Shown: positions 1 through 64,000 of the stretch, one piece after another | How the letters are laid out: every line of letters begins with the position of its first letter | How positions within the stretch are numbered: position 1 is the stretch's first letter | NCBI GenBank assembly: GCA_965200245.1 | Contig: CBDATS010000005.1 | Location: 288,001-352,000, forward strand | Origin: a bacterium | Lineage (GTDB): Bacteria > UBA8248 | DNA length: 64,000 nt | Reading direction: 5' to 3' | Notes under the pieces: generated by a model | Seen by the model: only the letters and a program-made list of their open reading frames with translations | Databases searched by the model: none | Told to the model about the DNA's origin: nothing | Position numbers and translations under genes: made by a program

Positions 1-792
1 ACGGTAGAAGTATTCGCTCCCGGACATTGGGACTATTCCCAACGGGTGATCAATCTGGACGAAGTACCTCACCTTGATGACTTGATTCGCCCGGAAATCG
101 AAGTCGTCTCAAATCTGGCAGACATACTCAGGGAATTGAGCGTTTCGGTCCCGGCCAACCATGCCTGGAACACCGAAGAGATGGATTCCTACAAGAAAAT
201 GCGACAATCCGCGTTGTTCCCAACCGGAGAAGGCTTGATGCCCGGAGCCGTGATTCGGGTTGCGCGGGAATGCTTGCCCAACAACGGCATCATGACCGCG
301 GATGCGGGAAGCCACAAGGTACTGGCCAACGATATCTGGGAGACGAGACGTCCTTTGGGTTATATGACCTCCAGCGGACTTGGTTCCATGGCAGTCGCCA
401 CACCAGCCGCCATGGCCGCCAAACTGGTAGAACCGGATACGCCCGTTGTTTGCCTTACCGGGGATGGTGGCTTTCTGATGCGGATTGGCGATATGGAGGT
501 CGCCGTTCGAGAAAACATCCCTTTCGTCACTGTCGTATTTAACGACCGCTACCTGAATCTGATTAAAATCAAACAAGACAACCGTTCTTTCCCCCGACTC
601 GGGACGGAGTTCCGGGATTCAGACTATTCTGCAGTGGCGAGAGGACTGGGTTGTGAGGGAGAAAGGGTTGCATCAGAGGAAGAGTTGAGAAACGCGCTCG
701 GTAACGCTTTTGCATCGGACAAACCCTGGGTCATCGACGCCGCAATCAACCCCGACGGCTATGTGGCTTCAAAAGATGTCCGCGCAGAATAA
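1..792 (+). CDS. Thiamine-diphosphate-binding enzyme (acetolactate synthase-like), 5' truncated
   Basis: Frame open from base 1; ThDP motif GDGGF...N (TGDGGFLMRIGDMEVAVRENIPFVTVVFND) and SSGLGSMAVATPAA. Confidence 0.85.
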   Translation, partial: TVEVFAPGHWDYSQRVINLDEVPHLDDLIRPEIEVVSNLADILRELSVSVPANHAWNTEEMDSYKKMRQSALFPTGEGLMPGAVIRVARECLPNNGIMTADAGSHKVLANDIWETRRPLGYMTSSGLGSMAVATPAAMAAKLVEPDTPVVCLTGDGGFLMRIGDMEVAVRENIPFVTVVFNDRYLNLIKIKQDNRSFPRLGTEFRDSDYSAVARGLGCEGERVASEEELRNALGNAFASDKPWVIDAAINPDGYVASKDVRAE

Positions 793-813
793 TACAGAAA
801 AATGAAAAATAGC

Positions 814-853
814 TTGACATGAACTTGTCAAAAACACATTGTATACGTATAGA
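814..853 (+). promoter_or_regulatory. Putative sigma70 promoter region of the cold-shock gene, with a TTGACA-N6-TGTCAA palindrome
   Basis: Perfect -35 TTGACA at 814-819, inverted copy TGTCAA at 826-831, AT-rich context; -10 ambiguous (CATTGT 837-842 or TATAGA 848-853). Confidence 0.4.
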
Positions 854-962
854 TGCAAAATTTATCAGAGACTTGTATTTTTCTTTTCCTCTAAACGTCC
901 AGGAGGGTAGCTGGGCATTATATCCTCGACCTCATAGGGGTCTTGAGAAGGAGGATAGCTAG

Positions 963-1169
963 ATGCCAGACGGAACTGTGAAGTGGTTTAGCGACAAAAA
1001 GGGATATGGTTTTATTTCCCGAGAAGGTGTTGATGACATTTTTGTTCACTTCTCAGCCATTGTTGCGGATGGGTTCAAGTCTCTGAAAGAAGGTGAAAAG
1101 GTCATATTCGAGATTACCCAAGGCCCCAAAGGGCTTTAGGCGGCGAATGTAGTCAAACAAGAAGAATAG
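963..1169 (+). pseudogene. Cold-shock protein (CspA family) with in-frame TAG at codon 59
   Basis: SD GGAGG then [18 protein letters not shown]...DIFVHFSAI...[31 protein letters not shown]; TAG at 1137-1139 replaces the conserved Gln of GPKGxQAxNV; absent from ORF track. Confidence 0.8.
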
Positions 1170-1213
1170 CTTCCCTTTCCATCATCTCATCAGATTTCAA
1201 TCGGGCAGAACTA

Positions 1214-2566
1214 TCAGCTAACTCCGATATATTCCAAGACCGCCTGTGCAGCCTTATCTCCGCTTAGCACGGCGCCTTCCACGGTGGCAGGCAGACCTGT
1301 GCGAGTCCAATCTCCAGCTACAAAAAACCCTTCTATCGGGGTTTTCGTATCTATACGATAAGCTTGTTCCGTCACTCCGTTCGCCCAGGTAGCCGCACGT
1401 TCCCGCACCACCAGAATTTCCTGAATGCATATATCGGGAATCATTCGTTTCAGGCAATTTCTTGCGGACAACTCCATGGCCTGCCGATCTCCGGAAGCGA
1501 TGGAATCTTCCGCCCCTGCCAACAGACAAACCAGGTTTTTCTCGTCTTCGCTTTCAATATGAGGGCGAAACAACCAGTCCCATTCTTCGTTCACAATTGC
1601 TTCAAAAGGAGGTCCTTCGTCCGCTCCTTCAAGCCGACAATATGCGCTGGCGATAGGTCCCGGACGAAGTTTCTCCAGACCCGAAAAAGGTGTTGACTCC
1701 CTGAGTTCGTTGCCAAGCAATTTTCCTAGAGCATCAGGCGGAACGGCGGAAATGACTGCAGCTGCATGCAATACTACGCGCTCTTTCAAAATCACGCCTT
1801 GAATTAGCCCATTATCAAAGTCAAAGCCGAGCACGGGCTGTTGAAGTCTCACCTCACCGCCGAGTCTCTGGATGCTTTGCGCCGCTCTCCTCGCCCATAA
1901 TGCACCCAATGCCTTCATCGGTACCCCCAACGCGGCTCCTTTGGGACCATCGGCGAAGGCTTCCTGGATAACCGCTTTGAATAACTCCGCACTCCCCTGC
2001 TCCAGAGGCAAATTCAATACCGCGCGTGCAAACGGCTCCCAAAACCAGGACACCGTCTCATCCCTCTGGCCAAGGCGCCCGAGCATTTCATCCATAGATT
2101 CATTCGGGTGTGTACCATTCGGTTCAGAAGTTATCTTCGACAGGCCGTACAGAAGTTTCACTTTGTCCCAAAAGCGGGGCCCCCGCCATATGAGTAAGCC
2201 CCATAGTTGCGCTAAAACCCCTCCGTCCTCTGCAAAAAACAATTGCGTGCGTTTGACCGACTCCGCTTCCCAAATTCGGTAATTCACTTCCAGGGAGGGG
2301 GAGAACAAAACATCATCAGCGGCACCGACTCTTTGCAGCAATGAGCGCAACGCTGGATTGGCCGCCATGAACAGATGAGGGCCCCAATCCAGTTCCATGC
2401 CCGTACGGGAGTGAATAAAGCTTCGTGCCCGGCCGCCAAGATATTTCCCCGCCTCAAGCACAATTACCTTGACACCCGATTCAGCAAGGCGTAATGCGGC
2501 GGACAACCCAGCGGCGCCGCCTCCGATAACGACAACTGGTCGTTCGAATCCGCCAGTTTCAACCAT
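1214..2566 (-). CDS. hpnE: Hydroxysqualene dehydroxylase / squalene-associated FAD-dependent desaturase
   Basis: GGGAAG FAD motif, LGGRARSF, ERAAT, AGDWTRTGLPATVEGAVLSG; directly downstream of hpnC/hpnD domains. Confidence 0.85.
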   Translation of the reverse strand: MVETGGFERPVVVIGGGAAGLSAALRLAESGVKVIVLEAGKYLGGRARSFIHSRTGMELDWGPHLFMAANPALRSLLQRVGAADDVLFSPSLEVNYRIWEAESVKRTQLFFAEDGGVLAQLWGLLIWRGPRFWDKVKLLYGLSKITSEPNGTHPNESMDEMLGRLGQRDETVSWFWEPFARAVLNLPLEQGSAELFKAVIQEAFADGPKGAALGVPMKALGALWARRAAQSIQRLGGEVRLQQPVLGFDFDNGLIQGVILKERVVLHAAAVISAVPPDALGKLLGNELRESTPFSGLEKLRPGPIASAYCRLEGADEGPPFEAIVNEEWDWLFRPHIESEDEKNLVCLLAGAEDSIASGDRQAMELSARNCLKRMIPDICIQEILVVRERAATWANGVTEQAYRIDTKTPIEGFFVAGDWTRTGLPATVEGAVLSGDKAAQAVLEYIGVS

Positions 2567-4726
2567 TTATGATTCCAGAACGCAGCGAAACGCTTCCTGC
2601 AGTTTTTCCCTGGGTTTCAAGGAAGGGCGGTAATCCATGTGTCGAAATTGATTCTGTTCTATCTCGTTCAATAGTCTTTCGTATATTCGGCCCATAATTC
2701 TGGCGGGAAGAAGGTTCTTCCCTTTCTCACGGTGGAAGGCCTCATTCGCTCTTTCGAAATATGCACGCGCCCGACCCGCAAAAACCCGAAGAAGACACAG
2801 AACCTGGGAAGTATCATTTTTGTCTCTGAAATCGGCAACCGTTACCCCATATTTCTCCATTTCACTTCGTGGGATATAAAAGCGTTCCTCTTCGGCATCT
2901 TGCCAAACGTCTCTCAAAATGTTCGTCATCTGCAGCGCCCTTCCCAAACAAATGGCATATTCCCTGGCAAATTCCGATTTCGCGCCAAAGATGCCCAGGC
3001 ACGCCAACCCTACGGCAGACGCCACCTTGTCGCAATAATTTTCAAGATCCGAGAAACTTTCTATTCGACCACCTTCTAAATCCATCGCCACGCCGTCGCA
3101 AATCGCCCGGAAATGCTCGGACGGCAATTCATATTTTCGCGCCGCCCATGCAAGTTCTGCGATTATCGGGTGAGATGGTCTCTCATTGTTCAATTGATTC
3201 AACGCCTCCTTCCATTCACGCAAAGAGGCTCTTTTACCGGATATCTCACCCGGCTCATCGGCAATGTCGTCGGCCATGCGGCAATATGCATAGACCGCCA
3301 TGATGGCGCGTCTTTTCTCTACAGATAAACTGAAAAAGGACAGATGAAAATTCGACTGGCTCGCGCGAATGAACCAACGACAGAATAGGCGATTCAACTC
3401 TTCTTCGGCATACCTGTCCACTCTGGATTCAAGTCGATAGACAGGGCGAAACGCAGCAAGCAGAGATTTGGCCTTACCCCAGCCACTCAAAAGCGGCGAA
3501 CCGGCGCATACGTTCCATTGCACTCGGGAAATAGCCTCCAGCGCCGCAACACCACCACGCCAAATCGCACGAAGCTCTCGGCCCAATGCGCCTCGTGTGC
3601 GATACAACAGGGGCAAACCTTGTTTGAAAAGGCGCTTTGTCCTGTTTATCTGAAAGACCAGAAACGCCCGTAGCTGAGGTGACGCAACATCTGAGAGCAA
3701 ATCATTCTCGGAGACGCCGAATCTTTTCATCTCATCCTGTGGCATGTAGACGATGCCGCGCTCGGCGTCTTCTTTCACATCTTGCAAGTGATTCGCAATC
3801 TGCAAGGCAGTGCATATGGCGTCCGATGCGCGAAGTGCCGCTTCATCACGTATCCCATGCAACATGAGAACGATTCGCCCGACAGGATCCGCTGATCGGC
3901 GGCAATAATCGAGCAAGGCCTCATAGTTCGGATACCGGAGAACCGTAACATCTTGCTTGAACGCCGAGAGAAGATCCAGAAAAGGCTGCTGGGGCAAATC
4001 GAATTTTTGAATCGTGTCGGAGAGCGCAATGAAAACGTCCGTTTCCGCGACTCCTTGCGAAGCCGCTACGAGGTCTTTCTCCCATTCATCAAGGCCTGCG
4101 AGGCGCTCACCGACGGGCCCGGCCGTATCCGCGATGTCATCTGCGCCTCTAGCGAACGCGTATACTGCTGCGACGTGCGGCCTTATCTTCGCGGGCAACA
4201 ACTTAGAGGCAACGGGAAAATTCTCGTAATGGCCAACCACGATTTTCATGCACGTATCGTAAGCGGCGCTCAAGTCAATCTCGGTATCGAATTTCGCTTC
4301 TTCATCCGAATACCGTATTTTTTCGTCTTTCATGAGAGATTGAATCAACTGCGCATCCCCGGGCAGGAAATCGAAATCGCCCAAAACGGAAGAATACACC
4401 CATTGGTGTCTCGCCACTCCCAAATTGCTCGCCACCCCGCTTATCCATTCGCAATCATAAAACCGTAGATGAACGTCTCTATCGGGATAGCGATGGCGAT
4501 TCTCCCAATGCAGACGGCCCACGCGCACCTCGATACCGAGTTCCTCGGAAATCTCGCGGCTCAGGGCTTCCCGGGGGCTTTCGCCATCCTTGATTTTGCC
4601 GCCAGGAAACCCCCAAAAACCCGGCATATGTCCTCCCTCGGGACGCTGACAAATGAGAATTCGCCCTTCATGTCGGATAATACCGGCGACGACGCTTAAC
4701 TCAGAGGTTGCAGTTTCGCCCTTCAT
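2567..4726 (-). CDS. Fusion of MutT-like Nudix hydrolase + HpnC + HpnD squalene-synthesis domains
   Basis: Intact Nudix box GKIKDGESPREALSREISEELGI; HpnC motifs HYENFPVAS, ADDIAD, YCRRSADPVG, NHLQD; HpnD motifs SNFHLSF, YCRMADDIADE, NILRD; one 719-aa ORF. Confidence 0.85.
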   Translation of the reverse strand: MKGETATSELSVVAGIIRHEGRILICQRPEGGHMPGFWGFPGGKIKDGESPREALSREISEELGIEVRVGRLHWENRHRYPDRDVHLRFYDCEWISGVASNLGVARHQWVYSSVLGDFDFLPGDAQLIQSLMKDEKIRYSDEEAKFDTEIDLSAAYDTCMKIVVGHYENFPVASKLLPAKIRPHVAAVYAFARGADDIADTAGPVGERLAGLDEWEKDLVAASQGVAETDVFIALSDTIQKFDLPQQPFLDLLSAFKQDVTVLRYPNYEALLDYCRRSADPVGRIVLMLHGIRDEAALRASDAICTALQIANHLQDVKEDAERGIVYMPQDEMKRFGVSENDLLSDVASPQLRAFLVFQINRTKRLFKQGLPLLYRTRGALGRELRAIWRGGVAALEAISRVQWNVCAGSPLLSGWGKAKSLLAAFRPVYRLESRVDRYAEEELNRLFCRWFIRASQSNFHLSFFSLSVEKRRAIMAVYAYCRMADDIADEPGEISGKRASLREWKEALNQLNNERPSHPIIAELAWAARKYELPSEHFRAICDGVAMDLEGGRIESFSDLENYCDKVASAVGLACLGIFGAKSEFAREYAICLGRALQMTNILRDVWQDAEEERFYIPRSEMEKYGVTVADFRDKNDTSQVLCLLRVFAGRARAYFERANEAFHREKGKNLLPARIMGRIYERLLNEIEQNQFRHMDYRPSLKPREKLQEAFRCVLES

Positions 4727-4741
4727 TCCACCTCCGTGGAC

Positions 4742-5551
4742 TCAACTCCCCGCACCTTCAGGTCCTGCATGTTTCGGCAATCTTCGCAAGACACTGGAAA
4801 ACACAGTGGGCTCCGCCAATGGCAACGCCTCAATCAACTCTTTTTCATCCAAAAAATACTCACCCGGCAAAACCAATCCCGGCATCCGCAGCTTGAGCGA
4901 ACCTTCCGAAAACGGCCATGGGGATATTTCGAGATCGTCCATACCTGCGATTCTTACTTTCAAACCACTTTGCGTCAAAGGATGGACGGCGCCGTCGTCG
5001 GGAGGAGTGATTTCGGGCGCTCGACACGCCAGCAGAGACAATGTATCACAAACCCTGAGCAATGCCACAGAATTTTTGATCGCTCCCTTGTACTCCGGAT
5101 CAATGAGGGCAACCAACTTCTCGCGCCGTTTCGATTCAGTGCGAATGAAACCATTCAGCACTTTTGACACTTCCAGCGGAGCACCTCTCCGTCCTCCCTC
5201 GGCGAGTGAAGAGAAGTGCATGCTTACCAGACAACCCGAAAACGGATGGAAAGATGCGCAAGAATCAATGCCCTCTGACCATATCTCCACCGCCTTGTCC
5301 GCCGTTATACCGAAAAAACTGTAAGGCAGCCTCGTCAGAGCGTCCCATTTTGGCGTGGCGTCAGAACGACACCACCCGACGTCATGATTGTCGACGGCAA
5401 ACAAAACTTTCTCTCTCAGTTCATCCGGCGGTGAGGGAAGTGACTCCACACCTATCCAGTTTCGCGCAATCGTTCCTGCGGCCCGGGCGTGATCGTGCTG
5501 GCTGATGAGGCGGACATGATTATCTCGTGGACTGACTATCATATGAGCCAC
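4742..5551 (-). CDS. DUF3891-like protein
   Basis: LISQHDHARAAG, HDVGW, LVSMH, CDTLSL pattern; 15 bp upstream of the Nudix-hpnCD gene. Confidence 0.65.
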   Translation of the reverse strand: MAHMIVSPRDNHVRLISQHDHARAAGTIARNWIGVESLPSPPDELREKVLFAVDNHDVGWCRSDATPKWDALTRLPYSFFGITADKAVEIWSEGIDSCASFHPFSGCLVSMHFSSLAEGGRRGAPLEVSKVLNGFIRTESKRREKLVALIDPEYKGAIKNSVALLRVCDTLSLLACRAPEITPPDDGAVHPLTQSGLKVRIAGMDDLEISPWPFSEGSLKLRMPGLVLPGEYFLDEKELIEALPLAEPTVFSSVLRRLPKHAGPEGAGS

Positions 5552-5775
5552 CAGAAAACGGCGGAGACTATACTCCCAATCCGTGAATTATCTCGATCCA
5601 AGAGTCCTTTCCAACATTGTATTTCGCAAATAAAAAATGCAACAACCACCATAGCGGCAAGTAAAGAAAAACAAGTAAATCCGTCATCCACTTGAACAAG
5701 TGCAAGAAAAACACATATTTTTGCTACAGAACAGTATATCGCCTTGTCTTGGGAATAAGGAACTCTCGCCAAACC

Positions 5776-7212
5776 ATGAATCCAGACCATTCCCGGAAGG
5801 ACCCTAGCTCAGTCGGCCTCACGGAAACACGGACACTCTCCCTTTCCGGGCCGTTTCGTACCAATGCGGGAGAAACATTGCCCGAAGTCCAGGTTGCCTA
5901 TGAAACATATGGCGAACTGTCCCCGAGTGGCGATAACGCTGTGTTGGTTATTCACGCGCTAACGGGCGACGCGCACGCAGCCGGTTTCCACACCCCACAC
6001 GATCCTCGGCCGGGCTGGTGGGACCCCATGATAGGCCCCGGCAAGGCCATAGACACCCGGAAATATTTTGTCGTCTCCTCCAACAATCTGGGCGGATGCT
6101 CGGGGACCACTGGTCCTTCCTCGATCAATCCCGCCACAGGAAGCGCCTATAACACCAATTTTCCCGTCATTACGGTAGAGGACACGGTTCGCGTGCAAAG
6201 GCTGCTCCTCGAACGTCTGGGCGTGAAACGCCTCAAAACAGTTATTGGCGGCTCGCTCGCCGGAATGCAGACCCTGGAATGGGGACTGCGCTACAGTGAA
6301 TTTTGCGACTCCGTCATTCCGGTGGCTGGAGCCGCGCGCCTGGATCCGATGGGAATCGCCTGGGACAAGATCGCCCGCAGGGCCATCACAGCGGACAGCG
6401 ATTGGAAAGACGGCTATTACGCCGCCGGAAAAGGGCCACGCAAAGGCCTGAGCGCGGCGCGCATGCTGGCCCACATCACCTACCTGAGCAAAGAAATCAT
6501 GTGGGAAAAATTCGGCCGCGAGATCAGGGACAAGAACAAGATGCTTGAAGACATCACTTCGTGTTTCGAGGTGGAAAGCTATCTGGAACACCAAGGAGAT
6601 AAATTCGTCGATCGTTTCGACGCAAATTCGTATCTATACATATCCCGCATGATGGACCTTTATGACGCCTCCCTTGGTTTTGAGACCCTTGAGGCGTCGC
6701 TCTCGCGGTTGAATACGAAATGCCTGCTCGTATGCTTCATATCCGATTGGCTCTTCCCGCCGGAAAGAAGCATGGAAATTGCGCAAGTCCTTCAAAAACT
6801 GGGCCGTGAATTGGAGTTGCATACGGTGGAATCAACCTACGGACACGATGCGTTTCTGGTCCAATACGACAAGCTAACCGAAATCGTCGGCGGATTTCTC
6901 AAAAGACTCGAAAACGGCGGACCGATTGGTATCCACGCCACTCCCATACCACCAGGTTGCAAACGGTTGGTTCTCTCAGTTCCGAGCCATCTCGTGCAGA
7001 AACCCATTTTGTGGGAACTGGGCCGAAAACATTCGTTTTCCATCAACATCATGAGGAGCGAACTGGATGCCCAATCGGGGTGGCAAGTATGCGAATTCGA
7101 TGGAAACGAGAAAGAAATCGCAGAGGCGATACTGGAACTCCGCAATATGGGCATTTGGATCGACCCGGGAGGGCATGACGCCATCGACCATGACCGTGCC
7201 GAAGTGGTATAA
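5776..7212 (+). CDS. metX: Homoserine O-acetyltransferase with C-terminal NIL-like domain
   Basis: HALTGDAH, GWWDPMIGPGK, GGSLAG nucleophile elbow, RFDANSY, YGHDAFL; ~70-aa extension with NIL pattern; ATG at 5776 chosen as start. Confidence 0.85.
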   Translation: MNPDHSRKDPSSVGLTETRTLSLSGPFRTNAGETLPEVQVAYETYGELSPSGDNAVLVIHALTGDAHAAGFHTPHDPRPGWWDPMIGPGKAIDTRKYFVVSSNNLGGCSGTTGPSSINPATGSAYNTNFPVITVEDTVRVQRLLLERLGVKRLKTVIGGSLAGMQTLEWGLRYSEFCDSVIPVAGAARLDPMGIAWDKIARRAITADSDWKDGYYAAGKGPRKGLSAARMLAHITYLSKEIMWEKFGREIRDKNKMLEDITSCFEVESYLEHQGDKFVDRFDANSYLYISRMMDLYDASLGFETLEASLSRLNTKCLLVCFISDWLFPPERSMEIAQVLQKLGRELELHTVESTYGHDAFLVQYDKLTEIVGGFLKRLENGGPIGIHATPIPPGCKRLVLSVPSHLVQKPILWELGRKHSFSINIMRSELDAQSGWQVCEFDGNEKEIAEAILELRNMGIWIDPGGHDAIDHDRAEVV

Positions 7213-7297
7213 AAAATCGCTGCCTGTTACATATTCAACGGCGTTTTCTAGAGACTCGTTAATTGAGATTCGTTAGAGCACAGACGGAGGCAACCCC

Positions 7298-7930
7298 ATG
7301 AGTGAGTTGAAGGAGCCAATCGTAGTCGTGAAATACTCGGATTACACATGACCTTTTTGCTATGTCGCCACCGTCGGTGGCACGCCCGTGATTGAGAAAG
7401 ACCCCGACGTCGTAGTCGAGTGGGTTAGTTGGGAAGGGAGACCCCCTGGCCAGGAGTTCGCCGGCTACTCACCGGAGCAGAAACAGGAAAATTACGATAA
7501 TAATCACAAACCTCTCGCCGAGAAATACAACGTGCCCATCCGGTTAGCGGGAGGCGACTACCGCACGACCAATCTCCACATGGCCACTTATTATGCGCGG
7601 GACAAGGGGAAGTTCAAGGAGTTTCGGGATCGCTGCTATAAGGCCCGCTGGGAAGATGACCTAAACCTCGAAGACCTGGACGTCATCGCCGGGCTCGGTG
7701 AGGACGTGGGCCTGGACGGCGAGGAAATCAAAAGCGTCATTGCCGAGGGACGCTACATCGGCGCGTTGCACAGCCAGCGTGCGCAAGGGAAAAGCCTCGG
7801 TATCTTCGGCATCCCCACGTTTGTAGTGGAAGGGAAGCTCTTTTGGGGCAAAGACGTCATCGACGACGTTAAGGTCGAGGTTGCCCGTGTGAAACAAGAG
7901 CGGATCGCCAAGGAAAAAGAAGGGAACTGA
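7298..7930 (+). CDS. DsbA/FrnE-family thiol oxidoreductase, predicted selenoprotein (Sec18, UPFC)
   Basis: SD GGAGG 7286-7290, ATG 7298, KYSDYT-TGA(7349-7351)-PFCY in frame with ORF 7388..7930; cis-Pro loop GIPTF; hairpin 7367-7381. Confidence 0.85.
7367..7381 (+). promoter_or_regulatory. Candidate bacterial SECIS hairpin
   Basis: GCCACC-GTC-GGTGGC; G-initiated loop 21 nt after UGA. Confidence 0.65.
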
Positions 7931-7970
7931 CCCACGCTGCCGGTAGCTCGTTCGTTCACAAGGAGAAACG

Positions 7971-8001
7971 AAACACCCTGCCTGTCAGGCGGGGTGTTTT
8001 T
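7971..8001 (+). terminator. Rho-independent terminator
   Basis: AAACACCCTGCCTG-T-CAGGCGGGGTGTTT followed by T-run, just after the DsbA-like gene. Confidence 0.75.
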
Positions 8002-8078
8002 CGCTTGCCTTTTTGCCCTTTCATCCCAGATTCGATAAGGTGCGCGTTCTGCGTTCCCTATTTTGAGGAGAAAACCCG

Positions 8079-9671
8079 ATGGCGCAATTCGATGGCATCG
8101 TGATCGGTGCGGGACATAATGGCTTGGTCTGTGCGGCGTATCTCGCTCGGGCGGGGCTCAAAATCGCCGTACTGGATTGCGAACCGGAAATCGGCGGCGG
8201 CGCAAGCACCAAGGAATTCCTGCTACCCGGCTACCAATCGAACATGCACGCGAATTTCTTCATCGGTCTCGACGATTTCCCAATCGTCCAGGACCTGGAA
8301 CTGAACAAATGCGGATTCAAGTGGCTCACGCCGGACGTGCAGCACGCTGCCTTGTACCGCGACGGAACGGCTATTTTGCTGCACCGCGACTCAGAAAAGA
8401 GCGCCGCCTCTATCTCGAAATTTTCACAGAAAGATGCCGAATCATACGTCTACCTCCACCGGCGATTCGCCGTGGAACTCGCTCCCCTGATGCGCAGTTT
8501 CCTGTTTCATCCGCCGCTCCCACCAGATGAAGTCGCCTCCCGGATGATGGACAGCGATGAGGGCCGGGAAATATTTAGCTTTGCGAAGATGTCGATTTTC
8601 GAGGCCATCGAATCTCATTTCGAGCATCCCAAAATGCGGGCCCTGTTCTTCCTGTTCTCTCACGCCATCACCGTGGAGAACGCACCCGGCACGGGCATTT
8701 TTCTCCCGAGCCTCTTCTCCACCCACACGACGCTCGGCCTTCCCGTAGGAGGGGCAATCCAACTGCCTCTGGCACTCGAGCGCATCGTTACTCAAAACAG
8801 AGGCGTCGTCCTGAGAAACAGCCTCGTGCGTGAGGTGATACGTGAAAACGGGCGCGCGGCAGGTGTGATGCTCGACAATGGCGAGAAGATGTTCGCGACG
8901 CAATTCGTCACCTCCAGCCTCAACGCGCCTGCATCCATCAAATTGGCGGGAGAAGACGCCTTTCCCGATGAAGTGAACGAAAAGGTGCGGAATTGGGACT
9001 GGGGATTTCATTCACTCAGCACACTGCATCTCGCCCTCGTAGAACCTCCGCAATATACCGCAGCGAACTTCGACCCGGATGTAGGCAGGGTCTACAACAT
9101 CATTTTCGGCGCGGATTCCGGTGAGGAAATGGCCGCAAACACCGAGGAGCGCAGAAACGGCCTCATTCCGTCGCAACCGATGGGCAACGGCTCTTGCAAC
9201 AGCCAGCACGACCCCTCCTATGCGCCCCCCGGAGGTCACGTCGCCTTCTGGTGGCCGGGCGCACCTTATGAACTCAAAGACGGTCCGCAGAAATGGGATG
9301 AAATAAAGGAAGAATACACTGACCGTCTCGTAGACGAGTGGCGCGGCTACGCTCCGAATCTCACGCCAGACAATGTTCGCGCGGCGAAACTCTACACCCC
9401 ACTCGACATAGAGCGCGGAAACAAGAACATGGTCCGGGGCGGCGTACGCATGGGGGCGTACGTTCCCGAACAACTGGGGATCAACAGGCCCCATCCCCTG
9501 CTCTCCTGCATGCGGACACCTCTGGAAGGATTCTATCTTTGCAGTTCGAGTTGCCAGGGAGGTGGTCTGAACGGAGCACCCGGCTACAACGCTGCCGGCG
9601 TCATCGCGGAAGACCTAGGCATTGAGAAATGGTGGGAGCCGCTTCCTGCTCCCGCGGCACCCGCAGTCTAG
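8079..9671 (+). CDS. Phytoene-dehydrogenase-like FAD-dependent oxidoreductase
   Basis: IGAGHNGLVCAAYLARAG, IGGGA, TPLDIE, RTPLEGFYLCSS..GGG..GAPGYNAA. Confidence 0.8.
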   Translation: MAQFDGIVIGAGHNGLVCAAYLARAGLKIAVLDCEPEIGGGASTKEFLLPGYQSNMHANFFIGLDDFPIVQDLELNKCGFKWLTPDVQHAALYRDGTAILLHRDSEKSAASISKFSQKDAESYVYLHRRFAVELAPLMRSFLFHPPLPPDEVASRMMDSDEGREIFSFAKMSIFEAIESHFEHPKMRALFFLFSHAITVENAPGTGIFLPSLFSTHTTLGLPVGGAIQLPLALERIVTQNRGVVLRNSLVREVIRENGRAAGVMLDNGEKMFATQFVTSSLNAPASIKLAGEDAFPDEVNEKVRNWDWGFHSLSTLHLALVEPPQYTAANFDPDVGRVYNIIFGADSGEEMAANTEERRNGLIPSQPMGNGSCNSQHDPSYAPPGGHVAFWWPGAPYELKDGPQKWDEIKEEYTDRLVDEWRGYAPNLTPDNVRAAKLYTPLDIERGNKNMVRGGVRMGAYVPEQLGINRPHPLLSCMRTPLEGFYLCSSSCQGGGLNGAPGYNAAGVIAEDLGIEKWWEPLPAPAAPAV

Positions 9672-10069
9672 GTCTCTGCACCGGGAATCATCACGACCGC
9701 CTCGATCTCCACGATGTCGTCCTGATTGAGCCTGCTCACTTCTACGATGGTGCGTGTAGGCAGGTTTGGTCCGAAGTATTCCTCATACAGTCTGTTGATT
9801 GTCGGGCGATGGGCATCCATTTCCCTCACATAGACGATGGTGGAAACGAAGGTGGCGAGCGACCCGCCCGCCGCTTCCGAAATGGCTTTCAGGTTTTCGA
9901 AAGTTCTTCTGGCTCGCGCTTCTATGGTTCTCTCGACGAGTTTCCCCGTATTAGGGTCGATCCCGCGCTGGCCAGCGATGAACAACAGATTCCCCACCCG
10001 GCGCGCCTGCACGAAAGGTCCGGTAGGCGAAGGTGCCAGATCCGTCTGTATGGTTTGAGGGGATTCCAA
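9668..10069 (-). CDS. RidA/YjgF family protein
   Basis: PTGPFVQA, LFIAGQ, YEEYF...PTRT, VEIEAV. Confidence 0.85.
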   Translation of the reverse strand: MESPQTIQTDLAPSPTGPFVQARRVGNLLFIAGQRGIDPNTGKLVERTIEARARRTFENLKAISEAAGGSLATFVSTIVYVREMDAHRPTINRLYEEYFGPNLPTRTIVEVSRLNQDDIVEIEAVVMIPGAET

Positions 10070-10134
10070 GGCGTTATCCCGGTTGAAAAGCAGAAAACAG
10101 GCTGTCGGCTCATGTTTTCCGCCGCGTGGCTGCG

Positions 10135-10359
10135 CTATTTTTTCTTACCCTTGGGTAATTCTGCCGGAAAAGCGATTTTGAGCCACTGCTGCGTCAGTAT
10201 CGTTGCAGCGTTCTCGTCTTTTCCAGGAATGAACGCGATAGGCTCTTTGGGCTGGATACCTTCCTGATCGAGCATATAGATGTCGACTCCGAATCCGTAT
10301 AGATCATGTTCACGAGTTTCAAGATTGTATTTCACCCCATTGTTCGTCAATTGGTTCAT
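10135..10359 (-). CDS. Small hypothetical protein
   Basis: ATG at 10359 after purine-rich SD-like stretch; protein-like composition; no recognised motif. Confidence 0.45.
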   Translation of the reverse strand: MNQLTNNGVKYNLETREHDLYGFGVDIYMLDQEGIQPKEPIAFIPGKDENAATILTQQWLKIAFPAELPKGKKK

Positions 10360-10519
10360 ATGCACTCGTCCTTTCAAGCTCACTGGCGAAAACCGGACCT
10401 TAAAGGTTCCAAACTGCCGCTATCATAGCTGATGGTTTGATCCGCAGTAAAGTTTGGAAACTGTATCGAACATATCCGTTCTTGACCCCGCATGGGGGCT
10501 ATGATAAACGCAAAAACCT

Positions 10520-10594
10520 GGGCCGTTAGCTCAGTGGTAGAGCGCTGCCTTCACACGGCAGAAGTCACTGGTTCAAGTCCAGTACGGCCCACCA
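10520..10594 (+). tRNA. tRNA-Val(CAC)
   Basis: Acceptor stem GGGCCGT/ACGGCCC + ACCA, D-arm AGCTCAGTGGTAGAGC, anticodon arm CTGCC-TTCACAC-GGCAG, GGTTCAAGTCC T-arm. Confidence 0.97.
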
Positions 10595-10596
10595 AC

Positions 10597-10899
10597 TCAT
10601 CCTTCCGAAAGCCTGCACGAGCAGGACACCTCCCGCCAAAGGATTCTTCCATATTGCCTCATAGCTGGACGCCGTTTCGCGCCCACGATCTTCGGCAAAG
10701 AAAGTGCGTTTTCTTCATCGGGCGTGTAGCAAGTTATCAAACCTGCTTTCTCGCTTCTGAAGAGGACGTCACCATCGGCGTGACCCACCACCCGAGAGCC
10801 ACGAGTGTCGGCCTGCAATTCTCCTGAAACATACAACCTCTTCGTCTCGATGAATCGATTTACAAGAGAAAAAACTCCCTTGAGGATCCGTATGCTCAC
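10597..10899 (-). pseudogene. Hypothetical ORF; N-terminal half resembles a degenerate IspF
   Basis: GTG overlaps priA stop (GTGA); MSIRI...VNRFIETKRLYVSG...VVGHADGDVLF resembles IspF MRIG.G.DVH.F.E...L.LGG...GHSDGDV. Confidence 0.3.
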
Positions 10900-13469
10900 A
10901 TCAGATTCAACGGGTCCACATCCACCGCCAGGAGAACGGAAGAAAAGGCCGCCTGCCCATCAAACTCGGAAGTGAGCGTTTTGAGTACCTCTCCCAAGCG
11001 TTTCGAATTCCTGGCCTTCAGGAGCATGTGATACCGCCATACATCGCGAATTCTCATAATTGGCGCAGGTGCTGGCCCCAAGTATTCAATCTCGTTTGTA
11101 CCTGTTACGCTCCCAGCGGCTTCTGCTCTGCGTCTCCTCAAAAAAGAAGCCGCCCATTCAGCGGCTTTCGAGGCGATACACTGGTTTTTCGACTCGAAAC
11201 GCAACCTCGCCAGACGCCGATACGGTGGGTAGCCCATTCGCTCTCTCGCCAGAGCTTCTCGCCTGTAAAACTCAGCGTAATCATGCTCGCGTGCACATTG
11301 AACCGCAAAGTGATCCGGCCTGAAGGTCTGAATGATGACCTCTCCGGACAGATTTGCGCGACCCGCCCGGCCAGCCACCTGAGTGAGTAGCTGAAAAGTG
11401 CGCTCACTTGCCCTGAAATCAGGCAGATGAAGTCCAACATCGGCCACCAAGACGCCCACAAGAGTGAGTTTCGGGAAATCATGGCCTTTCGTCACCATCT
11501 GCGTTCCGATGAGCACGTCAATATCTCCGCTACGCATTGCCCTGAAAACCCTCTCGTATGCAACCGCCCGGCGTACCGCGTCGCGATCCAGACGCTGTAT
11601 GCGAGCCTGCGGGAATCGCGCCTTTACTGCTTGTTCCACGCGCTCGGTTCCCACGCCGAAGTAACCCACCCGATCGCTTTCGCATGAGGAACATCTGTTT
11701 GGTGGATGCGCGCCGAAATCGCACCAGTGGCATTGCACCCTGCTTCCGCCTTCGCGGTGAAAAGTCAGCGGGATGGAGCAGTGAGGACACTGAAGCGCCT
11801 TGCCACAGTCGCGGCACAGAATGACCGAGGAGAACCCTCGCCGGTTCAGGAACAACAGCGTCTGCTCACCTCGCTCCAGACGTTCGCCGATGGCCGCCGT
11901 CAAATCGCGCGTCAAGAGTTCCGGCGTCTTGGGGTCGGAGCTTACTTCTTTTCTCAAATCCACAAGCCGTACCTGCGGCAAGGTTCCGCCAGTGGGCCGG
12001 CGAGACAACGAGTGCAGGCGGTAGCGACCGCTTCTGGCACTCGTGTAACTTTCAATCGACGGCGTAGCCGAACCCAACACGATCGGAATTCCCAGACTCT
12101 TGGCGCGCATGATTCCGGTATCCCGCGCGTGGTAACGAGGGGATTCACCCTGCTTGTAGGAACCGTCGTGCTCCTCGTCTACCGCGATCATTCCCAGGTT
12201 CGGGATCGGGGCAAAGACGGCAGACCTCGTGCCCACGACGATAGGTGCATTCCCGTTCTTGATGCGCCACCACTCCGAGAGGCGCTTTTTATCCGAATAG
12301 GCACTGTGCAAGCAGGCCACCAGCCCTCCGAATCGCCCCTGAAACCGTCCCAAAAGCTGGGGAGTCAGCCCGATTTCGGGCACGAGAACCAACGTGCCCA
12401 ATCCGTTGGCAAGAGCTTCTTGCGCAAGCCGAATGTAGACTTCCGTCTTTCCGCTTCCCGTGACGCCGTGAAGAAGCGTAACTGAAAATTTCTTTTGCTC
12501 GATGTCCGCTTTCACCAACTCCACAAATTCTTTCTGCTCATCCGTAAGTTCCATAGGGGGTGCATCGTGTCTCGGACTCAGTTCATTCACATTCTCCGTA
12601 TCGGGGAGAAGGTCTTCTACTATTCTGACCCATCCTTTTTTCTCCAAAGCAGCGCAAGCGGTGCGCGCGCTTCTCGAATGACCTTCCAACTCCGACAGTC
12701 GAATTCGTCCACCTTCAGCCTGGTTCAAAAGAAGCAGGATATCCACCTGCCGCTTCGCTCGTTTTTCTAGATTCTCAAGCTCATTTCCTTCAGGCATCTT
12801 GTGAAGATGCGCGAATTTAACCTTTCTGGGCTTGGCATCACCTACGATGTCGACGTATCTCTCCACAAAGCCCGAATCGATGAGACGCATGAGTTCAGGA
12901 TGCGTTCCGCGGCCGAACGGCGCTGTAAGCGAACCGATGGTTCTCGGACCCATGCGAAGCGCAACCAAAATGCGCGCCTTGTGACTCCCCTCTGCTTGTG
13001 AGGTTTCGAGGCCGGGCAAGCCGAGACCACCTTCCTCGAGCACGGCTTCTCGCCTCCCTGATTCGGTAAGTCGATAGCGCTCTACGGTTTTTTTCTCCTT
13101 GTGGGACGGAAGCGCAGATTTAAGCGCCTCCCCCCAGCCGCAACAATAGTATTCCGCCACCCATCTCGTGAGTTCCAGAAGTTCCTGGGTGAGCAGTGGC
13201 TCGTCATCAAGAATCTCCAGAACAGGTCTGATAGACGCAGGCTCGACTCCGGGAGGCGGGCTCTCGACCAGCGGATGGACAACGTATCCCGTCACTTTTC
13301 TCTTGCCCAGAGGCGCCAGCACGCGCAACCCGGGCACAAGCCGGTCCACGAAATCAGGTTCCACCCGGTAGATTAAGGTTCGAAGTTGCGGGACGCTGAG
13401 TGCAACCTCGACATACAGGCTGCCCGGTTCGTGCGCCTTGGGGGTATCTTTCTTGATGACGTATTTCAC
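10896..13469 (-). CDS. priA: Primosomal protein N'
   Basis: GVTGSGKTEVY, LVPEIGLTPQ, DEEH, four CxxC pairs, GTQMVTKGHDF, PDFRASER, DVDP C-terminus. Confidence 0.97.
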   Translation of the reverse strand: MKYVIKKDTPKAHEPGSLYVEVALSVPQLRTLIYRVEPDFVDRLVPGLRVLAPLGKRKVTGYVVHPLVESPPPGVEPASIRPVLEILDDEPLLTQELLELTRWVAEYYCCGWGEALKSALPSHKEKKTVERYRLTESGRREAVLEEGGLGLPGLETSQAEGSHKARILVALRMGPRTIGSLTAPFGRGTHPELMRLIDSGFVERYVDIVGDAKPRKVKFAHLHKMPEGNELENLEKRAKRQVDILLLLNQAEGGRIRLSELEGHSRSARTACAALEKKGWVRIVEDLLPDTENVNELSPRHDAPPMELTDEQKEFVELVKADIEQKKFSVTLLHGVTGSGKTEVYIRLAQEALANGLGTLVLVPEIGLTPQLLGRFQGRFGGLVACLHSAYSDKKRLSEWWRIKNGNAPIVVGTRSAVFAPIPNLGMIAVDEEHDGSYKQGESPRYHARDTGIMRAKSLGIPIVLGSATPSIESYTSARSGRYRLHSLSRRPTGGTLPQVRLVDLRKEVSSDPKTPELLTRDLTAAIGERLERGEQTLLFLNRRGFSSVILCRDCGKALQCPHCSIPLTFHREGGSRVQCHWCDFGAHPPNRCSSCESDRVGYFGVGTERVEQAVKARFPQARIQRLDRDAVRRAVAYERVFRAMRSGDIDVLIGTQMVTKGHDFPKLTLVGVLVADVGLHLPDFRASERTFQLLTQVAGRAGRANLSGEVIIQTFRPDHFAVQCAREHDYAEFYRREALARERMGYPPYRRLARLRFESKNQCIASKAAEWAASFLRRRRAEAAGSVTGTNEIEYLGPAPAPIMRIRDVWRYHMLLKARNSKRLGEVLKTLTSEFDGQAAFSSVLLAVDVDPLNLM

Positions 13470-14434
13470 GGAAGAGGCGTCCCGCCACTCAGGATGATAT
13501 GGAGATGCTCACTGGTGAGATTGCGTCCACTCAGGATTCCAGCGACGCGCTTGCCTGACAAGCCCATTTTTATGGCGGCGGCCATCGGAGCGGCACCTGC
13601 TCCTTCGGCGATGACGTGTGCCTCCGAGATGTACAGACGGATGGCATCGCACATTTCCTCTTCGCTTACCACCACGATTTCATCCACGTATTGCCTGATC
13701 ATCTCGAAAGAGAGTTCATAGGGCACCCGTGTGGCAAGTCCGTCTGCAAAGGTATCCGCCGAAGGCTGGGGCAGTAATTCCCCCGCGTAGAAACTCTTGT
13801 AGAAGGCAGGGGCCTTTTCCGCCTGTACCCCCACCACGTGAACCCTGGGGTTGACATGCTTGGCGACGAGACCCGCACCGCACACACCGCTCCCTCCGCC
13901 AAGGGGAACTATGATGACTTCGATATCCGGTTCCGATTCCATGATCTCGAGTGTCTGGGTCGCCACGCCCGCTATGAGGCGTGGCTCGTTGGCAGAGTGA
14001 ACGTAGCGCATGCCGCGCGCTTCGCATTGCTCTTCACACCATACTCTGGCGTCGTCGAAGTCCTTGCCCACGAACGCAACTTCCGCTCCCAACCTTTCGA
14101 TGGCTGCAATTTTATCCGGATTCGCTCCATTCGGCGCTGCGATCAACGCCCTGACCCCGAAAATCCGCGCGGCGTAGGCGATGGACTGGCCGTGGTTCCC
14201 AGTCGATGCCGTGATGAGGCCCGCTTGTTTCTCTGACGACTCGAGTTGAGAGACAAGATTTACGCCACCGCGAACCTTGAACGCACCTATGGGCTGCATG
14301 GATTCGAATTTCAGGAAATACCGGCATCCGAGCCGTTCGGAGAGTACGGGAACTTCGTGAAAGGGCGTAGGCTGCAGGTAGGCGGCGATTCGTTTTCGCG
14401 CCTCCAGTACATCGTCGAACGTGGGCTCGCGCAT
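13466..14434 (-). CDS. Threonine/serine dehydratase (PLP-dependent, no regulatory domain)
   Basis: GAFKVRG PLP lysine, STGNHGQ, PLGGGSG, AEGAGAA, LSGRN. Confidence 0.9.
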   Translation of the reverse strand: MREPTFDDVLEARKRIAAYLQPTPFHEVPVLSERLGCRYFLKFESMQPIGAFKVRGGVNLVSQLESSEKQAGLITASTGNHGQSIAYAARIFGVRALIAAPNGANPDKIAAIERLGAEVAFVGKDFDDARVWCEEQCEARGMRYVHSANEPRLIAGVATQTLEIMESEPDIEVIIVPLGGGSGVCGAGLVAKHVNPRVHVVGVQAEKAPAFYKSFYAGELLPQPSADTFADGLATRVPYELSFEMIRQYVDEIVVVSEEEMCDAIRLYISEAHVIAEGAGAAPMAAAIKMGLSGKRVAGILSGRNLTSEHLHIILSGGTPLP

Positions 14435-14614
14435 TGTTCCTCCAGCGGTGGGCGCATCGCATCCACTTATAGCAAATTTTATTTTCCAGAGAGTGGCCTC
14501 ATTATGAGAAAATACGATGTTTTGCTATCCAGTTGAAAATATGTGCATTACATCCTCATCAGGCGGCGCGGGCGGAGGGGCTCTCAAATTCGGTTTCGCC
14601 TGAAGGCGTGGATG

Positions 14615-14643
14615 TTGACCCCCTCCGCCTCCCAACCTAGAAT
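14615..14643 (+). promoter_or_regulatory. Sigma70 promoter
   Basis: TTGACC-17nt-TAGAAT, about 45 nt upstream of ATG 14687. Confidence 0.65.
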
Positions 14644-14686
14644 GCCACAGTCGACACAAATCATCACACAACCGTGGAGGTTGAGC

Positions 14687-15016
14687 ATGAAGAGCGCACT
14701 GGAAATCGCAATGGAGAAAACTTCCGCCTTCGGAGAGCAAGCGCGCCAGGAACTGGAAAAACTCAGCCCCGAGCAAAGAAGAAAAATAGAGGAAATCAAG
14801 AAGGTATACGAGGGGAAAATTGCAGAAAAAGATGTTCTCCATCAGCAGGAACTGATGAAAATGACGGGCGGCACTCCGCCTGAAGCGATTGAGGCACAAC
14901 TCGAACCCGAGGCGAAAAATGCACTAAACGTTTTTCGCCAGAAATTCAGAAGCGAACGCGAGGCGCTTGAGGCGGAGCGCGAGGAGAAGATAGAAGCCAT
15001 CAAAAAGGAAAGTTAG
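14687..15016 (+). CDS. Hypothetical coiled-coil protein (MKSALEIAMEK type)
   Basis: SD GGAGG, E/K-rich helical sequence, 6 bp from next gene. Confidence 0.7.
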   Translation: MKSALEIAMEKTSAFGEQARQELEKLSPEQRRKIEEIKKVYEGKIAEKDVLHQQELMKMTGGTPPEAIEAQLEPEAKNALNVFRQKFRSEREALEAEREEKIEAIKKES

Positions 15017-15022
15017 GCGCAT

Positions 15023-15994
15023 ATGAGCCGCGTTGCGATTGTCCGTTGTGATGATTACGACAAAGAGCGAGTGAGCGACGCCGTATCCGAGGTGTTGGAA
15101 GCGTTGGGCGGAGCTTCGCAATTTACCTCTGCAACCGATGATATTCTGCTCAAACCCAACATCCTGAAAGGCGCGCCACCCGAGAGTGCGCTCACGACAC
15201 ACCCTGAAATACTCCGGGCGTTGGCGCAGCAGTTCCAAAAGCTGGCGGCTGCGCCCCGAAAAATTTCCATGGGCGACAGCCCCGCCTGGGGGAGCCTTGC
15301 TTCCTGCTCCAAAGAAGCCGGTTTGTCGAGGGTATGCAAAGAACTGGACATTCCCATCGTGCCTTTCCGAAAAGGCGTGAAGATTCCCAATCCCGACGGA
15401 GTCGTCTATACGCATCTCACAATGGCCAAAGAGGCCATGGACGCGGACGGCATCATCAACCTGCCCAAACTCAAGACCCATTGCCAGCTTCACATGACGG
15501 GCGCAGTCAAGAACCTCTTCGGCTGTGTGGCTGGGAAAAGGAAGGCTTGGTGGCATTTCAAGGCGGGGACATACGAGGATTATTTTCCGCTTATGCTCGT
15601 TGAAACGGCGAGGCTGCTCAGGACGAAACTCTCCGTTCTGGATGCCGTCATCGCGATGGAAGGCCAGGGTCCCGCACAGGGAACTCCCCGCCGGGTGGGC
15701 CTCATCCTGGCGAGCATCGACCCGGTGGCACTCGACCGTGTCGCCTGTGAGGTAACGGGACTCTCGCCCGAGAAACTGAAGACCCTGGAAGCCGCCCGCG
15801 TAACAGGCTTCGGCGAGACGGATCTGGACCAGATTGAAGTAGCAGGATTGCCTCTTGAGGAGGCGAAGATATCCGAACCACTAGTCGAGCCGAGGATGAT
15901 TCCGACAGGTTTCAGCATTCCACGCGTCGTAAAGAGCACGTTGAAACAACAGTGGCTCACACGCGTGCGCGAACCTCTCCACAAAGTTTCCTGA
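15023..15994 (+). CDS. DUF362 domain protein
   Basis: LLKPN, TTHP, INLPKLKTH, TGAVKNLFG, MEGQGP, DPVALD. Confidence 0.85.
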   Translation: MSRVAIVRCDDYDKERVSDAVSEVLEALGGASQFTSATDDILLKPNILKGAPPESALTTHPEILRALAQQFQKLAAAPRKISMGDSPAWGSLASCSKEAGLSRVCKELDIPIVPFRKGVKIPNPDGVVYTHLTMAKEAMDADGIINLPKLKTHCQLHMTGAVKNLFGCVAGKRKAWWHFKAGTYEDYFPLMLVETARLLRTKLSVLDAVIAMEGQGPAQGTPRRVGLILASIDPVALDRVACEVTGLSPEKLKTLEAARVTGFGETDLDQIEVAGLPLEEAKISEPLVEPRMIPTGFSIPRVVKSTLKQQWLTRVREPLHKVS

Positions 15995-16007
15995 ATACCA
16001 GCGCAGG

Positions 16008-16781
16008 TTAGATGTTCGATCGGCTCTGCGAGCCGTCCACGTTCCAGCACGCCCCATGCACTAGGCTTGCTCTCGGGCTCACCATGAAGACTGCCACGGC
16101 GGAGAGTTCCTCCGGGCGGCCGAAGCGGCCCAACGGCATTTCGGCATCAATAAAGCCCTTGAGTCCATCGGACGCCTCGCCTATCCGCCGCTCCCATACC
16201 CCACCGGGGAAAAGGATGCTACCCGGTGCAATCGAGTTCACGCGGATGTTGTCCTTCGCCGTCTGCTGGGCAAGGCCCTTGGAAAAACTGATGAGCGCCG
16301 CCTTGGAGGCATTATACGTCATCGCACCCTTCGATTCTCGACCATAGATGGAGGCGACGTTCAGGATGGAACCGCCACCCCTTTTTTTCATCTCCGGTAT
16401 CACGAGACGTGAGAGTGTGACGGCATGATAGAGGTTGAAATCAAATCCTTCGCGCCACTCCTCGTCCGTGATGTCGAGAAACGCCTTGGGATTGCTGCCA
16501 CCCACGTTGTTCACGAGTATATCGACGCCACAGAACGCATCAATCGTCCTATGCAAAAAAGCGTCGGGCACGCCCGGTTCGGTAACGTCGCCCATGAAAC
16601 CCGCCGCGCTGCCGCCACCCAGCGCGTTCAGTTCATCGACCGCCTGGTTCAAGCGCTCTTCGCCCCGCGCACTGATCGCCACGTGACAGCCCTCGACCAC
16701 CAGATCCTTCGCGATATGGAAGCCAAGACCCCGACTGCCGCCCGAGATCATCGCCACCTTGTCAGTGAGCATCAAATCCAT
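16008..16781 (-). CDS. Short-chain dehydrogenase/reductase
   Basis: SGGSRGLG, LVNNVG, YNASK, NSIAPG. Confidence 0.9.
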   Translation of the reverse strand: MDLMLTDKVAMISGGSRGLGFHIAKDLVVEGCHVAISARGEERLNQAVDELNALGGGSAAGFMGDVTEPGVPDAFLHRTIDAFCGVDILVNNVGGSNPKAFLDITDEEWREGFDFNLYHAVTLSRLVIPEMKKRGGGSILNVASIYGRESKGAMTYNASKAALISFSKGLAQQTAKDNIRVNSIAPGSILFPGGVWERRIGEASDGLKGFIDAEMPLGRFGRPEELSAVAVFMVSPRASLVHGACWNVDGSQSRSNI

Positions 16782-16827
16782 CGTATTCCCTTCCGAAAGC
16801 GCAGGATAACGTCCTCGCGCGACGCCC

Positions 16828-18012
16828 TTACGTGGGCTGGTCCAGCGTCTGGGCGGCACGCAACAGTGTCATTGAGTCCGTCCCGTCACCGTGCAGGAAA
16901 GTGAGGAGGTCGCGCATCATCTTCTCCGTCGGCGTCTCTTTCATGATGCCGATCCCGCCGAGAATGTCCGTGGCGAAGGCGATCGTCTTGAGCGCCACCT
17001 GATCGCTGAACACCTTGCCGTACCGTGTGAAGCGCGTGTTGTAACTCTCGTCGTTCTCCACGCCCCAGCAGATACGCCACATGAACTGCTCTGCCACCTC
17101 GATGTTCATCAGCATTTCGGCCAGTTGGTGCTGTATCGTCTGGTGTTCGATGATGGGTTTGCCACCCTGAACGCGTTCTTTCGCGTGCTGGAGGCAGAAA
17201 TTGTAAATACCGCGCGCGATGCCCGTATTGCACGCCGGAAGTTCGGCACTGCCCCGGAACACCGTGGCGAACGTATGAAATCCCTTGTTGACCTCTCCCA
17301 GAATGTCATCCTTGTGAACACGCACGTTGTTGTAGTAGCTCTCGGCATTGGGATACAGCCTGTAGCCGAGTTTGTCGTGCACATTGCCGTAGGAGACGCC
17401 CTCCTGATCCCCGTGCACGAGAAAGCAGGTAGTCCCCTGATGAACTGGCACATTGGGGTCTGTTCTCGCAAAAACCAGCAGAATCTTGGCCCAACTCGTG
17501 AGCGACGTGAACCGTTTTGCTCCGTTGAGCACAAAATAATCGCCGTCCTGCACCGCCGATGTCTTGAGGCCCAGTGCAGGGTCGTTCTGCCGGTAGATGT
17601 TGTCTGAACCGTAATCCGGCTCGGTAATCACGAACGAGCCGACGCAATCATGGTCTTCCACAAACATTTTGCCCCATTTTTCGAGTATCGCTTCCGATCC
17701 GCATTTGAAGATCGCATTCGATACCTTCCAGCACTGGCTCAGGCACTTGATAACGCCGATCTCGATTTGAGCACCCGTCCAGAGACAAAGGGCCTTGGTC
17801 GTCGTGTCGGCCCCGATGCCACCATACTCCTCGGGAACCGCCATAGTACGGAGGCCTAGATGCGACGCCTTGTTGAGAAGCGCACCCGGATAGCAATCCC
17901 TGGGGTCGGGTCGACGATCCATTTCCGCGGCGACGGGCGCGACTTCACGCTCCATGAAATCCCGGGTCAGATCGGCAAGTGCCAGTTGTTCATCGGTAAA
18001 AGGATATTGCAT
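16828..18012 (-). CDS. Acyl-CoA dehydrogenase family protein
   Basis: VPEEYGG, TEPDYGSD, LNGAKRF, KLGYR, RVQGGKPI, LGGIG. Confidence 0.9.
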   Translation of the reverse strand: MQYPFTDEQLALADLTRDFMEREVAPVAAEMDRRPDPRDCYPGALLNKASHLGLRTMAVPEEYGGIGADTTTKALCLWTGAQIEIGVIKCLSQCWKVSNAIFKCGSEAILEKWGKMFVEDHDCVGSFVITEPDYGSDNIYRQNDPALGLKTSAVQDGDYFVLNGAKRFTSLTSWAKILLVFARTDPNVPVHQGTTCFLVHGDQEGVSYGNVHDKLGYRLYPNAESYYNNVRVHKDDILGEVNKGFHTFATVFRGSAELPACNTGIARGIYNFCLQHAKERVQGGKPIIEHQTIQHQLAEMLMNIEVAEQFMWRICWGVENDESYNTRFTRYGKVFSDQVALKTIAFATDILGGIGIMKETPTEKMMRDLLTFLHGDGTDSMTLLRAAQTLDQPT

Positions 18013-18119
18013 AACTCCTCCAAGTCATTGAGAAGAATTTTCCATATTCAATCCATATTCTCTGGTTATCCTCTCGCGCCCGTGGTGTCAACTTCAAGAC
18101 GCAATGGCTCTCACTACTC

Positions 18120-19787
18120 TCAAGCCTCCGCATGGCGAGCCGCAACATCACGCAATTCATCGGGTACGGGAATCTTTTCGTGCTTCGGCGTCCCATCATC
18201 CCCGAGTGATACATGAATGTTGGCCAGCCAGTTCTCATCGTCCCGCTCGGGATAATCCGTCCTCGTATGTGCACCCCGGCTTTCCCCGCGTATCAGCATT
18301 GCGCCAAGCATCGCTTCAGCCGTAAGGCAGACGAGCCTCGCCTTCGCATGACGTGAGAGGAGCGAGGCGGGGGGAGTGATGTCCTGTATTCTCTCTTTTT
18401 GGACTGCGATTCTCTTCTGCCCGTCCTGCAGTGACTCCGAAGCCCGCTCAATGCCGCCCGAGGAGAACATAACGTCTCGTATATCTTTTTCGATTTCATC
18501 GAGTTGCTCTACACTCGCTTCATCAGCGCCTCGCACGCGCCCCTCATTCACCTTGGGCGGCCCGCCTTCTCCTTCCACATGAGCGGCGGTCCGCCCCGCC
18601 CGATCACCCATGACAGCGCACACGGTAAGACCACCGCTCGCCAGGCGATTTGCTCCATGCAGACCGCCTCCGTTCTCACCGGCGGCGAACAGGCCGCCTA
18701 TGCCCGTCCATCCGTTCGTGTCGATCATGACGCCGCCCATGCAAGAGTGCGCAGCGGGAGCGATTTCTATCGGCTCTTTTCTCACATCAAGGCCCGCCGC
18801 TTCGAAATCGTCGATGATCTCGCCCATCACGTCCCGAAGCGCGCCATATGGCACGTTCGTCAAATCGAGATACAGGCCGCCATTTGCAGTTCCGCGTCCC
18901 TCGACGATTTCCCGGTGCATTGCCCGGGAGAGGATGTCGCGCTTGGCGTGTTCCATCTCATCGGGCGCATAGAGTGTCATGAACCGTTCGTTCAGACTGT
19001 TGCGCATCCGCGATTCCGGAAAGGAGAGCGCCATGCCCCCTGAATTTCTGCCCCTGAGCTGCGGCGGATAGGCCATTGCCGTCGGCGTGAACTGCACGAA
19101 TTCCATGTCCCTTAACCGTGCTCCGGCGTCCAGGGCCGCTCCATAGCCGACACCCATCACTCCCGGCGCGTTCGTCGTGATGGGGTACATTCCACCCAAA
19201 CCGCCCATCGCGAGAACCGTGGCACGCGCGTGGGCCCGAAGAAGGCTCGAATCTCCCTCTCCCTGAAAGTCCGCTCCCACGACCCTCCCGCAGTCGTCGC
19301 ACAGCAAATCGATGAAAGAGAGGCCCTCCAGCACGCGCGCTCCGCTCTGCGCGAGCCGTGCACCGAGAATCCGCATCATCCGGGGACCGCCGCCCGGCAC
19401 GCGAGCTCCCCGGGGATAGGTATGACCGGGGAGTTTCGTGGGCGTCATCCGCCCGTTCTTCTCGAGAAAAGGCACGACATGCGCACGCAGGCGCTCTATC
19501 GCGGCGCCTGATTCAGCTGCGACCGTGCGCACAAGCTTGGGATCGGACATGAACCACCCGCTTCGAAAATTATCCGCCACCATGGTTTCCACGGAATCAT
19601 CCGGCAGGGAGAAACCTTCCAGAATCGTGGCGAAAACACCTCCAGCGCGCGCGGAATTACCCGTCAGGCCGACCTCTCCCAACATGGCAATGCAGACGTC
19701 CGCTCCTTCCTCGCGCGCTGCCAGAGCGGCTAGCGTCCCGGCCAGCCCTCCGCCTATGACCAATACATCCGTGCGTATTTCTTCCAA
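18120..19787 (-). CDS. Fumarate reductase/L-aspartate oxidase-like flavoprotein (orphan)
   Basis: GGGLAG, DMEFVQFTPT, AHSCMGG, AAGE..GGLHGANRL, RGESRGAH. Confidence 0.8.
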   Translation of the reverse strand: MEEIRTDVLVIGGGLAGTLAALAAREEGADVCIAMLGEVGLTGNSARAGGVFATILEGFSLPDDSVETMVADNFRSGWFMSDPKLVRTVAAESGAAIERLRAHVVPFLEKNGRMTPTKLPGHTYPRGARVPGGGPRMMRILGARLAQSGARVLEGLSFIDLLCDDCGRVVGADFQGEGDSSLLRAHARATVLAMGGLGGMYPITTNAPGVMGVGYGAALDAGARLRDMEFVQFTPTAMAYPPQLRGRNSGGMALSFPESRMRNSLNERFMTLYAPDEMEHAKRDILSRAMHREIVEGRGTANGGLYLDLTNVPYGALRDVMGEIIDDFEAAGLDVRKEPIEIAPAAHSCMGGVMIDTNGWTGIGGLFAAGENGGGLHGANRLASGGLTVCAVMGDRAGRTAAHVEGEGGPPKVNEGRVRGADEASVEQLDEIEKDIRDVMFSSGGIERASESLQDGQKRIAVQKERIQDITPPASLLSRHAKARLVCLTAEAMLGAMLIRGESRGAHTRTDYPERDDENWLANIHVSLGDDGTPKHEKIPVPDELRDVAARHAEA

Positions 19788-19802
19788 GACTCCTCCCCTG
19801 CA

Positions 19803-20492
19803 TCAAGCAACAGGATAAGGGAGCGGATCGCGCTCTCCGATTTCCTCGAACCCCTTGCGTCTCAGGATACAGGCATCGCACATACCACAGGGCCTCCCCT
19901 CACCCAGCGGATCGTAACAGGTATGCGTGAGAGAAAAATCCACCCCCAGTTCCAGGCCTTTTCGCGCGATATCGGATTTTCGCATTGCGCTCAAGGGCGT
20001 ATGGATCACGATCGGCGTGCCTCCCACACTCGATTTGGTCGCCAAACGCGCCATTTTCGCGTAAGCCTCAACGTATTCAGGACGGCAGTCGGGATATCCC
20101 GAATAATCGAGCGCGTTCACGCCGATGAATATGTCGCTCGCTCCCTTCACCTCGGCCAGGGCGAGTGCATAGCTCAGAAAAATCGTGTTCCGCGCGGGTA
20201 CGTAGGTTATCGGTATGTCCTCTCCGATGTCGGCGCGTTCCTTCGGCACCTCGATATCGTCGGTGAGCGCGCTGCCGCCGATAGGACGCATGTCGATGGA
20301 CAAAACGGTGTGGCCGGCCGAGCCGATTTGCTTCGCCACTTTTTTTGCGGCCATGAGTTCGCAGCGATGTCTTTGCCCGTAGTCGAAACTGAGCGCCTCG
20401 CAGGCGAACTTCTCCGACTTCGCGATGGCAAGCACGACGGCCGAATCCATGCCACCACTCAAGAGTATGACCGCCACCCTTTTCTCGTCCAT
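19803..20492 (-). CDS. queC: 7-cyano-7-deazaguanine synthase
   Basis: LSGGMDS, DYGQRH, YVPARN, GYPDCR, TCY..CGMCDAC. Confidence 0.95.
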
Positions 20493-20610
20493 GCACAATT
20501 CCCGTTCATGAGCGAGCAGATGAGCTATCCTGCGAAATAAAGCATAATAGGGTATTCTAGCGGTTCGGCAAAGGCGAAAGGCGTGTTTCCCACAACCGGA
20601 GGATCGGACG

Positions 20611-21411
20611 ATGTCCGTGGCGACTGTGAACGGCGTGAACCTCGCGTACACCATAAATGGAGGAGGCGCACCCCTGGTCGCGATGCACGGATTCGCCAAC
20701 TCCATATACACTTGGGAGCCCGTGATGGATACGCTCGCAAGCCGCTTTCAGACTTTCGCCTACGATCATCGAGGCCACGGCGGGTCGAGCAAACGTCAGG
20801 GTCCCTTCAGCATCGAGACTTTGTCCGAGGACCTTCTCGCGCTCCTCAACTTCTGGGGACTAGACAGGGTCCACCTCATTGGACACAGCATGGGCGGGCG
20901 GGTCACCCTGTGGTTCACTCTAAAGCATCCCGAGAGGGTCGACAGCCTGATGCTCGTCGGCTCATCCGCCGCTGCACCCGAAGGGGACATGAGGCGACGA
21001 TTTGAACTGCTCCGGCAACTGGCGCTCGACAAGGGAATAGAGGCGGCCCTCGCGAGTGAAGAAATGCAGGCGACACTGCCCCGCGACTACATCGACGGAG
21101 CGAGTGCAGGGGAATTTCGGCTGCAGTTTTTGAAAAACACGCCCGAGGACTACGCAGCGGCGGTGGACGCCATCCTGACAACGCCGGACATGAGGGAACG
21201 CTTGGGAGATATCCATGTCCCCGTCTGGGCCTGCGTGGGCGAGGGGGACGTCGGGCCGATGGCTTATGGCGAGATGTTCGAGGAAAGAATCCCGAATTGT
21301 ATAAGAACGATTATCCCGGCCTGCGGACATTACCCGATGCAGGATGCGCCCGAGGCTTTTTGCGCTGCATTCGATGACTTCTTCAAGTCGGCGATTGATG
21401 TGAACTCATAA
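20611..21411 (+). CDS. Alpha/beta hydrolase (PcaD-like)
   Basis: HGF, DHRGHG, GHSMGG, GH. Confidence 0.85.
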
Positions 21412-21422
21412 GGAGAAAATTC

Positions 21423-21824
21423 ATGACGCATGACGAAGCGCTGGCCTTCCTGAACGAGCAGCACTACGGCGTCCTCAGTACTCTGCTCAAGGACGGGAGA
21501 TCGCACCCCACGCCCATCGTGTTCGACTACAAAGACGGCGCCGCGGAGATTTCCATGACCTGGGACCGCGTGAAGGCCAGGAACCTGATGCGCGACCCCA
21601 GAGCCACGCTTTGCGTGATGCCACAGGACAGCTTCTATCCCTACCTCTGTGCCGAGGGAGAGGCTAAACTCGTCGAAGACCCCGACGGCATGAAAAACCT
21701 GGATCTCTACCGTCGCATCACCGGAAAGGACCCCGACGATCTCGCTGAATACTTACAAGCGATGAAAAATGACAAGCGCCTCGTGGCAAGACTGCACGTC
21801 ACGAGGATGTATCCGATTGGGTGA
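21423..21824 (+). CDS. Pyridoxamine-5'-phosphate-oxidase-like (PPOX class) split-barrel protein
   Basis: GVLSTLLKDGRSH, KARNLMRDPRATL. Confidence 0.75.
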   Translation: MTHDEALAFLNEQHYGVLSTLLKDGRSHPTPIVFDYKDGAAEISMTWDRVKARNLMRDPRATLCVMPQDSFYPYLCAEGEAKLVEDPDGMKNLDLYRRITGKDPDDLAEYLQAMKNDKRLVARLHVTRMYPIG

Positions 21825-21882
21825 GACCAGCCTTATCCATGCTATAATTCGTCTCGAATGCATCAAACAGGGAGGATACCTC

Positions 21883-22197
21883 ATGACTGTCACCGCCGTT
21901 GTCCGCTTCCCGCTTCCCGAAGGAATTACCGAAGAGCAGCTTGCCGCGTCATTCGAGAATTCTTCGGCTCTTTACCGTGACGTGCCCGGCCTGTTGCGCA
22001 AATACTATCTGGTGTCAGAAGACCGGCGCACCGGGGGCGGGGTCTATATCTTCGAGTCGCGTACTGACGCCGAGCGGGTCCACAATGAGGTGTGGCGCGC
22101 CAGGCTGCGCGAGCGCATGGGAGTCGAGCCCGAGGTCCAGTACTTCGACTCGCCCGTCATCGTCGATAATGAGGCCAAGGCCGCTTCGACTGCATAA
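21883..22197 (+). CDS. YdhR-like monooxygenase family protein, copy 1
   Basis: VPGLLRKYY, GGGVYIFESR, PVIVDN; SD GGAGG; upstream TGcTATAAT extended -10 at 21840-21848. Confidence 0.8.
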   Translation: MTVTAVVRFPLPEGITEEQLAASFENSSALYRDVPGLLRKYYLVSEDRRTGGGVYIFESRTDAERVHNEVWRARLRERMGVEPEVQYFDSPVIVDNEAKAASTA

Positions 22198-22209
22198 GGA
22201 GGACACTTC

Positions 22210-22527
22210 ATGGCCGTAACAGCAATCGTTCGCTTTGCGCTTCCGGAAGGGAAGACCCACGAGGAAATGGCCGCGGCCTTCGAGCACTCGGCCCCTCTGT
22301 ACCGTGACGTGCCGGGTCTGGTACGAAAATATTATCTGGTGTCGGACGATGTGCGCACCGGAGGCGGGGTCTATTTATTCGAATCGCGCGCCGACGCCGA
22401 GCGGCTCTACGACGACGCCTGGCGCACCGGTCTGCGCGAGCGTCTGGGAGTCGAGCCCACTATCGAATACTTCACCTCGCCTGTTATCGTGGACAACGAG
22501 GTCGGAGCCATCTCCACGGCATCCTGA
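22210..22527 (+). CDS. YdhR-like monooxygenase family protein, copy 2
   Basis: Closely similar to copy 1 (VPGLVRKYY, GGGVYLFESR). Confidence 0.8.
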   Translation: MAVTAIVRFALPEGKTHEEMAAAFEHSAPLYRDVPGLVRKYYLVSDDVRTGGGVYLFESRADAERLYDDAWRTGLRERLGVEPTIEYFTSPVIVDNEVGAISTAS

Positions 22528-22818
22528 CTGCCAGGAGACTCATGCGCCCATCAAAGGCACCTCTCGGTCAGCGAGGCGTTCGTTCTCGCTTCACCCCCAG
22601 TGCAAGACCCGGGAAGCTGCATATTCCGGGCCAATGCACCGGAAATGAACAGGACTCTTCAGGTAAAAGCTGCTCGATCTGGAAAAGCAAGTTCAGAAAT
22701 CAACTGTCAAAAATGGATTTGAGAGGAAACATCTCAAATCCCTGGAACAATCGGTCGGGTGTGGCCTGGTAATATCTACAGGATGACTCCATACCTCTCG
22801 AATAGAGAATCTTCCTCC

Positions 22819-23502
22819 TCACCTCGCCGCTCTCGCCAGGATCTCGCGGTAACCGGCGTAAACCGCCTCCCCGTAGGCGGGCGGGGCGTGGACTTCGGTG
22901 AGCTTGCCACCCTCTATCGTCTTATCCGAAGCGTAGGGATTGAAAACCGCTTCCCCGCCCGGGAGCATGAGGGTGGGACTCGTCATCGGAAGGCCTTCCT
23001 CATCTCGCAAGCGCATGGCCTCTCTGTAGTCATCCATCACGCCTTCTTCGTATGCGCCCGATCCCAGGTCAGCGCGAACACCGGAGGCATCAAGGCCCGT
23101 CTCTTCGGCCATCTCGCATAGCACCGTATCCTCATCAACGCGCTTGCCCTCATAGAAAAAACCTCGCCGAATCTTGAGATCGTAGACGCGCGCCTTTTCC
23201 GGGTCCTGTGCATATGCGCTCGCATAAGCCTGATAGGCACGCAGCGTGGTGCGCAGATATTCTTCGTGAGGCCAGCTTCTGCACGGAGAAAGCGGCTCCT
23301 GAACGGCTATCAGGGGCCATTCCTGATCCACGATGTGGCGCGGTGCCGGGCGATCATTGATGATCTCCAGCGGAAACGCGCGCCATTTGAGATGCAGCCT
23401 GCCCTCGAACTCGGGAATCACCTTGTCCAGCCGCGCCGCGGCCATGTACGCCCAAGGTCAGTGATATTCGTGAAAAATCTCGACAACTGCCGTATCCGCC
23501 AT
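22819..23502 (-). CDS. DsbA/FrnE-family protein, predicted selenoprotein (Sec15, UPWA)
   Basis: SD GAGGG, ATG 23502, VEIFHEYH-TGA(23460-23458)-PWAY in frame with ORF 22819..23445; WRAFPL and TSPT cis-Pro loop; hairpin 23421-23457. Confidence 0.8.
23421..23457 (-). promoter_or_regulatory. Candidate bacterial SECIS hairpin
   Basis: Lower stem CCTTG/CAAGG directly after UGA, upper stem GCCGC-GGC-GCGGC, loop 20 nt after UGA. Confidence 0.6.
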
Positions 23503-23678
23503 CTTATGCCCTCACAGGAAAGAGAAATATCTCAAGATAAATCTGGATGGGGCTCATCCCCTCCCCCTCCGATGATGTACACGCAGGCTCCAACGAGGGC
23601 AAGCAGTCGTATCCCCGCGGGCGCCTGATGCGCCAAAAAAGCTGTGGTATCATGCCAAAAATCGAGGAGATGGACGGA

Positions 23679-24092
23679 ATGAACCCCGCAGACAAGACGC
23701 TCGCTTCCATACTCGCTGAGGCCAGGAACATCGCCGTGGTAGGACTTTCGAACGATCCTGAGCGAACGAGCCATCGAATTGCAAAGTACATACAGGACGC
23801 GGGCTACCGCGTCATCCCGGTAAATCCCAGAATCGATTCCGTCCTTGGGGAGAAGGCGTACGCCAGCTTGGGCGATGTGACCGAGTGCGTCGACATCGTG
23901 AATGTCTTCCGGCGTTCGGAGGAAATACCCGCCCTGGTGGATGACGCGATAGAAAAGCGCCCGTGCGCCTTCTGGATGCAAAAGGGTATCGCGCATCCCG
24001 CCTCGGCGCGCCTGCTGGAGGACGCGGGCATCACAACGATTCAAGACACCTGCATCAAGACAGCGCACCGGGAACTTACTCAATCCCCTTGA
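23679..24092 (+). CDS. CoA-binding protein (YccU-like)
   Basis: IAVVGLS, YRVIPVNP, DIVNVFRR, WMQKG, DTCIK. Confidence 0.9.
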   Translation: MNPADKTLASILAEARNIAVVGLSNDPERTSHRIAKYIQDAGYRVIPVNPRIDSVLGEKAYASLGDVTECVDIVNVFRRSEEIPALVDDAIEKRPCAFWMQKGIAHPASARLLEDAGITTIQDTCIKTAHRELTQSP

Positions 24093-24156
24093 TGAGAACG
24101 GGCCGCTGCGAATCTCGCAAAAATTCCACCGCTACCTGCTTCTCGGCGCAGGCGCG

Positions 24157-24939
24157 TTGATGGTCATGAGTATTTTGGGGCTTTTAGAGAACTTTCTGCT
24201 CTATCACCCCTACCGGGAAATCGAAGTAACTCCCCGAAACTACGGCATCTCGTATGAGAATGTCTCTTTCAGAGCCGCAGACGGCGTTCGCCTGCACGGC
24301 TGGTACGTCGCATCGAAAGACCCGGATGGCCCGGTACTGTTCTGGGCGCACGGCAACGCGGGTAATCTCTCTCACCGCGCGGAAAATATCGCGCTCATCC
24401 AAAAAGAACTGGGAGCGGGCGTTTTCATCTTCGACTACCGGGGTTATGGGAAAAGCGAAGGAAGACCGGGTGAGGAGGGCCTCTACGCCGACGCCCGGGC
24501 CGCGTACAAGTGGCTCATCGATCGCATATCGCCGGAGCGCGTCTTTCTCTTTGGCCGTTCTTTGGGCGCGGCGGCAATGACCAAGCTCGCTATGGAAGGC
24601 AAGGAAGCACGCGGCCTGATTCTCGAGAGCCCTTTCGAGAACACCCTCGCCATGGGAAAGAAAATGTTCCCATTCCTTCCAGTCGGGTGGCTCGTCTCCT
24701 CCAAATTCGACAATGCATCCATGCTCCCGAAAGTGGAGTTGCCCCTGTTCATCCTGCACGGGGACAAGGACGGGATCGTTCCTTTCGCTCAAGGGCGAAG
24801 ACTCTACGAATCGGCGGGCTCAAGGCATAAACGCTTTTTCACTATCAGGGGAGCGGGCCACAACGACACGTATTTTTCAGGGGGCGCCACATACTGGGCG
24901 GCGTGGCGGGATTTTCTGACAAATCCCGAATCAGGGTGA
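24157..24939 (+). CDS. Alpha/beta hydrolase (ABHD13-like)
   Basis: HGNAGN, DYRGYG, GRSLG, HGDKD, GHND. Confidence 0.85.
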   Translation: MMVMSILGLLENFLLYHPYREIEVTPRNYGISYENVSFRAADGVRLHGWYVASKDPDGPVLFWAHGNAGNLSHRAENIALIQKELGAGVFIFDYRGYGKSEGRPGEEGLYADARAAYKWLIDRISPERVFLFGRSLGAAAMTKLAMEGKEARGLILESPFENTLAMGKKMFPFLPVGWLVSSKFDNASMLPKVELPLFILHGDKDGIVPFAQGRRLYESAGSRHKRFFTIRGAGHNDTYFSGGATYWAAWRDFLTNPESG

Positions 24940-25737
24940 ATCAGGGGCCGGTTCCGTTTTTCCGGCTCTGCGCCTCGCGCGAAACTCCTGCAGCAACCTT
25001 TCATGATTCACGCTCGACAGGAAATTCTCGACGAATGCGTCCGCGGGTCGTTTGATGAGATTTTCGGGCGTATCGATCTGGACGATCGCGCCGTCTCGCA
25101 TCACGGCGATCCGGTCGGCAATCTGGAAAGCATCGGACAAATCATGCGTCACGAGCAGGCTTATCGCCCCGATTTCATCGTGCACCCTTCTCAACTCCTT
25201 TCGAACATCGAGTCTGGCGACCGGATCGATGTTCGCCAGAGGTTCATCGAGAAGAAATACCTGCGGGGGAACGGCAATGGCGCGGCCGATAGCGACTTTT
25301 TGCTGCTGGCCCGCGCTCAGGCTGTCCGGTCGGCGACGGGACCATTTTTTGCTGATGCCCAGACGCCGCATCACGTCTTGTGAACGTTCGTTCAGAATGC
25401 CCGGTAGCCAGCGCCGGATTTTAAGTGCGAAGTTCAGGTTCGAGTATTTCTTCTCGTCGCAAACCCGCATGTGCGGCCAAAGGGCGTAGCTCTGGAAAAC
25501 AAGCTGCACCCCGCGCCGACCGGGCGGGATACCGTTCAGGCGCTGGCCGTCGAAATAAATATGGCCGCCGTCTTCATCTTCTACTCCTGCAATGAGGCGC
25601 AAGAGCGTCGATTTGCCGCATCCCGTGGGACCCACCATCACCACGAACTCCCGATCCTCAAGCACCAGGGAAAGATTATCGACTGCGCAAACGTCGTCGA
25701 AATTTTTCTTGAGTCCAGAAATCGTCAGACGGCTCAT
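24931..25737 (-). CDS. ABC transporter ATP-binding protein (MalK-like, orphan)
   Basis: GPTGCGKS, FQSYAL, LSAGQQQ, LLDEP, VTHD. Confidence 0.9.
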   Translation of the reverse strand: MSRLTISGLKKNFDDVCAVDNLSLVLEDREFVVMVGPTGCGKSTLLRLIAGVEDEDGGHIYFDGQRLNGIPPGRRGVQLVFQSYALWPHMRVCDEKKYSNLNFALKIRRWLPGILNERSQDVMRRLGISKKWSRRRPDSLSAGQQQKVAIGRAIAVPPQVFLLDEPLANIDPVARLDVRKELRRVHDEIGAISLLVTHDLSDAFQIADRIAVMRDGAIVQIDTPENLIKRPADAFVENFLSSVNHERLLQEFRARRRAGKTEPAPDSP

Positions 25738-25754
25738 GACTCGCTCCGGCCCGT

Positions 25755-26120
25755 TCAGTCTCTGGGCACCAGTTCGTTCAGTTTCTTAACGCCGGGGGTG
25801 AATATCTCCTCCAAAACGAGCGGTCCATCGCCTGCGTTGCGCGTGGAATGCTCCTGGTTCGGCGGAAATATCACGACGCCACCCGGTCCGAGCACCACCT
25901 CCCTTGCGCCACACGTGAACCTCGCCGTGCCTTCGAGCACGATGGTCATCTGCTCGTTCGGATGCGAATGGGGGTTGTACATGTCCACGCCGGCGCGAAT
26001 CGTCTGGCGAAGTACGGTCAGGCGCTCGCCAGCCACCACACGCATTTCCCTCTCGCCAGTATCGTGCGCTTCCATCTCCTCGAAATGATAGTATTTCACG
26101 CTCTTCTCCAACTGATTCAT
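25755..26120 (-). CDS. Cupin domain protein
   Basis: PHSHPNEQ...PPNQEH. Confidence 0.85.
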   Translation of the reverse strand: MNQLEKSVKYYHFEEMEAHDTGEREMRVVAGERLTVLRQTIRAGVDMYNPHSHPNEQMTIVLEGTARFTCGAREVVLGPGGVVIFPPNQEHSTRNAGDGPLVLEEIFTPGVKKLNELVPRD

Positions 26121-26246
26121 GAAACTTTACCGAAAAATGAACTTCGGGATCTGAAAATAACCCGATCCATCGTATAGAAGTATTTGCATCCGCTCAAACC
26201 TTCTCCTAAAGTGTCATGAGATCGCTCTACATTTTTGGAGAAAACC

Positions 26247-26768
26247 ATGAAGCGAACCCTTATCTGCATAGTCGCCGTCGCAATTCTCGCCGCGTTCTGG
26301 ACGTTCCACCAGGTCGGCGCAGCGGGACTCGGACCGGGCGCGCGCGCACCCGAACTCAGGGGCGGTCCCTGGCTAGGCGGTGAACCCTTGAAACTCGCCG
26401 ACCTGCGTGGCAAGGTCGTTCTGATCGACATGTGGACGTTCGCCTGAATCAATTGCGTGCGGGAGATCCCCACGCTGCGTTCGTGGCACGAACGCTACAA
26501 GGACAAGGGGCTGGTCGTCATCGGAAACCACGCACCCGAGTTTGACTTCGACAGGAAAAAAGAAAACGTCGCAGACGCCATGGCCAAACTCGGCATCAAA
26601 TACCGCGTCGTGCTGGACAACGATTTCACCAACTGGGACGCCTTCAAGAATCGCTTCTGGCCGACGAAATACCTGATCGACAAAAAAGGCATCGTGCGCT
26701 TCAAGACGATCGGCGAGGGTAACCACGCACGCACCGAGGCGCTCATCGTGAAGCTGCTCGCAGAGTGA
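26247..26768 (+). CDS. Exported TlpA/DipZ-like redoxin, predicted selenoprotein (Sec67, UINC)
   Basis: ORFs 26235..26447 and 26457..26768 share one frame joined by TGA 26445-26447: LRGKVVLIDMWTFA-U-INCVREIP; HAPEF, WPTKYLIDKKG; N-terminal hydrophobic signal; hairpin 26455-26475. Confidence 0.88.
26455..26475 (+). promoter_or_regulatory. Candidate bacterial SECIS hairpin
   Basis: GCGTG(c)GGG-AGAT-CCC-CACGC, loop 16 nt after UGA with G at second position. Confidence 0.55.
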
Positions 26769-27754
26769 TCGAGACAGAGGAAACGACCGAATCGGGGAGC
26801 GCCCCCGCCTATTCCTATTCGTCCCTCCTGCGGGTCACCCATTGGCTGAACGTCCCGCTTCTGCTTCTGATGATGGCGAGCGGGCTTCAGATATGGTGGG
26901 CATACCCCGCCTTCGGACCGGACAGACCCAATCCCGAGATCGTCTACGATGCGTTGCGAGGTACGGAAACGCAAGCCGACCCGCGCGCCATCAACCTGGG
27001 CGCGGACTACAGGGTGTTCGTCCAGGGTCTCACGAAAACCTTCGGCATCGGCGAATGGCTTGCGGGCGCGCTGCGATGGCATTTCGCCCTGATGTGGCCC
27101 TACACCATCAACGGGCTGATCTTCCTGATCCTGCTCATGCTGACGGAAGAAGGGAGACACTACCGCATCACACGGGCGGATTTCCCGGGTGTCAAGGAAA
27201 TGTTGCTCCACCCCATCAGGACCTTTCACCACCCCCCCGGAGAGGGGAAGTTCAACCCGACACAAAAACTCGCCTACAACGCCGTCGTACTGTCCGGGGT
27301 TCTCTCCGTCCTGACGGGCCTCGCCATCCTCAAACCCGTCCAACTCGGGTGGCTGACATGGCTTTTTGGGGGTTATCAGTCGAGCAGGTTCCTGCATTTT
27401 CTGGTGATGCTGTTCCTGATCGTCTTCATGATCGGCCATTTCTTAATGGTGATATCCCATGGATGGCGGCGCGGACTCGCGCCCATGGTCGTCGGGATCA
27501 AGGCGGAGCGCGACGCCTTTCGGGCCAGACAAAGTCGATTCGCCAGGAATCTCGGGCGCGTCGCCGAGGAGTCGGCCATCCTGATAATTTCCTTCTGGCT
27601 CGGGAACCTCGTTGCGGATATGATGAACGCAGCTTTGGGTGGTGAGGCGCACGGGCTGTGGTTCAGCACACCGGGCTATCTCCTGGTTCGGTTCGGTCTC
27701 ATGCGCGGGCGACGAGTCGGAAATATTTTTCGCAAGACAAAAACGGGAACCTGA
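26765..27754 (+). CDS. Di-heme cytochrome b membrane protein (Ni-hydrogenase cytb/thiosulfate reductase type) with extra C-terminal TM segments
   Basis: RVTHWLN, SGLQIW, RWHF, KFNPTQKLAY, RFLHF...GHF; GTGA overlap with redoxin stop. Confidence 0.85.
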   Translation: MIETEETTESGSAPAYSYSSLLRVTHWLNVPLLLLMMASGLQIWWAYPAFGPDRPNPEIVYDALRGTETQADPRAINLGADYRVFVQGLTKTFGIGEWLAGALRWHFALMWPYTINGLIFLILLMLTEEGRHYRITRADFPGVKEMLLHPIRTFHHPPGEGKFNPTQKLAYNAVVLSGVLSVLTGLAILKPVQLGWLTWLFGGYQSSRFLHFLVMLFLIVFMIGHFLMVISHGWRRGLAPMVVGIKAERDAFRARQSRFARNLGRVAEESAILIISFWLGNLVADMMNAALGGEAHGLWFSTPGYLLVRFGLMRGRRVGNIFRKTKTGT

Positions 27755-27757
27755 GAG

Positions 27758-28048
27758 ATGAACACGGAAGATCAAACAGAATTCGTCTTACCGACCACAC
27801 TGGCGAAGCGCAGGCTTTTCACGGGCAGGCTGGTGTTGAGCGTCGTCTGCATCAACGCACTTCTCGCCATTGTTGCAGCATACCTGCTGAGTGGACCGTT
27901 GGCCTGGATAACGCGTTTTGAGTTTGGTTTTCTCACCTGGGCTTGCATCCTGCACCCGACCTCTCTCGTACTGGCGGCCCCCATCATCGCGCCCGTCATC
28001 ATCCGGGTGTTGAAGCCTCCACCAGAGTCCTCGGGAGAAAATCCATGA
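27758..28048 (+). CDS. Small membrane protein
   Basis: Two to three hydrophobic segments; tight spacing and ATGA overlap with next gene. Confidence 0.6.
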   Translation: MNTEDQTEFVLPTTLAKRRLFTGRLVLSVVCINALLAIVAAYLLSGPLAWITRFEFGFLTWACILHPTSLVLAAPIIAPVIIRVLKPPPESSGENP

Positions 28049-28854
28049 GAAGAGACAAAGAAAGAAATTTCTCCGACGAGAGCCGACCGACGTCATCCAG
28101 ACGCGGATTTATACAGATGCTCATCGGCGGCGCCTCCGCTTTCATGACTGGTTGTTCACGCCTCAATGAGGAACCCGGCGTGCAGGCTGTGTTGAGTTGG
28201 TTCGATCGGCTGAACCACAAGGTGGGCCTCATGACGGACAGCAACCACCGTCTGGCGCGTACGTATCCCAGAAGCGCCGTACAGCCCGAACAGATGCGAC
28301 CCAATGGTTCGGTGGTCAATCCGAACTCCCAAATCATTCAGACCCCGCCCGAGGAATGGCGGCTCGTCGTGGGCGAGGCCCAGCTAAAAAACGGCCAGAT
28401 GATGAAGCGCCACTGGGTACGGGAATACACGCTACAGGAACTTCGCCGAATGCCTGTACTCGACCAGACTGTGGAGCACATTTGCGTGGAGGGCTGGAGC
28501 GCGATTTGTCACTGGCGAGGAGTGCATCTCGCGCGCTTCATCGAAATGCATGATATCCGACCCGAGAGCCGCTACATATTCTTCCTGTGCGACGACATGC
28601 TCGCCACCGCGAACGGGCACGAGCGCTACAGCGTGACGTTCGATCTCAAACAAGCGATGCACCCGCAGAATGTTCTCGCCTATGAATACAACGGCAAGAC
28701 CCTGCCCCCGGAGCACGGCGCGCCGCTGCGCCTCGCCTCACCCACGAACGTGGGCTGGAAGAGCGCAAAATTCCTGCGCTACGTCTTCTTCACGAACGAA
28801 GATATTGGCGGCTTCTGGGAGAAACAGGGCTACCCGCGCTACTACGGTTTCTGA
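28045..28854 (+). CDS. Molybdopterin oxidoreductase (sulfite oxidase/MsrP-like), Tat-exported, possible lipoprotein
   Basis: SRRGFIQ twin-arginine motif, AFMTGC, Mo-ligand HICVEGWS, HPQNVLAY, EHGAPLRL, GWKSAK, GFWE. Confidence 0.9.
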   Translation: MRRDKERNFSDESRPTSSRRGFIQMLIGGASAFMTGCSRLNEEPGVQAVLSWFDRLNHKVGLMTDSNHRLARTYPRSAVQPEQMRPNGSVVNPNSQIIQTPPEEWRLVVGEAQLKNGQMMKRHWVREYTLQELRRMPVLDQTVEHICVEGWSAICHWRGVHLARFIEMHDIRPESRYIFFLCDDMLATANGHERYSVTFDLKQAMHPQNVLAYEYNGKTLPPEHGAPLRLASPTNVGWKSAKFLRYVFFTNEDIGGFWEKQGYPRYYGF

Positions 28855-29492
28855 CGTCCCCCGGAGCCTTGAGACGCCTGCTCGCTCACGTTTCCGGAAA
28901 CGATCTTTAGCGGATTTTCGATCCCTTGGCATCGGTCCATGATCGCTTGCCTGTTCAGGCTGGTCTTGACATCGCCTTTCCCGAGACAGCTGCGTGGCTG
29001 GAAGAGTACAGTTCGGCTTGCGGAACCCGGCCACCCCTGCTCCACGCCCTGAGCACCCCTCAGACCTGACGATTCAATGAAGATTGTGGTTTCGCCGCTC
29101 ATCACTCCGCTCTCGCTGGAACCAGAATTCCGCAAAACCCAACGATTCATCTGGAAATCGGTGGAGTCGACCACGTCTCCTGCGGGGATATCATGGCGGA
29201 ACACGTCCACAATGGGAGTTGCAGCGAATGATGTTCCCCGTGCCGTACCAACGCCGCGGCCGTGCCATTCCAGCCTGCGGCTCGCATTGGTAACGTCGCT
29301 CTACGCCAAGACACTAACTCGTCGAGTGTCTTCGCAACGAGACAACTGTTGGCGGCCCGGGTGGCGTGGGTTTGTCCGGCATCCGCCCCTGTGGTCTGAC
29401 AGAAGCAATTCTTCAAGCGCTGGCCCAAGAAGATTCGCAGAGAAACGCAGAGGATATCCTCGCCGGTATAATTCACGAAGCATCCGACAGTC

Positions 29493-29522
29493 TTGACAAC
29501 CCCAAGCCCGCTTCCCTATAAA
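29493..29522 (+). promoter_or_regulatory. Possible sigma70 promoter of tRNA-Asn
   Basis: TTGACA-18nt-TATAAA about 50 nt upstream of the tRNA. Confidence 0.45.
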
Positions 29523-29570
29523 CCCCTAATGTTTGGGAACTGGCGCCGATTCATGCAAAATGCTTCCCAC

Positions 29571-29645
29571 TCCGGCGTAGCTCAACGGCAGAGCAATCGG
29601 CTGTTAACCGATGGGTTGTAGGTTCGAATCCTACCGCCGGAGCCA
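29571..29645 (+). tRNA. tRNA-Asn(GTT)
   Basis: TCCGGCG/CGCCGGA + GCCA, anticodon arm ATCGG-CTGTTAA-CCGAT, GGTTCGAATCC. Confidence 0.97.
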
Positions 29646-29706
29646 ATTTCTGTGGGTTGTTCCACCCCCACGCCTCACCTGTCCTTGAGGCGAAACCAGA
29701 GCTCGG

Positions 29707-30015
29707 CTCTTTCACGAGGACATTCACGCTCCAGTCACGCAGAACTGCCATGCGGGCGAGTTGTTCATGAGGTTTCACTCCCGGCTGCATGTTGAACGAG
29801 TCGCTAAAGGGTTTGTACAGATCGATTCCTTCCACTTTGCACCTGTACAGATGACCATTCGCCGGACCCTGAAATACTTTTTCAGTTCTTTTGCGTTGCG
29901 GCTTTGCATGGAATCAGATCCCGCACGCGGAGCATCTTCCGTGCAAGGTTTTGCTTTCTTCGCCGTATTCAACAGGCCCGCAATGATTCTTGTACGTTAA
30001 TGCGGCTCTGATCAA
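29707..30015 (-). pseudogene. Degenerate HicB-family antitoxin
   Basis: SD GAGG + TTG; LTYKNHCGPVEYGEESKTLHG / (other frame) KMLRVRDLI / EKVF...C..EGIDLYKPFSDSFNM...HEQLA..A....SVNVLVKE follows the HicB pattern; frameshifts and a TGA at 29914-29916. Confidence 0.6.
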
Positions 30016-30049
30016 ATTTGTTGGTCCTCTTTCGCCCCAGCCGATCCCT

Positions 30050-31150
30050 TCAAGCGCCGTTCCTGGCTTTTTCGAGTGTGGAGACATTCATTGGGTGCGC
30101 ATTGCGACGGCGCTTGTCGACGCGGATATGCAGGCGCGCAGCATCAGCGAGACTCAGACCCGCTTCCCGTAATTCGCTCCGGCTGAAACCCTTGCCAGGG
30201 CGCCATGCACCACGGGTATCCCTTACGAGAGGGAAAAATACATTCTCCGCCAGAGAGGATTCCGGGAGCTCCTCCGGCAACTCTGGCAAAACCGACGCCG
30301 GCAAGGGTTTCTCAACCTCCTCTGTGATATCTTCCGCTTTCTCCGGCTCGCCCTCCCAAGAAATTTCAGGCTCAGATGCAGCAGTCTCTACGCCACTTTC
30401 GGCAATCGCCGAGGCAACTTCCCCGTCTTCGGTCGGCTGTTCGTCCTCCTCCGGCAAATTGTCCGCAACTGACGCCATTGCTGCCTGTTCACTCACGGAA
30501 ACCGTGTCATCGCCTGTTTCCGGATCACCTGCTTCCGGGATTTCCTGTCCGTGTGCGGATACCTCCGCGGTGCTTTCTGACTTGTATGGAACGCTCTCGT
30601 TTACCGGGACCGATTCCGACACCGCCAGAGATTCCTCGATCTGCTGTACAATTTCATCTATGACATCCGGTTCACTCTCTTGAGGAGTTTGCGGGTCGGG
30701 CGCAGCCGCCTCCTCGACGCTTTCAACTGTATCCATGGCAGATTCCGGACATTTTTGTGACGGATCCAGCATTTCCGACGACTCGTTTGATTCCGTCTCC
30801 ACCAACAACTCCAGATCAAGACCATATTCCTCGAAAGGCGCTGCCTCACGAGGAGGCTCGGGCGTAGCACGTGAGCCGTCCATAACTGACGCAGCCAACG
30901 GTTCAAGGGCGGGAGAATCGCCGCTTTCAACGGCGTCCGACCCGTTTGCGGAATCAGTTTGTGGTGGTTCACCGGAAGCGAGCAGTTCCAGATCCAAGTG
31001 AGAACCATAACTTTTGTTCTTCGTATCTTCCGTCGAATGCGGAACGCCCGGTTCGATGTCCGTGGGAGGTGGAATCTGAAATCCCTCTTCTGGCTCGGTT
31101 GGTGCGGGATCCTTGCGACGCGCGATACGACTCAAAAATTTTTTTCTCAT
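30050..31150 (-). CDS. Acidic low-complexity protein with C-terminal ribosomal eL13 (L13e)-like domain
   Basis: ~300 aa rich in E/P/S/A then WRPGKGFSRSELREAGLS..AARLHIRVDKRRRNAHPMNV..L. Confidence 0.75.
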   Translation of the reverse strand: MRKKFLSRIARRKDPAPTEPEEGFQIPPPTDIEPGVPHSTEDTKNKSYGSHLDLELLASGEPPQTDSANGSDAVESGDSPALEPLAASVMDGSRATPEPPREAAPFEEYGLDLELLVETESNESSEMLDPSQKCPESAMDTVESVEEAAAPDPQTPQESEPDVIDEIVQQIEESLAVSESVPVNESVPYKSESTAEVSAHGQEIPEAGDPETGDDTVSVSEQAAMASVADNLPEEDEQPTEDGEVASAIAESGVETAASEPEISWEGEPEKAEDITEEVEKPLPASVLPELPEELPESSLAENVFFPLVRDTRGAWRPGKGFSRSELREAGLSLADAARLHIRVDKRRRNAHPMNVSTLEKARNGA

Positions 31151-31366
31151 GCCAATGCCGCCCTCTTTGAGGTCAAAAAATCGTGATATTGAAAGATTAT
31201 CGTTCAGATATTACAGGGGCGGTAAACAGGATTGAAAAACCTACAAACTCAAACTAGCGATTCCAAAGGCTTGGTGTCAAGTTCGCAAGAACACGTGCAA
31301 CAAGTGTATGTTCAAAGACCGGAAATTCGGAAAACCCGGTGAAGCCGGGTGGATATCACCAGTTTC

Positions 31367-32128
31367 TCACCCTGCTTCAACCGCCAACTCCTCGGCAGCC
31401 TGGATGATGAGTTCGATGTCCGCATCCCGCGAGAGCCTATGGCCACCATCCTTGACGAGCGTGAGGTGCACATCGTCGCCTTTCAATACACTGGTGATTT
31501 TCAAGGAAATCTCCCAAGAAATAGCTTCATCAAGCATCCCGTGGATGAGGCGCACCGGGCATGTCAAATCAATCTCACCGTCCAGGAGCAGGTGCTTCGC
31601 ACCCTCATCAAGCAGTTTCTTGCTGATAGGATACGGTTCCTCCCACATGTTGGGCGCGTGCATGACGTATCCCCGCTCGTCGAGTTCACTTTGCATCTGT
31701 TCGGTGAGCCTGTGGTTGATGAAGCGCTCCGTAAAATCGGGCGCCGACGCCACGCCCACCAGAGCTTTCACGCGCGCGGGCCGGGCCAAGGCAGCGAGCA
31801 GCATCATCCACCCGCCCATGCTCGAACCTATGAGTACCTGGGGACCCTGGGCGACATTGTCCAGAATCGCCAGCGCGTCTTCCGCCCACTCGCCGATAGT
31901 TCCGTCTTCAAAATTCCCGGAAGATTCCCCGTGTCCACCGTAATCGAATCGAACGTAGGCACGCCCCACCTTTCGGCAATGGGCCTCGAGCGCGCGCGCC
32001 TTCGTCCCGCTCATGTCTGAACGAAAACCGCCCAGGAACATCAGGCCGGGAGATTTACCCTCCAGCCGGAAATAGGCGAGCGAAGACTTTTCCGGTCGAT
32101 GCAGAAAACTGGTGGGAGAATCCGTCAT
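31367..32128 (-). CDS. Alpha/beta hydrolase (ABHD10-like)
   Basis: GGFRSDMSGTKA, FDYGGHG, GSSMGGW, GHRLSR. Confidence 0.85.
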   Translation of the reverse strand: MTDSPTSFLHRPEKSSLAYFRLEGKSPGLMFLGGFRSDMSGTKARALEAHCRKVGRAYVRFDYGGHGESSGNFEDGTIGEWAEDALAILDNVAQGPQVLIGSSMGGWMMLLAALARPARVKALVGVASAPDFTERFINHRLTEQMQSELDERGYVMHAPNMWEEPYPISKKLLDEGAKHLLLDGEIDLTCPVRLIHGMLDEAISWEISLKITSVLKGDDVHLTLVKDGGHRLSRDADIELIIQAAEELAVEAG

Positions 32129-32135
32129 TCTCGTT

Positions 32136-32669
32136 TCAGGATAAATTTTCGAGATGATCGATCAAGCGGGCCGCTACGCCGCGAACCTCTGCTTCCGCTT
32201 CCTCGTCCACACAGCGACCATCCTCGTCAAAGACCTTGTGGACGCTCCCGATGGAGGCCTGACCGGGCAGAACCTCTCCGCCTACGTGTGCGAGAATGTG
32301 TCTTAGATGCGCGAGGGCGTTGTCCGCACTCGGCCCCATCGCCACACCGAGGATGGCGATGTTCTTTCCCTCGAAGGTGGAGGGATAGCCCAGGTTGTCA
32401 ATCGCCAGCTTGAGCGTGCTGCTGATGCTGCCATGATACTCAGGCGTCGCGATGAGGATGCCCGCCGCCCCTGTTACGAGTTCCTTGAGCATATCGGGAT
32501 CTTTCGACTCGCTCGGCTGCCCGGGCAGGGGCAGGTCCATATCGCCCAGATGGACCCGGGTGATTTCGAAATCCCCCTTCTTCAACTCATCAAGCGCCAG
32601 AGCGAGAGCCTTGTCGGTATTGTTCTGCAACCTGCGGCTACCGCCGAATACAAGAATATAGGGTGACAT
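32136..32669 (-). CDS. NADPH-dependent FMN reductase
   Basis: GGSRR, ATPEYHGS..LKLAID; downstream of LLM monooxygenase. Confidence 0.85.
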   Translation of the reverse strand: MSPYILVFGGSRRLQNNTDKALALALDELKKGDFEITRVHLGDMDLPLPGQPSESKDPDMLKELVTGAAGILIATPEYHGSISSTLKLAIDNLGYPSTFEGKNIAILGVAMGPSADNALAHLRHILAHVGGEVLPGQASIGSVHKVFDEDGRCVDEEAEAEVRGVAARLIDHLENLS

Positions 32670-32692
32670 TTCATTTCCTGTGCTTTTTTCGA

Positions 32693-33799
32693 TTACACCG
32701 CGACGTCGGCCAGTTCAGGCAGTACGACAGGTTCGGTGTCCTTGAGAAGCGGCAGAACCTCTCTGCCGAATATTTCCGCTTCTTCCTTGTGGGGCCATCC
32801 ATTCATGATAAAGTGTCGCACGCCCGCGTCGTAGTACTCGCGGATTACGCTGGCGACCATGTTCGGCGTGCCGACAAACATCGTCCCCGCGCCGCCGCGC
32901 ACCCTGTTGACGCCCATCCAGATCGTGTCTGTAAGCCAGAGGCTACCGCGCGAGCCCATCTCGTTGATGCGCATCTGGCCGGTAGACTCGGTGTTGTTCT
33001 TCATGTCGTTCCAGGTGCCCGTGTTCGAGATATCGCTCTTGTCAATCAGCGCCTCGGCGGCTCGCACCGCCTCTTTCCTCGTTTCACGTACACAGACCAG
33101 ATGGCGTATGCCGTAGCTCAGGGGTCGGTCACGCCCATATGCCTGTGATTCTCTCCTGCCTTCTTCGATATCCTTCCCGACAACTTCGGGTTCGGCAGCG
33201 TACATGACGTGCACGTCGCCGTGCTCCCACGCCACGCGCTTGCCGGGATCCGAGCTTCCCGCCAAGAAAATCGGGGGATTGGGCTTCGTGACCCGCTCAG
33301 GGAAGATGCCCGCGTTTTCAATCTCGAAGAATTTTCCCTTGTAGTCCAGCGGACCCTCCGCGTTCCACAGCTTTCGTACCACGTCCAGAAACTCGCCCGT
33401 GCGCGCGTAACGATCCTCGTGCGGCATGAAATCCCCATATCTTTTCTGATCCACGGGCGTGCTGCCCGTCACTACGTTCAGCGTACAGCGACCGCCGGTA
33501 ATGTAGTCAAGACTGTTCGCCTGCTGCGCCGCGTAGACCGGACCGGTGATCCCGGGCCGGAACGCCACCAGGAACTTGATCTTCTTCGTCCGGCTCGAAA
33601 TCGCGCCCGCGGTCGTCCAAGCGTCGATACAATGCGTGCCGCAAGGAACGAGGATGTTGGCGAAACCCGCCTTCTCGGCCGTTGATGTGACCTCTGTGAG
33701 ATAAGCGAGCGTGGCGGGCCGGTCAGGCGTCTTTTGGTTCACCTGCGACCCATCTCCCGCCCTGTGGGAGCAGAGCGCCCAGATGTATTCGGTAGACAT
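32693..33799 (-). CDS. Luciferase-like flavin monooxygenase (SsuD-like)
   Basis: AEKAGF, FLVAFRPG, LNVVTG, GSS, VGTP..VA. Confidence 0.85.
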   Translation of the reverse strand: MSTEYIWALCSHRAGDGSQVNQKTPDRPATLAYLTEVTSTAEKAGFANILVPCGTHCIDAWTTAGAISSRTKKIKFLVAFRPGITGPVYAAQQANSLDYITGGRCTLNVVTGSTPVDQKRYGDFMPHEDRYARTGEFLDVVRKLWNAEGPLDYKGKFFEIENAGIFPERVTKPNPPIFLAGSSDPGKRVAWEHGDVHVMYAAEPEVVGKDIEEGRRESQAYGRDRPLSYGIRHLVCVRETRKEAVRAAEALIDKSDISNTGTWNDMKNNTESTGQMRINEMGSRGSLWLTDTIWMGVNRVRGGAGTMFVGTPNMVASVIREYYDAGVRHFIMNGWPHKEEAEIFGREVLPLLKDTEPVVLPELADVAV

Positions 33800-34003
33800 G
33801 TCTTATCTCCTTCACACGCGCCTTGTACCTTGAGGGGACACACACCGGAACAGTTTTACTGATTCCCCTCGAACACGTCTATCAACATGAAGGCTATCGC
33901 CACCTCGGAGCGAGCCTTCAAATCGATCTAGACGCGCATAGGTCTGATTCGAATCGCAGCGAGAAGAAAAATGCGCTTCCAGTCAGTTAGCGGTCCAGTG
34001 GAT

Positions 34004-34594
34004 TCAAGGCGCTTTGTCCAGAACGACCATGTAGCGCCGCTCGCGCCTGCGCTCTACGATGATGTTGCGCCGTTCCATCGCATGCCCCGGCAACCGCAGC
34101 CACATCGAATATTCTCCCGGAGCGAGACTCGCCACTTCGAGCGTCGGGTCGGTCTTGCCGTAATACTGGCTCCCAATGAAAACTTCCGCCCCCGGTGGAT
34201 CCGAACGGACGACGAGGCGGCCAGCGCCCCCTCTCGTCAATCGTACCTCAATGGATGTCTTCTTCGCGCGAACTTCGAACTCCACGAACCGACCAACGTA
34301 GCCCGGAAACTCCGCACGAATCGAATGACGCCCGAAGTTGACACCCTTGATCTTGACAGGCCTCAGTTTGTAGATCTCTCCGCGCGGATTGCCGTTAAAG
34401 ATGATGACGGCGCCTTCGGGCTTGCCCGTCACGGTAAGCTCGCTCTTGCCGCTGCGCGGGTTTTCAACTGTTTTTTTCTCCCGAGCGCACCCTGCACCCG
34501 TTACCAGGACAAAAAGTGTCGACAAAACAATAATAAAACGGATAGAGCACTTCGGCGGCCAAAATGAAACGGGTAGTCTGTGTTGCATGCTCAT
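34004..34594 (-). CDS. PEGA-domain lipoprotein
   Basis: Signal with GAGC lipobox; two repeats G.L.V.(G/S).P.GA...(N/G). Confidence 0.75.
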   Translation of the reverse strand: MSMQHRLPVSFWPPKCSIRFIIVLSTLFVLVTGAGCAREKKTVENPRSGKSELTVTGKPEGAVIIFNGNPRGEIYKLRPVKIKGVNFGRHSIRAEFPGYVGRFVEFEVRAKKTSIEVRLTRGGAGRLVVRSDPPGAEVFIGSQYYGKTDPTLEVASLAPGEYSMWLRLPGHAMERRNIIVERRRERRYMVVLDKAP

Positions 34595-34761
34595 CTTCCT
34601 GTCACGCGAGTCCCGAGTCTTACTTCGTCCAATGTACCCTGTTTCGGGCGAAAGCAAAAGCCATAGAAAAGGACAACCCAAAATGCGCTTGCCCATTCCC
34701 CGCCCATGAGGAATGATGCGGGTGAATTCCCAAAAACCTACACCAGGGAGAAGATTCCAAG

Positions 34762-36456
34762 ATGCGGGGACACCTGAGAGGACTGACGAGCTATGGCGAT
34801 CCGGGCTTTAGTGTTTTCGCGAGAGGCGCCTACGCGCGGGGGTTCGGGCTGACGAAAGAGGATCTGGAAAAACCTATCGTCGGCATCGCCCAGACCTGGA
34901 GCGAACTCAATCCCTGCCACCGCCACTTGCGTGAGATCGCCGAGGCCGTGAAACGCGGCGTGTGGCAATCGGGCGGACTACCGCTGGAATTTCCAACCAT
35001 CTCCCTGGGCGAGATGTACCTGAACCCCACAGCCATGTTCTTCAGAAACCTTCTCTCGATGGACACCGAGGAAATGATCAAGGGCCAGCCCATGGACGGC
35101 GTGGTGCTGCTCGGCGGTTGCGACAAGACCCTGCCCGCACAGCTTATGGGCGCGGCCAGCGCAGGGATTCCCGCCATCTGCGTGACGGCGGGGCCAATGA
35201 TCGGCGGACGCTTCGAGGACAAGGTGCTGGGCGCATGCTCGGACTGCCGAGGAACATGGGCGGAATACCGGGCGGGCAACTACGACGACGACAGGCTCGA
35301 AGAGGTTCAGGGATCGCTGTTTCCCTCCACGGGAACCTGCATGGTGATGGGCACGGCGAGCACCATGGCGTCACTCACCGAGGCGATGGGCATGATGCTC
35401 CCCGGACTCGCAGCGGTCCCTGCGGTGAACTCGAACCGCATCCGCCTGGCGGAGCAAAGCGGGCGGCGCATCGTCGACCTGATCGAAAAAGACATAACGC
35501 CCGGGAAGATTATATCGCGCAAGGCGTTTGAAAACGCTATCCGTGTGCTTATGGCCGTGGGCGGTTCGACGAATGCCGTCGTTCACCTGCCCGCCATCGC
35601 CGGAAGGCTGGGTATCGATCTTCCGCTTTCCTTGTTTGATGAAATTTCCCGTACCACGCCCATGATCGGCAACGTGCGCCCATCGGGCAAGAAATACCTG
35701 ATGGAAGACCTCGCGGCGGCAGGTGGAATCCCGGTGGTAATGAAGGAACTCGAGCCCCTCCTCCATGGGGAGTGCCTCACCGTGACGGGAGAAACCGTGA
35801 CGGAAAATCTTTCAAAAATCCAAAGGGCGCAACCGTGGCAGGACGTCATCCACACGCGTGAGAAGCCGGTTTCAGAAGAAGGCGGCCTCGTGATCGTCAA
35901 GGGCTCGCTCGCCCCTGATGGGGCTGTCATCAAAGTCTCGGCAGCCGGTTCCGATTTCCTGAACCACACGGGGCCGGCCGTCGTGTTCAAATCCCAGCAG
36001 GATATGATCGAGCGTATCGACGACCCCGACCTCCCCGCCACGGCAGAGAGTGTCTTCGTGCTCCAGAATACAGGCCCCATCGGTGCGCCTGGCTTCCCGG
36101 AGGCGGGCTCCCTTCCACTGCCGAAGAAACTCCTCGAAGCGGGCGTACGCGACGTGGTGCGCGTATCGGACGCACGCATGAGTGGAACGGCGTCGGGGAC
36201 CATCGTGCTCCACGTTGCACCCGAGGCGGCCGCGGGCGGTCCACTCGCCCTTGTTCGAGACGGGGACATGATCACTCTGGACGTCCCGAACCGAAGGCTC
36301 GACCTGAACGTACCGGAAGAAGAGATCGAACGTCGCCGCGCCGTCTGGGAACCTCAACCGCCCCATTACGAGCGAGGCTACGGGAAGCTCTTTATTGAAA
36401 ACGTGCTGCAGGCACCCCAAGGCTGTGACTTCGGTTTCTTGAGAAAGACGGAATAA
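34762..36456 (+). CDS. IlvD/Edd family dehydratase (sugar-acid type)
   Basis: TWSELNPCH, GGCDKT, CMVMGTASTM, GGSTN, SDARMSGT. Confidence 0.92.
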   Translation: MRGHLRGLTSYGDPGFSVFARGAYARGFGLTKEDLEKPIVGIAQTWSELNPCHRHLREIAEAVKRGVWQSGGLPLEFPTISLGEMYLNPTAMFFRNLLSMDTEEMIKGQPMDGVVLLGGCDKTLPAQLMGAASAGIPAICVTAGPMIGGRFEDKVLGACSDCRGTWAEYRAGNYDDDRLEEVQGSLFPSTGTCMVMGTASTMASLTEAMGMMLPGLAAVPAVNSNRIRLAEQSGRRIVDLIEKDITPGKIISRKAFENAIRVLMAVGGSTNAVVHLPAIAGRLGIDLPLSLFDEISRTTPMIGNVRPSGKKYLMEDLAAAGGIPVVMKELEPLLHGECLTVTGETVTENLSKIQRAQPWQDVIHTREKPVSEEGGLVIVKGSLAPDGAVIKVSAAGSDFLNHTGPAVVFKSQQDMIERIDDPDLPATAESVFVLQNTGPIGAPGFPEAGSLPLPKKLLEAGVRDVVRVSDARMSGTASGTIVLHVAPEAAAGGPLALVRDGDMITLDVPNRRLDLNVPEEEIERRRAVWEPQPPHYERGYGKLFIENVLQAPQGCDFGFLRKTE

Positions 36457-37015
36457 GTCACATCCGGGTTCGCGTGTTCGCACATATTTACTGACCTGCA
36501 TCCACGCCCTGCGCGGCAGGTCCGTCTCGCCCGACATTGAAGATTCTCAGGCCCGCACAGTGGATGGAAAATGCGCTGAACCCATGCCCGAACCAGCCGC
36601 CGAAAAACGGATGTTGGCGATGGGGGAGGCGGATTTCCTCCTCTCCAAAAACGATCCGCCGACCGACCCTTTCCATGAACGCGAAAATGCCGAAATTCTT
36701 CCAAGCTGGCGGCTGTTTTTTCGAAAGGCTGCAAACCGGGCGCGTCGAGCAGGCGAGTGTGCCTGCGATGACCTTTTCAATGCCGATTACCGATTCGGCA
36801 GCAAATCACGCTATCATGATGCCGTTGACAACAATCATCAGAAATCCCGAAAAACGATGAGCACCGCTCGGAAGAATCCCGACAACCCCGCATCCCTGCA
36901 AAGGACCGGCAGCAACGCGGGCGGAGACGATGAGAACATTTTCCGGGAAATCAGGATTTATTTCGCGAACATCCATCGCGTCACGACCGGTGTCGCCTGG
37001 CGGGGGGTATAACCC

Positions 37016-37732
37016 ATGTGCGCACGCTTCACTCTCACGCAACTCATCCTCTGGCTTGCCGAGATTCTGGACATCAAGGACCCCGAAAAGGTAGGAAGCG
37101 TGCTGCCTCGATACAACGTCTCGCCAGGTACGGACATCGTTGTCGTCCGCTCCCGGGAAAACAAGCCGCGCGAACTCGCCCTGGCTCGCTGGGGTCTGGT
37201 GCCTTTCTGGGCGAAAGACACAGGCTTCGGGGCCAGGACGATAAACGCACGCTCCGAAACCGCAGCCGAGAAACCCGCCTTCCGTGCCGCGTTCCGTTAC
37301 AGGCGGTGTCTCATCCCCACTGACGGCTTCTACGAGTGGTCAGGAAGCGGGAGAAAAAAGCAACCCTGGTTCATTCATCTGCAAGACAAGAAAACCTTTG
37401 CGTTCGCGGGCCTTTGGGAGAGCTGGACGGGAGCAGACGGGAGCGTTCTCGAGACCTGCTCGATCCTCACAACGGAAGCGAACGAAAAACTGGCCGAACT
37501 TCACCCCCGGATGCCCGTCATCCTGCCCGAGGCGTCTTATGCGGATTGGCTCAACCCGCGCGAGAACCGCGCGAAGGTTCTCCAGCCACTGCTCAAACCC
37601 TACCCTTCCGAGGCCTTCTCATATTATCCGGTGAGCGAGCGGGTGAACAGTCCCGGAAACGACGACGCAGCCTGCCTCGAAAGGCGCGAAGAAGAACCAC
37701 CCCAACTTCAAGGATCCCTTTTCGGGGGTTGA
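37016..37732 (+). CDS. SOS response-associated peptidase (SRAP/YedK family)
   Basis: MCARF, RYNVSP, WGLVP, NARSE, GFYEW, HPRMPVIL. Confidence 0.92.
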   Translation: MCARFTLTQLILWLAEILDIKDPEKVGSVLPRYNVSPGTDIVVVRSRENKPRELALARWGLVPFWAKDTGFGARTINARSETAAEKPAFRAAFRYRRCLIPTDGFYEWSGSGRKKQPWFIHLQDKKTFAFAGLWESWTGADGSVLETCSILTTEANEKLAELHPRMPVILPEASYADWLNPRENRAKVLQPLLKPYPSEAFSYYPVSERVNSPGNDDAACLERREEEPPQLQGSLFGG

Positions 37733-37811
37733 GACGAAAAGGGCGGAGGCACAGGTCCGCTCCCACGGTAGAATCCTCGCGTCAACCGCAGATCCATCGT
37801 AAAGATACGAC

Positions 37812-39005
37812 TCAGGAGATGGACGAATCCTCGGGCTGTTCTTCTATCGGCGCATCGGTGGTGAGGCGTTTTTTCGCCGTGGGCGCGTAGCCGCCGCCTG
37901 CCATCGTTGCGGCGACTTCGAGCACCTCGCTCATGGATTCGGGGATTCCGGAGGGATACGCATCGTCGGGACACTTGCTGTTTGCCATGAAGGCGCACGG
38001 CTTGCACTCGATGCAGCGGATGATTTCCCCGTCGCGCGCGGCGAGAGCCTTGTTTGCATAATCGGGATCCGTGAGCATGGCGCGTCCCACGCCGACAAGA
38101 TCGGCTCCCCCATCGAGATACGCCTGAACCCGCGCAGGCTCGAAGGCTGCCCCGTTCGCGACCAAGGGTACATCCACAGCAGCACGGAGCCTGCTGAAAG
38201 CAGCGTTGTACAAATCGGGCATGACGGGCAGACCCACGCGCGCGTTTCGCGAGCAGTGGAGAATGTCCACCCCCGCCTCCACGAGCGCGGGAGCAAGGGC
38301 AAGCGTGTCCTCCACCGTAAAGCCGTTTGCGAAAGGTTCCAGAAGACCCAGACGATAGCTCACCACCATCTCTTCTCCCCCACCTTCGCGCACGGCTTGC
38401 GCTACCTCGATCGGAAAGCGCATGCGTTTCTCGATCGTACCACCGTATCCGTCCGTCCGGTGGTTGGAAGCCGGAGAGAAGAACTGCTGGCACAGATACC
38501 ATGTGGCCCCATGAATCTCGATAATCTTTCCCCCCGCCTCGCGCACGCGCCGCGCAGCGTCTCCATAAGCCTGAACAGCAACCTTGATTTCCGCCTCGCT
38601 CATCTCGCGCGGCACCTCATCTTCGGTGGGATGCGGAATGGGCGAAGGTCCCACGGGCTCCATCCCCGTGATTGCGCTGAGTGCCGTTCTGCCCGCGTGA
38701 TAAATCTGAATCGCAAGCGGCGCACCCGCTTCATCCACCGCCTGAATCAACTCGCGAAGCGCGGGCACGTGTGCGTTGTCATGGGTACTCAGTTGGTTGG
38801 GAAAACCCTTCCCCTCCTGGTTGACGTAGGTCGCTTCCGAGAAACAAATCGCGGCGCCGCCCCGGGCACGGGCCCTGTAGTGTGCATGCGTCCACGCAGA
38901 GGGCGCGCCGTCCTCTTCTGCGCGCGAGGTCGTCATCGCGGACATTAGGATGCGATTCCTGATGAACTGGCCGCGGACTTCAAGGGGATCCGTAAATTTC
39001 ACCAT
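37812..39005 (-). CDS. NADH:flavin oxidoreductase (old yellow enzyme family)
   Basis: NRILMSAM, QIYHAGR, EIHGATWYL, NHRTDGYGG, RCIEC..C. Confidence 0.85.
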   Translation of the reverse strand: MVKFTDPLEVRGQFIRNRILMSAMTTSRAEEDGAPSAWTHAHYRARARGGAAICFSEATYVNQEGKGFPNQLSTHDNAHVPALRELIQAVDEAGAPLAIQIYHAGRTALSAITGMEPVGPSPIPHPTEDEVPREMSEAEIKVAVQAYGDAARRVREAGGKIIEIHGATWYLCQQFFSPASNHRTDGYGGTIEKRMRFPIEVAQAVREGGGEEMVVSYRLGLLEPFANGFTVEDTLALAPALVEAGVDILHCSRNARVGLPVMPDLYNAAFSRLRAAVDVPLVANGAAFEPARVQAYLDGGADLVGVGRAMLTDPDYANKALAARDGEIIRCIECKPCAFMANSKCPDDAYPSGIPESMSEVLEVAATMAGGGYAPTAKKRLTTDAPIEEQPEDSSIS

Positions 39006-39123
39006 GCAGAGAAATCTCCCGAAAATTACCTCTACGAACCCGCATCGCGGCGAGCCTGTCGGACCCGCCGCGATGCGATCTGAAAATCAGAAAGCAGGCA
39101 CTGGGCCCGCTTCTTGCGTGATA

Positions 39124-39918
39124 TTAATTTCTGGCCAGAAAATCCTCTATGTCACCCAGGGATTCCTCGAAACACTGGATGAGAAAGAAATGGCTCGCTT
39201 CCTCGTAAATCTTGATCTCGCAGTTCGGCACGCGGTCAGCGATTTCCCGGGAAGCGCTGGCCGCACACAGCACGTCCTGCCCACCCGCGAGGACGAGCGT
39301 CGGGCACTTCACCTCGTGGAGCCTGTCGAGTGCGTCGTGCGTAAGACAGGCGTGGGTAGAATTTACGTAGCCGGGAATGGGACGATCCGTGTTGCCGAGC
39401 CCCGCCTCGAATGCGTCGAGTTGTTCCTGGTTCTCGTTGAAATACTTGGGCGGAAAGAAGAAAAGCGACTGGTGCTTCGCTGCGGGCGCGTAGCCCTGGG
39501 CCTTCACCACTTCGTTGATATTGTAGAGAATTTGATAGCCATACCTGTCCAGCTTTCCAAAAGAGGCCGTGATGAGGAGGCTTCGCACGCGGTCGGGATA
39601 GTCGAGCGCCATCATCTGGGCGATGGCTCCACCCATCGAGCGGCCGATAACGTGCGCGGGCTCGGTGATGCCCACAGCGTCCATCAAGCCAATGGTGTCG
39701 GCCGCGAAATGGCTCGACGTATAGGGATAGTCCGGTGCTGAACTCCTGCCCGCCCCCCGGTTATCGAAGGCTAGTACGCGGTAGTTCTTTCCCAAGCTAT
39801 CGATCTGGGCCTTCCACGCGCTACAATCGCCCGCGAGACCATGGATGAGAACGACAGGAACGCCTTCTCCGTAATCCTCGTAATAAAGTTCTACGTCACC
39901 CACCTGAACCTTCGGCAT
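39124..39918 (-). CDS. Alpha/beta hydrolase (RutD/PcaD-like)
   Basis: HGL, DNRGAGRS, GRSMGG, SH. Confidence 0.85.
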   Translation of the reverse strand: MPKVQVGDVELYYEDYGEGVPVVLIHGLAGDCSAWKAQIDSLGKNYRVLAFDNRGAGRSSAPDYPYTSSHFAADTIGLMDAVGITEPAHVIGRSMGGAIAQMMALDYPDRVRSLLITASFGKLDRYGYQILYNINEVVKAQGYAPAAKHQSLFFFPPKYFNENQEQLDAFEAGLGNTDRPIPGYVNSTHACLTHDALDRLHEVKCPTLVLAGGQDVLCAASASREIADRVPNCEIKIYEEASHFFLIQCFEESLGDIEDFLARN

Positions 39919-40032
39919 CTTGAAAATCCCTTTCTGTGACCAGTCGGGAAGTCACTCTCGAGACGCTCACGCGGCCGCTGTGATCCACCCGCCAAAACTG
40001 AAGAAATACGCTTTTTATCCAGCGCAAGGGAA

Positions 40033-40767
40033 TCAGTTCTTCTTGCCCTCGACGCCCTCGGCCACCTTCTCCATGAACTCCTCGTTGTCGAACACCCAAC
40101 CCAGGCAGCGCATCACGTTCTGCATACCGAAGACGTGCAAATCCGGCCCGTACATACTCGCCACGCAATCGGAGAGCATTACCACCCGATAGTCGTAGTT
40201 GAAGGCGGTAAAGGCCGTATTCAGAACACACGTGTTCGTGTTGATTCCCATGAGGCACACGTTTTTCGTGCCCAAAGAGTCGAGAAGCATCTGAAGGTCT
40301 GTTCCCATGAAGCAGTCGAGGCGTTTTTTGTTGTCGATGACGTAGTCACCCTCCTCCACAAGGGAGGGAATCATCTCCGTCGTCACCTCGCCCATGATGT
40401 TGTGATCGTTCACCGTGCTTTTTCGGCCAAGCGTGAGGCGGTTCTTTTCATCCTGGATGTCGTGGAGTGCCTTCCAGAAATGAACCCTCATGCCCTCGCT
40501 TCCGAGACCTGGAATTTTCCGGAAAACGAGCTTCACGTGGACGACAGGAATACCGTGGTTTCTGGCGAAACCGAGGAGTTCCCCAGCGTGCCTGATGACG
40601 CTCTCGCAGTCCTCATCACTCGCCGGCATGGTAGCGACTTCGGGGTCCAGGTGCCCCCGGTGCATGTCGATGGTAACGATGGTGGTTTCCTTCGGATCGA
40701 GCGAAATCATTTCTTTCAACTGATCTGTCATTTCGGAGCGATCGAGAATCTCTACTTGCGTGGCCAT
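40033..40767 (-). CDS. Isochorismatase-family cysteine hydrolase
   Basis: IDM, KKRLDCF, GINTNTCV. Confidence 0.85.
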   Translation of the reverse strand: MATQVEILDRSEMTDQLKEMISLDPKETTIVTIDMHRGHLDPEVATMPASDEDCESVIRHAGELLGFARNHGIPVVHVKLVFRKIPGLGSEGMRVHFWKALHDIQDEKNRLTLGRKSTVNDHNIMGEVTTEMIPSLVEEGDYVIDNKKRLDCFMGTDLQMLLDSLGTKNVCLMGINTNTCVLNTAFTAFNYDYRVVMLSDCVASMYGPDLHVFGMQNVMRCLGWVFDNEEFMEKVAEGVEGKKN

Positions 40768-41353
40768 GGCTTCACCCCTTTGCTCAAGAAATAGATGGTC
40801 GTGCTCCCTCTGGATCGTGGAAGCATAATACAAATCGCCGGACTTGAAAACGCGAGGACACGCAGGCCTCCAGGATGGGACCGCGTTCTGGCTGGTATCT
40901 CTTGCGTTCGGTAATACCATCGTTTTGGGGACATGGTGCGTTATTCAACCAGGGAATTACACACTTGAATCCGCAAGTCCCAATCCCTTTATATTGCGTA
41001 CCGGCCCCAATCACCCTTTGAACATCATGCAGACGGACATCACCGTCACTTCCGGAATTTGTGTGCGGAAGTCGTCATGACTCTTTCCTGCAAGACAGGG
41101 AACGTCTTTTGCACACAGGAGGAGGGGTCATAACGGCATCATTCTGGAAATATGGCTACTTCGGCCGCCGGTTTCCCGGGAGAAGAGGGGGACTATGGAC
41201 AGGGTTCCGAGAGTCTGTTTCTCAACAGAAAAACGTCAAAAATTACCTGCTTTCCCATCGGGACATCCCATACGCTGTTCATGATGACGATGCAAAAAGG
41301 CGAAAGCGTCGGGGCATCAAACCATACTCGTTACTCCAGGACAGGAGACCCAA

Positions 41354-41635
41354 GTGAAATCTCTTTCCGGGATGCGCGAGCACCTGATCGGGAAGGCAGG
41401 CGACAGTGAGGAGTTCCGTGCCCGTCTTATCTCCGAACCGAGGGCCGTGGTATCCGGGGAGTTCGGAATCGCGGTGCCGGAGACTTTCAACCTGCATGTG
41501 ATGGAAGACGACGCCGAAAACAGCTATCTCGTCCTTCCGCCTTCGCCCCGGCTCACCGAGGAAGAGCTGGAAGGCGCTCATGGCGCATATCTGGATGAGC
41601 CTGGGGACCGTATCTACGAAAAGGGAATTAGATAG
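41354..41635 (+). CDS. Nitrile-hydratase-like leader peptide (NHLP) RiPP precursor
   Basis: SD AGGAG + GTG; KAGDSEEFRARLISEPRAVV..EFG..VP....HV.ED....YLVLP....LTEEELEGAHGA followed by short core. Confidence 0.8.
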   Translation: MKSLSGMREHLIGKAGDSEEFRARLISEPRAVVSGEFGIAVPETFNLHVMEDDAENSYLVLPPSPRLTEEELEGAHGAYLDEPGDRIYEKGIR

Positions 41636-42284
41636 TGCCCCATTGAGTTACTGTCATATCCGGTGTATGGACTGAATGGAAGAAGGCGGCGCATACACTG
41701 GTTCTGGCAGTAATTCCGCCCGTGACGCAAAACGATACACCCGGAAACAAAAACAGGAACAACGAAACGGAGTGGATGGGTAACGATGAAGACCTTCGTG
41801 ACATTCGATATATATCCGAAGCTGAAATAATTTCCAAAGCGGCGAGAACCCGTTTCGGAAAATGCACGTCACTCAATGACCTAGAGATTATTTTACATCT
41901 TGCGAGCAATTGCTTTTCAGATGATTCGTACGAACAGGCAAGAAAATTCGCCCGTCGAGGGTAAGGTATCGGAGTATCCGTCGAACAAGCGTGGAAAATC
42001 GGAAGCTACGAGTAGCGATTAAAACGAAGCCAAGCCGGGAAAAAGTTTGCCGGCCATATCAAGAAACATCCTTTTGCAAGATATTCATCGCGTTTCTGGA
42101 ACTTGTCCTGCACGGATATCCCACCTTGGTCCGCGTGCATCAAAGTCTCTACGTCCTTGTCGGCGCCCTTATTCTGAAATTTCCGAACAAGCCCTTTCGT
42201 AACAACCGAAGACAAGTTTCAGAATCCAACGAAATCTCGTGATGAATTCTGGCAACAACTCATCCCGATCTTGCCCCCGCCAAC

Positions 42285-42312
42285 AAAAAAAGGCTCCCCA
42301 CCAGGGGAGCCT
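42285..42312 (-). terminator. Rho-independent terminator of sdh operon
   Basis: AGGCTCCCC-TGGT-GGGGAGCCT followed by T-run on minus strand. Confidence 0.8.
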
Positions 42313-42336
42313 CATGGGAACCGTGTTGCTTGAGTC

Positions 42337-43083
42337 CTAATCACCTCTCACGGTCGCGCGGATGAACTCGCGGTTCATCTTGGCGATGTGGCTGACGCTG
42401 ATGTCCTTGGGACACATGGCCTCGCACTCGGCATGGTTGGTGCAATTGCCGAAACCTTCGTCATCCATCCGGGCGACCATATCGAGCACCCTCTGCCCCC
42501 GCTCAGGTATGCCTTGGGGTAGATGCGCCAGATGGGAGACCTTCGCCGCCACGAAGAGCATCGCGGATCCGTTCGGGCAAGAAGCCGCGCAGGCACCGCA
42601 ACCGATGCAGGCGGCGGCGTCCATGGCCGCGTCCGCGTCGGGCTTTGGGATGGGGACAGCGTTGCCGTCGGGCGCACCGCCCGTGTTCGCTGAGATGAAA
42701 CCGCCCGCCTGGATGATGCGGTCGAACGATGTACGATCCACCACGAGGTCCCTGAGGACCGGGAAGGCACTCACCCGCCAGGGTTCGACAGTGATAGTGT
42801 CACCGTCCCTGAACTTTCTCATGTGAAGCTGGCAGGTGGTCGTTCCAGAGAAGCCCCCGTGCGCTTTGCCATTTATGACGAGCGAACACATGCCGCAAAT
42901 ACCCTCGCGACAATCATGATCGAAGGCGATGGGTTCCTTGCCCTCAATAATGAGGCGCTCGTTCGTTACGTCAAGCATTTCGAGGAAAGACATGTCCGGG
43001 ATGATGTCGCTTACCTGGTAGGTCTCGAATCTGCCCACCGAGCGAGCGTCCTTTTGCCGCCAAACCCTGAGGGTGAGGTTCAT
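42337..43083 (-). CDS. sdhB: Succinate dehydrogenase/fumarate reductase iron-sulfur subunit
   Basis: [25 protein letters not shown]...CP. Confidence 0.95.
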
Positions 43084-45008
43084 TACTTGTAACTCCTCAC
43101 GCTGAATTCAACTTCTTCAAATTCGAGATTTTCCTTGTGCAGTGTCGGGCGCCCACCGTTGCCCGGCACCTCCCATGCACTCACGTGACTGAAATTCTCA
43201 TCGTCGCGAAGCGCTTCGCCCTCTTCTGTCTGATATTCTTCCCGGAAGTGTCCACCGCAGGATTCTTCCCGCACGAGCGCGTCGTAGCACATGAGTTCAG
43301 CGAATTCCAGGAAATCGGCCACGCGCAGCGCCTTTTCGAGTTCGGGGCTCAATTCATCGCCCTCGCCGGGCACGGAAACGTTCTGCCAGAACTCTTCCCT
43401 GAGCGCGGGAATCAGATCGAGAGCCTTCGTGAGGCTCTGCTCGGTGCGGGCCATCCCGCAGTAATCCCAGCAGATGAGACCCAACTCGCGGTGGAATGAA
43501 GTGACCGTGCGCTCGCCGTTGACCGAGAGCAATCTCCGGATTCTGTCCTTCACATTGTCGGCGGCTTCGTTGAATTCGGGGGAATCTGTGAAGTAATCAC
43601 CCGGTGTCTGGTTCGCAAGGTAGTTCCCCACGGTGTAGGGCGCGATGAAGTAGCCGTCCGCCAGTCCCTGCATGAGTGCACTTGCACCCAAGCGGTTCGC
43701 GCCGTGATCCGAGAAATTCGACTCACCGAGCACGAACAGGCCGGATATGTTGCTCATGAGGTTGTAGTCAACCCACAAACCACCCATGGTGTAGTGGATG
43801 GCCGCGTAGATACGCATGGGCATTTCGTAGGCATTCTCACCTGTTATCTTCTCGTACATGTCGAAGAGGTTGCCGTAGCGCTGCTTCACCGTGTCGAGTC
43901 CCAAACGCTTGATGGCGTCTGTGAAGTCGAGATAGACACCGAGGCCCGTTTCACCCACGCCGCGTCCCTCGTCGCATGCCCTTTTCGCCGCGCGCGAGGA
44001 GATGTCACGAGGTGCCAGGTTCCCGAAACTCGGGTACATGCGCTCGAGATAGTAGTCGCGCTGGCCTTCCGGTATCTCGGCAGGACCGCGCGGGTCACCT
44101 TCTTTCGTCGGCACCCAGATGCGGCCGTCGTTTCTCAGCGATTCGGACATGAGCGTGAGCTTCGACTGGTGATCCCCGGAAACCGGTATGCAGGTCGGGT
44201 GAATCTGCGTGTAACAGGGGTTCGCGAAATAGGCGCCCTTCATATACGCGCGTATCGAGGCGGTGACGTTGTTCCCCATGGCGTTCGTGGAAAGATAAAA
44301 GACGGGACCATACCCGCCCGTCGCCATGATGACCACATCCGCGGCGTGTTTTTCGATCTCTCCGGTCACGAGGTTTCTCGTGACAATGCCCTTCGCGTGC
44401 CCGTCGACCAAGACGATTTCCAGCATCTCGGTACGCGAGTGCATTTTCACCGTGCCCGCCGCTATCTGGCGGCTCAGAGCCGCATATACACCCAGGAGAA
44501 GTTGCTGGCCCGTCTGTCCCCTGGCGTAGAAGGTTCTCGACACCTGCGCGCCGCCGAAGGAGCGGTTCGCGAGTTGGCCGCCGTATTCGCGCGCGAAGGG
44601 CACGCCCATGGCAACACACTGGTCGATGATGTTCGCACTCACCTGCGCAAGGCGGTAGACATTCGCCTCGCGGGAGCGGAAATCACCCCCCTTGATGGTG
44701 TCGTAGAACAGCCTGTAGGTACTGTCGCCATCGTTCTGATAGTTCTTGGCGGCGTTGATTCCCCCCTGGGCCGCAATGGAGTGCGCCCGGCGGGGACTGT
44801 CCTGATAGCAGAAGCAATCCACGTTGTAGCCCAGTTCGCCGAGTGTGGCCGCCGCACCCCCTCCGGCCAGGCCCGAACCCACCACGATCACCTTGTAGCG
44901 GCGTCTGTTGGCCGGATTCACGAGTTTCATGTTGAAGCGGTGGTTGTCCCACTTTTCTGCCAGTGGACCGGCTGGGACGTTTCCGTTCAGGCTGCCGTTC
45001 GTATCCAT
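43083..45008 (-). CDS. sdhA: Succinate dehydrogenase/fumarate reductase flavoprotein subunit
   Basis: [32 protein letters not shown]. Confidence 0.95.
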
Positions 45009-45032
45009 ACCCTTCTCCTCACCAAGGGAGAA

Positions 45033-45710
45033 CTATTTCAACACGCCCGCCAATACGGCCAGGGGAATCGACATGAAGCCAACCGCGACGAGGACGCCAC
45101 TCCAGGGACCCAGCCGTTTGATGATGGGGTTGTAGGACGGATTGTTGATCCCGAGCGACTGGAACAGGCTCGTCACGCCGTGGCTCAGGTGAAGCCCCAG
45201 CAGGATCATCGACACCAGATACACGCCAGAGACCGCAACATTCCTGAATCCGAGTATCACCATACGGTATACGTCGTGGCGGCCCTGCGCGTCTTGCAAC
45301 TGGGCGAATTCGGGGTTCGTGGCGAAAAGCGTGAAATGAAGCAGATGGTAGGCGGCGAAGGCAAGCACTAACGCGCCCGTCAACACGATAGAACGCCCCG
45401 CATAGGTGACCACCGTGGATTGGGAAACTGCGTAGGCCTCGGGCCGCGCCGCGCGGTTCAGTCGCCAAAGGCGCAGTGCCGATCCGATGTGCACCAGGAA
45501 CACGGCCAGAAGCCCGATGCGCGCCACCCACAGCAAAGCGCCCAGATCCTTCAAACCCTTCGCGTAGGCGTTCGTCGCCTCGGCACCGGCGAACATCAGG
45601 AGGTTGCCGAGCAGGTGGCCGATGATGAACAAGACCAACAGGATCCCGGTGACAGCCATAGCTACTTTTGCGCCAATGGATGATTGAAGGACTTTCGCAA
45701 ACCGGCCCAT
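45033..45710 (-). CDS. sdhC: Succinate dehydrogenase cytochrome b subunit
   Basis: KVAMAVTG..L..F..GHL.GN, multiple TM His, HLSHG..SLFQSLG. Confidence 0.92.
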   Translation of the reverse strand: MGRFAKVLQSSIGAKVAMAVTGILLVLFIIGHLLGNLLMFAGAEATNAYAKGLKDLGALLWVARIGLLAVFLVHIGSALRLWRLNRAARPEAYAVSQSTVVTYAGRSIVLTGALVLAFAAYHLLHFTLFATNPEFAQLQDAQGRHDVYRMVILGFRNVAVSGVYLVSMILLGLHLSHGVTSLFQSLGINNPSYNPIIKRLGPWSGVLVAVGFMSIPLAVLAGVLK

Positions 45711-45921
45711 CAACTGCTCTCCCAAAAGCAAAAAATCTCGAAATCGAGAGGGTGGATTCGCCTAACCGGATGTGCAATGTATAGATTCGTGCACGCATGG
45801 TCAACCACATTTCGGAAAATCCCGTGCTTTCCCGAAATTCCTTCCAGAAACGTGGCCCGGCGGCGATTTTTGCGGTATTTTGGTTTTTCTGGATCATCCA
45901 TGAACCCACCCGGGAGGGGGC

Positions 45922-46956
45922 GTGAAGATGCTGAACGGTGACGTATTCGTATTCGACAACGTGGTGCACATGTACGACCTATCGGATGCTAACCTTGCCC
46001 GCCCGGACAGCCATCTTGATCGTCTCTGGCACCTGCGAATCGGCAAGGGAAGAAGGCCCAGGGGGCAGGAAAACTTGTACGCCGGCGGAGACCCCATCGG
46101 CGGATTCGCCAAAAAGTGGACGATCGAGGAACTCGGACAGCTCATGCTCGAGGATTCCGAGACCGACATGGCCATGGCACAGGCAGTCGTGCTCTACGAT
46201 GTCTACAAGGAGGGCTTCTCTCCCGTTCAGGCACAATATGAGTTCGCCAGCGCGCATAGCGAACGCGTTTTGTTCTGTGGCGGAGTGGACCCCAGATACC
46301 CGAGCGTTCAGGGTGCGATCGAGGAACTGGAACACCAGGTGACGGAGATGGGCGCGCGCTCGGTAAAATTCTATAATGCCCACATCGACGGGAACTCTTG
46401 GCGGTGCGACGACCCCGAACTCGCCTACCCGATTTACGAGAAAGGACGCGAACTTGGCATTAACGTGTTCCAGTACCACAAGGGCTTTCCCATCACCCGC
46501 GCGCGCCTGGAAGATTTGACGCCGCTCGACATCCAGCAGGCCGCGATGGATTTTCCCGATCTTACCTTCGCCATCCATCATCTTGCGCTCCCCTATTTCG
46601 AGGAGTGCGTCTGCATCGCGGCGCGTTTCGAGAACGTGGTGCTGGTTCTGTCGGGCACGATGCACCTACCCCTTATCGCGCCCTGGCAGTTCAAGGAGTA
46701 TATGGGCAGGTTGCTCAGGGATGTAGGCTCCGACCTTATCATCTGGGGGTCGGAAGCGCCCCTGCTGGGCAACCCCCAGCCGATGCTTGAATGGTTCTGG
46801 GAGATGGAGATAGACGAGGAACTCCAGGAGCGCTACGGCTATCCCCCCATCACGGAACAGGACAAGCGAAAGATACTTGGCGAGAACCAGGCGAGGCTCT
46901 TCGGAATCGACATGGAGGCGAAGAAAAAAGAACTCTCGCCAGCTACCCGAGATTGA
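45922..46956 (+). CDS. Amidohydrolase_2 family protein
   Basis: DNVVH, VKFY, YHKG, IHH, IWGSE, KILGEN.ARLF. Confidence 0.85.
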   Translation: MKMLNGDVFVFDNVVHMYDLSDANLARPDSHLDRLWHLRIGKGRRPRGQENLYAGGDPIGGFAKKWTIEELGQLMLEDSETDMAMAQAVVLYDVYKEGFSPVQAQYEFASAHSERVLFCGGVDPRYPSVQGAIEELEHQVTEMGARSVKFYNAHIDGNSWRCDDPELAYPIYEKGRELGINVFQYHKGFPITRARLEDLTPLDIQQAAMDFPDLTFAIHHLALPYFEECVCIAARFENVVLVLSGTMHLPLIAPWQFKEYMGRLLRDVGSDLIIWGSEAPLLGNPQPMLEWFWEMEIDEELQERYGYPPITEQDKRKILGENQARLFGIDMEAKKKELSPATRD

Positions 46957-47049
46957 CCCTTGTCGCTTTCTGAGCGAGGATGCGACAAGCTAAGAACAAT
47001 TACGTCAAACGCCTCCGGGCGAATCATGATAAGGAATGGAGGATTTCCC

Positions 47050-48180
47050 ATGCAGCCACCCTATGACGGTGCAAAACTCGACCGCCTCATGAGCGAGTCT
47101 GGCGTCGACATCGTTCTGGCTAACTCGCGGGAGAACGTGCGTTATCTGTGCGGCGGCTATTACTTCCACTTTCACGAGAGGTTCACGGCCATGGGACACG
47201 GCCAGTACATGGCACTGGCGGGCATCCCGCGCGGCGACGCCGGAAAAGCGTTTCTGATCGGCGGGAGCGGCGAACTCGGCCAGGCGCAGGACCAGAACCT
47301 CTGGATACCCGAACTCATTCCCTCGGGCAGGGTGCCTGCGCAAACCGCCAGGGACGCCGCGCACGCCATCGCAGAGCGTGGACTGGGGAGCGGCGTCATC
47401 GCTGTGGAAGAAAATTTTCTCCCCTCCTCCGCCAAGGATACGCTCATGAGTGCGTTACCGAACGCCACGTTCGTGGAGGCGCTACCGATTCTCGAGGAGC
47501 TTCGTGCCATCAAGACACCCGAGGAAATCGATATCTACCGGCGCATCTCCCAGGCGGACGCGGAAGCCATCCGCGAAGCGTTCGAGACCGCCGGGCCCAG
47601 TGCCACGACGCGCGACGTCGCCCACGCCGTGGAGCGCGGCATGACAAACAGGGGTCTGCACTTCCTGTGGGTCTTCGCCGCAGCGGGGCCGGGCATGTTG
47701 CGCGCGCCCTCGGAGAAGGTGTGGGAAAAGGGAGAAGTCCTGCACCTGGACGCGGGCGGATCTGAGTCCGACTACCTGACGGACATCTGCCGCATGGGCG
47801 TGCGTGGCGAACCGACACCGCTGGCGGATGAACTCTACAAAGCCTGCCTCGGCACGCAGGATCACGTGCGCGCGGAGATTCGTCCGGGCGCGGTCTGTGG
47901 CGACATATATGAGAAGGGCTGGAATTATCTCAAGGACACCGAGCACAGCGAATACGGCAACTTCATCATCCACGGCATCGGCATGGTCTCGCACGAACAG
48001 CCCTATTTCGGGCCCGGCGTGGAGAGAAAGCTCGAAGAGGGCATGGTGGTGTCGATAGAGACAGATATCCGCCATCTCGAGGTGGGCTACGTGAAGGTTG
48101 AAGACGCTGTGGCGGTAACGGCGAACGGTTACGAGCCACTCGGCGATCTGGGACGAGAGGACTGGGTGGTCGTTGAATGA
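47050..48180 (+). CDS. M24 (Xaa-Pro peptidase/creatinase-like) protein, paralog 1
   Basis: RAIKTPEEI, HLDAGG..YLTD, HGIG..HE, VSIE, KVED. Confidence 0.85.
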   Translation: MQPPYDGAKLDRLMSESGVDIVLANSRENVRYLCGGYYFHFHERFTAMGHGQYMALAGIPRGDAGKAFLIGGSGELGQAQDQNLWIPELIPSGRVPAQTARDAAHAIAERGLGSGVIAVEENFLPSSAKDTLMSALPNATFVEALPILEELRAIKTPEEIDIYRRISQADAEAIREAFETAGPSATTRDVAHAVERGMTNRGLHFLWVFAAAGPGMLRAPSEKVWEKGEVLHLDAGGSESDYLTDICRMGVRGEPTPLADELYKACLGTQDHVRAEIRPGAVCGDIYEKGWNYLKDTEHSEYGNFIIHGIGMVSHEQPYFGPGVERKLEEGMVVSIETDIRHLEVGYVKVEDAVAVTANGYEPLGDLGREDWVVVE

Positions 48181-49313
48181 TGAAGCCCAGCTACGATGAG
48201 GAGAAACTCGATCGCCTGATGGAAGAGGCGGGCGTCGATCTGATTCTGGCGCACACGCCTCACAACATCCGCTACCTGACGGGTGGCTACTACTTTCACT
48301 TCCGCGAAAGGGTGACCGCCATCGGGCCGAGCCAGTACCTGCCCTTTGTGGGGATTCCGCGGAGCAACCCCGAAAACGCCTTTCACGTGGCCTGGCAGGT
48401 CGAGGCCTCACCGCGCAACGAGACAGCCACCTGGATACCCGAGGTTATCTACACGAAAGCGCGCGGCACCGTAGGTGCTGCGGAGACGGCGGCCGAGGCC
48501 GTGAGGAAACGCGGGCTGAATGAGGGAACCATCGCCGTCGAGCGAGCCTTCATGCCTGTGGACGCGATGGAAACACTTGCACGCGAACTTCGCGGCGCTC
48601 GTTTCGTCGATTCCCTAGAGATCCTCGAAGAGCTTCGCGCCGTGAAGAGAGAAGACGAACTCGAGATATTCCGGCGCGCCGCGCTTGCGGATGCACAGGC
48701 CATCCAGGCGGGCTTCGAAGAGGGCGCACACGGCGTAACGACCCGGAGGATCGAGCAAAAGGTGGAGGAGGGAATGGTGCGTCGCGGGCTCCATTTCCAT
48801 TACGCCTTCACGGCGGCGGGACCGGGCATGCGGCGCGAGCCTTCGGATAAAATCTGGGAGAAAGGAGAGATCCTCCATATCGACGCGGGAGGTTCCGAGG
48901 CCGGCTACATGTCCGACATCTGCCGGATGGGCGTGCGGGGCAAACCCTCCCCTCTCGCTATAGATTTGCACAAGGCGTGCCTCCACACGGTAGACGCCTG
49001 CCGTGACGCCATCCACGCAGGCGCAAGTTGCGCCTCGGCGCACGAGCGGGGCAACCAAGCGTTTGCGGATACGGGCTATTCCGGCATGGGCATCTTCGAG
49101 GTCCACGGCATCGGCATGGTGCAGCAGGAGTTGCCGCGCTTCGGCCCCGGTGTGGAACGCGCGCTTGAGGCGGGCATGGTAGTATCGGTGGAATGCGATA
49201 TCCGCCACCCCGAGGTCGGCCACGTGAAGATTGAAGACGCCGTTGCCGTCACCGAAGACGGCTGCGAGGGACTCGGGGATCTTGGCAGGGATGCCTGGAC
49301 CCGCATAGACTGA
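48177..49313 (+). CDS. M24 protein, paralog 2
   Basis: HIDAGG..YMSD, HGIG..QE, VSVE, KIED; ATGA overlap. Confidence 0.85.
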   Translation: MMKPSYDEEKLDRLMEEAGVDLILAHTPHNIRYLTGGYYFHFRERVTAIGPSQYLPFVGIPRSNPENAFHVAWQVEASPRNETATWIPEVIYTKARGTVGAAETAAEAVRKRGLNEGTIAVERAFMPVDAMETLARELRGARFVDSLEILEELRAVKREDELEIFRRAALADAQAIQAGFEEGAHGVTTRRIEQKVEEGMVRRGLHFHYAFTAAGPGMRREPSDKIWEKGEILHIDAGGSEAGYMSDICRMGVRGKPSPLAIDLHKACLHTVDACRDAIHAGASCASAHERGNQAFADTGYSGMGIFEVHGIGMVQQELPRFGPGVERALEAGMVVSVECDIRHPEVGHVKIEDAVAVTEDGCEGLGDLGRDAWTRID

Positions 49314-49348
49314 CAGGAATCGATTCACAGAAACGGAGGAGAATTATT

Positions 49349-49933
49349 ATGCCGAGACCACCCAAGAGTTTCATGCGGCTTCAGCACGCCGCCGTCAAGG
49401 TACACGACATCGAGGCGGCCAAGGATTTCTACGTGAACACGCTGGGCTTCACCATTTCGGAGATTTACGAGCCTGGCACGGTGGGTGACTTCCCATTCGG
49501 CCTTTGCTTCATGCGGTGCACGGAGCTTCACCACGACATGAACCTCATCTTCTGGCCCGAGGGCGAAGGCCCCTCCCCGCCCGAAGGACGGACGTTCGAC
49601 ACGATACAGACGGGCCTGCACCATATCGCGTTCGAGGTAGAAGACCGCACGCAACTCGAATCCTGGGCATCCTACCTCGAAGAGAAGGGAATCGAAATCT
49701 TCTGGGGGCCTTCCATCCACAGCCCTACACACCCCGAAGGGGACGGCTTCTGGGGTGAGAACCACGCACTCTACATCGCGGACCCGTCGGGCAACTGCAT
49801 CGAGATATTCTGCGACATGGCCGTGATGAACCCCTACACGAACCGTGTGAACGAAGACTGGTTCCGGGACAGGCTCTCACGCGATGGTCACCCGCGCGAC
49901 GCGGCTGCACCCCCCGAAGCCTGGCGGCCATGA
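49349..49933 (+). CDS. VOC/glyoxalase family protein (extradiol dioxygenase-like)
   Basis: LQHAAV, HHD, GLHHIAF, DPSGNCIE. Confidence 0.85.
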   Translation: MPRPPKSFMRLQHAAVKVHDIEAAKDFYVNTLGFTISEIYEPGTVGDFPFGLCFMRCTELHHDMNLIFWPEGEGPSPPEGRTFDTIQTGLHHIAFEVEDRTQLESWASYLEEKGIEIFWGPSIHSPTHPEGDGFWGENHALYIADPSGNCIEIFCDMAVMNPYTNRVNEDWFRDRLSRDGHPRDAAAPPEAWRP

Positions 49934-50704
49934 ACCTGCCTGAATCACACAAGCCGCCAGGGAAGGAATCACAAAGCACGATGACGGCGATGTCCCCGCA
50001 TGCGCCGCATCCAGCCGCCGGGTTCTGGTTGACAAGACTCTGCCAGGCCAGAAATACCCCTCTTGCACGAAGGTGACGGGAGGAAAGTCATGGATTCCTC
50101 CAAAAGTGCGTCCGCGCGCGTCAGGGAACGCTATCCGCTTCGGTAAACCGCCTGTGAGAGTCACCACCGCCCTGGCACGGGCCGAGTACGAGTGCAGCCC
50201 GCCGGGAGTGGAGGCCGCCTGTTCGTCCTCCACCTTCGAGCCGTCCGGGTACAACGTATTCTACAGCCTTGATAAGGATGGCATGGACGAGACAGGCGGT
50301 GACCGCACCATCAGACTCTCCAGAAGAAATTATCAGGATGCTGACAATAATCCATAGTACCCCCAATAGATTCAATGACTCGGATGGATATTTTCGAATT
50401 CATTCATGGTCATGCTTGCTCTATTCAAATTATTGATATTGCTTATTTTATAGCTTTCTTTTCAGCTTTGCCCTGTAATTTCCGACAAACATGAGCGTAT
50501 CTCACCAGGATTCGGAACCGAAGCAAGTTTTCCGGGTCCCGTGTATTTGCCTGCACTTGTGCAGGGTCTCCGCGAAGTTCCGCTTCTCCGGAGTGGATTC
50601 GGTGGGCCGAAACTGCCCCTGACATTCGGGAAGGGCATTTTCGATTCCGGCGCAACGTGGTATATTCGGCGCATATCCACGCCGCTACGGGAGACGCGCC
50701 CTAC

Positions 50705-53500
50705 ATGGAGATGAATCCGCAGGAAATCGAAAAGACGCCGATAGGCGGGAACGGCTCGTCCGCGAACGGGGCGAACCTGGACGGCTCCGGCGATTCGAGA
50801 TATCCGCCAGACTCGACGGACGTTCCCGCAGACGAGATCGAATCGGAACTCGACAGAATTGAAAGGGATGAGTGGATCGAATCGCTCGACTACGTACTCC
50901 AGATCAAGGGTCCCGAGCGAACGAAGGCGCTGCTTCGAGACTTGCAGGTCCATGCCGTACGATCGGGCGTCGTACGGCCATTTTCAGCGAATACCCCCTA
51001 CATCAACACAATCCCACTGGAAAAACAGCCGCCGTTCCCCGGGGATCGGGCTATAGAGCGGCGCATCAAAAGCCTCGTCCGCTGGAATGCGATGGCCATG
51101 GTGGTGCGCGCCAACAAGGAAGACTCCTCCATCGGCGGACACATCTCCACCTACGCCTCGGCGGCCACGCTTCTGGAAATCGGGTTCAACCACTTCTTCC
51201 GGGGCAAGGACCACCCCTGCGGCGGTGACATCATCTACTTCCAGGGCCACAGCGCACCTGGCATCTACGCGAGGGCGTTCCTTGAGGGACGCCTGACGGA
51301 GCGGAACCTCGAGAACTTCCGGCGAGAACTCAGAGCAGGTGGTGGCCTCTCCTCCTACCCGCATCCCTGGCTTATGCCCGATTTCTGGGAATTTCCCACC
51401 GTGTCGATGGGTCTTTCCCCGCTGATGGCAATCTACCAGGCACGCTATCTGCATTACCTGGAAGACCGGGACCTCAAGCCTGCGACGGGTCAGAAGGTTT
51501 GGGCGTTTCTGGGCGACGGTGAGATGGACGAACCCGAATCGCTCGGCGCAATTACCCTGGCCGCACGGGAGAAGCTCGACAACCTCATTTTCGTCATCAA
51601 CTGCAATCTTCAGCGCCTCGACGGTCCGGTGCGGGGCAACGGAAAAATAATCCAGGAACTCGAGGCCGCCTTCCGGGGCGCGCGTTGGAACATTATCAAG
51701 GTCATCTGGGGCGACGACTGGGACCCTCTCGTCGCAATGGATGACGAGGGCGTTCTGCTCCGGCGAATGAACGAGACTGTTGACGGCCAGTACCAGAAAT
51801 ACAGCGTCGAGACCCTCAGGAGAGGCGACTACGTGCGCGAGCACTTCTTCGCAGGAGACCCGCGATTGCAGGCGATGGCCGACACCATGACCGACACCCA
51901 ACTTTATCGAATGCGCCGCGGCGGGCACGACCCCGAAAAAGTGTTCGCCGCCTATCAAGCCGCCATGGCGTGCAAGGATCGTCCCACGGTCATCCTTGCC
52001 AAAACGATAAAGGGCTACGGACTTGGCGAGGGCGGCGAGGGCAGGAACGTTACCCACCAGCAGAAAAAGCTCAACGAGGATGAACTCAAGGAATTCCGGA
52101 CGCGTTTCGAGATCCCAATATCTGACGAGGAAGTGGCTCAGGCACCGTTTTACAGGCCGGCGGACAACAGTCCCGAAATTCTATACCTCAAGGACAAACG
52201 GGAAAAACTCGGCGGGTATGTTCCCGCGAGACGAAACGTTTTCACGCCACTCAAGCCGCCGCCCGGTTCGTTGTTCGAGGAGTTCCAGCAAGGTACGGAG
52301 GGGCGCGAAGTCTCGACTACCATGGTGTTCGTCAGAATCTTGAGCAGGCTTCTCCGCGACAAGGGGCTCGGCAATCTCATCGTGCCCATCGTACCCGACG
52401 AGGCCAGAACATTCGGCATGGAAACCCTCTTCAGGCAAATCGGAATCTATTCCCACATCGGCCAGTTGTACGAACCCGTCGACCGCGACAGCCTTCTGAA
52501 TTACAGGGAAGCCCGGGACGGACAAATACTCGAAGAAGGAATCACCGAAGCGGGTTCGATGGCTTCATTTATCGCCGCCGGAACCGCATACGCCACCCAT
52601 GGCGTAAATACCATCCCGTTTTACATCTACTACTCGATGTTCGGCTTGCAGCGAATCGGCGATCTCATATGGGCGGCAGCAGATATGTGCGCGCGGGGTT
52701 TCCTGATCGGGGGAACAGCCGGCAGGACCACCCTCAACGGGGAGGGGCTCCAGCACCAGGACGGCAATAGCCACCACCTCGCGTATCCCGTACCCAACCT
52801 GCTCACCTACGACCCGGCGTTTGCCTACGAGATGGCGGTAATTATCGAGGACGGGATTCGCAGGATGTACCAGGAACAGGAGAATATCTTCTATTACCTC
52901 ACCGCCTACAACGAGAACTACGCCATGCCGCCGATGCCGGAAGGGGTGCATGAGGGCATTTTGAAAGGCATGTATCTCTTCAAGGGTTCGGAGACAGACT
53001 CCGGCCTGAAAGCGCAGTTGCTGGGCAGCGGTACCATTATGAACGAGGTGCTCAAGGCGCAGGAAATCCTTGGGAAACAATATTCGATTTCCGCGGACGT
53101 CTGGAGCGTGACGAGTTACAAGGAACTCCGACGCGACGCCCTTGAAGCCGAGCGATGGAATATGCTGCACCCCGACAGCGCGCCGAAAGTACCTTATGTG
53201 ACGCAATGCCTCGCACGTACGCCCGGCATTTGCGTGGCAGCCACCGATTACGTGAAAGCTATACCCGATTCGGTCTCGAAATGGGTGCCCAGACCCATGA
53301 TTTCGCTGGGAACCGAGGGTTTCGGAAGAAGCGAGTCAAGAGAATCACTGAGAGATTTCTTCGAAATCGACGCACGTTATATTACACTCGCCACCTTGTA
53401 CAGCCTGGCGCGCGAGAAGAAGATATATCCCGAACTCGTGAACAAGGCAATGAAAGACCTGGATATCGACCCTGAAAAAAGCAACCCGATGACTTCCTGA
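50705..53500 (+). CDS. aceE: Pyruvate dehydrogenase E1 (homodimeric type)
   Basis: GGHIST, FQGH, GDGEMDE, NCNLQRLDGP, PDEARTFG, GEGLQHQDG; start approximate. Confidence 0.95.
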   Translation: MEMNPQEIEKTPIGGNGSSANGANLDGSGDSRYPPDSTDVPADEIESELDRIERDEWIESLDYVLQIKGPERTKALLRDLQVHAVRSGVVRPFSANTPYINTIPLEKQPPFPGDRAIERRIKSLVRWNAMAMVVRANKEDSSIGGHISTYASAATLLEIGFNHFFRGKDHPCGGDIIYFQGHSAPGIYARAFLEGRLTERNLENFRRELRAGGGLSSYPHPWLMPDFWEFPTVSMGLSPLMAIYQARYLHYLEDRDLKPATGQKVWAFLGDGEMDEPESLGAITLAAREKLDNLIFVINCNLQRLDGPVRGNGKIIQELEAAFRGARWNIIKVIWGDDWDPLVAMDDEGVLLRRMNETVDGQYQKYSVETLRRGDYVREHFFAGDPRLQAMADTMTDTQLYRMRRGGHDPEKVFAAYQAAMACKDRPTVILAKTIKGYGLGEGGEGRNVTHQQKKLNEDELKEFRTRFEIPISDEEVAQAPFYRPADNSPEILYLKDKREKLGGYVPARRNVFTPLKPPPGSLFEEFQQGTEGREVSTTMVFVRILSRLLRDKGLGNLIVPIVPDEARTFGMETLFRQIGIYSHIGQLYEPVDRDSLLNYREARDGQILEEGITEAGSMASFIAAGTAYATHGVNTIPFYIYYSMFGLQRIGDLIWAAADMCARGFLIGGTAGRTTLNGEGLQHQDGNSHHLAYPVPNLLTYDPAFAYEMAVIIEDGIRRMYQEQENIFYYLTAYNENYAMPPMPEGVHEGILKGMYLFKGSETDSGLKAQLLGSGTIMNEVLKAQEILGKQYSISADVWSVTSYKELRRDALEAERWNMLHPDSAPKVPYVTQCLARTPGICVAATDYVKAIPDSVSKWVPRPMISLGTEGFGRSESRESLRDFFEIDARYITLATLYSLAREKKIYPELVNKAMKDLDIDPEKSNPMTS

Positions 53501-53520
53501 TTCAAATCCCGAGGGAGTTC

Positions 53521-54921
53521 ATGGCCATCGAACTCAAACTCCCCGAATTCGGGGAAAACATCACGTCCGGAAAAGTGATCGCCGTCCTAGTGAATGTGGG
53601 AGAAACAATAGAGGCGGATCAGTCGGTCATCGAAGTGGAAACTGACAAGGCGCTGATTGAAGTCCCCTCTTCCGTCGGGGGCAGGATAACGGAAATCCAT
53701 CTCAAACCCGGCGATGACGCCAAAGTAGGAGGAACCATTCTCGTCATCGAGGAAAGCGAAGGCGACACGGGGACTGTTCCGAAAGATGAAATTTTTGAGG
53801 AAATCACTTCGAGTACCGACGAGCCGACGGAACCGCAAGAAACTCAACCCATGCCACCAGACGAGACCTCTCCTGCGACGCAGGCCGAAGAACCCGTCAC
53901 GGAAGATGCCGCATCTTCGGGGGTTTCTCCCGGTTCCGAAGGGGTCCCACCCGAAACGCCTGCACCGGAGACTCCCGAAACCTCTGCACCGGTATCCCCC
54001 CAAAAACCCGCGCCCGCTGCACCCTCCGTGCGAAGAGTCGCTCGTGAGGCGGGTGTCGACATAAGCGACGTGCCGGGCAGCGGGATTGGAGGCAGGATAT
54101 CCGCGCAAGATGTTCGGGACTTCGTGGCGGCGCAAGGTGGAGCCACCGTGCCAGATACACCTGCGCCCGTGCTGTTGAGTGCGCCCGTTCAATTGCCCGA
54201 CCTCGCCCGCTGGGGAGAGATTGAACGCACGCCAATGTCTGGAATCAGACGTTCGACCTCGATGAACCTCTCCCGCTCGTGGACCCAGATCCCCCATGTG
54301 ACCCAGTGCGAAAAAGCCGATATTTCAGAACTCGATGCATTGAGAAAAAAATTCGCCCCGAAGGCGGAGGCCGCAGGCGGCAAACTCACCATCACCGCCA
54401 TTTTGATGAAAGTCATCGCCTCGTCCCTCAAGGTATTCCCGCAATTCAACGCGAGCGTTGACGCGGCGTCGAATGAAATCGTCTACAAGAACTACGTGCA
54501 CGTGGGCGTCGCTGTGGACACCGAAAACGGTCTGCTCGTCCCGGTGATTCGGGATGCTGGCAGGAAGAACATCATCGAACTTTCCGTGGAACTGAACGAA
54601 GTTGCGGAGCGCGCCCGCGCACGGAAACTCTCGCCGGACGAGATGCAGGGCGGTTCTATCACCATCACGAATCTGGGTGGCTTCGGCGGGACGTATTTCA
54701 CCCCGATAGTGAACTGGCCCGAAATCGCCATACTCGGCGTCTCCCGGGCACGAATGGAACCGGTGTGGAAGGCGGCCGAGGAGAAATTCGAACCGCGCCT
54801 CATGCTTCCACTTATGGTTTCATACGATCACCGCGTCATCGACGGGGCAGACGGCGTCAAATTCCTGAGGTGGGTGGCTGACGCACTCGAAGAACCCATG
54901 CTCATGAGCCTTGAGGGTTGA
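53521..54921 (+). CDS. aceF: Dihydrolipoamide acetyltransferase E2, single lipoyl domain
   Basis: ETDKA lipoyl site, PSVRR..GSG.GGRI E3-binding domain, DHRVIDG. Confidence 0.92.
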   Translation: MAIELKLPEFGENITSGKVIAVLVNVGETIEADQSVIEVETDKALIEVPSSVGGRITEIHLKPGDDAKVGGTILVIEESEGDTGTVPKDEIFEEITSSTDEPTEPQETQPMPPDETSPATQAEEPVTEDAASSGVSPGSEGVPPETPAPETPETSAPVSPQKPAPAAPSVRRVAREAGVDISDVPGSGIGGRISAQDVRDFVAAQGGATVPDTPAPVLLSAPVQLPDLARWGEIERTPMSGIRRSTSMNLSRSWTQIPHVTQCEKADISELDALRKKFAPKAEAAGGKLTITAILMKVIASSLKVFPQFNASVDAASNEIVYKNYVHVGVAVDTENGLLVPVIRDAGRKNIIELSVELNEVAERARARKLSPDEMQGGSITITNLGGFGGTYFTPIVNWPEIAILGVSRARMEPVWKAAEEKFEPRLMLPLMVSYDHRVIDGADGVKFLRWVADALEEPMLMSLEG

Positions 54922-55086
54922 ACCAGCCTCTCGAAGCGAGATGCATCAGCCTGACTGGGTATGAGAACACAACCCACCCTCATGAACCTTCCAGTTTGAG
55001 CACCCCCACCGGCGCCCACAGAAACCTCCGGGTATGATTCCATCCGCCCGTGGTTTCCGCCAATTCGTCTTTGGGGTACATATTCG

Positions 55087-55665
55087 ATGACAAATCTCCT
55101 GGGCGACTGGAATTTCCTTCAATCATGGTGGTGGAAACCCTACGTCAAACCCCTCATCGGCCTGGGCTGGTTCGCAGGTGTCATCGCCCTGGGAGCGATC
55201 ATCTTCTTAGCCGTCATGGGAAGCGCCAGACTCTCCGAGTATAGAGATGCCTTTTTCTCTCCCAAAGAACCCGAGATTCCCGAGGACGAAGCGGCCCTCG
55301 TCGAATTTATGGAGTCATTCTTCCCGGAAGCATCGGAAGATGACATCATCTTGATGGAGCAAATCCTTGACGAAGTGATAAAGGAGGATATTCATCCGCA
55401 AATGGCGCGCGAAATCGAGGCCCGGGGGATATCGGTCCGGCTCCTGGTGCTCCCGCCTCCCGAAATCGTACGTGCGGTGGGAAACTACCCTGTAGCCGCG
55501 TGGATTCCCTCCATCAACGCGATCGAGATCTACGCATCAATCGTCAAGAGCGAGTGTCGGCAGAACCCAAACCGTTACAAAGAACTGATAGGCGATTTGC
55601 TACTGCACGAGATCGGCCACGCACTGGGTCTGGATGAACCGAAAATCAAGGATTTCGGTGTGTAG
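55087..55665 (+). CDS. Membrane-anchored minimal zincin metallopeptidase-like protein
   Basis: N-terminal TM helix; LLHEIGHALG. Confidence 0.65.
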   Translation: MTNLLGDWNFLQSWWWKPYVKPLIGLGWFAGVIALGAIIFLAVMGSARLSEYRDAFFSPKEPEIPEDEAALVEFMESFFPEASEDDIILMEQILDEVIKEDIHPQMAREIEARGISVRLLVLPPPEIVRAVGNYPVAAWIPSINAIEIYASIVKSECRQNPNRYKELIGDLLLHEIGHALGLDEPKIKDFGV

Positions 55666-55670
55666 CGTTT

Positions 55671-57191
55671 CTAGTCGTGCGCTTCGTGCCCGTTCAGGTC
55701 GGCGGGGTCGGTCACCTCGATGCTTCCACTAAGCCCGAACAAGCGTTGCATCTTCTTCCTGAAAGAAGGCGTAAAGAGTTTTTCGGCGTAAAACCGGCCT
55801 GCCACCCTTTTGTTCACCTGCGCGAGCGTGGGATATACGTGCACCGTATCCACTACTTCCTTGATGTGCATTTTCTTGCGGACGGCCAGTACGAACTCGT
55901 GCAGTATCTCCCCCGCCGCAGGTCCAACCAAGTCGGCCCCCACGAGCCTACCCTTCTCGTCGCACACGACCTTGCACACACCCTCCGTCTCCCCGTCCAG
56001 GACTGCGCGGTCCACCCGGCTCATCGGAAAACGCAAGACCTGAAATCGATTCGCCCCCAAGGCAGCCTCGGCGTCGGCTTCACTCAAGCCCACGTGCGCT
56101 GCCTCGGGTGTTGTATAGATGGTCCACGGCACGGCATCATAGCTGGCCTTTTTCTTGAGGAACGGGACAGGAATCCCGAAAGGCGAACTGAAGAGCATGT
56201 TCCTGAGTGCCACTCCCGCCTCGTACTCGGCCATGTGAGTGAAGAGATACTGACCCCTGATATCACCGGCGGAGAAAATACGGGGATTCGTGGTTTGCAG
56301 ATATTCATCCGTCTCCACGCCGCGTCGGGAGTATTTGACGCCCGCTTTTTCCAGATCCATCCCGCCGACGTTGGGTGTTCGGCCAGTCGCGATCAAGAGT
56401 TGATCGCAGGTCCATTCCCTCTTCCCCGACGGCGTATCGGCCTGCAAAAATATCTCTTCGCCACGTTTCTCGATTCTTTGCGTATCCACATTGAAATGGA
56501 GTCGGAGACCGGACTGCGTCAGGGAATCAGAGAGAATCCCGGCCATTTCCTTGTCGAGTCTCGGGAGGAGTTTCGGCGCGCTTTGCAATACCTCCACCTC
56601 GGCGCCGAGTTGCTGAAAGGCCTGGGACAGTTCCAGACCGATGGGACCGGCCCCCAGCACTACCAAGCGCCTCGGCAACTCCTCCAGGTCGAAAACGGTT
56701 TCGTTCGTGAGGTAGGGCACGTCGTCGATACCGGCGATAAGCGGCACGAAGGGAGAACTCCCCGTTGCCAGCAAGAACCTTTTGGCCCGCAGGGTTCTGG
56801 CCCCTACCTGAAACGTATCGGGACCGGAAAAGGCTCCATCCCCGAATATCACTTCGATGCCCATGCCCTCGAAGCGCTCGGGCGCGTCGTGTTCGCCGAT
56901 GTGGGCCTGGGCCGCTTTCATGCGCTTCATGACGCGGGGGAAATCGATACGCACTTCGCCCACATCAACCCCGAACTCGGACATCGAGCGTGCCTGTGCT
57001 GCCAGCCGCGCCGAGCGGATCAACCCTTTCGAGGGCACGCATCCATAGTTCAGACAGTCACCTCCGAGCTTTGTCTTCTCGACGAGCGCGACCTTGGCAC
57101 CCAGTTGCGCTGCACCAACGGACGCCACCAGACCGCCGACCCCTCCACCGATTGCTACCAAATCAAACCCAGACTCTTTTTGCATCTTCAC
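55671..57191 (-). CDS. Class I pyridine nucleotide-disulfide oxidoreductase (mercuric-reductase-like, no C-terminal Cys pair)
   Basis: GGDCLNYGCVPSK, GAGPIG, ATGRTPN, HVYPT. Confidence 0.85.
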   Translation of the reverse strand: MKMQKESGFDLVAIGGGVGGLVASVGAAQLGAKVALVEKTKLGGDCLNYGCVPSKGLIRSARLAAQARSMSEFGVDVGEVRIDFPRVMKRMKAAQAHIGEHDAPERFEGMGIEVIFGDGAFSGPDTFQVGARTLRAKRFLLATGSSPFVPLIAGIDDVPYLTNETVFDLEELPRRLVVLGAGPIGLELSQAFQQLGAEVEVLQSAPKLLPRLDKEMAGILSDSLTQSGLRLHFNVDTQRIEKRGEEIFLQADTPSGKREWTCDQLLIATGRTPNVGGMDLEKAGVKYSRRGVETDEYLQTTNPRIFSAGDIRGQYLFTHMAEYEAGVALRNMLFSSPFGIPVPFLKKKASYDAVPWTIYTTPEAAHVGLSEADAEAALGANRFQVLRFPMSRVDRAVLDGETEGVCKVVCDEKGRLVGADLVGPAAGEILHEFVLAVRKKMHIKEVVDTVHVYPTLAQVNKRVAGRFYAEKLFTPSFRKKMQRLFGLSGSIEVTDPADLNGHEAHD

Positions 57192-57245
57192 ATCCTCTCA
57201 ATACGGCAAAAAACGCTTATCCTGCGAAAACTCGGAACAACCCGC

Positions 57246-58772
57246 TCAGGACGCCTCCCTGTCCAGCAGTTTGAACCCGAAGGCGAAAAACAGGATTGCC
57301 ATGAACAGATAACCGGCGGCTATGCCGGGCGCCGCCCCCCAACCGAAGAAGCTGACGACACCACCGGGCGTGATCCGCCAGGCGTGGATGACCCCGAACC
57401 AGCTCAATACCGCTCCGGCCAACGCCCACCCTCCCGCCTGTTTCGGCTCCTTGTCGAGAAGTTTCGCAACGATGGCTGTCAGGATGACTGACGTGAAAAG
57501 AAAGCCGCGCTCCAGGGTGACCATACCCACGAGATGGAATCCCGCCTTGGCAAACGCTTCCTCTCCCACCTTCCACAAGCTCGTGCCCGCTCCCCTCAGG
57601 GAGGATTCCACCATCAGCAGACCCCACGCGGCGATGGCGGGTATCAAGCCGATCACTACAGCCGGACCGTGGCGCGCAGGTGAAGCCTGAAACGCCTGGG
57701 TGAGCATCATCACCCCGATCCAGAGCATGAGTGCGAAGAGCGCATCACCGGGGATGATCTTCGAAAGTGCCGCAATCGAACCGGTGAAGCACAGAACCGT
57801 CATCACGACCCCGTTCAAGGCACTGTAACCTGCGCGGGCACCCATCTTCTTCCAACCCGGATGTCCTATATATATGGTTGTTGGAAAACAACTCCCCAGA
57901 CATGCCGCAAGCAGCGAGCCCGCGCCATTCACCGCCAGGGAACTGCTCGTCTCGTAATCATCGCCCGCGGCAGCTGCGCTTTCCAGACACATCAGGCTGC
58001 CCACCAGCGTCATCAGACCCATGGGAATGGAAACCGCGAGGTAATCCCAAGCCAGCGGACCGAAGAGAGCATCAAACAAAGGACCAAAGGCGGAAGATGG
58101 AATCGCAAGACCCACAGGCGCGGGAATTCCTTCCGGAAATCCCTTGACGATGGCGGACAAAACCACTCCCGCCGCCACCGCCACGAGGCCGCCCGGCAAT
58201 CCGAAAGGAAAGCGGAACCCGCCGAAATAATGGACGAGGATGATCCCCAAGGGAATCATGGCGACAAGCGGGTGCTCCCAGATTCTGAAGGCGAAATCCA
58301 TCGAGATAAACGTGAGCGCGATGCCTCCCAAAGCCGAGAGCAAAGCGGTACGCGGCGCGACCCGCCTGATATGCTTACCCAACAGCGAACCCGCCGTTTC
58401 GATTATCCCGCTCACAAAACAGGCCGCCAGACCCGCCTGCCAGGCCGCCTCGGCGCTTCCGGTCTTGAGTTTCACGGGCAGCATCACGAAAAAGATGAAC
58501 GCGAAAAGTGTGACCGTGTTGATACCGTAGGGCATGGCGGTTACATCGTCCCGGTCCTCGCGCACAGCCAGGCGCCGCGCCTGCCAGGTGTAGAAGAGGT
58601 TCCCGCCCAGAAGACTCAGGGCCGCTGCAGGCAGCACGCGCGCGAAGATGAGTGAATCGGGAAAACCCAGCAGCCCTTTCAGGAAACTCACTATCAACAG
58701 AAGATTAATTAGGTTGTCCATCCACAGGCCAAAGAAGCCGTCGACGTCACCCTTCACGAACCATTTGGGCAT
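57246..58772 (-). CDS. NCS2/AzgA-like nucleobase permease
   Basis: GDVDGFFG, TAMPYGIN, ESAAAAGD.Y, PTTIYIGHPG.K.MGAR.GY; many TM helices. Confidence 0.8.
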   Translation of the reverse strand: MPKWFVKGDVDGFFGLWMDNLINLLLIVSFLKGLLGFPDSLIFARVLPAAALSLLGGNLFYTWQARRLAVREDRDDVTAMPYGINTVTLFAFIFFVMLPVKLKTGSAEAAWQAGLAACFVSGIIETAGSLLGKHIRRVAPRTALLSALGGIALTFISMDFAFRIWEHPLVAMIPLGIILVHYFGGFRFPFGLPGGLVAVAAGVVLSAIVKGFPEGIPAPVGLAIPSSAFGPLFDALFGPLAWDYLAVSIPMGLMTLVGSLMCLESAAAAGDDYETSSSLAVNGAGSLLAACLGSCFPTTIYIGHPGWKKMGARAGYSALNGVVMTVLCFTGSIAALSKIIPGDALFALMLWIGVMMLTQAFQASPARHGPAVVIGLIPAIAAWGLLMVESSLRGAGTSLWKVGEEAFAKAGFHLVGMVTLERGFLFTSVILTAIVAKLLDKEPKQAGGWALAGAVLSWFGVIHAWRITPGGVVSFFGWGAAPGIAAGYLFMAILFFAFGFKLLDREAS

Positions 58773-58944
58773 CCGGGTCCCCCTGCTCAAGACCGGCAAG
58801 TTCCAACCGAGCGCGACTCGTCCAGGATAGTAATACACGCTGCCTGATTCGCCAAAACACCCAGGCCTTTTTCTCAACCCGGTCGTTTTGATATGCTCTA
58901 TTCATAAACAAATAACCCTTTAGCGATCACCAGGGAGAAAAGCG

Positions 58945-59697
58945 ATGGAAGCTGTCAAAGTCTACACGCGGCACGGTTGATATACCTGCGCACTTACGAG
59001 AGAGTTTCTCTCGTCCAATGGCCTTGAAGTCTTAAACCGCGACTGCACGAACGATGCCGAAGCACAGGCCGAACTCAAGGAGCTTGGCATCAAGGCCCTG
59101 CCTGTCGCCGTTCGAGGTGAGAATGTGGTGGTGGGCTATGATGTGGACGCGCTCCGCGAGGCTTTCGACATCGAACAGGAAGGCACAGGCCCCCTCTCGC
59201 CCGAAAAGATGCTCCACTATTTCGAGATGGTCTTTGACGCACTGCGCCGCGTCGTTCGCCAGATACCGCACGAAACGCTCAACTGGGTATCTCCGGGCAG
59301 GCCCCGCACGCTGCGCCAACTCACCTGGCACAGCTTCGAACGTCCCGATATCGTGATGCAGACCTTTGCAACGGGCGAATACACCGAGGGGATGGTGCGC
59401 CGCTACGAGACGCTAGCGAACGACTACAACACCACAGAAGACATTTGCGCCTACGGCGATGAAATACAGGCGAAGCTCACCGATTTTCTCACCGCAGGCC
59501 GCGAGGCGCTGGCACAGAAGGTGTCGAGCTACATGGGACCCATCACCGTACATGAGTTGATGATTCTCGCACTTGGGCACGCCTTCCAGCATCTGCGGCA
59601 AACCTATCATTATTTTGAAATGCTGGAGATTACGCCGGAAAATCCTCTAGAGCCCGAGGACTACGCAGAGGTGCCCGTGCCCAAGGATCTGTTCTAG
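58945..59697 (+). CDS. Glutaredoxin/NrdH-like (Sec12, UYTC) - DinB domain fusion, predicted selenoprotein
   Basis: SD GGGAG, ATG 58945, VKVYTRHG-TGA(58978-58980)-YTC..TREFL...G.KALPV....VVGYD in frame with ORF 59125..59697; DinB motif LTWH...HAFQH. Confidence 0.85.
58996..59014 (+). promoter_or_regulatory. Candidate bacterial SECIS hairpin
   Basis: Perfect 8-bp stem ACGAGAGA-GTT-TCTCTCGT, G-initiated loop 23 nt after UGA. Confidence 0.7.
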
Positions 59698-59727
59698 TCC
59701 AGACCTGAATTTCGAGGAGGTCGTCCG

Positions 59728-61005
59728 ATGCCCTCTAAAGACATGTTCCCTCTCCGCGCGAACCGCGCCCGCATGAGACGTGAATTCAACGCCCAGGCAA
59801 AGATCGGCAAATACGGAAAAACAGGCCTGGATCGCGTAGCCTTTACGCCGGCCTACAACGAGGTGTGCGACCTGGTCGAGGGCTGGATGAAGACGGCGGG
59901 TCTCGAAACCCGCGTCGACGCCGTGGGAAATCTGTACGGAAGAAAAGAGGGCCGCGTACGCGAGTTCCCCGCCGTAATGGCAGGCTCTCATCTCGATTCC
60001 CAAAGCCCGGGCGGGCGGTTCGACGGCCCCGCGGGCGTTCTTACTGCTCTGGAGGCAGTTCGGCGCATCAGCGAGACGGGACTCGACCACGACCATCCAA
60101 TCGTGGTGGTGGCCTTCGTGGGAGAGGAATCCGCATGCGGGATGACGGTGTTCGGCAGCAGCGTCGCCACGGGTGTCGCGGGGTTGAAGGACCTGAGGAA
60201 CACCGTGCATCCGCCCACTGGAAAATCGTTGTACGAGGCGATCGAGGCAGCGGGCGGGAATCCCTCGCGCGTGCGCTCGTGCCGGATACGGGAAGGATCG
60301 CTCAAGGCGTTCCTGGAGCTTCACATCGAACAGGGCCCTGTACTCGAGTCGGCCGAAGTACCCATCGGCATCGTGGACAAGGTAGTGGGATACACGAGAG
60401 GCGAGGTTCACTTCGAGGGAGTGGCGGCGCACTCGGGCGGACAACCCATGCCCTATCGCAATGATGCCGGTATGGCGGCGGCGGACTTTATGCTGCGCAT
60501 GGAGGACGCCGCGAGACGCGCACCCGAGTCCCAGCGTGTGACGATCACCTTCGGCGAAATGGAAGCGCTCCCCGGGTGGGTGTCCATCGTGCCAGGAGGT
60601 GCCAGGCTTTCCTTTGACCTCAGGAGCAGAAGCCAGGCGGTAATGGAAAGCACCCTTGCACGCATGGAAAAGACGCTCGCCGCCATCGAGAAACAACGCG
60701 GCGTGCGTGGCCGCCTCTCGGACATCAAAACACTGCCCGTCTGTCCCGCCTCCGCCAACATTCAACGGGCGCTCCGGCGCGCATCCAAGGAGACGGGCCA
60801 CGCCGCACTCACGCTTTCGAGCGGCGGAGTGCATGACGCCTGCCGCATGGCAACGATATGCCCGATGGGCATGGTATTCATCCCCTCGGTGGGTGGGCTT
60901 TCGCACACACCCGAGGAGTTCACTCACTTCGACGATATGGTGAAGGGGGCTGAAATCCTCGCATCCGCAATCGCACACCTCGCCAACGAGAACGTGAAAG
61001 CGTAA
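59728..61005 (+). CDS. M20 Zn amidohydrolase (allantoate amidohydrolase / N-carbamoyl-amino acid hydrolase family)
   Basis: GSHLDS, GGRFDG..GV, GEE, ELHIEQGP, HDA, SHTPEE. Confidence 0.9.
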   Translation: MPSKDMFPLRANRARMRREFNAQAKIGKYGKTGLDRVAFTPAYNEVCDLVEGWMKTAGLETRVDAVGNLYGRKEGRVREFPAVMAGSHLDSQSPGGRFDGPAGVLTALEAVRRISETGLDHDHPIVVVAFVGEESACGMTVFGSSVATGVAGLKDLRNTVHPPTGKSLYEAIEAAGGNPSRVRSCRIREGSLKAFLELHIEQGPVLESAEVPIGIVDKVVGYTRGEVHFEGVAAHSGGQPMPYRNDAGMAAADFMLRMEDAARRAPESQRVTITFGEMEALPGWVSIVPGGARLSFDLRSRSQAVMESTLARMEKTLAAIEKQRGVRGRLSDIKTLPVCPASANIQRALRRASKETGHAALTLSSGGVHDACRMATICPMGMVFIPSVGGLSHTPEEFTHFDDMVKGAEILASAIAHLANENVKA

Positions 61006-61213
61006 GGTGAAAACCTGCAGACGAATCGTTTCCTGTTCGCTCATGCTTCTCCCCCTGACATCCCGTCGATTCTATTTGTGAAGCGAGTTTTTTTGTGTTA
61101 GATTCCGCCGTCTAATCGCTCAGACAGGTAACAGGAATCTGTTGCCGCAGATTCTTTCGCGGCGTGATGTCTCGAAACCGGAGTTCCAAGGACAAAATCG
61201 AGAGGGAGAAAAA

Positions 61214-62473
61214 ATGGGCAGGATAATCAGGCACGTCATTCTTGGGTTTGCGTTGCTCCTCGCGGTGAGTATCGCTTTCACGCCTTCGGCACGGGCGGCC
61301 AAAGAAGTAAAGATCGGCTTCAGCATGGCGCTGACCGGGCCGCTCGGCCCCGCGGGCAAGGCGGCGCTTCTGGCCATGCAGATATGGCGCGACGACGTAA
61401 ACGCCAAGGGCGGATTGTTGGGCCGGAAGGTCAAGCTAGTATACTATGACGATCAGACGAAACCAGCCAATGTTCCCGGCATCTACGCCAAACTGCTCGA
61501 CGTGGACAAGGTGGACTTCATCGTCTCGGGCTACGGAACGAACCTCATCGTTCCCGCCCTGCCTATAGCCATGGAACGGGGCATGGTGTTCATGGGCCTG
61601 TTCGGTCTGGATGCGAACGCGAAGTTCAAATACAACAATTACTTCCAAATCATGCCGGCCGGCCCCGACCCGATTGTGGACTGGTCGAGCGGCTTTTTTG
61701 AACTCGCCGCGAGGCAAAAACCCCGCCCCAAGACAATAGCGCTGCTCTCGGCAGATTCCGAGTTCGCGCGCAACGCCGTGGCCGGTGCCCGCCGCAACGC
61801 GAAGAAATATGGCTTCAAGGTGGTCTACGACCAACGCTACCCCTTCCCCGGGACAACCGACTTCACGCCAATTCTGCGCGCCGTCAAGGCCGCGAACCCG
61901 GATCTCTTCTACGTGGGTTCCTACCCGGGCGGTTCGGTGGGCATTGTGAAGGCCGCACATGAGATCGGCCTGGAACCCAAGCTCTTCGGGGGCGGCATGG
62001 TGGGACTTCAGTACACTGCCATCCAGATGAACCTCGGCAAGCTGTTGAACGGCATCACGAACTACTGGTTCTGGGCGCCGGAGAAAACCCTGAAGTTCCC
62101 CGGCATTGAGGCCTTCCTGGCGAAATACCAGAAAGAAGCGCCCAAGCAGAAACTCGACCCGCTGGGCTACTACCTGCCACCTTTCGCCTATGCCTACGTA
62201 CAGCTGCTCGGCAATGCGATCGAGGCCACCAAGAGCTTCGATCAGGCGAAGATCGGCGCCTACATCCGCAACAACACCCATTCCACCGTGGTCGGAAACG
62301 TGAAGTTCGGCAAGAACGGCGAGTGGGCGACTTCCCGGACGTTCCAGGTGCAACTCCAGAACATCACAAGCAACAAGATGAGCGAGTTCAGCAAAGAAGG
62401 CAAAATGGTCGTGCTGTATCCTGATGAATTCAAATCCGGAAACCTCATCTACCCATACGCGAAAGGCAAGTAA
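61214..62473 (+). CDS. Branched-chain amino acid-type ABC substrate-binding protein
   Basis: Signal peptide, LTGP, NAKGGLLGR, YDD. Confidence 0.9.
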   Translation: MGRIIRHVILGFALLLAVSIAFTPSARAAKEVKIGFSMALTGPLGPAGKAALLAMQIWRDDVNAKGGLLGRKVKLVYYDDQTKPANVPGIYAKLLDVDKVDFIVSGYGTNLIVPALPIAMERGMVFMGLFGLDANAKFKYNNYFQIMPAGPDPIVDWSSGFFELAARQKPRPKTIALLSADSEFARNAVAGARRNAKKYGFKVVYDQRYPFPGTTDFTPILRAVKAANPDLFYVGSYPGGSVGIVKAAHEIGLEPKLFGGGMVGLQYTAIQMNLGKLLNGITNYWFWAPEKTLKFPGIEAFLAKYQKEAPKQKLDPLGYYLPPFAYAYVQLLGNAIEATKSFDQAKIGAYIRNNTHSTVVGNVKFGKNGEWATSRTFQVQLQNITSNKMSEFSKEGKMVVLYPDEFKSGNLIYPYAKGK

Positions 62474-62491
62474 CGAACCGGACATAAAATC

Positions 62492-62522
62492 CAGGCCGGG
62501 GGAGACATCTTCCCCCGGCCTG
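62492..62522 (+). other. Intercistronic GC-rich stem-loop after the binding-protein gene
   Basis: CAGGCCGGGGGA-GACATCT-TCCCCCGGCCTG, no U-tract; typical of mRNA-stabilising hairpins in ABC operons. Confidence 0.6.
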
Positions 62523-62549
62523 CTTACGGCTCGTCGCAGGGGGGTAACC

Positions 62550-63422
62550 ATGCTCAGCTTCGAATTCCTGTTGAACGCACTTATAGCGGGCATCCTGCTG
62601 GGGGGCTTCTACGCCGCAATAAGCGCTGGGCTTTCGCTCTCCTTCGGTTTACTGGACGTCGTGAACATCGCTCATCCGGCATTCATTCTCTTCGGCTCCT
62701 ATCTGACCTTCTACGTGAACGAGCACTTCGGATTGGACCCGGTACTCGCCGGTCTCGTCTTTGCTGTTCCCTCCTATTTCGTGGGCGTCGCGGTCTATCG
62801 CATCTACTACAACAGCTTCGAGAAGACGGGGGCGGAATCCCTGCGCGGACTGGTTTTCTTTTTCGGACTCTTTTTCCTTATCGAGGTCATCCTCATCATC
62901 ACCTTCGGTGTGGACTACCGCCTCGTCCGCGCGTTTTATATCGGCAAGTCCACCTCCATCGGATCGGTGGGAATCGCCTACAGGTTGTTCGTGCCCTTCC
63001 TCATGGGAGGGATACTTGCGATCGTTCTGTACCTGTTTCTCACAAAAACCTTTTTCGGGCGCGCCATCATGGGTGTGGCGCAGGACAGCCTCGCCGTCCA
63101 GCTCATGGGAGTGGATCCGATACGCATCAAGACGGTCGCCTTCGGCATCGGCATCGCCACGGCCGTACTCGCGGGGTCTTTACTCATCATTATCGGCCCG
63201 GTCGAGCCGACCATCGGACGGGAGTACATCGGCCGCGTGTTCGCGGTCACCGTCCTCGGCGGGCTGGGCAGCATGACGGGTACGCTCGTGGGCGCGCTTA
63301 TCCTGGGTGTCGCAGAGAGTTTCACCTCTTCGTTCTTCGGTCCCTCCTGGGCTCTGGCCGTCTCGTTCGGTATCCTGCTCATCTGCCTGGCGGTCCGGCC
63401 GTCCGGCCTGTTCGGGAGATAG
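62550..63422 (+). CDS. ABC permease (LivH-like)
   Basis: GLSLSFG..VVNIAH, FGRAI, VLGGLGS, RPSGLFG. Confidence 0.9.
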   Translation: MLSFEFLLNALIAGILLGGFYAAISAGLSLSFGLLDVVNIAHPAFILFGSYLTFYVNEHFGLDPVLAGLVFAVPSYFVGVAVYRIYYNSFEKTGAESLRGLVFFFGLFFLIEVILIITFGVDYRLVRAFYIGKSTSIGSVGIAYRLFVPFLMGGILAIVLYLFLTKTFFGRAIMGVAQDSLAVQLMGVDPIRIKTVAFGIGIATAVLAGSLLIIIGPVEPTIGREYIGRVFAVTVLGGLGSMTGTLVGALILGVAESFTSSFFGPSWALAVSFGILLICLAVRPSGLFGR

Positions 63423-63426
63423 TTTC

Positions 63427-64000
63427 TTGAACAAGGAAAGAACACTTTTCCTCATCGTGGCCGTCGTGCTGATCATCGGATCATTCGTCATCACGACCCA
63501 GATGGAGAACCGCTTCTACTACAAGGCAGCCTACGTCGTCTTGCAGTATGTCGTCCTGGCGACTGCATGGAATATCCTAGGCGGCTACACCGGATATGTA
63601 AACTTCGGCACCGCGGCTTTCTTCGCTATGGGCGCCTACACCGCTGTGGCACTCATCAAGACATGGAAGCCACCCCTGTACGTTCTGCTCGTCACAGGGG
63701 GCCTTGTTTCGGGACTTCTGGGGCTCGGTATCGGCTACCTCACTTTAAGACTCAAGGGTGTCTTCTTTTCCATCGCCACGCTCGCGCTGGCTGTCGTGCT
63801 CCAGATGCTCATCTCGAACTGGAGTTACGTGGGCGGGGGTGCGGGCACGGCCATACTGAAACCCAGGAGTGTGCCGCTGTTCTCGAACTACGACGAGTTC
63901 CTCTTTTTCGTCATGGCGGCGCTCGCTGTGGTCTCCGTGGCCATCGCCTGGCTCATCGAGAAATCCTGGGTCGGACGGGGGATGGCCGCCATTCGTGACA
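63427..64000 (+). CDS. ABC permease (LivM-like), 3' truncated
   Basis: TTG 63427; AWNILGGYTGYVNFGTAAFF, LRLKGVFFSIATLA; open to window end (not in ORF track). Confidence 0.85.
   Translation, partial: MNKERTLFLIVAVVLIIGSFVITTQMENRFYYKAAYVVLQYVVLATAWNILGGYTGYVNFGTAAFFAMGAYTAVALIKTWKPPLYVLLVTGGLVSGLLGLGIGYLTLRLKGVFFSIATLALAVVLQMLISNWSYVGGGAGTAILKPRSVPLFSNYDEFLFFVMAALAVVSVAIAWLIEKSWVGRGMAAIRD

Follow-up and report, generated by a model that had tools for sequence, protein, structure and literature searches.

Four probable selenoprotein genes with in-frame UGA at thioredoxin-fold active sites in 64 kb of a UBA8248 genome

The window analyzed here, i.e., a 64,000-nt stretch of contig CBDATS010000005.1 from a bacterium of the UBA8248 lineage (assembly GCA_965200245.1), contains four genes, hereafter s1–s4, in which an in-frame TGA stands at the first Cys of a thioredoxin-fold motif. 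An earlier, sequence-only reading had pointed to these four TGAs (7349, 23460, 26445 and 58978), each in a gene with its own start and Shine–Dalgarno (SD) sequence, and all four were as described: purine-rich SD-like stretches precede the starts of s1 (GGAGG), s2 (GAGGG), s3 (GGAGAA) and s4 (GGGAGAA). The coordinates of that reading were kept, with one change of strand, as s2 lies on the minus strand. Its description of the four loci as unrelated had to be dropped, however: s1 as well as s2 has a Pfam DSBA match, even though the two share only 19% identity (BLASTP E 0.42). In a read-through scan, only the s1–s4 sites passed the filter within a span of 52 kb; a fifth candidate, at position 19805 of the window, proved to be an ordinary stop that separates QueC from a flavoprotein gene.

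The first gene, s1 (7298..7930, + strand; 210 aa), starts at ATG 7298 and stops at TGA 7928-7930. Its product, for which no signal peptide was seen, matches Pfam DSBA over residues 10-192 (9.9e-27, 94.4 bits vs a cut-off of 25.6), and the predicted selenocysteine (Sec) codon UGA (7349..7351, + strand; residue 18, YT-U-PFC) aligns with the first Cys of the CPWC motif of FrnE (5cp1, E 1.7e-13). It carries the UxxC motif of DsbA-like selenoprotein form 1 (PF01323) and resembles both that form and FrnE of Deinococcus radiodurans (PDB 5cp1/5cnw), a relative with Cys. It would work in the cytoplasm, via U-P-F-C, as a disulfide oxidoreductase or isomerase of the FrnE/DsbA type. A SECIS-like hairpin, GCCACC-GUC-GGUGGC (7367..7381, + strand; 6-bp stem, triloop, −8.9 kcal/mol), places its loop 21 nt past the UGA. 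One TGA was found in each of 46/46 site-covering matches from 44 genomes, and it is invariant among 42 aligned sequences. The stem is paired in 98.7% of 228 cells, vs 26–69% when the 3′ partners are slid by 1–3 columns; entropy at third codon positions is 0.22 within the stem vs 1.10 elsewhere, and the third base of the loop is free to vary (G22 C6 T5 A5).

The second DsbA/FrnE-like gene, s2 (22819..23502, − strand; 227 aa, ATG at 23502, stop TGA 22821-22819), has its UGA at 23458..23460 (− strand; residue 15, YH-U-PWA). As in s1, the match to Pfam DSBA (8.5e-14, 52.2 bits vs a cut-off of 25.6) takes in most of that domain, and the first Cys of FrnE CPWC aligns to U (E 1.3e-8), as in DsbA-like selenoprotein form 1. 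Each of the 41/41 site-covering ortholog matches has one TGA, and TGA and P-W-A are both invariant in 40 aligned sequences, with no second Cys in the motif. Since U-P-W-A is found in 40/40 aligned orthologs, s2 has the DsbA fold yet falls outside the UxxC form of such selenoproteins, and it differs from the DsbA-like forms in lacking a resolving Cys in the motif: PMC13188914 gives DsbA-like selenoproteins as a predicted family (Table 1), with the forms UxxC (form 1) and DxxUP (form 2). With its one selenol, this FrnE/DsbA-like protein would, by inference, act by forming a mixed selenenylsulfide with the thiol of a partner, not via an internal disulfide. The s2 hairpin (23427..23445, − strand; −8.4 kcal/mol) consists of a core, GCCGC-GGC-GCGGC (23430-23442), and a G-U/U-G/C-G extension, with the loop beginning 20 nt past the UGA. 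Its stem is paired in 91.1% of 304 cells, the 5-bp core is unbroken (4 pairs invariant, one GC or GU), and synonymous sites have an entropy of 0.00 within the stem vs 0.90 elsewhere.

The third gene, s3 (26247..26768, + strand; 173 aa, stop TGA 26766-26768), starts at ATG 26247 and has a hydrophobic N-terminal leader; genes for a cytochrome b561 and a molybdopterin oxidoreductase follow directly downstream. The s3 UGA (26445..26447, + strand; residue 67, FA-U-INC) aligns, within U-I-N-C, to CINC of Mycobacterium tuberculosis DipZ (2hyx, E 1.6e-42). The motif falls inside residues 32-152, and both Pfam AhpC-TSA (3.8e-13, 49.9 bits vs a cut-off of 26) and Redoxin (3.5e-11, 43.5 bits vs 26.6) score above their cut-offs, as in the Prx-like thiol:disulfide oxidoreductase/Redoxin selenoproteins (PF00578, PF08534), whose domain likewise spans UxxC. 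The product would be a secreted DipZ/ResA/TlpA-like reductase: it has a secretion leader like ResA and TlpA but, unlike DipZ, stands alone at 173 aa without a membrane domain, and it scored below the cut-offs of the ResA, TlpA, DsbE and WAxxUGC selenoprotein models. All 37/37 orthologs have one TGA, invariant in their alignment. The hairpin recognized earlier, hairpin a (GCGUG(C)GGG-AGAU-CCCCACGC; 26455..26475, + strand; one bulged C, −12.1 kcal/mol; loop 16 nt past the UGA), is present, but a second one had been missed, hairpin b (GCGUUCGU-GGC-ACGAACGC; 26477..26495, + strand; triloop, −10.0 kcal/mol; loop 37 nt past the UGA), and this is the better conserved of the two candidate SECIS hairpins. 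In hairpin a, pair 21/33 is G-C in 24 and C-G in 10 sequences (RNAalifold), the lower stem is broken in 3–6 of 37 sequences, and the AGAU loop is a poorer fit to the SECIS consensus; in hairpin b, seven pairs are kept in 36–37 of 37 sequences, and pair 42/54 is C-G in 21, U-G in 13 and U-A in 2.

The fourth gene, s4 (58945..59697, + strand; 250 aa, ATG 58945, stop TAG 59695-59697), encodes a fusion of a glutaredoxin (Grx) with a DinB/YfiT four-helix bundle. Pfam Glutaredoxin covers residues 4-56 (3.7e-8, 33.9 bits vs a cut-off of 22.9) and DinB_2 residues 93-219 (1.1e-6, 29.5 bits vs 24.8), while the scores for the YruB, NrdH and Uxx-star models fall below cut-off. The N-terminal 75 residues match cGrx1 (7c10, E 2e-11; fold TM 0.87 on target), and U-Y-T-C aligns with its CPHC, the U (UGA 58978..58980, + strand; residue 12, HG-U-YTC) standing at the first Cys. 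An AF2 model of the protein (pLDDT 91.2) retrieved DR0053 (6iz2), YfiT (1rxq) and the M. tuberculosis mycothiol S-transferase (8f5v) with Foldseek at probability 1.00, the C-terminal domain adopting the DinB fold (TM 0.83 on DR0053). H129, H212 and H216 are invariant among 20 sequences and, by analogy with this fold, are probable metal ligands. The protein would thus combine a glutaredoxin with a DinB/YfiT-type metal-binding domain, a kind of domain that includes low-molecular-weight-thiol S-transferases. Its halves resemble, respectively, the selenoprotein glutaredoxin of Clostridium oremlandii (PF00462), with UxxC near the N-terminus, and the thiol S-transferases Bacillus subtilis YfiT (1rxq) and M. 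tuberculosis mycothiol S-transferase (8f5v); unlike either, s4 joins both domains in one 250-aa protein. The TGA occurs once in 39/39 site-covering matches, is invariant in the alignment of 39, and stands at codon 12 in 18/18 full-length named loci. The hairpin, ACGAGAGA-GUU-UCUCUCGU (58996..59014, + strand; 8 bp, triloop, −9.6 kcal/mol), has its loop 23 nt past the UGA and is paired in 95.7% of 304 cells. Two pairs change on both sides in a lower-GC genus (C-G to U-A and G-C to A-U; 5 cells), and among 500 shuffles none reached the paired percentage and 7 the covariation score.

Next, we evaluated the hairpins as a group. Those proposed earlier, with loops GUC, GGC, AGAU and GUU lying 16–23 nt past the UGA, are all present (21, 20, 16 and 23 nt for s1, s2, s3 and s4). 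Scoring only unbulged hairpins within published bSECIS limits and at −7.5 kcal/mol or better, we detected one at 4/4 window sites vs 33/600 ordinary TGA stops (5.5%) and 39/600 random sense positions (6.5%) of the same genome, i.e., beyond chance. Under the same strict, unbulged scan, a qualifying hairpin was found at only 18/31 predicted Sec sites genome-wide; at the terminal TGAs of the window genes, none qualified for s1 and s2, and that of s3 had a chance hairpin (−8.1 kcal/mol). Folding energies over 63 nt were not unusual for composition (z = 0.72, 1.78, −2.07 and −0.63 for s1–s4, mononucleotide shuffles). In the orthologs, synonymous positions change little in the stems, whereas the wobble base of the loop varies, and compensatory changes are seen for s4 and for each of the two s3 hairpins. 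The aligned s1 and s2 orthologs displayed no two-sided covariation because these stems hardly vary, and their conservation could come partly from the conserved peptides A-T-V-G-G and A-A-A-R-L. The window hairpins resemble the consensus bacterial SECIS (bSECISearch; E. coli fdhF prototype) in loop size (3–4 nt), G within the first two loop positions, stem (5–8 bp), spacing (16–37 nt) and energy (−7.5 kcal/mol or better). The Fig. 2 legend of PMC13188914 gives 3-nt G[G/U]N loops, stems of ≥4 bp and 16–37 nt spacing, and nothing categorical sets the window hairpins apart: the triloops are at the short end of the loop range and s3 hairpin b, at 37 nt, reaches the maximum spacing. The suggestion of a new, compact G-triloop SECIS type is therefore not supported, as the hairpins fit the published consensus and other Sec sites of this genome use 4–6 nt loops, e.g., GGUC.

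The Sec machinery, which the sequence-only reading had found missing from the window and proposed to look for elsewhere, is complete and lies on other contigs. A tRNA-Sec scored 75.9 bits vs a cut-off of 47, with anticodon TCA (ARAGORN), and profile scores were 572.7 bits for selA, 391.9 bits for selB and 338.6 bits for selD, the last with an in-frame TGA (Sec) of its own. Across 44 genomes of the order, selB was above cut-off in 41 and selA in 42, single-contig genomes among them. The assembly has 15 contigs and an estimated contamination of 8.1%; an objection based on contamination or on the separate contigs is answered by single-contig relatives, which carry the machinery and all four TGA-bearing genes on the same chromosome. 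The position of the TGA is, as had been proposed, occupied by Cys in the solved homologs FrnE, DipZ and cGrx1.

Reading frames, TGA conservation, Cys homologs, hairpins and machinery are direct observations of this analysis, and the last four support the UGA-Sec recoding by SelB/SECIS suggested earlier; Sec insertion itself, the choice between the two s3 hairpins and the substrates are what we infer. We estimate a probability of roughly 0.93 that s1–s4 are selenoprotein genes whose internal UGA is read as Sec. SelB·GTP·Sec-tRNA(Sec), recruited by a short coding-sequence hairpin 16–37 nt downstream (a bacterial SECIS), would decode the UGA, and Sec would replace the nucleophilic first Cys of each thioredoxin-fold active site.

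A conserved UGA could also serve another role, either as the stop of a leader peptide followed by an internal start or as a site of read-through by a near-cognate tRNA inserting Cys or Trp. Downstream starts do exist (GTG 7388 in s1, ATG 23445 in s2, GTG 26457 in s3 and GTG 59125 in s4) and gene callers adopt them, but the stretch ahead of the TGA makes up the first thioredoxin-fold strand and can be aligned with solved homologs, a product from the downstream start would have no active site and, for s4, no Grx domain at all, and the hairpins and Sec machinery would be left unexplained; we consider this quite improbable. Even less credible is that the TGAs are nonsense mutations, pseudogene features or assembly errors in dead or truncated genes. 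The assembly is of metagenome type and contaminated at the level given above, and odd TGAs do occur in the genome, since two other genes have one in a Pfam domain away from any redox motif (L241 and L258). The comparative sequences already contradict this explanation, though: in the ortholog set (44 genomes of the same order, 37–42 aligned sequences per gene), every site-covering ortholog keeps the TGA, i.e., 37–42 independently assembled relatives per gene share the identical codon with the frame intact on both sides, at protein identities down to 52–63%, and the protein sequence is conserved on either side of the TGA within Pfam domains that span it. Two DNA runs gave neither TGC nor TGT (over 7200-27000, 0 other letters), a weak check because one run may be the source of the window DNA. 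RNA-library contigs fall inside s1 (7497-7921) and s3 (26556-26825), with DNA carry-over possible, and none of the pieces listed bridges a TGA. Finally, a genetic code in which TGA means Trp or Gly (table 4 or 25), as two database gene calls of s4 orthologs that read it as W would have it (P0013, P0020), has a negligible chance of being right. The earlier reading had rejected it because TGA is also an ordinary stop here, and this holds: TGA is the commonest stop among 1745 ORFs of ≥350 codons (TGA 849, TAG 530, TAA 366) and the terminator of s1, s2 and s3. In addition, the internal TGAs align to catalytic Cys, not Trp or Gly, and the Sec machinery is complete.

As selenoprotein genes, s1–s4 are part of a large set. 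The organism had been suspected to be selenoprotein-rich, and a scan of the whole 3.68-Mb genome, conservatively counted, gave a minimum of 35 selenoprotein genes: beyond s1–s4, a coding-score scan combined with Pfam yielded 27 candidates, of which three are weak, and family searches 4 more. These are AhpD/CMD-like, DsbA-like, Grx, Prx-like, deiodinase-like, UGSC, OsmC, GrdA, GrdB-like, SelD, Trx-like and ArsC-like proteins and two rhodaneses. Such richness is already in print for the lineage: in Table 2 of the BSepDB paper (2026; PMC13326102), the top ten include MAGs labelled Nitrospinota (GTDB UBA8248) with 48–54 selenoprotein genes, vs our conservative minimum of 35, and isolate FO_M_Nitrospinota_01 has 54. 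The MAGs that yielded the s4 relatives bear the titles Nitrospinota, Nitrospinaceae or Nitrospinae, the labels in that table being Nitrospinota/Nitrospinae, and FO_M_Nitrospinota_01 itself carries an s4 ortholog (locus L162; 65% identical, TGA at codon 12).

Overall, all four genes belong to selenoprotein kinds already listed, and earlier publications cover their families, the SECIS model and how rich the lineage is in selenoproteins. Against NCBIfam selenoprotein models (Rcas_1661, WAxxUGC, Uxx-star and others), the best scores were 32 vs 190, none, 23.1 vs 300 and 38.5 vs 66, all short of the curated cut-off, and neither s1 nor s2 reached the cut-off of any NCBIfam model. Two small novelties, the U-P-W-A DsbA-like form of s2 and the Sec-only glutaredoxin-DinB fusion of s4, are modest leads for enzymology. 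A Cys form of full-length s4 (Grx plus DinB) was not found among 43 database relatives; a text search of two 2026 selenoprotein papers returned "DinB" 0 times, and a literature search for DinB, selenoprotein and glutaredoxin gave only an unrelated E. coli mercury paper. Tentatively, and with the odds rather against it, s4 may represent an undescribed selenoenzyme architecture that exists in the Sec form only, is confined to the Nitrospinota-labelled (UBA8248) lineage and uses its selenol Grx as a built-in partner. If so, the Grx domain with its selenol would supply, within one protein, the redox partner for a thiol-transferase-type domain that depends on metal. Taken with the mono-selenol, U-P-W-A form of s2, the fusion would then indicate chemistry specific to selenium in a lineage that is sponge-associated and no classical anaerobe.

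Apart from the miscalled genes, the finding is confirmatory. Because such genes are mis-called in public data, redox enzymes are under-counted in the proteomes, metabolic models and domain censuses of the lineage, and the redox-enzyme tally of UBA8248, described as sponge-associated, is affected by miscalled selenoprotein genes. The earlier expectation that standard annotation would miss these proteins holds for s4: its gene call on the contig is a 190-aa "DinB" fragment that starts past the TGA and lacks the active-site domain, and 41 of the 43 database relatives are likewise truncated.

All four in-frame TGA codons that the sequence-only reading had claimed as selenocysteine (U, Sec) positions were borne out on reading the sequence, and each of the four genes (s1–s4) has a purine-rich SD-like stretch 6–12 nt 5′ of its start. 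On the forward strand, s1 runs from an ATG at 7298 to a TGA stop at 7928 (210 aa), with the internal TGA at 7349–7351 as residue 18 (Y-T-U-P-F-C); s3, whose N-terminus is a hydrophobic leader, runs from an ATG at 26247 to a TGA stop at 26766 (173 aa; TGA 26445–26447, residue 67, F-A-U-I-N-C), and s4 from an ATG at 58945 to a TAG stop at 59695 (250 aa; TGA 58978–58980, residue 12, H-G-U-Y-T-C). On the reverse strand, s2 extends from an ATG at 23502 to a TGA stop at 22821–22819 (227 aa; TGA 23460–23458, residue 15, Y-H-U-P-W-A). The TGA lies inside a Pfam domain in all four genes: DSBA for s1 and s2 (9.9e-27 and 8.5e-14), AhpC-TSA/Redoxin for s3 (3.8e-13 and 3.5e-11), and Glutaredoxin plus DinB_2 for s4 (3.7e-8 and 1.1e-6). 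Their description as four unrelated loci was slightly overstated because s1 and s2 belong to one family, though they are only 19% identical. Against NCBIfam, including its models for selenoproteins, all four proteins scored below every curated cut-off, which fits the four genes being missed. The s3 stop and the start of a cytochrome b561 gene (26765–27754, +; Ni_hydr_CYTB, 4e-17) overlap, and downstream of the latter comes a molybdopterin oxidoreductase gene (27943–28854, +; Oxidored_molyb, 1.1e-27), a gene context suggesting that the three may form a periplasmic redox module.

Overall, we consider it very probable (roughly 93%) that both the original observation and its main interpretation, Sec recoding at four sites, are right. 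The four genes extend selenoprotein families that were already known; their SECIS elements are canonical, and the lineage had previously been listed as rich in selenoproteins. Families listed in an excerpt of PMC13188914, a 2026 review, include DsbA-like form 1 (UxxC), Grx (UxxC), Prx-like thiol:disulfide oxidoreductase and Redoxin (UxxC).

Comparative data were drawn from searches of each protein against six frames of 44 genomes of the order. Exactly one TGA was present in every match covering the site for s1 (46/46), s2 (41/41) and s4 (39/39), and in all 37 s3 orthologs at ≥60% identity. The few stop-free matches were fragments beginning 3′ of the site, and s3 also has distant paralogs without stops at 28–47% identity. 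When 72 nt around the TGA were aligned from the loci and 40 further regions, T-G-A was invariant in 42 (s1), 40 (s2), 37 (s3) and 39 (s4) sequences, down to 52–63% protein identity; within the species collection, codon 12 of s4 was TGA in 18 of 18 full-length named loci. Reads with TGC or TGT at these sites had been named as evidence against recoding, and across 7200–27000 the window is matched without a difference by two DNA runs from a separate study, a weak check because one run may be the source of the window DNA. A lack of Cys at the TGA position in homologs, likewise named as contrary evidence, was not what we found: phmmer searches against solved structures aligned U to the catalytic Cys of D. 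radiodurans FrnE (CPWC) for s1 (1.7e-13) and s2 (1.3e-8, with Ala in place of the second Cys), of the thioredoxin-like domain of M. tuberculosis DipZ for s3 (CINC, 1.6e-42), and of clostridial cGrx1 for s4 (CPHC, 2e-11).

The genome (3.68 Mb in 15 contigs, 95.8% complete, 8.1% contamination) encodes the complete Sec machinery that the sequence-only reading had proposed to look for: a tRNA-Sec (selC; 75.9 bits, cut-off 47, anticodon TCA by ARAGORN), selA (572.7 bits), full-length selB (391.9 bits) and selD (338.6 bits), the last with one in-frame TGA of its own. As had been stated, none of these lies in the window. Since they sit on other contigs, relatives were examined: of the 44 genomes of the order, 41 have selB and 42 have selA above the respective cut-off, and these include single-contig genomes in which one chromosome also holds all four TGA-bearing genes. 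A genome-wide reassignment of TGA had been discounted from the start, and TGA is indeed an ordinary stop here, ending 849 of 1745 ORFs of ≥350 codons (TAG 530, TAA 366) as well as three of the four genes themselves (s1, s2 and s3).

The hairpins reported 16–23 nt after each TGA, with loops GUC, GGC, AGAU and GUU, were all found. That of s1 (GCCACC-GUC-GGUGGC, 6 bp) has its loop 21 nt from the UGA at −8.9 kcal/mol; that of s2 (GCCGC-GGC-GCGGC, a 5-bp core plus a wobble extension) 20 nt away at −8.4 kcal/mol; and that of s4 (ACGAGAGA-GUU-UCUCUCGU, 8 bp) 23 nt away at −9.6 kcal/mol. For s3, the originally proposed hairpin a has an AGAU loop 16 nt from the UGA and one bulge (−12.1 kcal/mol), and a second candidate, hairpin b (GCGUUCGU-GGC-ACGAACGC, 8 bp), has its loop at 37 nt (−10.0 kcal/mol). 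Counting only unbulged hairpins within published bacterial SECIS (bSECIS) limits and at −7.5 kcal/mol or better, we found one after 4/4 window sites and 18/31 predicted Sec sites genome-wide; among the controls, 33 out of 600 TGA stops and 39 out of 600 sense positions were followed by one. The terminal TGA codons of s1 and s2 lack a qualifying hairpin, whereas one occurs by chance after the terminal TGA of s3 (−8.1 kcal/mol). Whole-segment folding z-scores did not single out the four sites, which are set apart only by their individual hairpins and by comparison among relatives.

Covariation of these hairpins in orthologs, another of the proposed checks, was obtained for s3 and s4 and not for s1 and s2. 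Specifically, two s4 pairs have both partners replaced in a genus of lower GC content (C-G becoming U-A, G-C becoming A-U). In s3 hairpin a, one pair is G-C in 24 and C-G in 10 sequences, and the lower stem is broken in 3–6; hairpin b has one pair that is C-G, U-G or U-A. Hairpin b is kept in 36–37 of 37 sequences, and on these alignments we rate it no lower than hairpin a as a SECIS candidate. Across aligned s1 and s2 orthologs (98.7% and 91.1% paired cells), no pair changed on both sides because the stems hardly vary. The lack of variation still carries information at synonymous sites: entropy at third codon positions was 0.22 in the s1 stem versus 1.10 outside it and 0.00 versus 0.90 for s2, and the wobble base of the s1 loop is free (G22 C6 T5 A5).

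The suggestion of a compact G-triloop SECIS as a new type did not hold. The bSECIS consensus, as excerpted from PMC13188914, comprises a loop of 3–9 nt with G within the first two positions (mostly G[G|U]N), a stem of 4–16 bp, a spacing of 16–37 nt and an energy of −7.5 kcal/mol or better. We reject a new class because the loops GUC, GGC and GUU fit this published pattern exactly, and other Sec sites of the genome have loops of 4–6 nt, such as GGUC (four times), AGGU (twice) and GGAC. A short Grx that is not fused to another domain and has the motif U-P-H-C (L203, G001:C5:122943-123367 in genome and contig handles), from a different family within the order, has a hairpin nearly the same as that of s4 (GAAAGA-GUU-UCUUUC) over a conserved K-E-F-L-S peptide; the Grx SECIS seems to be carried along by a conserved Grx helix.

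The redox proteome had been said to be missed by standard annotation, and for s4 the gene call for its own contig is indeed a 190-aa fragment beginning after the TGA. Among 43 database relatives, 41, this gene call included, are fragments of 154–233 aa that start 3′ of the TGA and are called “DinB family” or left unnamed, and none of the 43 is a Cys form. In the two full-length relatives (proteins P0013 and P0020) the TGA is read as W, i.e., the pipeline’s choice of genetic code conceals the Sec codon. An AlphaFold2 model built from 20 orthologs (pLDDT 91.2, pTM 0.86) matched cGrx1 in its N-terminal domain by Foldseek and, in its C-terminal domain, DR0053, YfiT and the M. tuberculosis mycothiol S-transferase with Zn; residues H129, H212, H216, C15 and C168 are invariant among orthologs. 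By inference, the selenol-Grx domain would partner a metal-dependent domain of the thiol-transferase type. The term “DinB” is absent from the texts of PMC13326102, the paper on the bacterial selenoprotein database BSepDB, and of PMC13188914, and a literature search joining DinB, selenoprotein and glutaredoxin returned an unrelated paper only. Minor novelties would be the Grx-DinB fusion, seen only in Sec form, and the DsbA-like form with U-P-W-A.

The genome-wide scan supports the proposed selenoprotein-rich organism. From 25,482 TGA read-through candidates, a hexamer coding model kept 216, of which 60 were run against Pfam in two batches, one of 30 selected visually for a redox-like setting and one of 30 more; the four window sites and 152 other candidates fell outside these batches. 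The first batch supported 27 of 30: eleven CMD/AhpD-like proteins with CxxU (two just below cut-off, one without a match), four OsmC, three deiodinase-like, two DSBA, two UGSC, and one each of Grx, AhpC-TSA, GrdA, GrdB-like and SelD. In the second batch, which lacked clear redox motifs, none was counted as Sec: 28 were adjacent genes or domains beginning 3′ of the TGA, and in two the domain spans the TGA without a redox motif. These two are a small nucleotidyltransferase (L241, G000:C4:551629-551967, +; TGA at residue 28 within an NTP_transf_2 match at 22–107) and a xanthine/uracil-permease-family gene (L258, G000:C5:468776-470074, +; TGA at residue 100 within a match at 21–391), the latter perhaps a pseudogene, a misassembly or a case of another kind. 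Locus L235 of this batch has only a weak downstream DsrE_2 match, and DsrE (PF02635) has no match in the genome. Family searches added a Trx-like protein (W-U-G-T-C), an ArsC-like protein (U-K-T-C) and two rhodaneses in which U takes the place of the active-site Cys, for a total of at least 35 with the window genes; leaving out the three weak AhpD-like candidates makes it 32. At ~0.6 selenoproteins per 64 kb genome-wide, the window with its four is thus locally enriched. A fifth window site (TGA 19805, −) is not Sec, being the stop of QueC with an FAD-binding (succinate-dehydrogenase-like) gene next in frame, two adjacent genes at 18120–20711 (−) that mimic read-through.

The richness of the lineage is already in print, because BSepDB ranks such MAGs: in the excerpt of PMC13326102 (2026), its top ten includes three UBA8248 MAGs, one labelled Nitrospinota (54 selenoprotein genes), one Nitrospinaceae (50) and one Nitrospinae (48). 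MAGs with titles of this kind are also where relatives of s4 occur, and L162, a BSepDB-listed isolate, has an s4 ortholog with TGA at 65% identity. Two Sec genes of the present genome, a GrdA homolog (L219, G000:C5:575391-575879; 197.9 bits, C-F-V-U) and a GrdB-like protein with U-P-L-C (L218, G000:C4:784641-785567), are of the glycine/betaine-reductase type, unexpected for a Nitrospinota-labelled lineage. Another, DsbA-like with C-Y-V-U-P-Y-A (L215, G000:C5:269385-270044, −), lies 18 kb upstream of the window, placing three DsbA-like Sec genes, with s1 and s2, within about 45 kb.

RNA-library contigs overlap parts of s1 and s3 and were not counted as evidence of expression; among the pieces listed none bridges a TGA, and stretches without RNA cover are uninformative. 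The window also contains tRNA-Val(CAC) at 10520–10594 (+) and tRNA-Asn(GTT) at 29571–29645 (+), and the tRNA-Val is a point where contigs from other runs break off or fork (loose ends, 10526–10568).

Follow-up and report, generated by a model that had tools for sequence, protein, structure and literature searches.

An eL13-core-like domain common to an acidic, predicted disordered bacterial protein and to the neighbours of DruE-like helicases

The locus and its product

The window considered here is the whole stretch of 64,000 nucleotides analysed, from a sponge-associated bacterium of the Nitrospinota, corresponding to positions 288,001–352,000 of contig CBDATS010000005.1. On its reverse strand, an open reading frame at 30050–31150 with an ATG start and a stop codon at 30050–30052 encodes a 366-aa protein of pI 4.17 (open reading frame list and composition), for which 113 homologues were retrieved at E ≤0.001. 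The N-terminus (aa 1–15, MRKKFLSRIARRKDP; 31106–31150, reverse strand) is basic by composition, with seven K/R, is kept as M(N)IKKNFLSRIARRK across alignment A1 and contains a short helix at aa 6–9 that is modelled by AlphaFold2 (AF2) with low confidence; no hydrophobic signal sequence is found at this end of the protein. There follows an acidic, proline-rich arm (aa 16–300; 30251–31105, reverse strand), described as disordered on the basis of AF2 and composition, in which 75 D/E are counted versus 8 K/R, together with 34 P, for a pI of 4.05. The full-length AF2 model gives pLDDT values <50 nearly throughout residues 14–306 and values of 79–91 per 10-residue block for residues 321–366. Homologues have total lengths of 218–541 aa, and the length of the arm differs among them. 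The protein ends with an eL13-core-like domain (aa 305–366; 30053–30238, reverse strand) delineated by Pfam, NCBIfam and PDB matches and by AF2, which comprises 62 aa with a pI of 11.8 (FFPLVRDTRGAWRPGKGFSRSELREAGLSLADAARLHIRVDKRRRNAHPMNVSTLEKARNGA) and whose predicted fold is a β-hairpin followed by three helices.

Three conserved stretches stand out within the arm, all on the reverse strand, namely a proline motif (aa 24–38, FQIPPPTDIEPGVPH; 31037–31081) with P27 and P29 nearly invariant in A1, a first LDLELL (aa 52–57; 30980–30997) with E55 and L56 nearly invariant, and a YGLDLELL motif (aa 109–116; 30803–30826) with Y109 and G110 invariant. The two copies of LDLELL thus start at aa 52 and aa 111. 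The general pattern is that of a conserved short linear motif, E-E/G-Y-G-L/D-D/E-L/F-E-x-L; motifs of the YGLDLELL type occur 222 times in 112 of the 113 homologues, versus 0.001 per protein in shuffled sequences, and there are one to four acidic-hydrophobic motifs per protein. The acidic low-complexity stretch, the basic N-terminus and the repeated LDLELL reported in the first-pass annotation of this DNA are therefore borne out by composition, AF2 and motif positions.

The gene lies between two conserved borders of a variable site. One border is a tRNA-Asn gene (GTT; 29571–29645, forward strand; ARAGORN), convergent with the open reading frame, and the other is an alpha/beta hydrolase gene (31367–32128, reverse strand; Pfam), whose orthologues, 67–85% identical, flank the site in sister genomes. 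This tRNA-Asn likewise forms the border in G007, G001, G009 and G019 and at three syntenic loci. The content of this hotspot varies: a HicB-family gene in G001, an HNH-domain gene in G009, and nothing in G019, where 180 nt separate the hydrolase from the tRNA. The window-type gene itself is syntenic at no fewer than nine further loci of the genus. Repeats of the tRNA attachment-site type were not found around the gene, the repeats seen being short two-copy ones inside the coding arm, and a promoter/terminator scan of 29400–31500 returned no promoter-like site and a single terminator-like site, located inside the open reading frame, fewer than in shuffled sequences.

That the neighbouring genes are bacterial, as proposed initially, is confirmed by Pfam annotation of the flanks (alpha/beta hydrolase, FMN reductase, luciferase-like monooxygenase and molybdopterin oxidoreductase). 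A chimera, named in the first-pass annotation as a refuting condition, is not what was seen: a second study yielded a DNA contig that covers 29590–32700 with zero differences, the gene order around the open reading frame is found again in 9 of 13 related loci, and the contig is not chimeric here. The stretch was found in runs labelled sponge metagenome as well as in the second study. RNA-library contigs from two runs cover 30209–31112 without difference, although both runs come from a study that may itself have supplied this DNA and such libraries can contain DNA; gaps in this cover, e.g. 31124–31465, count as evidence of nothing.

Homology of the C-terminal domain

The domain aligns with the Pfam model PF01294 (Ribosomal_L13e) at E = 2.3e-7, with 31.3 bits for a gathering cut-off of 24.9, the alignment placing aa 316–352 on profile positions 62–98, that is, on 37 of 180 positions only. 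The archaeal L13e model of NCBIfam (NF008914) gives E = 5.4e-14 and 51.6 bits, below its equivalog cut-off of 96, with aa 315–361 on positions 27–73 of 83. The archaeal-type profile thus scores above the mostly eukaryotic Pfam model (51.6 versus 31.3 bits). Searching PDB chains with phmmer yielded 69 distinct sequences at E ≤10, of which the best 60 are all eL13/L13e (top E = 5e-7), the best single match being a microsporidian, hence eukaryotic, eL13. Structural comparison points the same way: all 50 matches listed by Foldseek for the domain model against the PDB are eL13 chains of ribosome entries (best E = 4.1e-4, probability 0.99–1.00, TM on query 0.51–0.66), for a domain-only model of moderate confidence (pLDDT = 64.8). 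The eL13 core motif, G-K/R-G-F-S..EL..AGL...A..L.I.VD.RR...H..N, is recognizable over ~50 residues, and identity to one archaeal eL13 reaches 58% over 57 aa. Small archaeal-type proteins score at most about 66 bits against the domain, with 58–60% identity.

The eL13 signature first noted in the last ~60 aa is accordingly supported by a Pfam match above the cut-off, an NCBIfam match, and PDB matches in both sequence and fold; the lack of a significant Ribosomal_L13e match, which would have spoken against it, did not occur. A true homologue of the eL13 core thus forms the C-terminal end of a bacterial protein. According to the established nomenclature, bacterial ribosomes have no eL13. The window protein is probably not a ribosomal protein.

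A large protein family with the same tail

Outside its own family, the best matches of the domain are bacterial proteins of 590–970 aa that carry it at their extreme C-terminus. The match to the C-terminal domain of one of them, P0117, reaches 93 bits and 70% identity. When the two families are compared by hhalign, only the C-terminal domain aligns (99.6% probability, E = 6.3e-24, 86 columns). The gene of the large protein is located directly upstream of a gene for a helicase of ~1400 aa in the seven metagenome loci out of seven that include the downstream flank, and also in G007 and G009, so that all nine loci with a flank show the large protein followed by a compact DruE-like helicase of the YprA family. 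These helicases share 61–97% identity with each other, match DruE models with E-values of 1e-147 to 1e-158 and contain DEAD, Helicase_C and MZB domains, with no match to PLD.

In the available text of a 2026 preprint, Druantia subtype III-B is defined by DruH and a compact DruE without PLDs, and the DruH of Druantia III is presented as having no annotated domains. In their arrangement, the large protein and its helicase form a Druantia III-B-like layout with the large protein in the DruH position. The PADLOC DruH models do not match the large family, so it is by position alone that the name DruH is applied to it. Within the large family, P0169 matches a PHROG solely through an Ig-like stretch. 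Plasmid records contain no match to the family, and viral contigs only one weak locus (30% identity over 98 aa). Among its cluster names, one of 20 looked up corresponds to a Rhodobacteraceae/Paracoccaceae MAG and reads ‘ribosomal protein L13e’.

In G007, the pair occupies the hotspot in which the window gene lies in its own genome, with the order tRNA-Asn, DruH-position gene, DruE-like gene and hydrolase. Relative to the tRNA, this pair and the window gene are oppositely oriented, which makes simple in-place descent by deletion unlikely. The similarity of the N-terminus of the window protein to that of the G007 DruH-position protein is not significant (E = 0.52), and no PADLOC family matches the window protein at E ≤0.01. 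The whole window contains no DruE-like gene according to a tblastn search with the DruE-like protein of G007 (best E = 0.6). In G000, just one YprA-like helicase was found, ~240 kb away and within a DISARM/ARMADA-like cluster. It was considered and rejected as a partner of the acidic family, most carriers of which do not share it: at E ≤1e-20, the matches among 23 genomes are G000 itself, a fragment in G020 and more distant helicases in G009.

Free trees of the domain group the window family with the large family, the split having an SH-aLRT support of 87 in a 70-row tree. Random sampling had removed 136 of 206 rows from this tree, which also excludes P0235, a long row, and nine fragments belonging to the acidic family. 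An AU test does not reject the grouping of the window family with small archaeal-type proteins (p-AU = 0.30); for both figures, the group compared was named after inspection of the tree. No eukaryotic rows are included because the homologue search, filled largely with members of the window gene's family, returned no eukaryotic eL13; likewise, the eukaryotic eL13 layout is missing from the best 150 representatives of the profile search. The phylogeny advocated in the first-pass annotation thus places the window family beside large bacterial proteins and leaves archaeal-type kinship admissible. Of the horizontally acquired, repurposed ribosomal domain suggested there, the eL13 homology stands; a one-off transfer from Archaea or Eukarya loses ground, since the domains of the large family score better.

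Distribution and evolution of the acidic family

The acidic form of the gene is present in 17 of 22 sister genomes of one Nitrospinota genus and in none of 28 other genomes of the phylum. Two of the 22 carry the large form, which is found in none of the 17 acidic-form genomes; the two forms never occur together. Frames of 272–550 aa that reach the domain at the best match are seen in 15 of the 17 genomes, the two others being affected by a contig end or by the lack of a start within the fetched stretch. Intact paralogues are kept in G003, G005, G013 and G020, whereas G010 has three copies, two of them in short frames (115 and 149 aa). One paralogue (L029) adjoins three transposase genes and another (L037) a tyrosine integrase gene.

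Median dN/dS over 45 pairs is 0.195 for the domain versus 0.476 for the arm, and the domain is under purifying selection. The arm evolves fast, with 38–52% identity where neighbouring genes retain 80–95%.

When 1.84 billion representatives are searched with the domain profile, 825 proteins are retrieved at E ≤0.001, including spurious matches, since P0119, P0130 and others with 10–19 stretches are decapeptide-repeat TrbI proteins. The domain has no match among 50,697 phage records, and no PHROG family is matched by the window protein, a paralogue or the G007 protein. Concerning the distribution in bacteria, for which a survey had been proposed, the domain is indeed present there and the full acidic gene is limited to one Nitrospinota genus.

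Interpretation and rival explanations

With the tails of Druantia-type helicase partners as its closest relatives, the window protein is more probably a nucleic-acid binder involved in conflict than a component of ribosomes, and these DruH-position relatives together with the variable hotspot lead to its reading as a stand-alone relative of a defence subunit. The preferred interpretation, to which a probability of about 0.45 is assigned and which is thus tentative, is that of a helicase-less and Ig-less stand-alone relative of the DruH-position subunit that would bind nucleic acids as an adaptor or decoy and have a role in conflict. It would be a cytoplasmic protein made of a short basic helix, an acidic arm of ~285 residues and a basic domain of 62 residues. 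By analogy, the latter may bind nucleic acid, either ssDNA or RNA, as suggested jointly by rRNA binding by eL13, the basic DKRRRN motif and ssDNA binding by canonical DruH; for the E. coli protein, the portion of the report at hand locates ssDNA at the interface between Ig5 and the C-terminal domain (10.64898/2026.05.12.722862). The acidic arm could recruit partner proteins via its motifs, in the manner of the acidic tail of SSB, or alternatively fold back on the basic domain and so gate binding, the whole serving in conflict with phages or mobile elements. Weighing against this interpretation are the failure of the large family to match PADLOC DruH models, the non-significant N-terminal similarity to the G007 protein, the result of the AU test, the opposite orientations relative to the tRNA, the absence of the large family from all 17 acidic-form genomes and of a DruE-like gene from the window, and the syntenic position at nine or more further loci, which looks more like that of a domesticated core gene than of mobile cargo. 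A more far-reaching proposal, which we consider doubtful, is that bacteria took over the RNA-binding eL13 core as a nucleic-acid-sensing tail for the DruH-position subunit of Druantia III-B-type anti-phage systems and that the stripped-down Nitrospinota form, with new YGLDLELL motifs on its arm but neither Ig body nor helicase, acts as a stand-alone sensor/adaptor or decoy; it would then bring further components of the cell to foreign nucleic acid, or tune such defences as a decoy.

Other explanations give different weight to the same observations. The proposal made initially, that the domain binds rRNA and anchors the arm to ribosomes or other RNA, is in line with homology to the rRNA-binding core of eL13, up to the level of identity seen with archaeal eL13, and from an arm that is long, acidic, predicted flexible and endowed with acidic-hydrophobic motifs. 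Archaeal and eukaryotic ribosomes possess acidic stalk arms that recruit factors via acidic-hydrophobic tail motifs, and the arm might work likewise. However, bacterial ribosomes are devoid of eL13, and a gene that is absent from 5 of 22 genomes of the genus and from all 28 others of the phylum does not resemble a translation component; its variable hotspot, the paralogues beside transposases and an integrase, and the defence-system partners that are its best-scoring relatives outside the family also argue against a tether, to which none of the findings points and which is quite unlikely in its general as in its stalk-like version. Export by a sponge symbiont of a eukaryote-like protein that engages ribosome-assembly or translation factors of the host is barely probable: the lack of a hydrophobic N-terminal signal sequence, the better score of the archaeal-type profile, the want of eukaryotic eL13 layouts among the best 150 representatives and the bacterial defence partners as best relatives outweigh the presence in sponge-metagenome runs and in a second study, the microsporidian eL13 as best PDB sequence match and the eukaryotic-like proteins of sponge symbionts described in published abstracts.

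Two further alternatives start from the link with defence. A decoy carried by mobile elements, mimicking the DruH-position tail or nucleic acid and thereby blocking Druantia-like or other DNA-targeting defence, would account for a domain common to a defence subunit, for an extremely acidic arm reminiscent of DNA-mimic anti-restriction proteins, for the integrase and transposases next to paralogues and for the mutual exclusion of the acidic and large forms in 22 sister genomes. It is nevertheless unlikely, given that neither phage records nor PHROGs show a match, that carriers are without the system to be inhibited, that known DNA mimics are folded and that the main copy has syntenic, housekeeping-type flanks. 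Conversely, the gene might be a functionless leftover of a DruH-position gene that lost its centre and its helicase, as the full pair in the same hotspot of G007, the two short frames in G010 and the fast-evolving arm could indicate; decay of this sort is very unlikely in view of long frames running to the domain in 15 of 17 sister genomes, purifying selection on the domain, a motif kept in all but one of the homologues, intact paralogues in four genomes and coverage of the gene by RNA-library contigs.

No bacterial eL13-like domain was found in print within the literature searched. The words ‘L13’ and ‘ribosomal’ occur zero times in the accessible parts of three Druantia/YprA papers, supplementary tables aside (e.g. 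Table S2, PMC12458937). Public records label these bacterial proteins ‘ribosomal protein L13e’, a name that is misleading for an acidic disordered protein of 366 aa or for a defence partner of 814 aa. A recognizable eL13-like tail on the DruH-position family makes it possible to propose concretely how this subunit contacts nucleic acid and, if true, would exemplify re-use of a ribosomal-protein domain outside the ribosome and in another domain of life. A genus-restricted acidic family with a conserved motif, found in a hotspot of a sponge symbiont, also makes a workable case of defence parts cut down and re-deployed.

Comparison with known systems

eL13 is an rRNA-binding protein with which the window domain shares the core motif of ~50 residues and a predicted β-hairpin with helices. 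It differs in that the window protein is not a small, basic, stand-alone one but an acidic protein about 80% disordered, in that it is bacterial and retains just positions 62–98 of the 180-position profile, and in that its gene, far from being universal in the lineage, is patchy in one genus and located in a variable hotspot.

DNA-mimic anti-restriction proteins of the Ocr/ArdA type display a folded acidic surface and are of phage or plasmid origin, whereas the arm of the window protein is predicted to be disordered and phage records and PHROGs contain no match. The difference from canonical DruH is also marked, since the latter has, according to the available sections of 2026 preprints, a multi-domain body with Ig-like domains, whereas the window protein has no Ig-like body and is disordered between its N-terminus and its C-terminal domain.

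The architecture of the window protein, and this alone, is reminiscent of SSB, in which a small nucleic-acid-binding domain is connected by a disordered linker to an acidic-hydrophobic motif that serves both to engage partners and to fold onto the binding domain. Both combine a small domain of this kind, basic in the window protein and putatively nucleic-acid-binding there, with a long disordered linker carrying an acidic-hydrophobic motif. The two proteins are not homologous, however: the window protein is without an OB fold, has its parts in the opposite order and carries the motif internally, in repeated form, instead of at the C-terminal tip.

Closest to the window protein is the DruH-position family, although the latter has a central region of ~500 aa, including the PHROG-matched Ig-like stretch, that is absent from the window protein, stands next to a DruE-like helicase gene where the window gene does not, and is devoid of the YG motif of the window family in 44 of 44 proteins. 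The two have in common the C-terminal domain, as detected by hhalign, the same genomic hotspot for the G007 pair and the window gene, and, in qualitative terms only, an N-terminal helix that is basic and amphipathic, with a disordered stretch rich in acidic residues and proline after it.

Architecture of the window protein and identity of its tail

The open reading frame at 30050-31150 (minus strand) is real and encodes a protein of 366 aa, whose ATG start is confirmed because the N-terminus, M(N)IKKNFLSRIARRK, is conserved across 26 aligned members of the acidic family (taken from 113 family matches). The basic N-terminus, acidic stretch and repeated LDLELL motif described in the first-pass annotation are all borne out by composition: residues 1-15 include 7 K/R, the arm (residues 16-300) contains 75 D/E, 8 K/R and 34 P with a pI of 4.05, residues 305-366 are basic (pI 11.8), and LDLELL occurs at residues 52 and 111. 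In the AlphaFold2 model built on the family alignment, pLDDT is <50 across nearly all residues 14-306 and block means are 79-91 for residues 321-366; the tail is modelled as a beta-hairpin with three helices after it.

The tail resembles eL13 far more closely than chance would allow and is a homologue of the eL13 core; the C-terminal assignment of the first-pass annotation is thus confirmed by Pfam, NCBIfam, and PDB sequence and fold matches. Pfam Ribosomal_L13e matches above its cut-off of 24.9 bits (31.3 bits, E 2.3e-7), covering only profile positions 62-98 of 180, and the archaeal NCBIfam L13e model scores 51.6 bits (E 5.4e-14), short of its equivalog cut-off (96 bits) since the window protein has the eL13 core alone. 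Among PDB chain sequences there are 69 distinct matches at E ≤10, and all 60 listed are eL13; with a domain-only model (pLDDT 64.8), the 50 Foldseek matches listed contain only eL13 chains of ribosome entries. Over 57 residues, the window domain shares 58% identity with a 147-aa archaeal eL13 homologue from a Hydrothermarchaeota record (L038:5956-6399), in which the eL13 core is followed by a stretch that, judged by eye, resembles helix-hairpin-helix repeats (GVGPKKAEQLARAGI...).

The wider domain family

When a profile built from the 62-aa domain was run against 1.84 billion representative proteins, 825 matched with E ≤0.001, 70 of them with E ≤1e-10. The best matches beyond the window's own family are proteins of 590-970 aa carrying the domain at their extreme C-terminus (P0117, 93 bits; P0118, 76 bits); next come small proteins (55-160 aa) resembling archaeal eL13 (≤66 bits). 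The domain is present in 292 of 300 collected proteins, of which a script assigned 116 to the acidic type, 109 to the small, 55 to the large and 12 to none of these. Besides L13e, for which five of eight tested score above the Pfam cut-off, the large proteins match nothing in Pfam, NCBIfam or PADLOC, and hence none of PADLOC's DruH models either. Profile-profile alignment of the acidic and large families joins only the C-terminal 86 columns (probability 99.6%): the eL13-like domain is common to the window protein and the C-terminus of the proteins in the DruH position. Rejected as a repeat artefact were P0119, P0130, P0191, P0218, P0222, P0237 and P0250, with 10-19 stretches matching domain-profile positions 16-35; the two scanned, P0119 and P0130, are decapeptide/pentapeptide-repeat TrbI-like proteins, and this artefact also weakly trips Pfam L13e.

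In a 206-row domain tree (63 columns), built like its subsample without eukaryotic eL13 sequences, the acidic family forms a clade (SH-aLRT 96) placed among large-family domains, most small proteins falling in the other half; this split reappears, with support 87, when 70 rows are sampled. The AU test does not reject a tree constrained to group the acidic family with the small proteins (p 0.30, few columns), and for these reasons the closest kinship of the acidic with the large family rests mainly on scores and identities, the window domain being 70% identical to P0117 versus 58-60% to small proteins.

Distribution, constraint and extra copies

Within the genus, 17 of 22 sister genomes carry the Pfam L13e family, which was found in none of 18 more distant relatives, 28 other genomes among 51 of the phylum, or 14 control genomes. 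Split by form, the 22 comprise 17 with the acidic form, two with the large form, three with neither and none with both, counts that are not independent because the genomes are kin. Names of homologues at NCBI and titles of related loci point to Nitrospinota/Nitrospinae, with one Rhodospirillaceae. The window gene is conserved and constrained within this one sponge-associated genus: ten syntenic orthologues, compared in 45 pairs, have a median dN/dS of 0.195 for the domain versus 0.476 for the remainder of the protein, where the arm alignment is less reliable. The motif E-E/G-Y-G-L/D-D/E-L/F-E-x-L is found 222 times in 112 of 113 homologues (1-4 copies each; 0.001 instances per protein in shuffled sequences) and in none of 44 large-family proteins, and is therefore special to the acidic family.

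Second or third copies, located elsewhere in the genome than the main copy, are present in five genus genomes and share a sequence type of their own (IRFDKRRRNTH). Intact examples occur in G003, G005, G013 and G020; in G010, the open frames around two of the three copies are short (115 and 149 aa). The extra G010 copies at L033:5067-6183 and L037:4916-6189 are split, with arm and tail in different ORFs or frames, and one split copy directly follows a tyrosine integrase gene. Another extra copy has transposase genes (IS1595, DDE_3 and IS110) as neighbours.

Contig soundness and the tRNA-Asn hotspot

The genome holding the window comprises 3.68 Mb in 15 contigs (95.8% complete, 8.1% contamination). 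Outside the window, at a distance of about 240 kb, it carries a DISARM/ARMADA-like defence cluster (L060, G000:C5:549000-566000). This cluster includes a 927-aa DpdE/DrmD-like SNF2 helicase (E 1.7e-165), a DrmMI-like methylase and a YprA/DruE-like helicase spread over three successive ORFs of 439, 589 and 689 aa. As first annotated, the genes flanking the window gene are ordinary bacterial ones. The order PEGA protein, luciferase-like monooxygenase, FMN reductase, alpha/beta hydrolase, window gene is kept in nine of 13 related loci, where neighbours are 80-95% identical and the window-type protein only 38-52%. In a second study, one DNA contig covers 29590-32700 with zero differences, and this contig, together with the conserved gene order, shows that the window gene does not result from a chimera. 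Runs labelled sponge metagenome also contain the stretch, pieces from run X4 differing by at most one letter. Contigs of two RNA-library runs cover 30209-31112 without difference, which is weak evidence of transcription, since RNA libraries can contain DNA and both runs are from the possible source study.

The window gene lies in a variable hotspot (29646-31366; matching interval in L058, L061, L062 and L063) laden with defence and toxin-antitoxin genes and bordered by tRNA-Asn (29571-29645) and the alpha/beta hydrolase gene (31367-32128). At least five states exist in one genus: empty (180 nt only, in G019), the acidic eL13-like gene, a Druantia III-B-like pair (G007), a gene for a 548-aa HNH-domain protein (G009), and a HicB-family gene with one further gene (G001). 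The G007 order is molybdopterin-oxidoreductase remnant, tRNA-Asn, DruH-position gene, DruE-like gene, some ORFs, hydrolase, FMN reductase and monooxygenase, so that the pair occupies the same interval as the window gene, with opposite coding direction relative to the tRNA. In one sister genome (L031:4389-5218), two small genes, one of them of the antitoxin-like UPF0175 family, lie between hydrolase and acidic gene. In several runs, contigs end or fork within tRNA-Asn (29586-29619), the loose end being identical in X1, X4 and X6; such a pattern would be expected of a tRNA that adjoins alternative sequences in the community.

Large proteins beside DruE-like helicases

A metagenome scan for the large family gave nine loci, seven with downstream flank, and in all seven a gene of ~1400 aa directly follows, its start overlapping the end of the large gene. 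The same pair occurs in sister genomes G007 and G009. The nine downstream proteins are mutually 61-97% identical over their full length, and DruE models of PADLOC match all four that were scanned (three metagenome examples and that of G007) at E 1e-147 to 1e-158. Three scanned against Pfam contain DEAD, Helicase_C and MrfA Zn-binding domains and no PLD match; PDB matches are two large helicases and YprA. Restriction-modification and SIR2-like genes are among those nearby. In G009, where the genes are ~200 nt apart, the DruH-position protein (L059:7742-10132) keeps the conserved body and ends in an unrelated acidic C-terminus instead of the eL13-like tail, which marks the tail as a swappable module.

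Possible roles and comparison with Druantia

The eL13-like domain of the window protein would bind nucleic acid, the acidic arm would recruit partners or gate the domain, and the role of the protein would be conflict-related. Counted against such a role are the lack of a known partner, the absence of any DruE-like helicase from the window and most carriers, the membership of the genome's own YprA-like helicase in the DISARM/ARMADA-like cluster, and a main copy that looks vertically inherited. The first-pass annotation had suggested that the domain, as a repurposed RNA-binding module, possibly tethers ribosomes or RNA through the disordered arm, a less likely alternative whose one support is the eL13 homology itself.

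Automatic annotation names the acidic and large proteins 'ribosomal protein L13e', so the domain match itself is already in databases. Supplementary files aside, the literature searched yielded no paper on a bacterial eL13-like domain, and the accessible text of the Druantia/YprA papers searched mentions neither L13 nor ribosomal proteins. By these searches, it is new that the eL13-like domain is linked to a DruH-position family and that an acidic offshoot exists which lacks the helicase and has a motif of its own.

According to a 2026 preprint, Druantia III-B consists of DruH, which 'lacks annotated domains', and a compact DruE without PLD domains. Given its layout beside a compact, PLD-less, DruE-like helicase, the large family therefore takes the DruH position of a III-B-like system and is DruH-like by position only. 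E. coli DruH, as described in another 2026 preprint, is built of an N-terminal globular domain, six Ig-like domains and a C-terminal domain, with ssDNA bound where Ig5 and the C-terminal domain meet (10.64898/2026.05.12.722862).

Follow-up and report, generated by a model that had tools for sequence, protein, structure and literature searches.

We identified, in a window of 64,000 nucleotides of bacterial DNA, a gene that encodes a glutaredoxin-like domain with an in-frame TGA in its redox motif, fused to a DinB-fold domain (Grx(U)-DinB; Table 1). We are nearly certain that this is a genuine, expressed selenoprotein gene, in which UGA codon 12 is decoded as selenocysteine (Sec) via a hairpin located 3' of it, yielding a two-domain protein of 250 residues.

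Table 1 Features of the Grx(U)-DinB gene and its surroundings, in window coordinates
Feature	Position	Strand	Remarks and basis
Grx(U)-DinB selenoprotein CDS	58945..59697	+	ATG to TAG, 250 codons; start and length kept in 39/39 related loci
Shine-Dalgarno-like GGGAG	58933..58937	+	7 nt 5' of the start codon; sequence reading
In-frame TGA, Sec codon 12, U-Y-T-C redox motif	58978..58980	+	Conservation; aligned Cys in full-length homologues
SECIS-like hairpin, ACGAGAGA / GUU loop / UCUCUCGU	58996..59014	+	Pairing, codon constraint, register across Sec forms
Glutaredoxin/NrdH-like thioredoxin-fold domain, residues 1-78	58945..59178	+	Pfam match 4-56, fold match; cis-Pro candidate Pro53
DinB-fold four-helix-bundle domain, residues about 85-236	59197..59652	+	Pfam DinB_2 93-219, fold matches
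His129, first residue of the putative metal triad, motif LTWH	59329..59331	+	Conservation
His212-x-x-x-His216 (GHAFQH), second and third residues of the putative metal triad	59578..59592	+	Conservation, 3dka alignment
M20 hydantoinase/carbamoylase-family amidase	59728..61005	+	30 nt past the stop; Pfam Peptidase_M20, TIGR01879
Nucleobase (AGZA/xanthine-uracil) type membrane permease	57246..58877	-	Divergent; ESM Atlas nearest clusters 0.99
FAD pyridine-nucleotide-disulphide oxidoreductase, candidate reductase	55671..57191	-	Adjacency kept only within the window's own genus
Liv/urea-type ABC transporter: substrate-binding protein and two permeases	61142..63999	+	Last permease extends beyond the window

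The reading frame contains a single TGA, which lies at codon 12 within the motif HG-U-YTC. All sequence motifs listed in the original prediction were recovered in the 250-residue frame, i.e., VYTRHG-U-YTC, ALPV (with Pro53), VVGYD and the H...HxxxH pattern (His129, His212 and His216). Codon 12 is TGA in each of the 39 related loci that were read in genomes of the phylum, across seven genera. Exactly one TGA was present in 39 of 42 match rows obtained from 51 genomes of the phylum, the remaining three being partial matches at contig ends. Moreover, of 80 much more distant loci from metagenomes, 78 keep the TGA, within the motifs UFTC or USSC. As TGA is the ordinary stop codon of 6 of the 11 nearby genes, the codon has not been reassigned. 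The host genome also encodes the machinery for Sec insertion, with SelB (391.9 bits), tRNA-Sec (75.9), SelA (572.7) and SelD (338.6) all scoring above the curated cut-offs.

RNA-library contigs from two runs start at positions 58933 and 58924, 12-21 nt upstream of the ATG, and continue across the TGA and across GTG 59125. Other RNA-library contigs bridge the Grx(U)-DinB gene into the M20 gene, with the caveat that such contigs may contain DNA and that a two-gene contig is no proof of a single transcript. No RNA-library contig was found over the intergenic stretch 58781-58861 or over 60806-60967 inside the M20 gene.

The SECIS-like hairpin (ACGAGAGA-GTT-TCTCTCGT at the DNA level) comprises 8 bp and starts 15 nt past the TGA, which places its first loop base 23 nt past the UGA. 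In bacterial SECIS elements, the spacing between UGA and loop is usually about 16-37 nt, with G or U in the apical loop. The hairpin had been described as the strongest of the window. Its 8 bp and its GUU loop were confirmed, but it is not the sole strongest, as it ties at 8 bp with two others in a scan of the TGA sites with a U/C motif within the window. Folded alone, the hairpin is unexceptional (z -1.14; 31 of 200 shuffles fold equally well), and an Rfam search of the whole window at the gathering threshold returned two tRNAs only and no SECIS-type family matching the hairpin. The codon entropy of the hairpin codons 18-23 is far below that of other invariant residues: Glu20, located in the hairpin, is encoded by GAG in 39 of 39 loci, while Glu43 is encoded by GAA in 20 and by GAG in 19. 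In the hairpin alignment, 95.7% of the cells are paired and two pairs show compensatory changes (G-C to A-U and C-G to U-A), each of which stems from a single lineage; at least as many covarying pairs were seen in 38 of 500 shuffles. All 36 distinct sequences of the own subfamily, and 44 of the 52 distinct Sec sequences from distant relatives, form a stem of 6 bp or more in a shared register, whereas none of five Cys-form sequences does. We therefore base the Sec reading on conservation and not on the folding energy of the hairpin.

The fold of the N-terminal domain is that of an NrdH/YruB-like glutaredoxin, in which U12-x-x-C15 forms the redox centre and Pro53 is the candidate cis-Pro. Pfam Glutaredoxin (PF00462) matches residues 4-56 with 33.9 bits (cut-off 22.9), while the named NCBIfam subfamilies remained below their cut-offs (YruB, TIGR02196, 44.6 of 88.55 bits; NrdH, TIGR02194, 39.9 of 85.75 bits; Uxx-star, NF041212, 38.5 of 66 bits). 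U12, C15 and P53 are invariant among 25 subfamily sequences. In an AlphaFold2 model of the whole protein (pLDDT 91.6, pTM 0.85), the N-terminal domain is formed by a strand (4-8), a helix (13-24), a strand (29-33), a helix (38-47), two further strands (54-57 and 60-63) and a helix (67-73). Its closest solved relative is the selenoprotein cGrx1 from Clostridium oremlandii (7c10, 7c12), with 40-43% identity over 70-75 residues; the superposition of 7c10 onto the modelled domain gave a Z-score of 12.8 and an r.m.s.d. of 1.5 over 75 residues at 40% identity. Both share the thioredoxin fold, the cis-Pro loop and a U/C-x-x-C motif at the N-terminal end of helix 1, and in selenoprotein glutaredoxins, too, Sec is decoded through a hairpin right after the UGA. 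Unlike the stand-alone selenoprotein glutaredoxins of ~75-85 residues, however, the window protein carries a DinB metal domain of 170 residues in the same chain, and its motif HG-U-YTC differs from that of cGrx1-type glutaredoxins.

The C-terminal part of the protein folds as a four-helix bundle of the DinB/YfiT type, in which the invariant residues His129, His212 and His216 constitute a putative metal site and which also has a conserved arginine-rich loop (R119, R121 and R124). This assignment relies on Pfam and on the fold, as the match of a DinB-domain profile to PDB sequences was too weak (best hit only YjoA, E 0.18). Pfam DinB_2 (PF12867) covers residues 93-219 with 29.5 bits (cut-off 24.8), and Pfam DinB (PF05163) stayed below its cut-off with 14.6 versus 23 bits. 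The three histidines are shared by all 25 subfamily sequences; H129 and H216 reach a conservation of 90% or more across 123 diverse family members, and the HxxxH motif aligns with that of the DinB-like protein YjoA (3dka). The model superposes onto DR0053 from D. radiodurans (6iz2) with a Z-score of 16.4 and an r.m.s.d. of 2.3 over 143 of 144 residues. Besides 6iz2, at least ten DinB entries reached Z 12-14.5; YfiT gave a Z-score of 13.7, MDMPI 13.0 and the M. tuberculosis mycothiol S-transferase 12.8. Foldseek supported the DinB fold with E 6.5e-5. A whole-chain comparison to GST, CLIC and DHAR yielded Z-scores of 8.2-11.4, an r.m.s.d. of 4.7-6.5 and Foldseek TM-scores of 0.24-0.35, a range that is common for helical proteins. 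Taken together, the predicted anatomy holds: a UxxC glutaredoxin/NrdH-like domain is followed in the same chain by a DinB fold bearing a three-His site, and the TGA has a SECIS-like hairpin on its 3' side.

DinB/YfiT-like proteins are described in PMC10950700 as metal-dependent thiol transferases with three conserved histidines. The window protein shares the DinB four-helix bundle and the H...HxxxH triad with YfiT/BstA from B. subtilis (1rxq, 5wk0), the M. tuberculosis mycothiol S-transferase (MST; 8f5v), the mycothiol-dependent maleylpyruvate isomerase (MDMPI; 2nsf) and DR0053, although sequence identity to these proteins amounts to only 10-19%. Enzymes of the YfiT/MST/MDMPI type lack a redoxin domain and depend on bacillithiol or mycothiol as diffusible thiols, whereas the Sec/Cys centre of the window protein is covalently attached. 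EgtB, OvsA and SenA (4x8b, 8vig, 8ux5, 8k5i) likewise show a DinB fold with a three-His metal site, at Z-scores of 10.8-12.8 that are common for helical bundles, and their metal site places a sulfur or selenium nucleophile so that a C-S or C-Se bond can form. However, these enzymes are 390-450 residues long, use iron and O2, and possess an FGE-like C-terminal domain that the window protein lacks.

The Grx-DinB fusion is not unique, as full-length Cys homologues (CSSC/CTSC) and many other Sec subfamilies exist, and a single motif pattern retrieved at least 582 metagenome relatives. Among 149 listed representative homologues, 46 carry CxxC at the Sec position (CSSC in 23, CTSC in 17 and six other variants once each). 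Cys forms, annotated as 'glutaredoxin domain-containing protein' or 'DinB family protein', are found in Variovorax, Caballeronia, Burkholderia, Roseomonas and Rhizobium leguminosarum. They resemble the window protein in their two-domain architecture (247-276 residues), in a PG-C-[ST]-S-C motif that aligns with U-x-x-C, and in the RPRxxR loop and the W-H-x-x-Q-H motif, with 22-31% identity for the full-length forms. They differ from it by Cys in place of Sec, by the lack of a hairpin after this codon (five of five read) and by their gene neighbourhoods, and are likewise uncharacterised. A pattern scan of genome contigs detected 30 loci, all from the same lineage (NCBI titles Nitrospinota, Nitrospinaceae or Tectomicrobia). 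One of the two patterns demanded Cys at the Sec position, and the scan revealed no Cys orthologue of the own subfamily, which is a weak negative. When longer homologues were sought, no fused forms appeared, the sole further fusion being a single 721-residue MmgE/PrpD-Grx-DinB representative. In a FastTree phylogeny of 210 rows, the verified Sec and Cys states require one change, with a support of only 0.34 for the separating branch and with 37 N-terminally truncated rows, whose state was unread, on the Cys side. Our literature searches agree with the earlier statement that no characterised example is known. The fusion is unnamed in the searchable selenoprotein lists and papers, though catalogue supplements may list the family.

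The M20 amidase (NCBIfam TIGR01879, 344.9; cut-off 204) is located directly downstream of the Grx(U)-DinB gene in 32 of 39 loci and five of seven genera, one genus of the own subfamily having no M20 neighbour. We found no terminator-like site on the + strand at the junction of both genes, which are probably co-transcribed. The permease is located upstream in 27 of 39 loci. It gave no match in Pfam or NCBIfam, and its true start is probably an internal Met near 58772. Within the 80 metagenome loci, the neighbour clusters were mostly shadow ORFs without a Pfam match, while the real ones were an enoyl-CoA hydratase (22) and an ammonium transporter (8). A family-wide gene context was found neither in these 80 loci nor for the Cys forms, which reside in varied catabolic clusters.

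By analogy to bacillithiol and mycothiol S-transferases and to mycothiol-dependent maleylpyruvate isomerase, we tentatively propose that Grx(U)-DinB might be a self-contained analogue of the DinB-family enzymes that depend on a low-molecular-weight thiol. A small anionic substrate would be bound and polarised by the metal site, and the tethered Sec12 selenolate would substitute for the diffusible thiol, acting either as nucleophile or as reductant. The adduct would then be resolved by Cys15 to give a selenenylsulfide, which would be re-reduced by an external reductase, with the neighbouring FAD disulphide oxidoreductase and thioredoxin reductase as candidates. Because the M20 carbamoyl-amidohydrolase is probably co-transcribed and, in the own lineage, a nucleobase-type permease is adjacent, the substrate is probably an N-heterocyclic or ureide compound of a catabolic or detoxification route. 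From the precedents of DinB S-transferases, EgtB and SenA we infer, in line with the original prediction, that a selenol may replace or recycle the thiol co-substrate in reductive detoxification or in C-S/C-Se chemistry. Selenoprotein identity, proposed mechanism and substrate class, taken as a whole, are in our view the best explanation, which we hold with moderate confidence.

A more far-reaching version, which we consider unlikely, would make the Grx-DinB proteins a sizeable group of 'cofactor-free' DinB enzymes that has so far been overlooked. Their tethered selenolate or thiolate would be positioned at the three-His centre or ligate it, and would carry out, e.g., Se/S addition or reductive ring opening, a step that in the own lineage would feed the M20 enzyme. 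Such proteins would perform the chemistry that others do with bacillithiol, mycothiol or a selenosugar; the ring might be nucleobase-like or (thio)hydantoin-like, and the addition reversible.

The redoxin domain might also serve the DinB domain without entering its active site. Grx(U) would then be a built-in recycling or regulatory redoxin and not the nucleophile of the DinB site. The DinB domain would rely on water or a diffusible thiol, and the task of U-x-x-C would be limited to the reduction of a mixed disulphide, or of enzyme or product in an oxidised or S-thiolated form, much as the stand-alone selenoprotein Grx1 serves MsrA. This fits with cGrx1 as the nearest solved relative of the N-terminal domain (40-43% identity), whose family is cited in PMC13188914 as reductant of the selenoprotein MsrA, and with fold matches to hybrid proteins of the Prx5-Grx and Grx-FDR type (1nm3 and 7pwe). 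PMC10950700 furthermore reports the M. tuberculosis mycothiol S-transferase to be S-mycothiolated. However, the fusion is obligate in hundreds of members with both centres invariant, which a joint active site explains at least equally well, and residues that would bind a low-molecular-weight thiol were not identified. We judge a purely recycling or regulatory role to be rather unlikely. Less probable still, and in our opinion improbable, is a role in handling soft metals or metalloids, in which Hg, As, Se or comparable elements would be bound or passed on by Sec12/Cys15 and the His triad, in concert with a MerA-like FAD oxidoreductase. The adjoining oxidoreductase reaches 363 bits on the MerA model, though below the cut-off of 454, and within the own genus it keeps its place beside the Grx(U)-DinB gene even at a locus that lacks the permease (L070); moreover, several recently named selenoprotein families are metal-related according to PMC13188914. 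Yet the oxidoreductase scores about equally on lipoamide dehydrogenase (350.6 bits) and adjoins PDH E1/E2 genes, and its adjacency is confined to a single genus (16 of 30 loci, in each of which the selenoprotein shares at least 78% identity with that of the window). Among the ORFs scanned from 46960 to 64000, no mer or ars genes turned up, and the most widely kept neighbours are the amidohydrolase and the nucleobase-type permease.

Gene callers and public databases give only truncated proteins of 190-233 residues, as if the TGA were a true stop, which would leave a pseudogene, a DinB protein of 190 residues initiated at GTG 59125, or re-initiation after a leader peptide. The comparative sequence data already contradict this view, to which we assign next to no credence. 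The 60 codons upstream of GTG 59125 match the Pfam glutaredoxin profile, and the 48 codons from the TGA to this GTG evolve as coding sequence: codons 13-60 vary mostly at third positions (23, 17 and 46 variable sites at first, second and third positions, respectively). Together with the RNA-library contigs that cross both the TGA and GTG 59125, this disfavours initiation at 59125. Furthermore, the TGA is maintained throughout very divergent lineages, the conserved hairpin occurs in the TGA forms only, the genome holds the full Sec machinery, and the Cys-form orthologues are of full length.

Returning to the selenoprotein reading, the public records of the subfamily that were inspected either are 'DinB family proteins' of 190-233 residues with a truncated N-terminus, without the catalytic Sec and with little or nothing of the redoxin domain, or have the codon read as Trp. 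Given these records and the number of metagenome relatives, selenoprotein counts for soil, groundwater, marine and sponge-associated bacteria are systematically too low. The linkage to the M20 carbamoyl-amidohydrolase and the nucleobase-type permease provides a concrete place to seek the substrate. DinB-fold enzymes are known to depend on a diffusible low-molecular-weight thiol; a built-in selenium nucleophile would thus offer a natural experiment on how sulfur or selenium is positioned at a metal and on the catalytic advantage of Sec. If the cofactor-free reading were true, Grx(U)-DinB would represent a selenium-dependent step in N-heterocycle catabolism without a described counterpart.

Reading through the single in-frame TGA of the Grx-DinB gene yields a product that begins MEAVKVYTRHG-U-YTC; a GGGAG motif is read 7 nt 5' of its ATG. 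In this product, Pfam Glutaredoxin matches residues 4-56 (33.9 bits vs. a cut-off of 22.9) and Pfam DinB_2 matches residues 93-219 (29.5 bits vs. 24.8). Thus, both domains named in the original prediction were recovered above cut-off, including the glutaredoxin domain in the upstream codons. The YruB, NrdH and Uxx-star glutaredoxin-like models of NCBIfam all matched below threshold, and NCBIfam contains no dedicated model for the fusion. Because of the in-frame TGA at codon 12, ORF calling with table 11 returned only a 190-residue ORF from GTG 59125 and nothing longer at this locus.

Features of the Grx-DinB locus and further observations in the window
Feature	Position	Strand	Remarks
Grx-DinB coding frame	58945-59697	+	ATG to TAG, 250 residues when TGA is read through
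In-frame TGA	58978-58980	+	codon 12, only one in the frame
SECIS-like hairpin	58996-59014	+	ACGAGAGA / GUU / UCUCUCGU; begins 15 nt past UGA
M20 hydantoinase/carbamoylase-family amidase	59728-61005	+	30 nt 3' of Grx-DinB, after GAGGAGG
Permease	57246-58877	-	508-543 residues; divergent, upstream of Grx-DinB; conserved
FAD pyridine-nucleotide-disulphide oxidoreductase	55671-57191	-	beyond the permease from Grx-DinB
DsbA-like selenoprotein candidate (second in the window)	7298-7930	+	210 residues; TGA 7349-7351, motif YT-U-PFC; Pfam DSBA 94.4 bits with TGA read through; 7-bp hairpin after TGA
AhpC/TSA-Redoxin-like selenoprotein candidate (third)	26235-26768	+	177 residues; TGA 26445-26447, motif FA-U-INC; Pfam AhpC-TSA 49.8 bits; 8-bp hairpin after TGA; looks secreted
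Two tandem M24 creatinase/prolidase-like genes, then a glyoxalase-family gene	46960-49313	+	4-nt overlap of the M24 genes

The genome encodes the full selenocysteine machinery: SelB (391.9 bits), SelA (572.7 bits; its gene shares a contig with that of SelB and lies just upstream), SelD (338.6 bits, outside the window at G000:C8:72779-73741, minus strand) and tRNA-Sec (75.9 bits) all scored above their curated cut-offs. As the SelD match itself contains one in-frame TGA, SelD is probably a selenoprotein as well. Around the locus, 6 of the 11 genes terminate at TGA in the ordinary way, and the codon has therefore not been reassigned. A survey of 51 genomes of the phylum gave 42 match rows in 40 genomes. 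Exactly one TGA was present in 39 of these rows; the three lacking it are partial matches that start at query residues 28, 61 and 163 and abut contig ends. Direct reading of 39 loci, with identities to the window protein from 100% down to 48%, showed in every case an ATG followed by ten conserved codons, the TGA and [YF]-[TS]-C. Variable sites at codon positions 1, 2 and 3 numbered 23, 17 and 46 in codons 13-60, the same pattern as in the remainder of the gene (129, 97 and 185). Thus, selection acts on the sequence from the TGA to GTG 59125 as on coding DNA. A protein starting at 59125, an outcome that would have overturned the original prediction, is effectively excluded, as is a pseudogene. 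Judging from these sequence comparisons, the gene almost certainly encodes a genuine Sec-containing Grx-DinB fusion, an assignment about as secure as comparative genomics permits.

The predicted hairpin with its GUU loop is present after the TGA. Folded alone, it was thermodynamically ordinary (z -1.14), and an Rfam search returned no match for it. In an alignment of 39 sequences, 95.7% of its cells were paired, vs. 31.9-73.4% when the 3' partner was slid. In two pairs both partners changed (G-C to A-U in four sequences, all from one low-GC genus; C-G to U-A in a single sequence), and eight sequences carried an A-U to G-U change. Each double-sided change represents a single lineage event, and 38 of 500 shuffles reached the same number of covarying pairs; covariation is modest. 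Synonymous constraint is the stronger evidence for the hairpin: its six codons (T-R-E-F-L-S) show a codon entropy of only 0-1.17 bits, Glu20 being GAG in 39/39 and Leu22 CTC in 35/39 sequences, whereas invariant degenerate residues elsewhere vary freely (six codons each for Arg32 and Leu44; GAA 20 and GAG 19 for Glu43). Distant Sec genes from metagenomes carry the hairpin in the same register (e.g. CGAAAGA-GUU-UCUUUCG), and it is extended to 12 bp in the USSC clade. All 36 distinct sequences of the own subfamily have a stem of 6 bp or more in the common register, as do 44 of the 52 distinct sequences from distant Sec forms; in a small control, none of five Cys-form genes from proteobacterial plasmids had one, despite sharing the T-K-E-F-L peptide.

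A word-indexed protein database yielded 43 relatives at E ≤ 0.001, of which 41 begin only after the Sec codon (154-233 residues, named 'DinB family protein' or unnamed). The other two have 250 residues and Trp at the Sec position, where the gene caller has read TGA as Trp. An exhaustive HMMER search gave 503 cluster representatives at E ≤ 0.001 (141 at E ≤ 1e-10), and the N-terminal motif was parsed for the 149 matches listed. Full-length sequences in which CxxC aligns with the Sec motif number 46 (CSSC 23, CTSC 17 and six other variants once each), one match has W there, and 102 are without the N-terminal motif, many beginning MKEFLS, MTKEFLS or MLSS a few residues past the site. To test whether truncated forms are Sec forms, an alignment of nine such forms was run against metagenome contigs; at least 600 stretches matched and at least 582 proved to be relatives, from which 80 were retained. 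TGA-x-x-Cys occupied the aligned position in 78 of these 80 loci (UFTC, USSC, UFSC, USAC or UTSC); of the remaining two, one shows a stop followed by SSG and one is cut by the contig end. Among cultured bacteria, Cys forms are found in Variovorax, Caballeronia, Burkholderia, Roseomonas and Rhizobium leguminosarum, annotated as 'glutaredoxin domain-containing protein' or 'DinB family protein'. In a 210-row FastTree built without the redox-motif columns, a single Sec/Cys change would suffice for the rows of verified state, but the separating branch has a support of only 0.34 and the Cys side also includes 37 truncated rows of unverified state.

A second, divergent copy of 45-48% identity is present in two genomes that belong to the same genus (locus L051, G047:C20:672-1436, and locus L056, G049:C349). 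The complete one has 255 residues, the motif UFSC with its TGA and no M20 neighbour; the other is cut by a contig end. Furthermore, in a single metagenome representative (P0181, 721 aa) a Cys-form Grx-DinB module is joined to an MmgE/PrpD-family domain; in Variovorax sp. SRS16 (L167), the Cys form has an MmgE/PrpD gene ~6 kb away.

The M20 gene lies directly downstream in 32 of 39 loci and in five of the seven genera examined. It matched TIGR01879 (344.9 vs. a cut-off of 204), with the allantoate-amidohydrolase and ErtE models below their cut-offs, and is followed by Liv/urea-type ABC transporter genes. No terminator-like site was found on the plus strand between the Grx-DinB and M20 genes. 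In flanks of only 1.5 kb, 27 of 39 loci show the permease on the upstream side. The protein had no match in Pfam or NCBIfam, even at E 0.1, and its nearest ESM Atlas clusters (0.99) bear the name AGZA-family xanthine/uracil permease; it looks like a transporter clade outside the models of both collections. The oxidoreductase stays below every NCBIfam cut-off (best NF004991, 506 vs. 620; MerA 363; Lpd 351) and is adjacent only in the window's own genus (16/30 loci). PDH E1/E2 genes adjoin it on the opposite strand, and at L070, in a related genome, it sits directly beside Grx-DinB with no permease between. Soil Sec forms outside the own subfamily have an enoyl-CoA hydratase or ammonium transporter alongside, and Cys forms lie in mixed catabolic clusters (in Roseomonas with isochorismatase-family, AtzG-like and amidase genes).

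Metatranscriptomic contigs from two runs of one study start at 58933 or 58924, one per run, and extend through the TGA and past 59125; further contigs span the junction 59697/59728. Positions 58781-58861 were covered in neither run, yet were covered in a DNA-type run. The pattern hints at, but does not prove, a transcript that begins shortly ahead of the ATG at 58945 and runs on into the M20 gene.

An AlphaFold2 model based on a 25-sequence alignment (pLDDT 91.6, pTM 0.85) has a β-α-β-α-β-β-α domain at residues 1-73, and residue 86 onwards forms a helical domain. Residues 1-75 superpose on the glutaredoxin cGrx1 (Z 12.8, rmsd 1.5, 40% identity) and also match the thioredoxin-like protein BC3987 and NrdH; for this domain, matches were obtained at the sequence level too. 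Residues of about 81-236 superpose on the DinB/YfiT protein DR0053 (Z 16.4, rmsd 2.3, 143/144 residues). The C-terminal domain also resembles many other DinB-fold entries (Z 12-14.5), YfiT (13.7), mycothiol-dependent maleylpyruvate isomerase (13.0), M. tuberculosis mycothiol S-transferase (12.8) and the DinB domains of OvsA, EgtB and SenA (10.8-12.8). As a whole chain, the model shows weak similarity to GST, CLIC, DHAR and MglA (Z 8-11, rmsd about 5). Invariant residues of the subfamily include U12, C15, P53, R119, R121, R124, W128, H129, E132, R133, H212, Q215, H216 and R218; G48, P53, H129, G198 and H216 are at least 90% conserved across 123 diverse family members. The H...HxxxH triad proposed earlier thus corresponds to the invariant H129, H212 and H216, a putative metal site, and its HxxxH aligns with that of YjoA.

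Searches of the literature on selenoproteins, glutaredoxin and DinB, in part at the level of titles and abstract starts, returned no Grx-DinB fusion. The family table of a review of May 2026 (PMC13188914) includes 'Glutaredoxin (Grx) PF00462 UxxC' besides numerous Trx/Grx-like families; PF12867 and PF05163 do not occur in its main text, and a full-text search for DinB did not return the review. The BSepDB paper (PMC13326102) gives 48-54 selenoprotein genes for 'Nitrospinota' MAGs of GTDB phylum UBA8248, and its main text contains no 'glutaredoxin', 'Grx' or 'fusion'. The family might already be catalogued under 'Grx' in supplements or an online selenoprotein database.

DinB/YfiT-like S-transferases are described as four-helix-bundle metalloenzymes with three conserved His that use bacillithiol or mycothiol (PMC10950700). 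Taking the thiol transferases and isomerases of the DinB fold as models, we infer that the substrate would bind at the metal site of the DinB domain and that the tethered selenolate would serve as its nucleophile or reductant. The resulting adduct would be resolved by Cys15, and a separate reductase would regenerate the redox centre. The chief alternative gives the Grx domain no more than a recycling or regulatory role towards the DinB domain, and the present data fit either reading. A role in metal or metalloid handling appears less likely. What we rate as new is the joining of a seleno-glutaredoxin to a DinB metalloenzyme, two kinds of protein that are each known singly.
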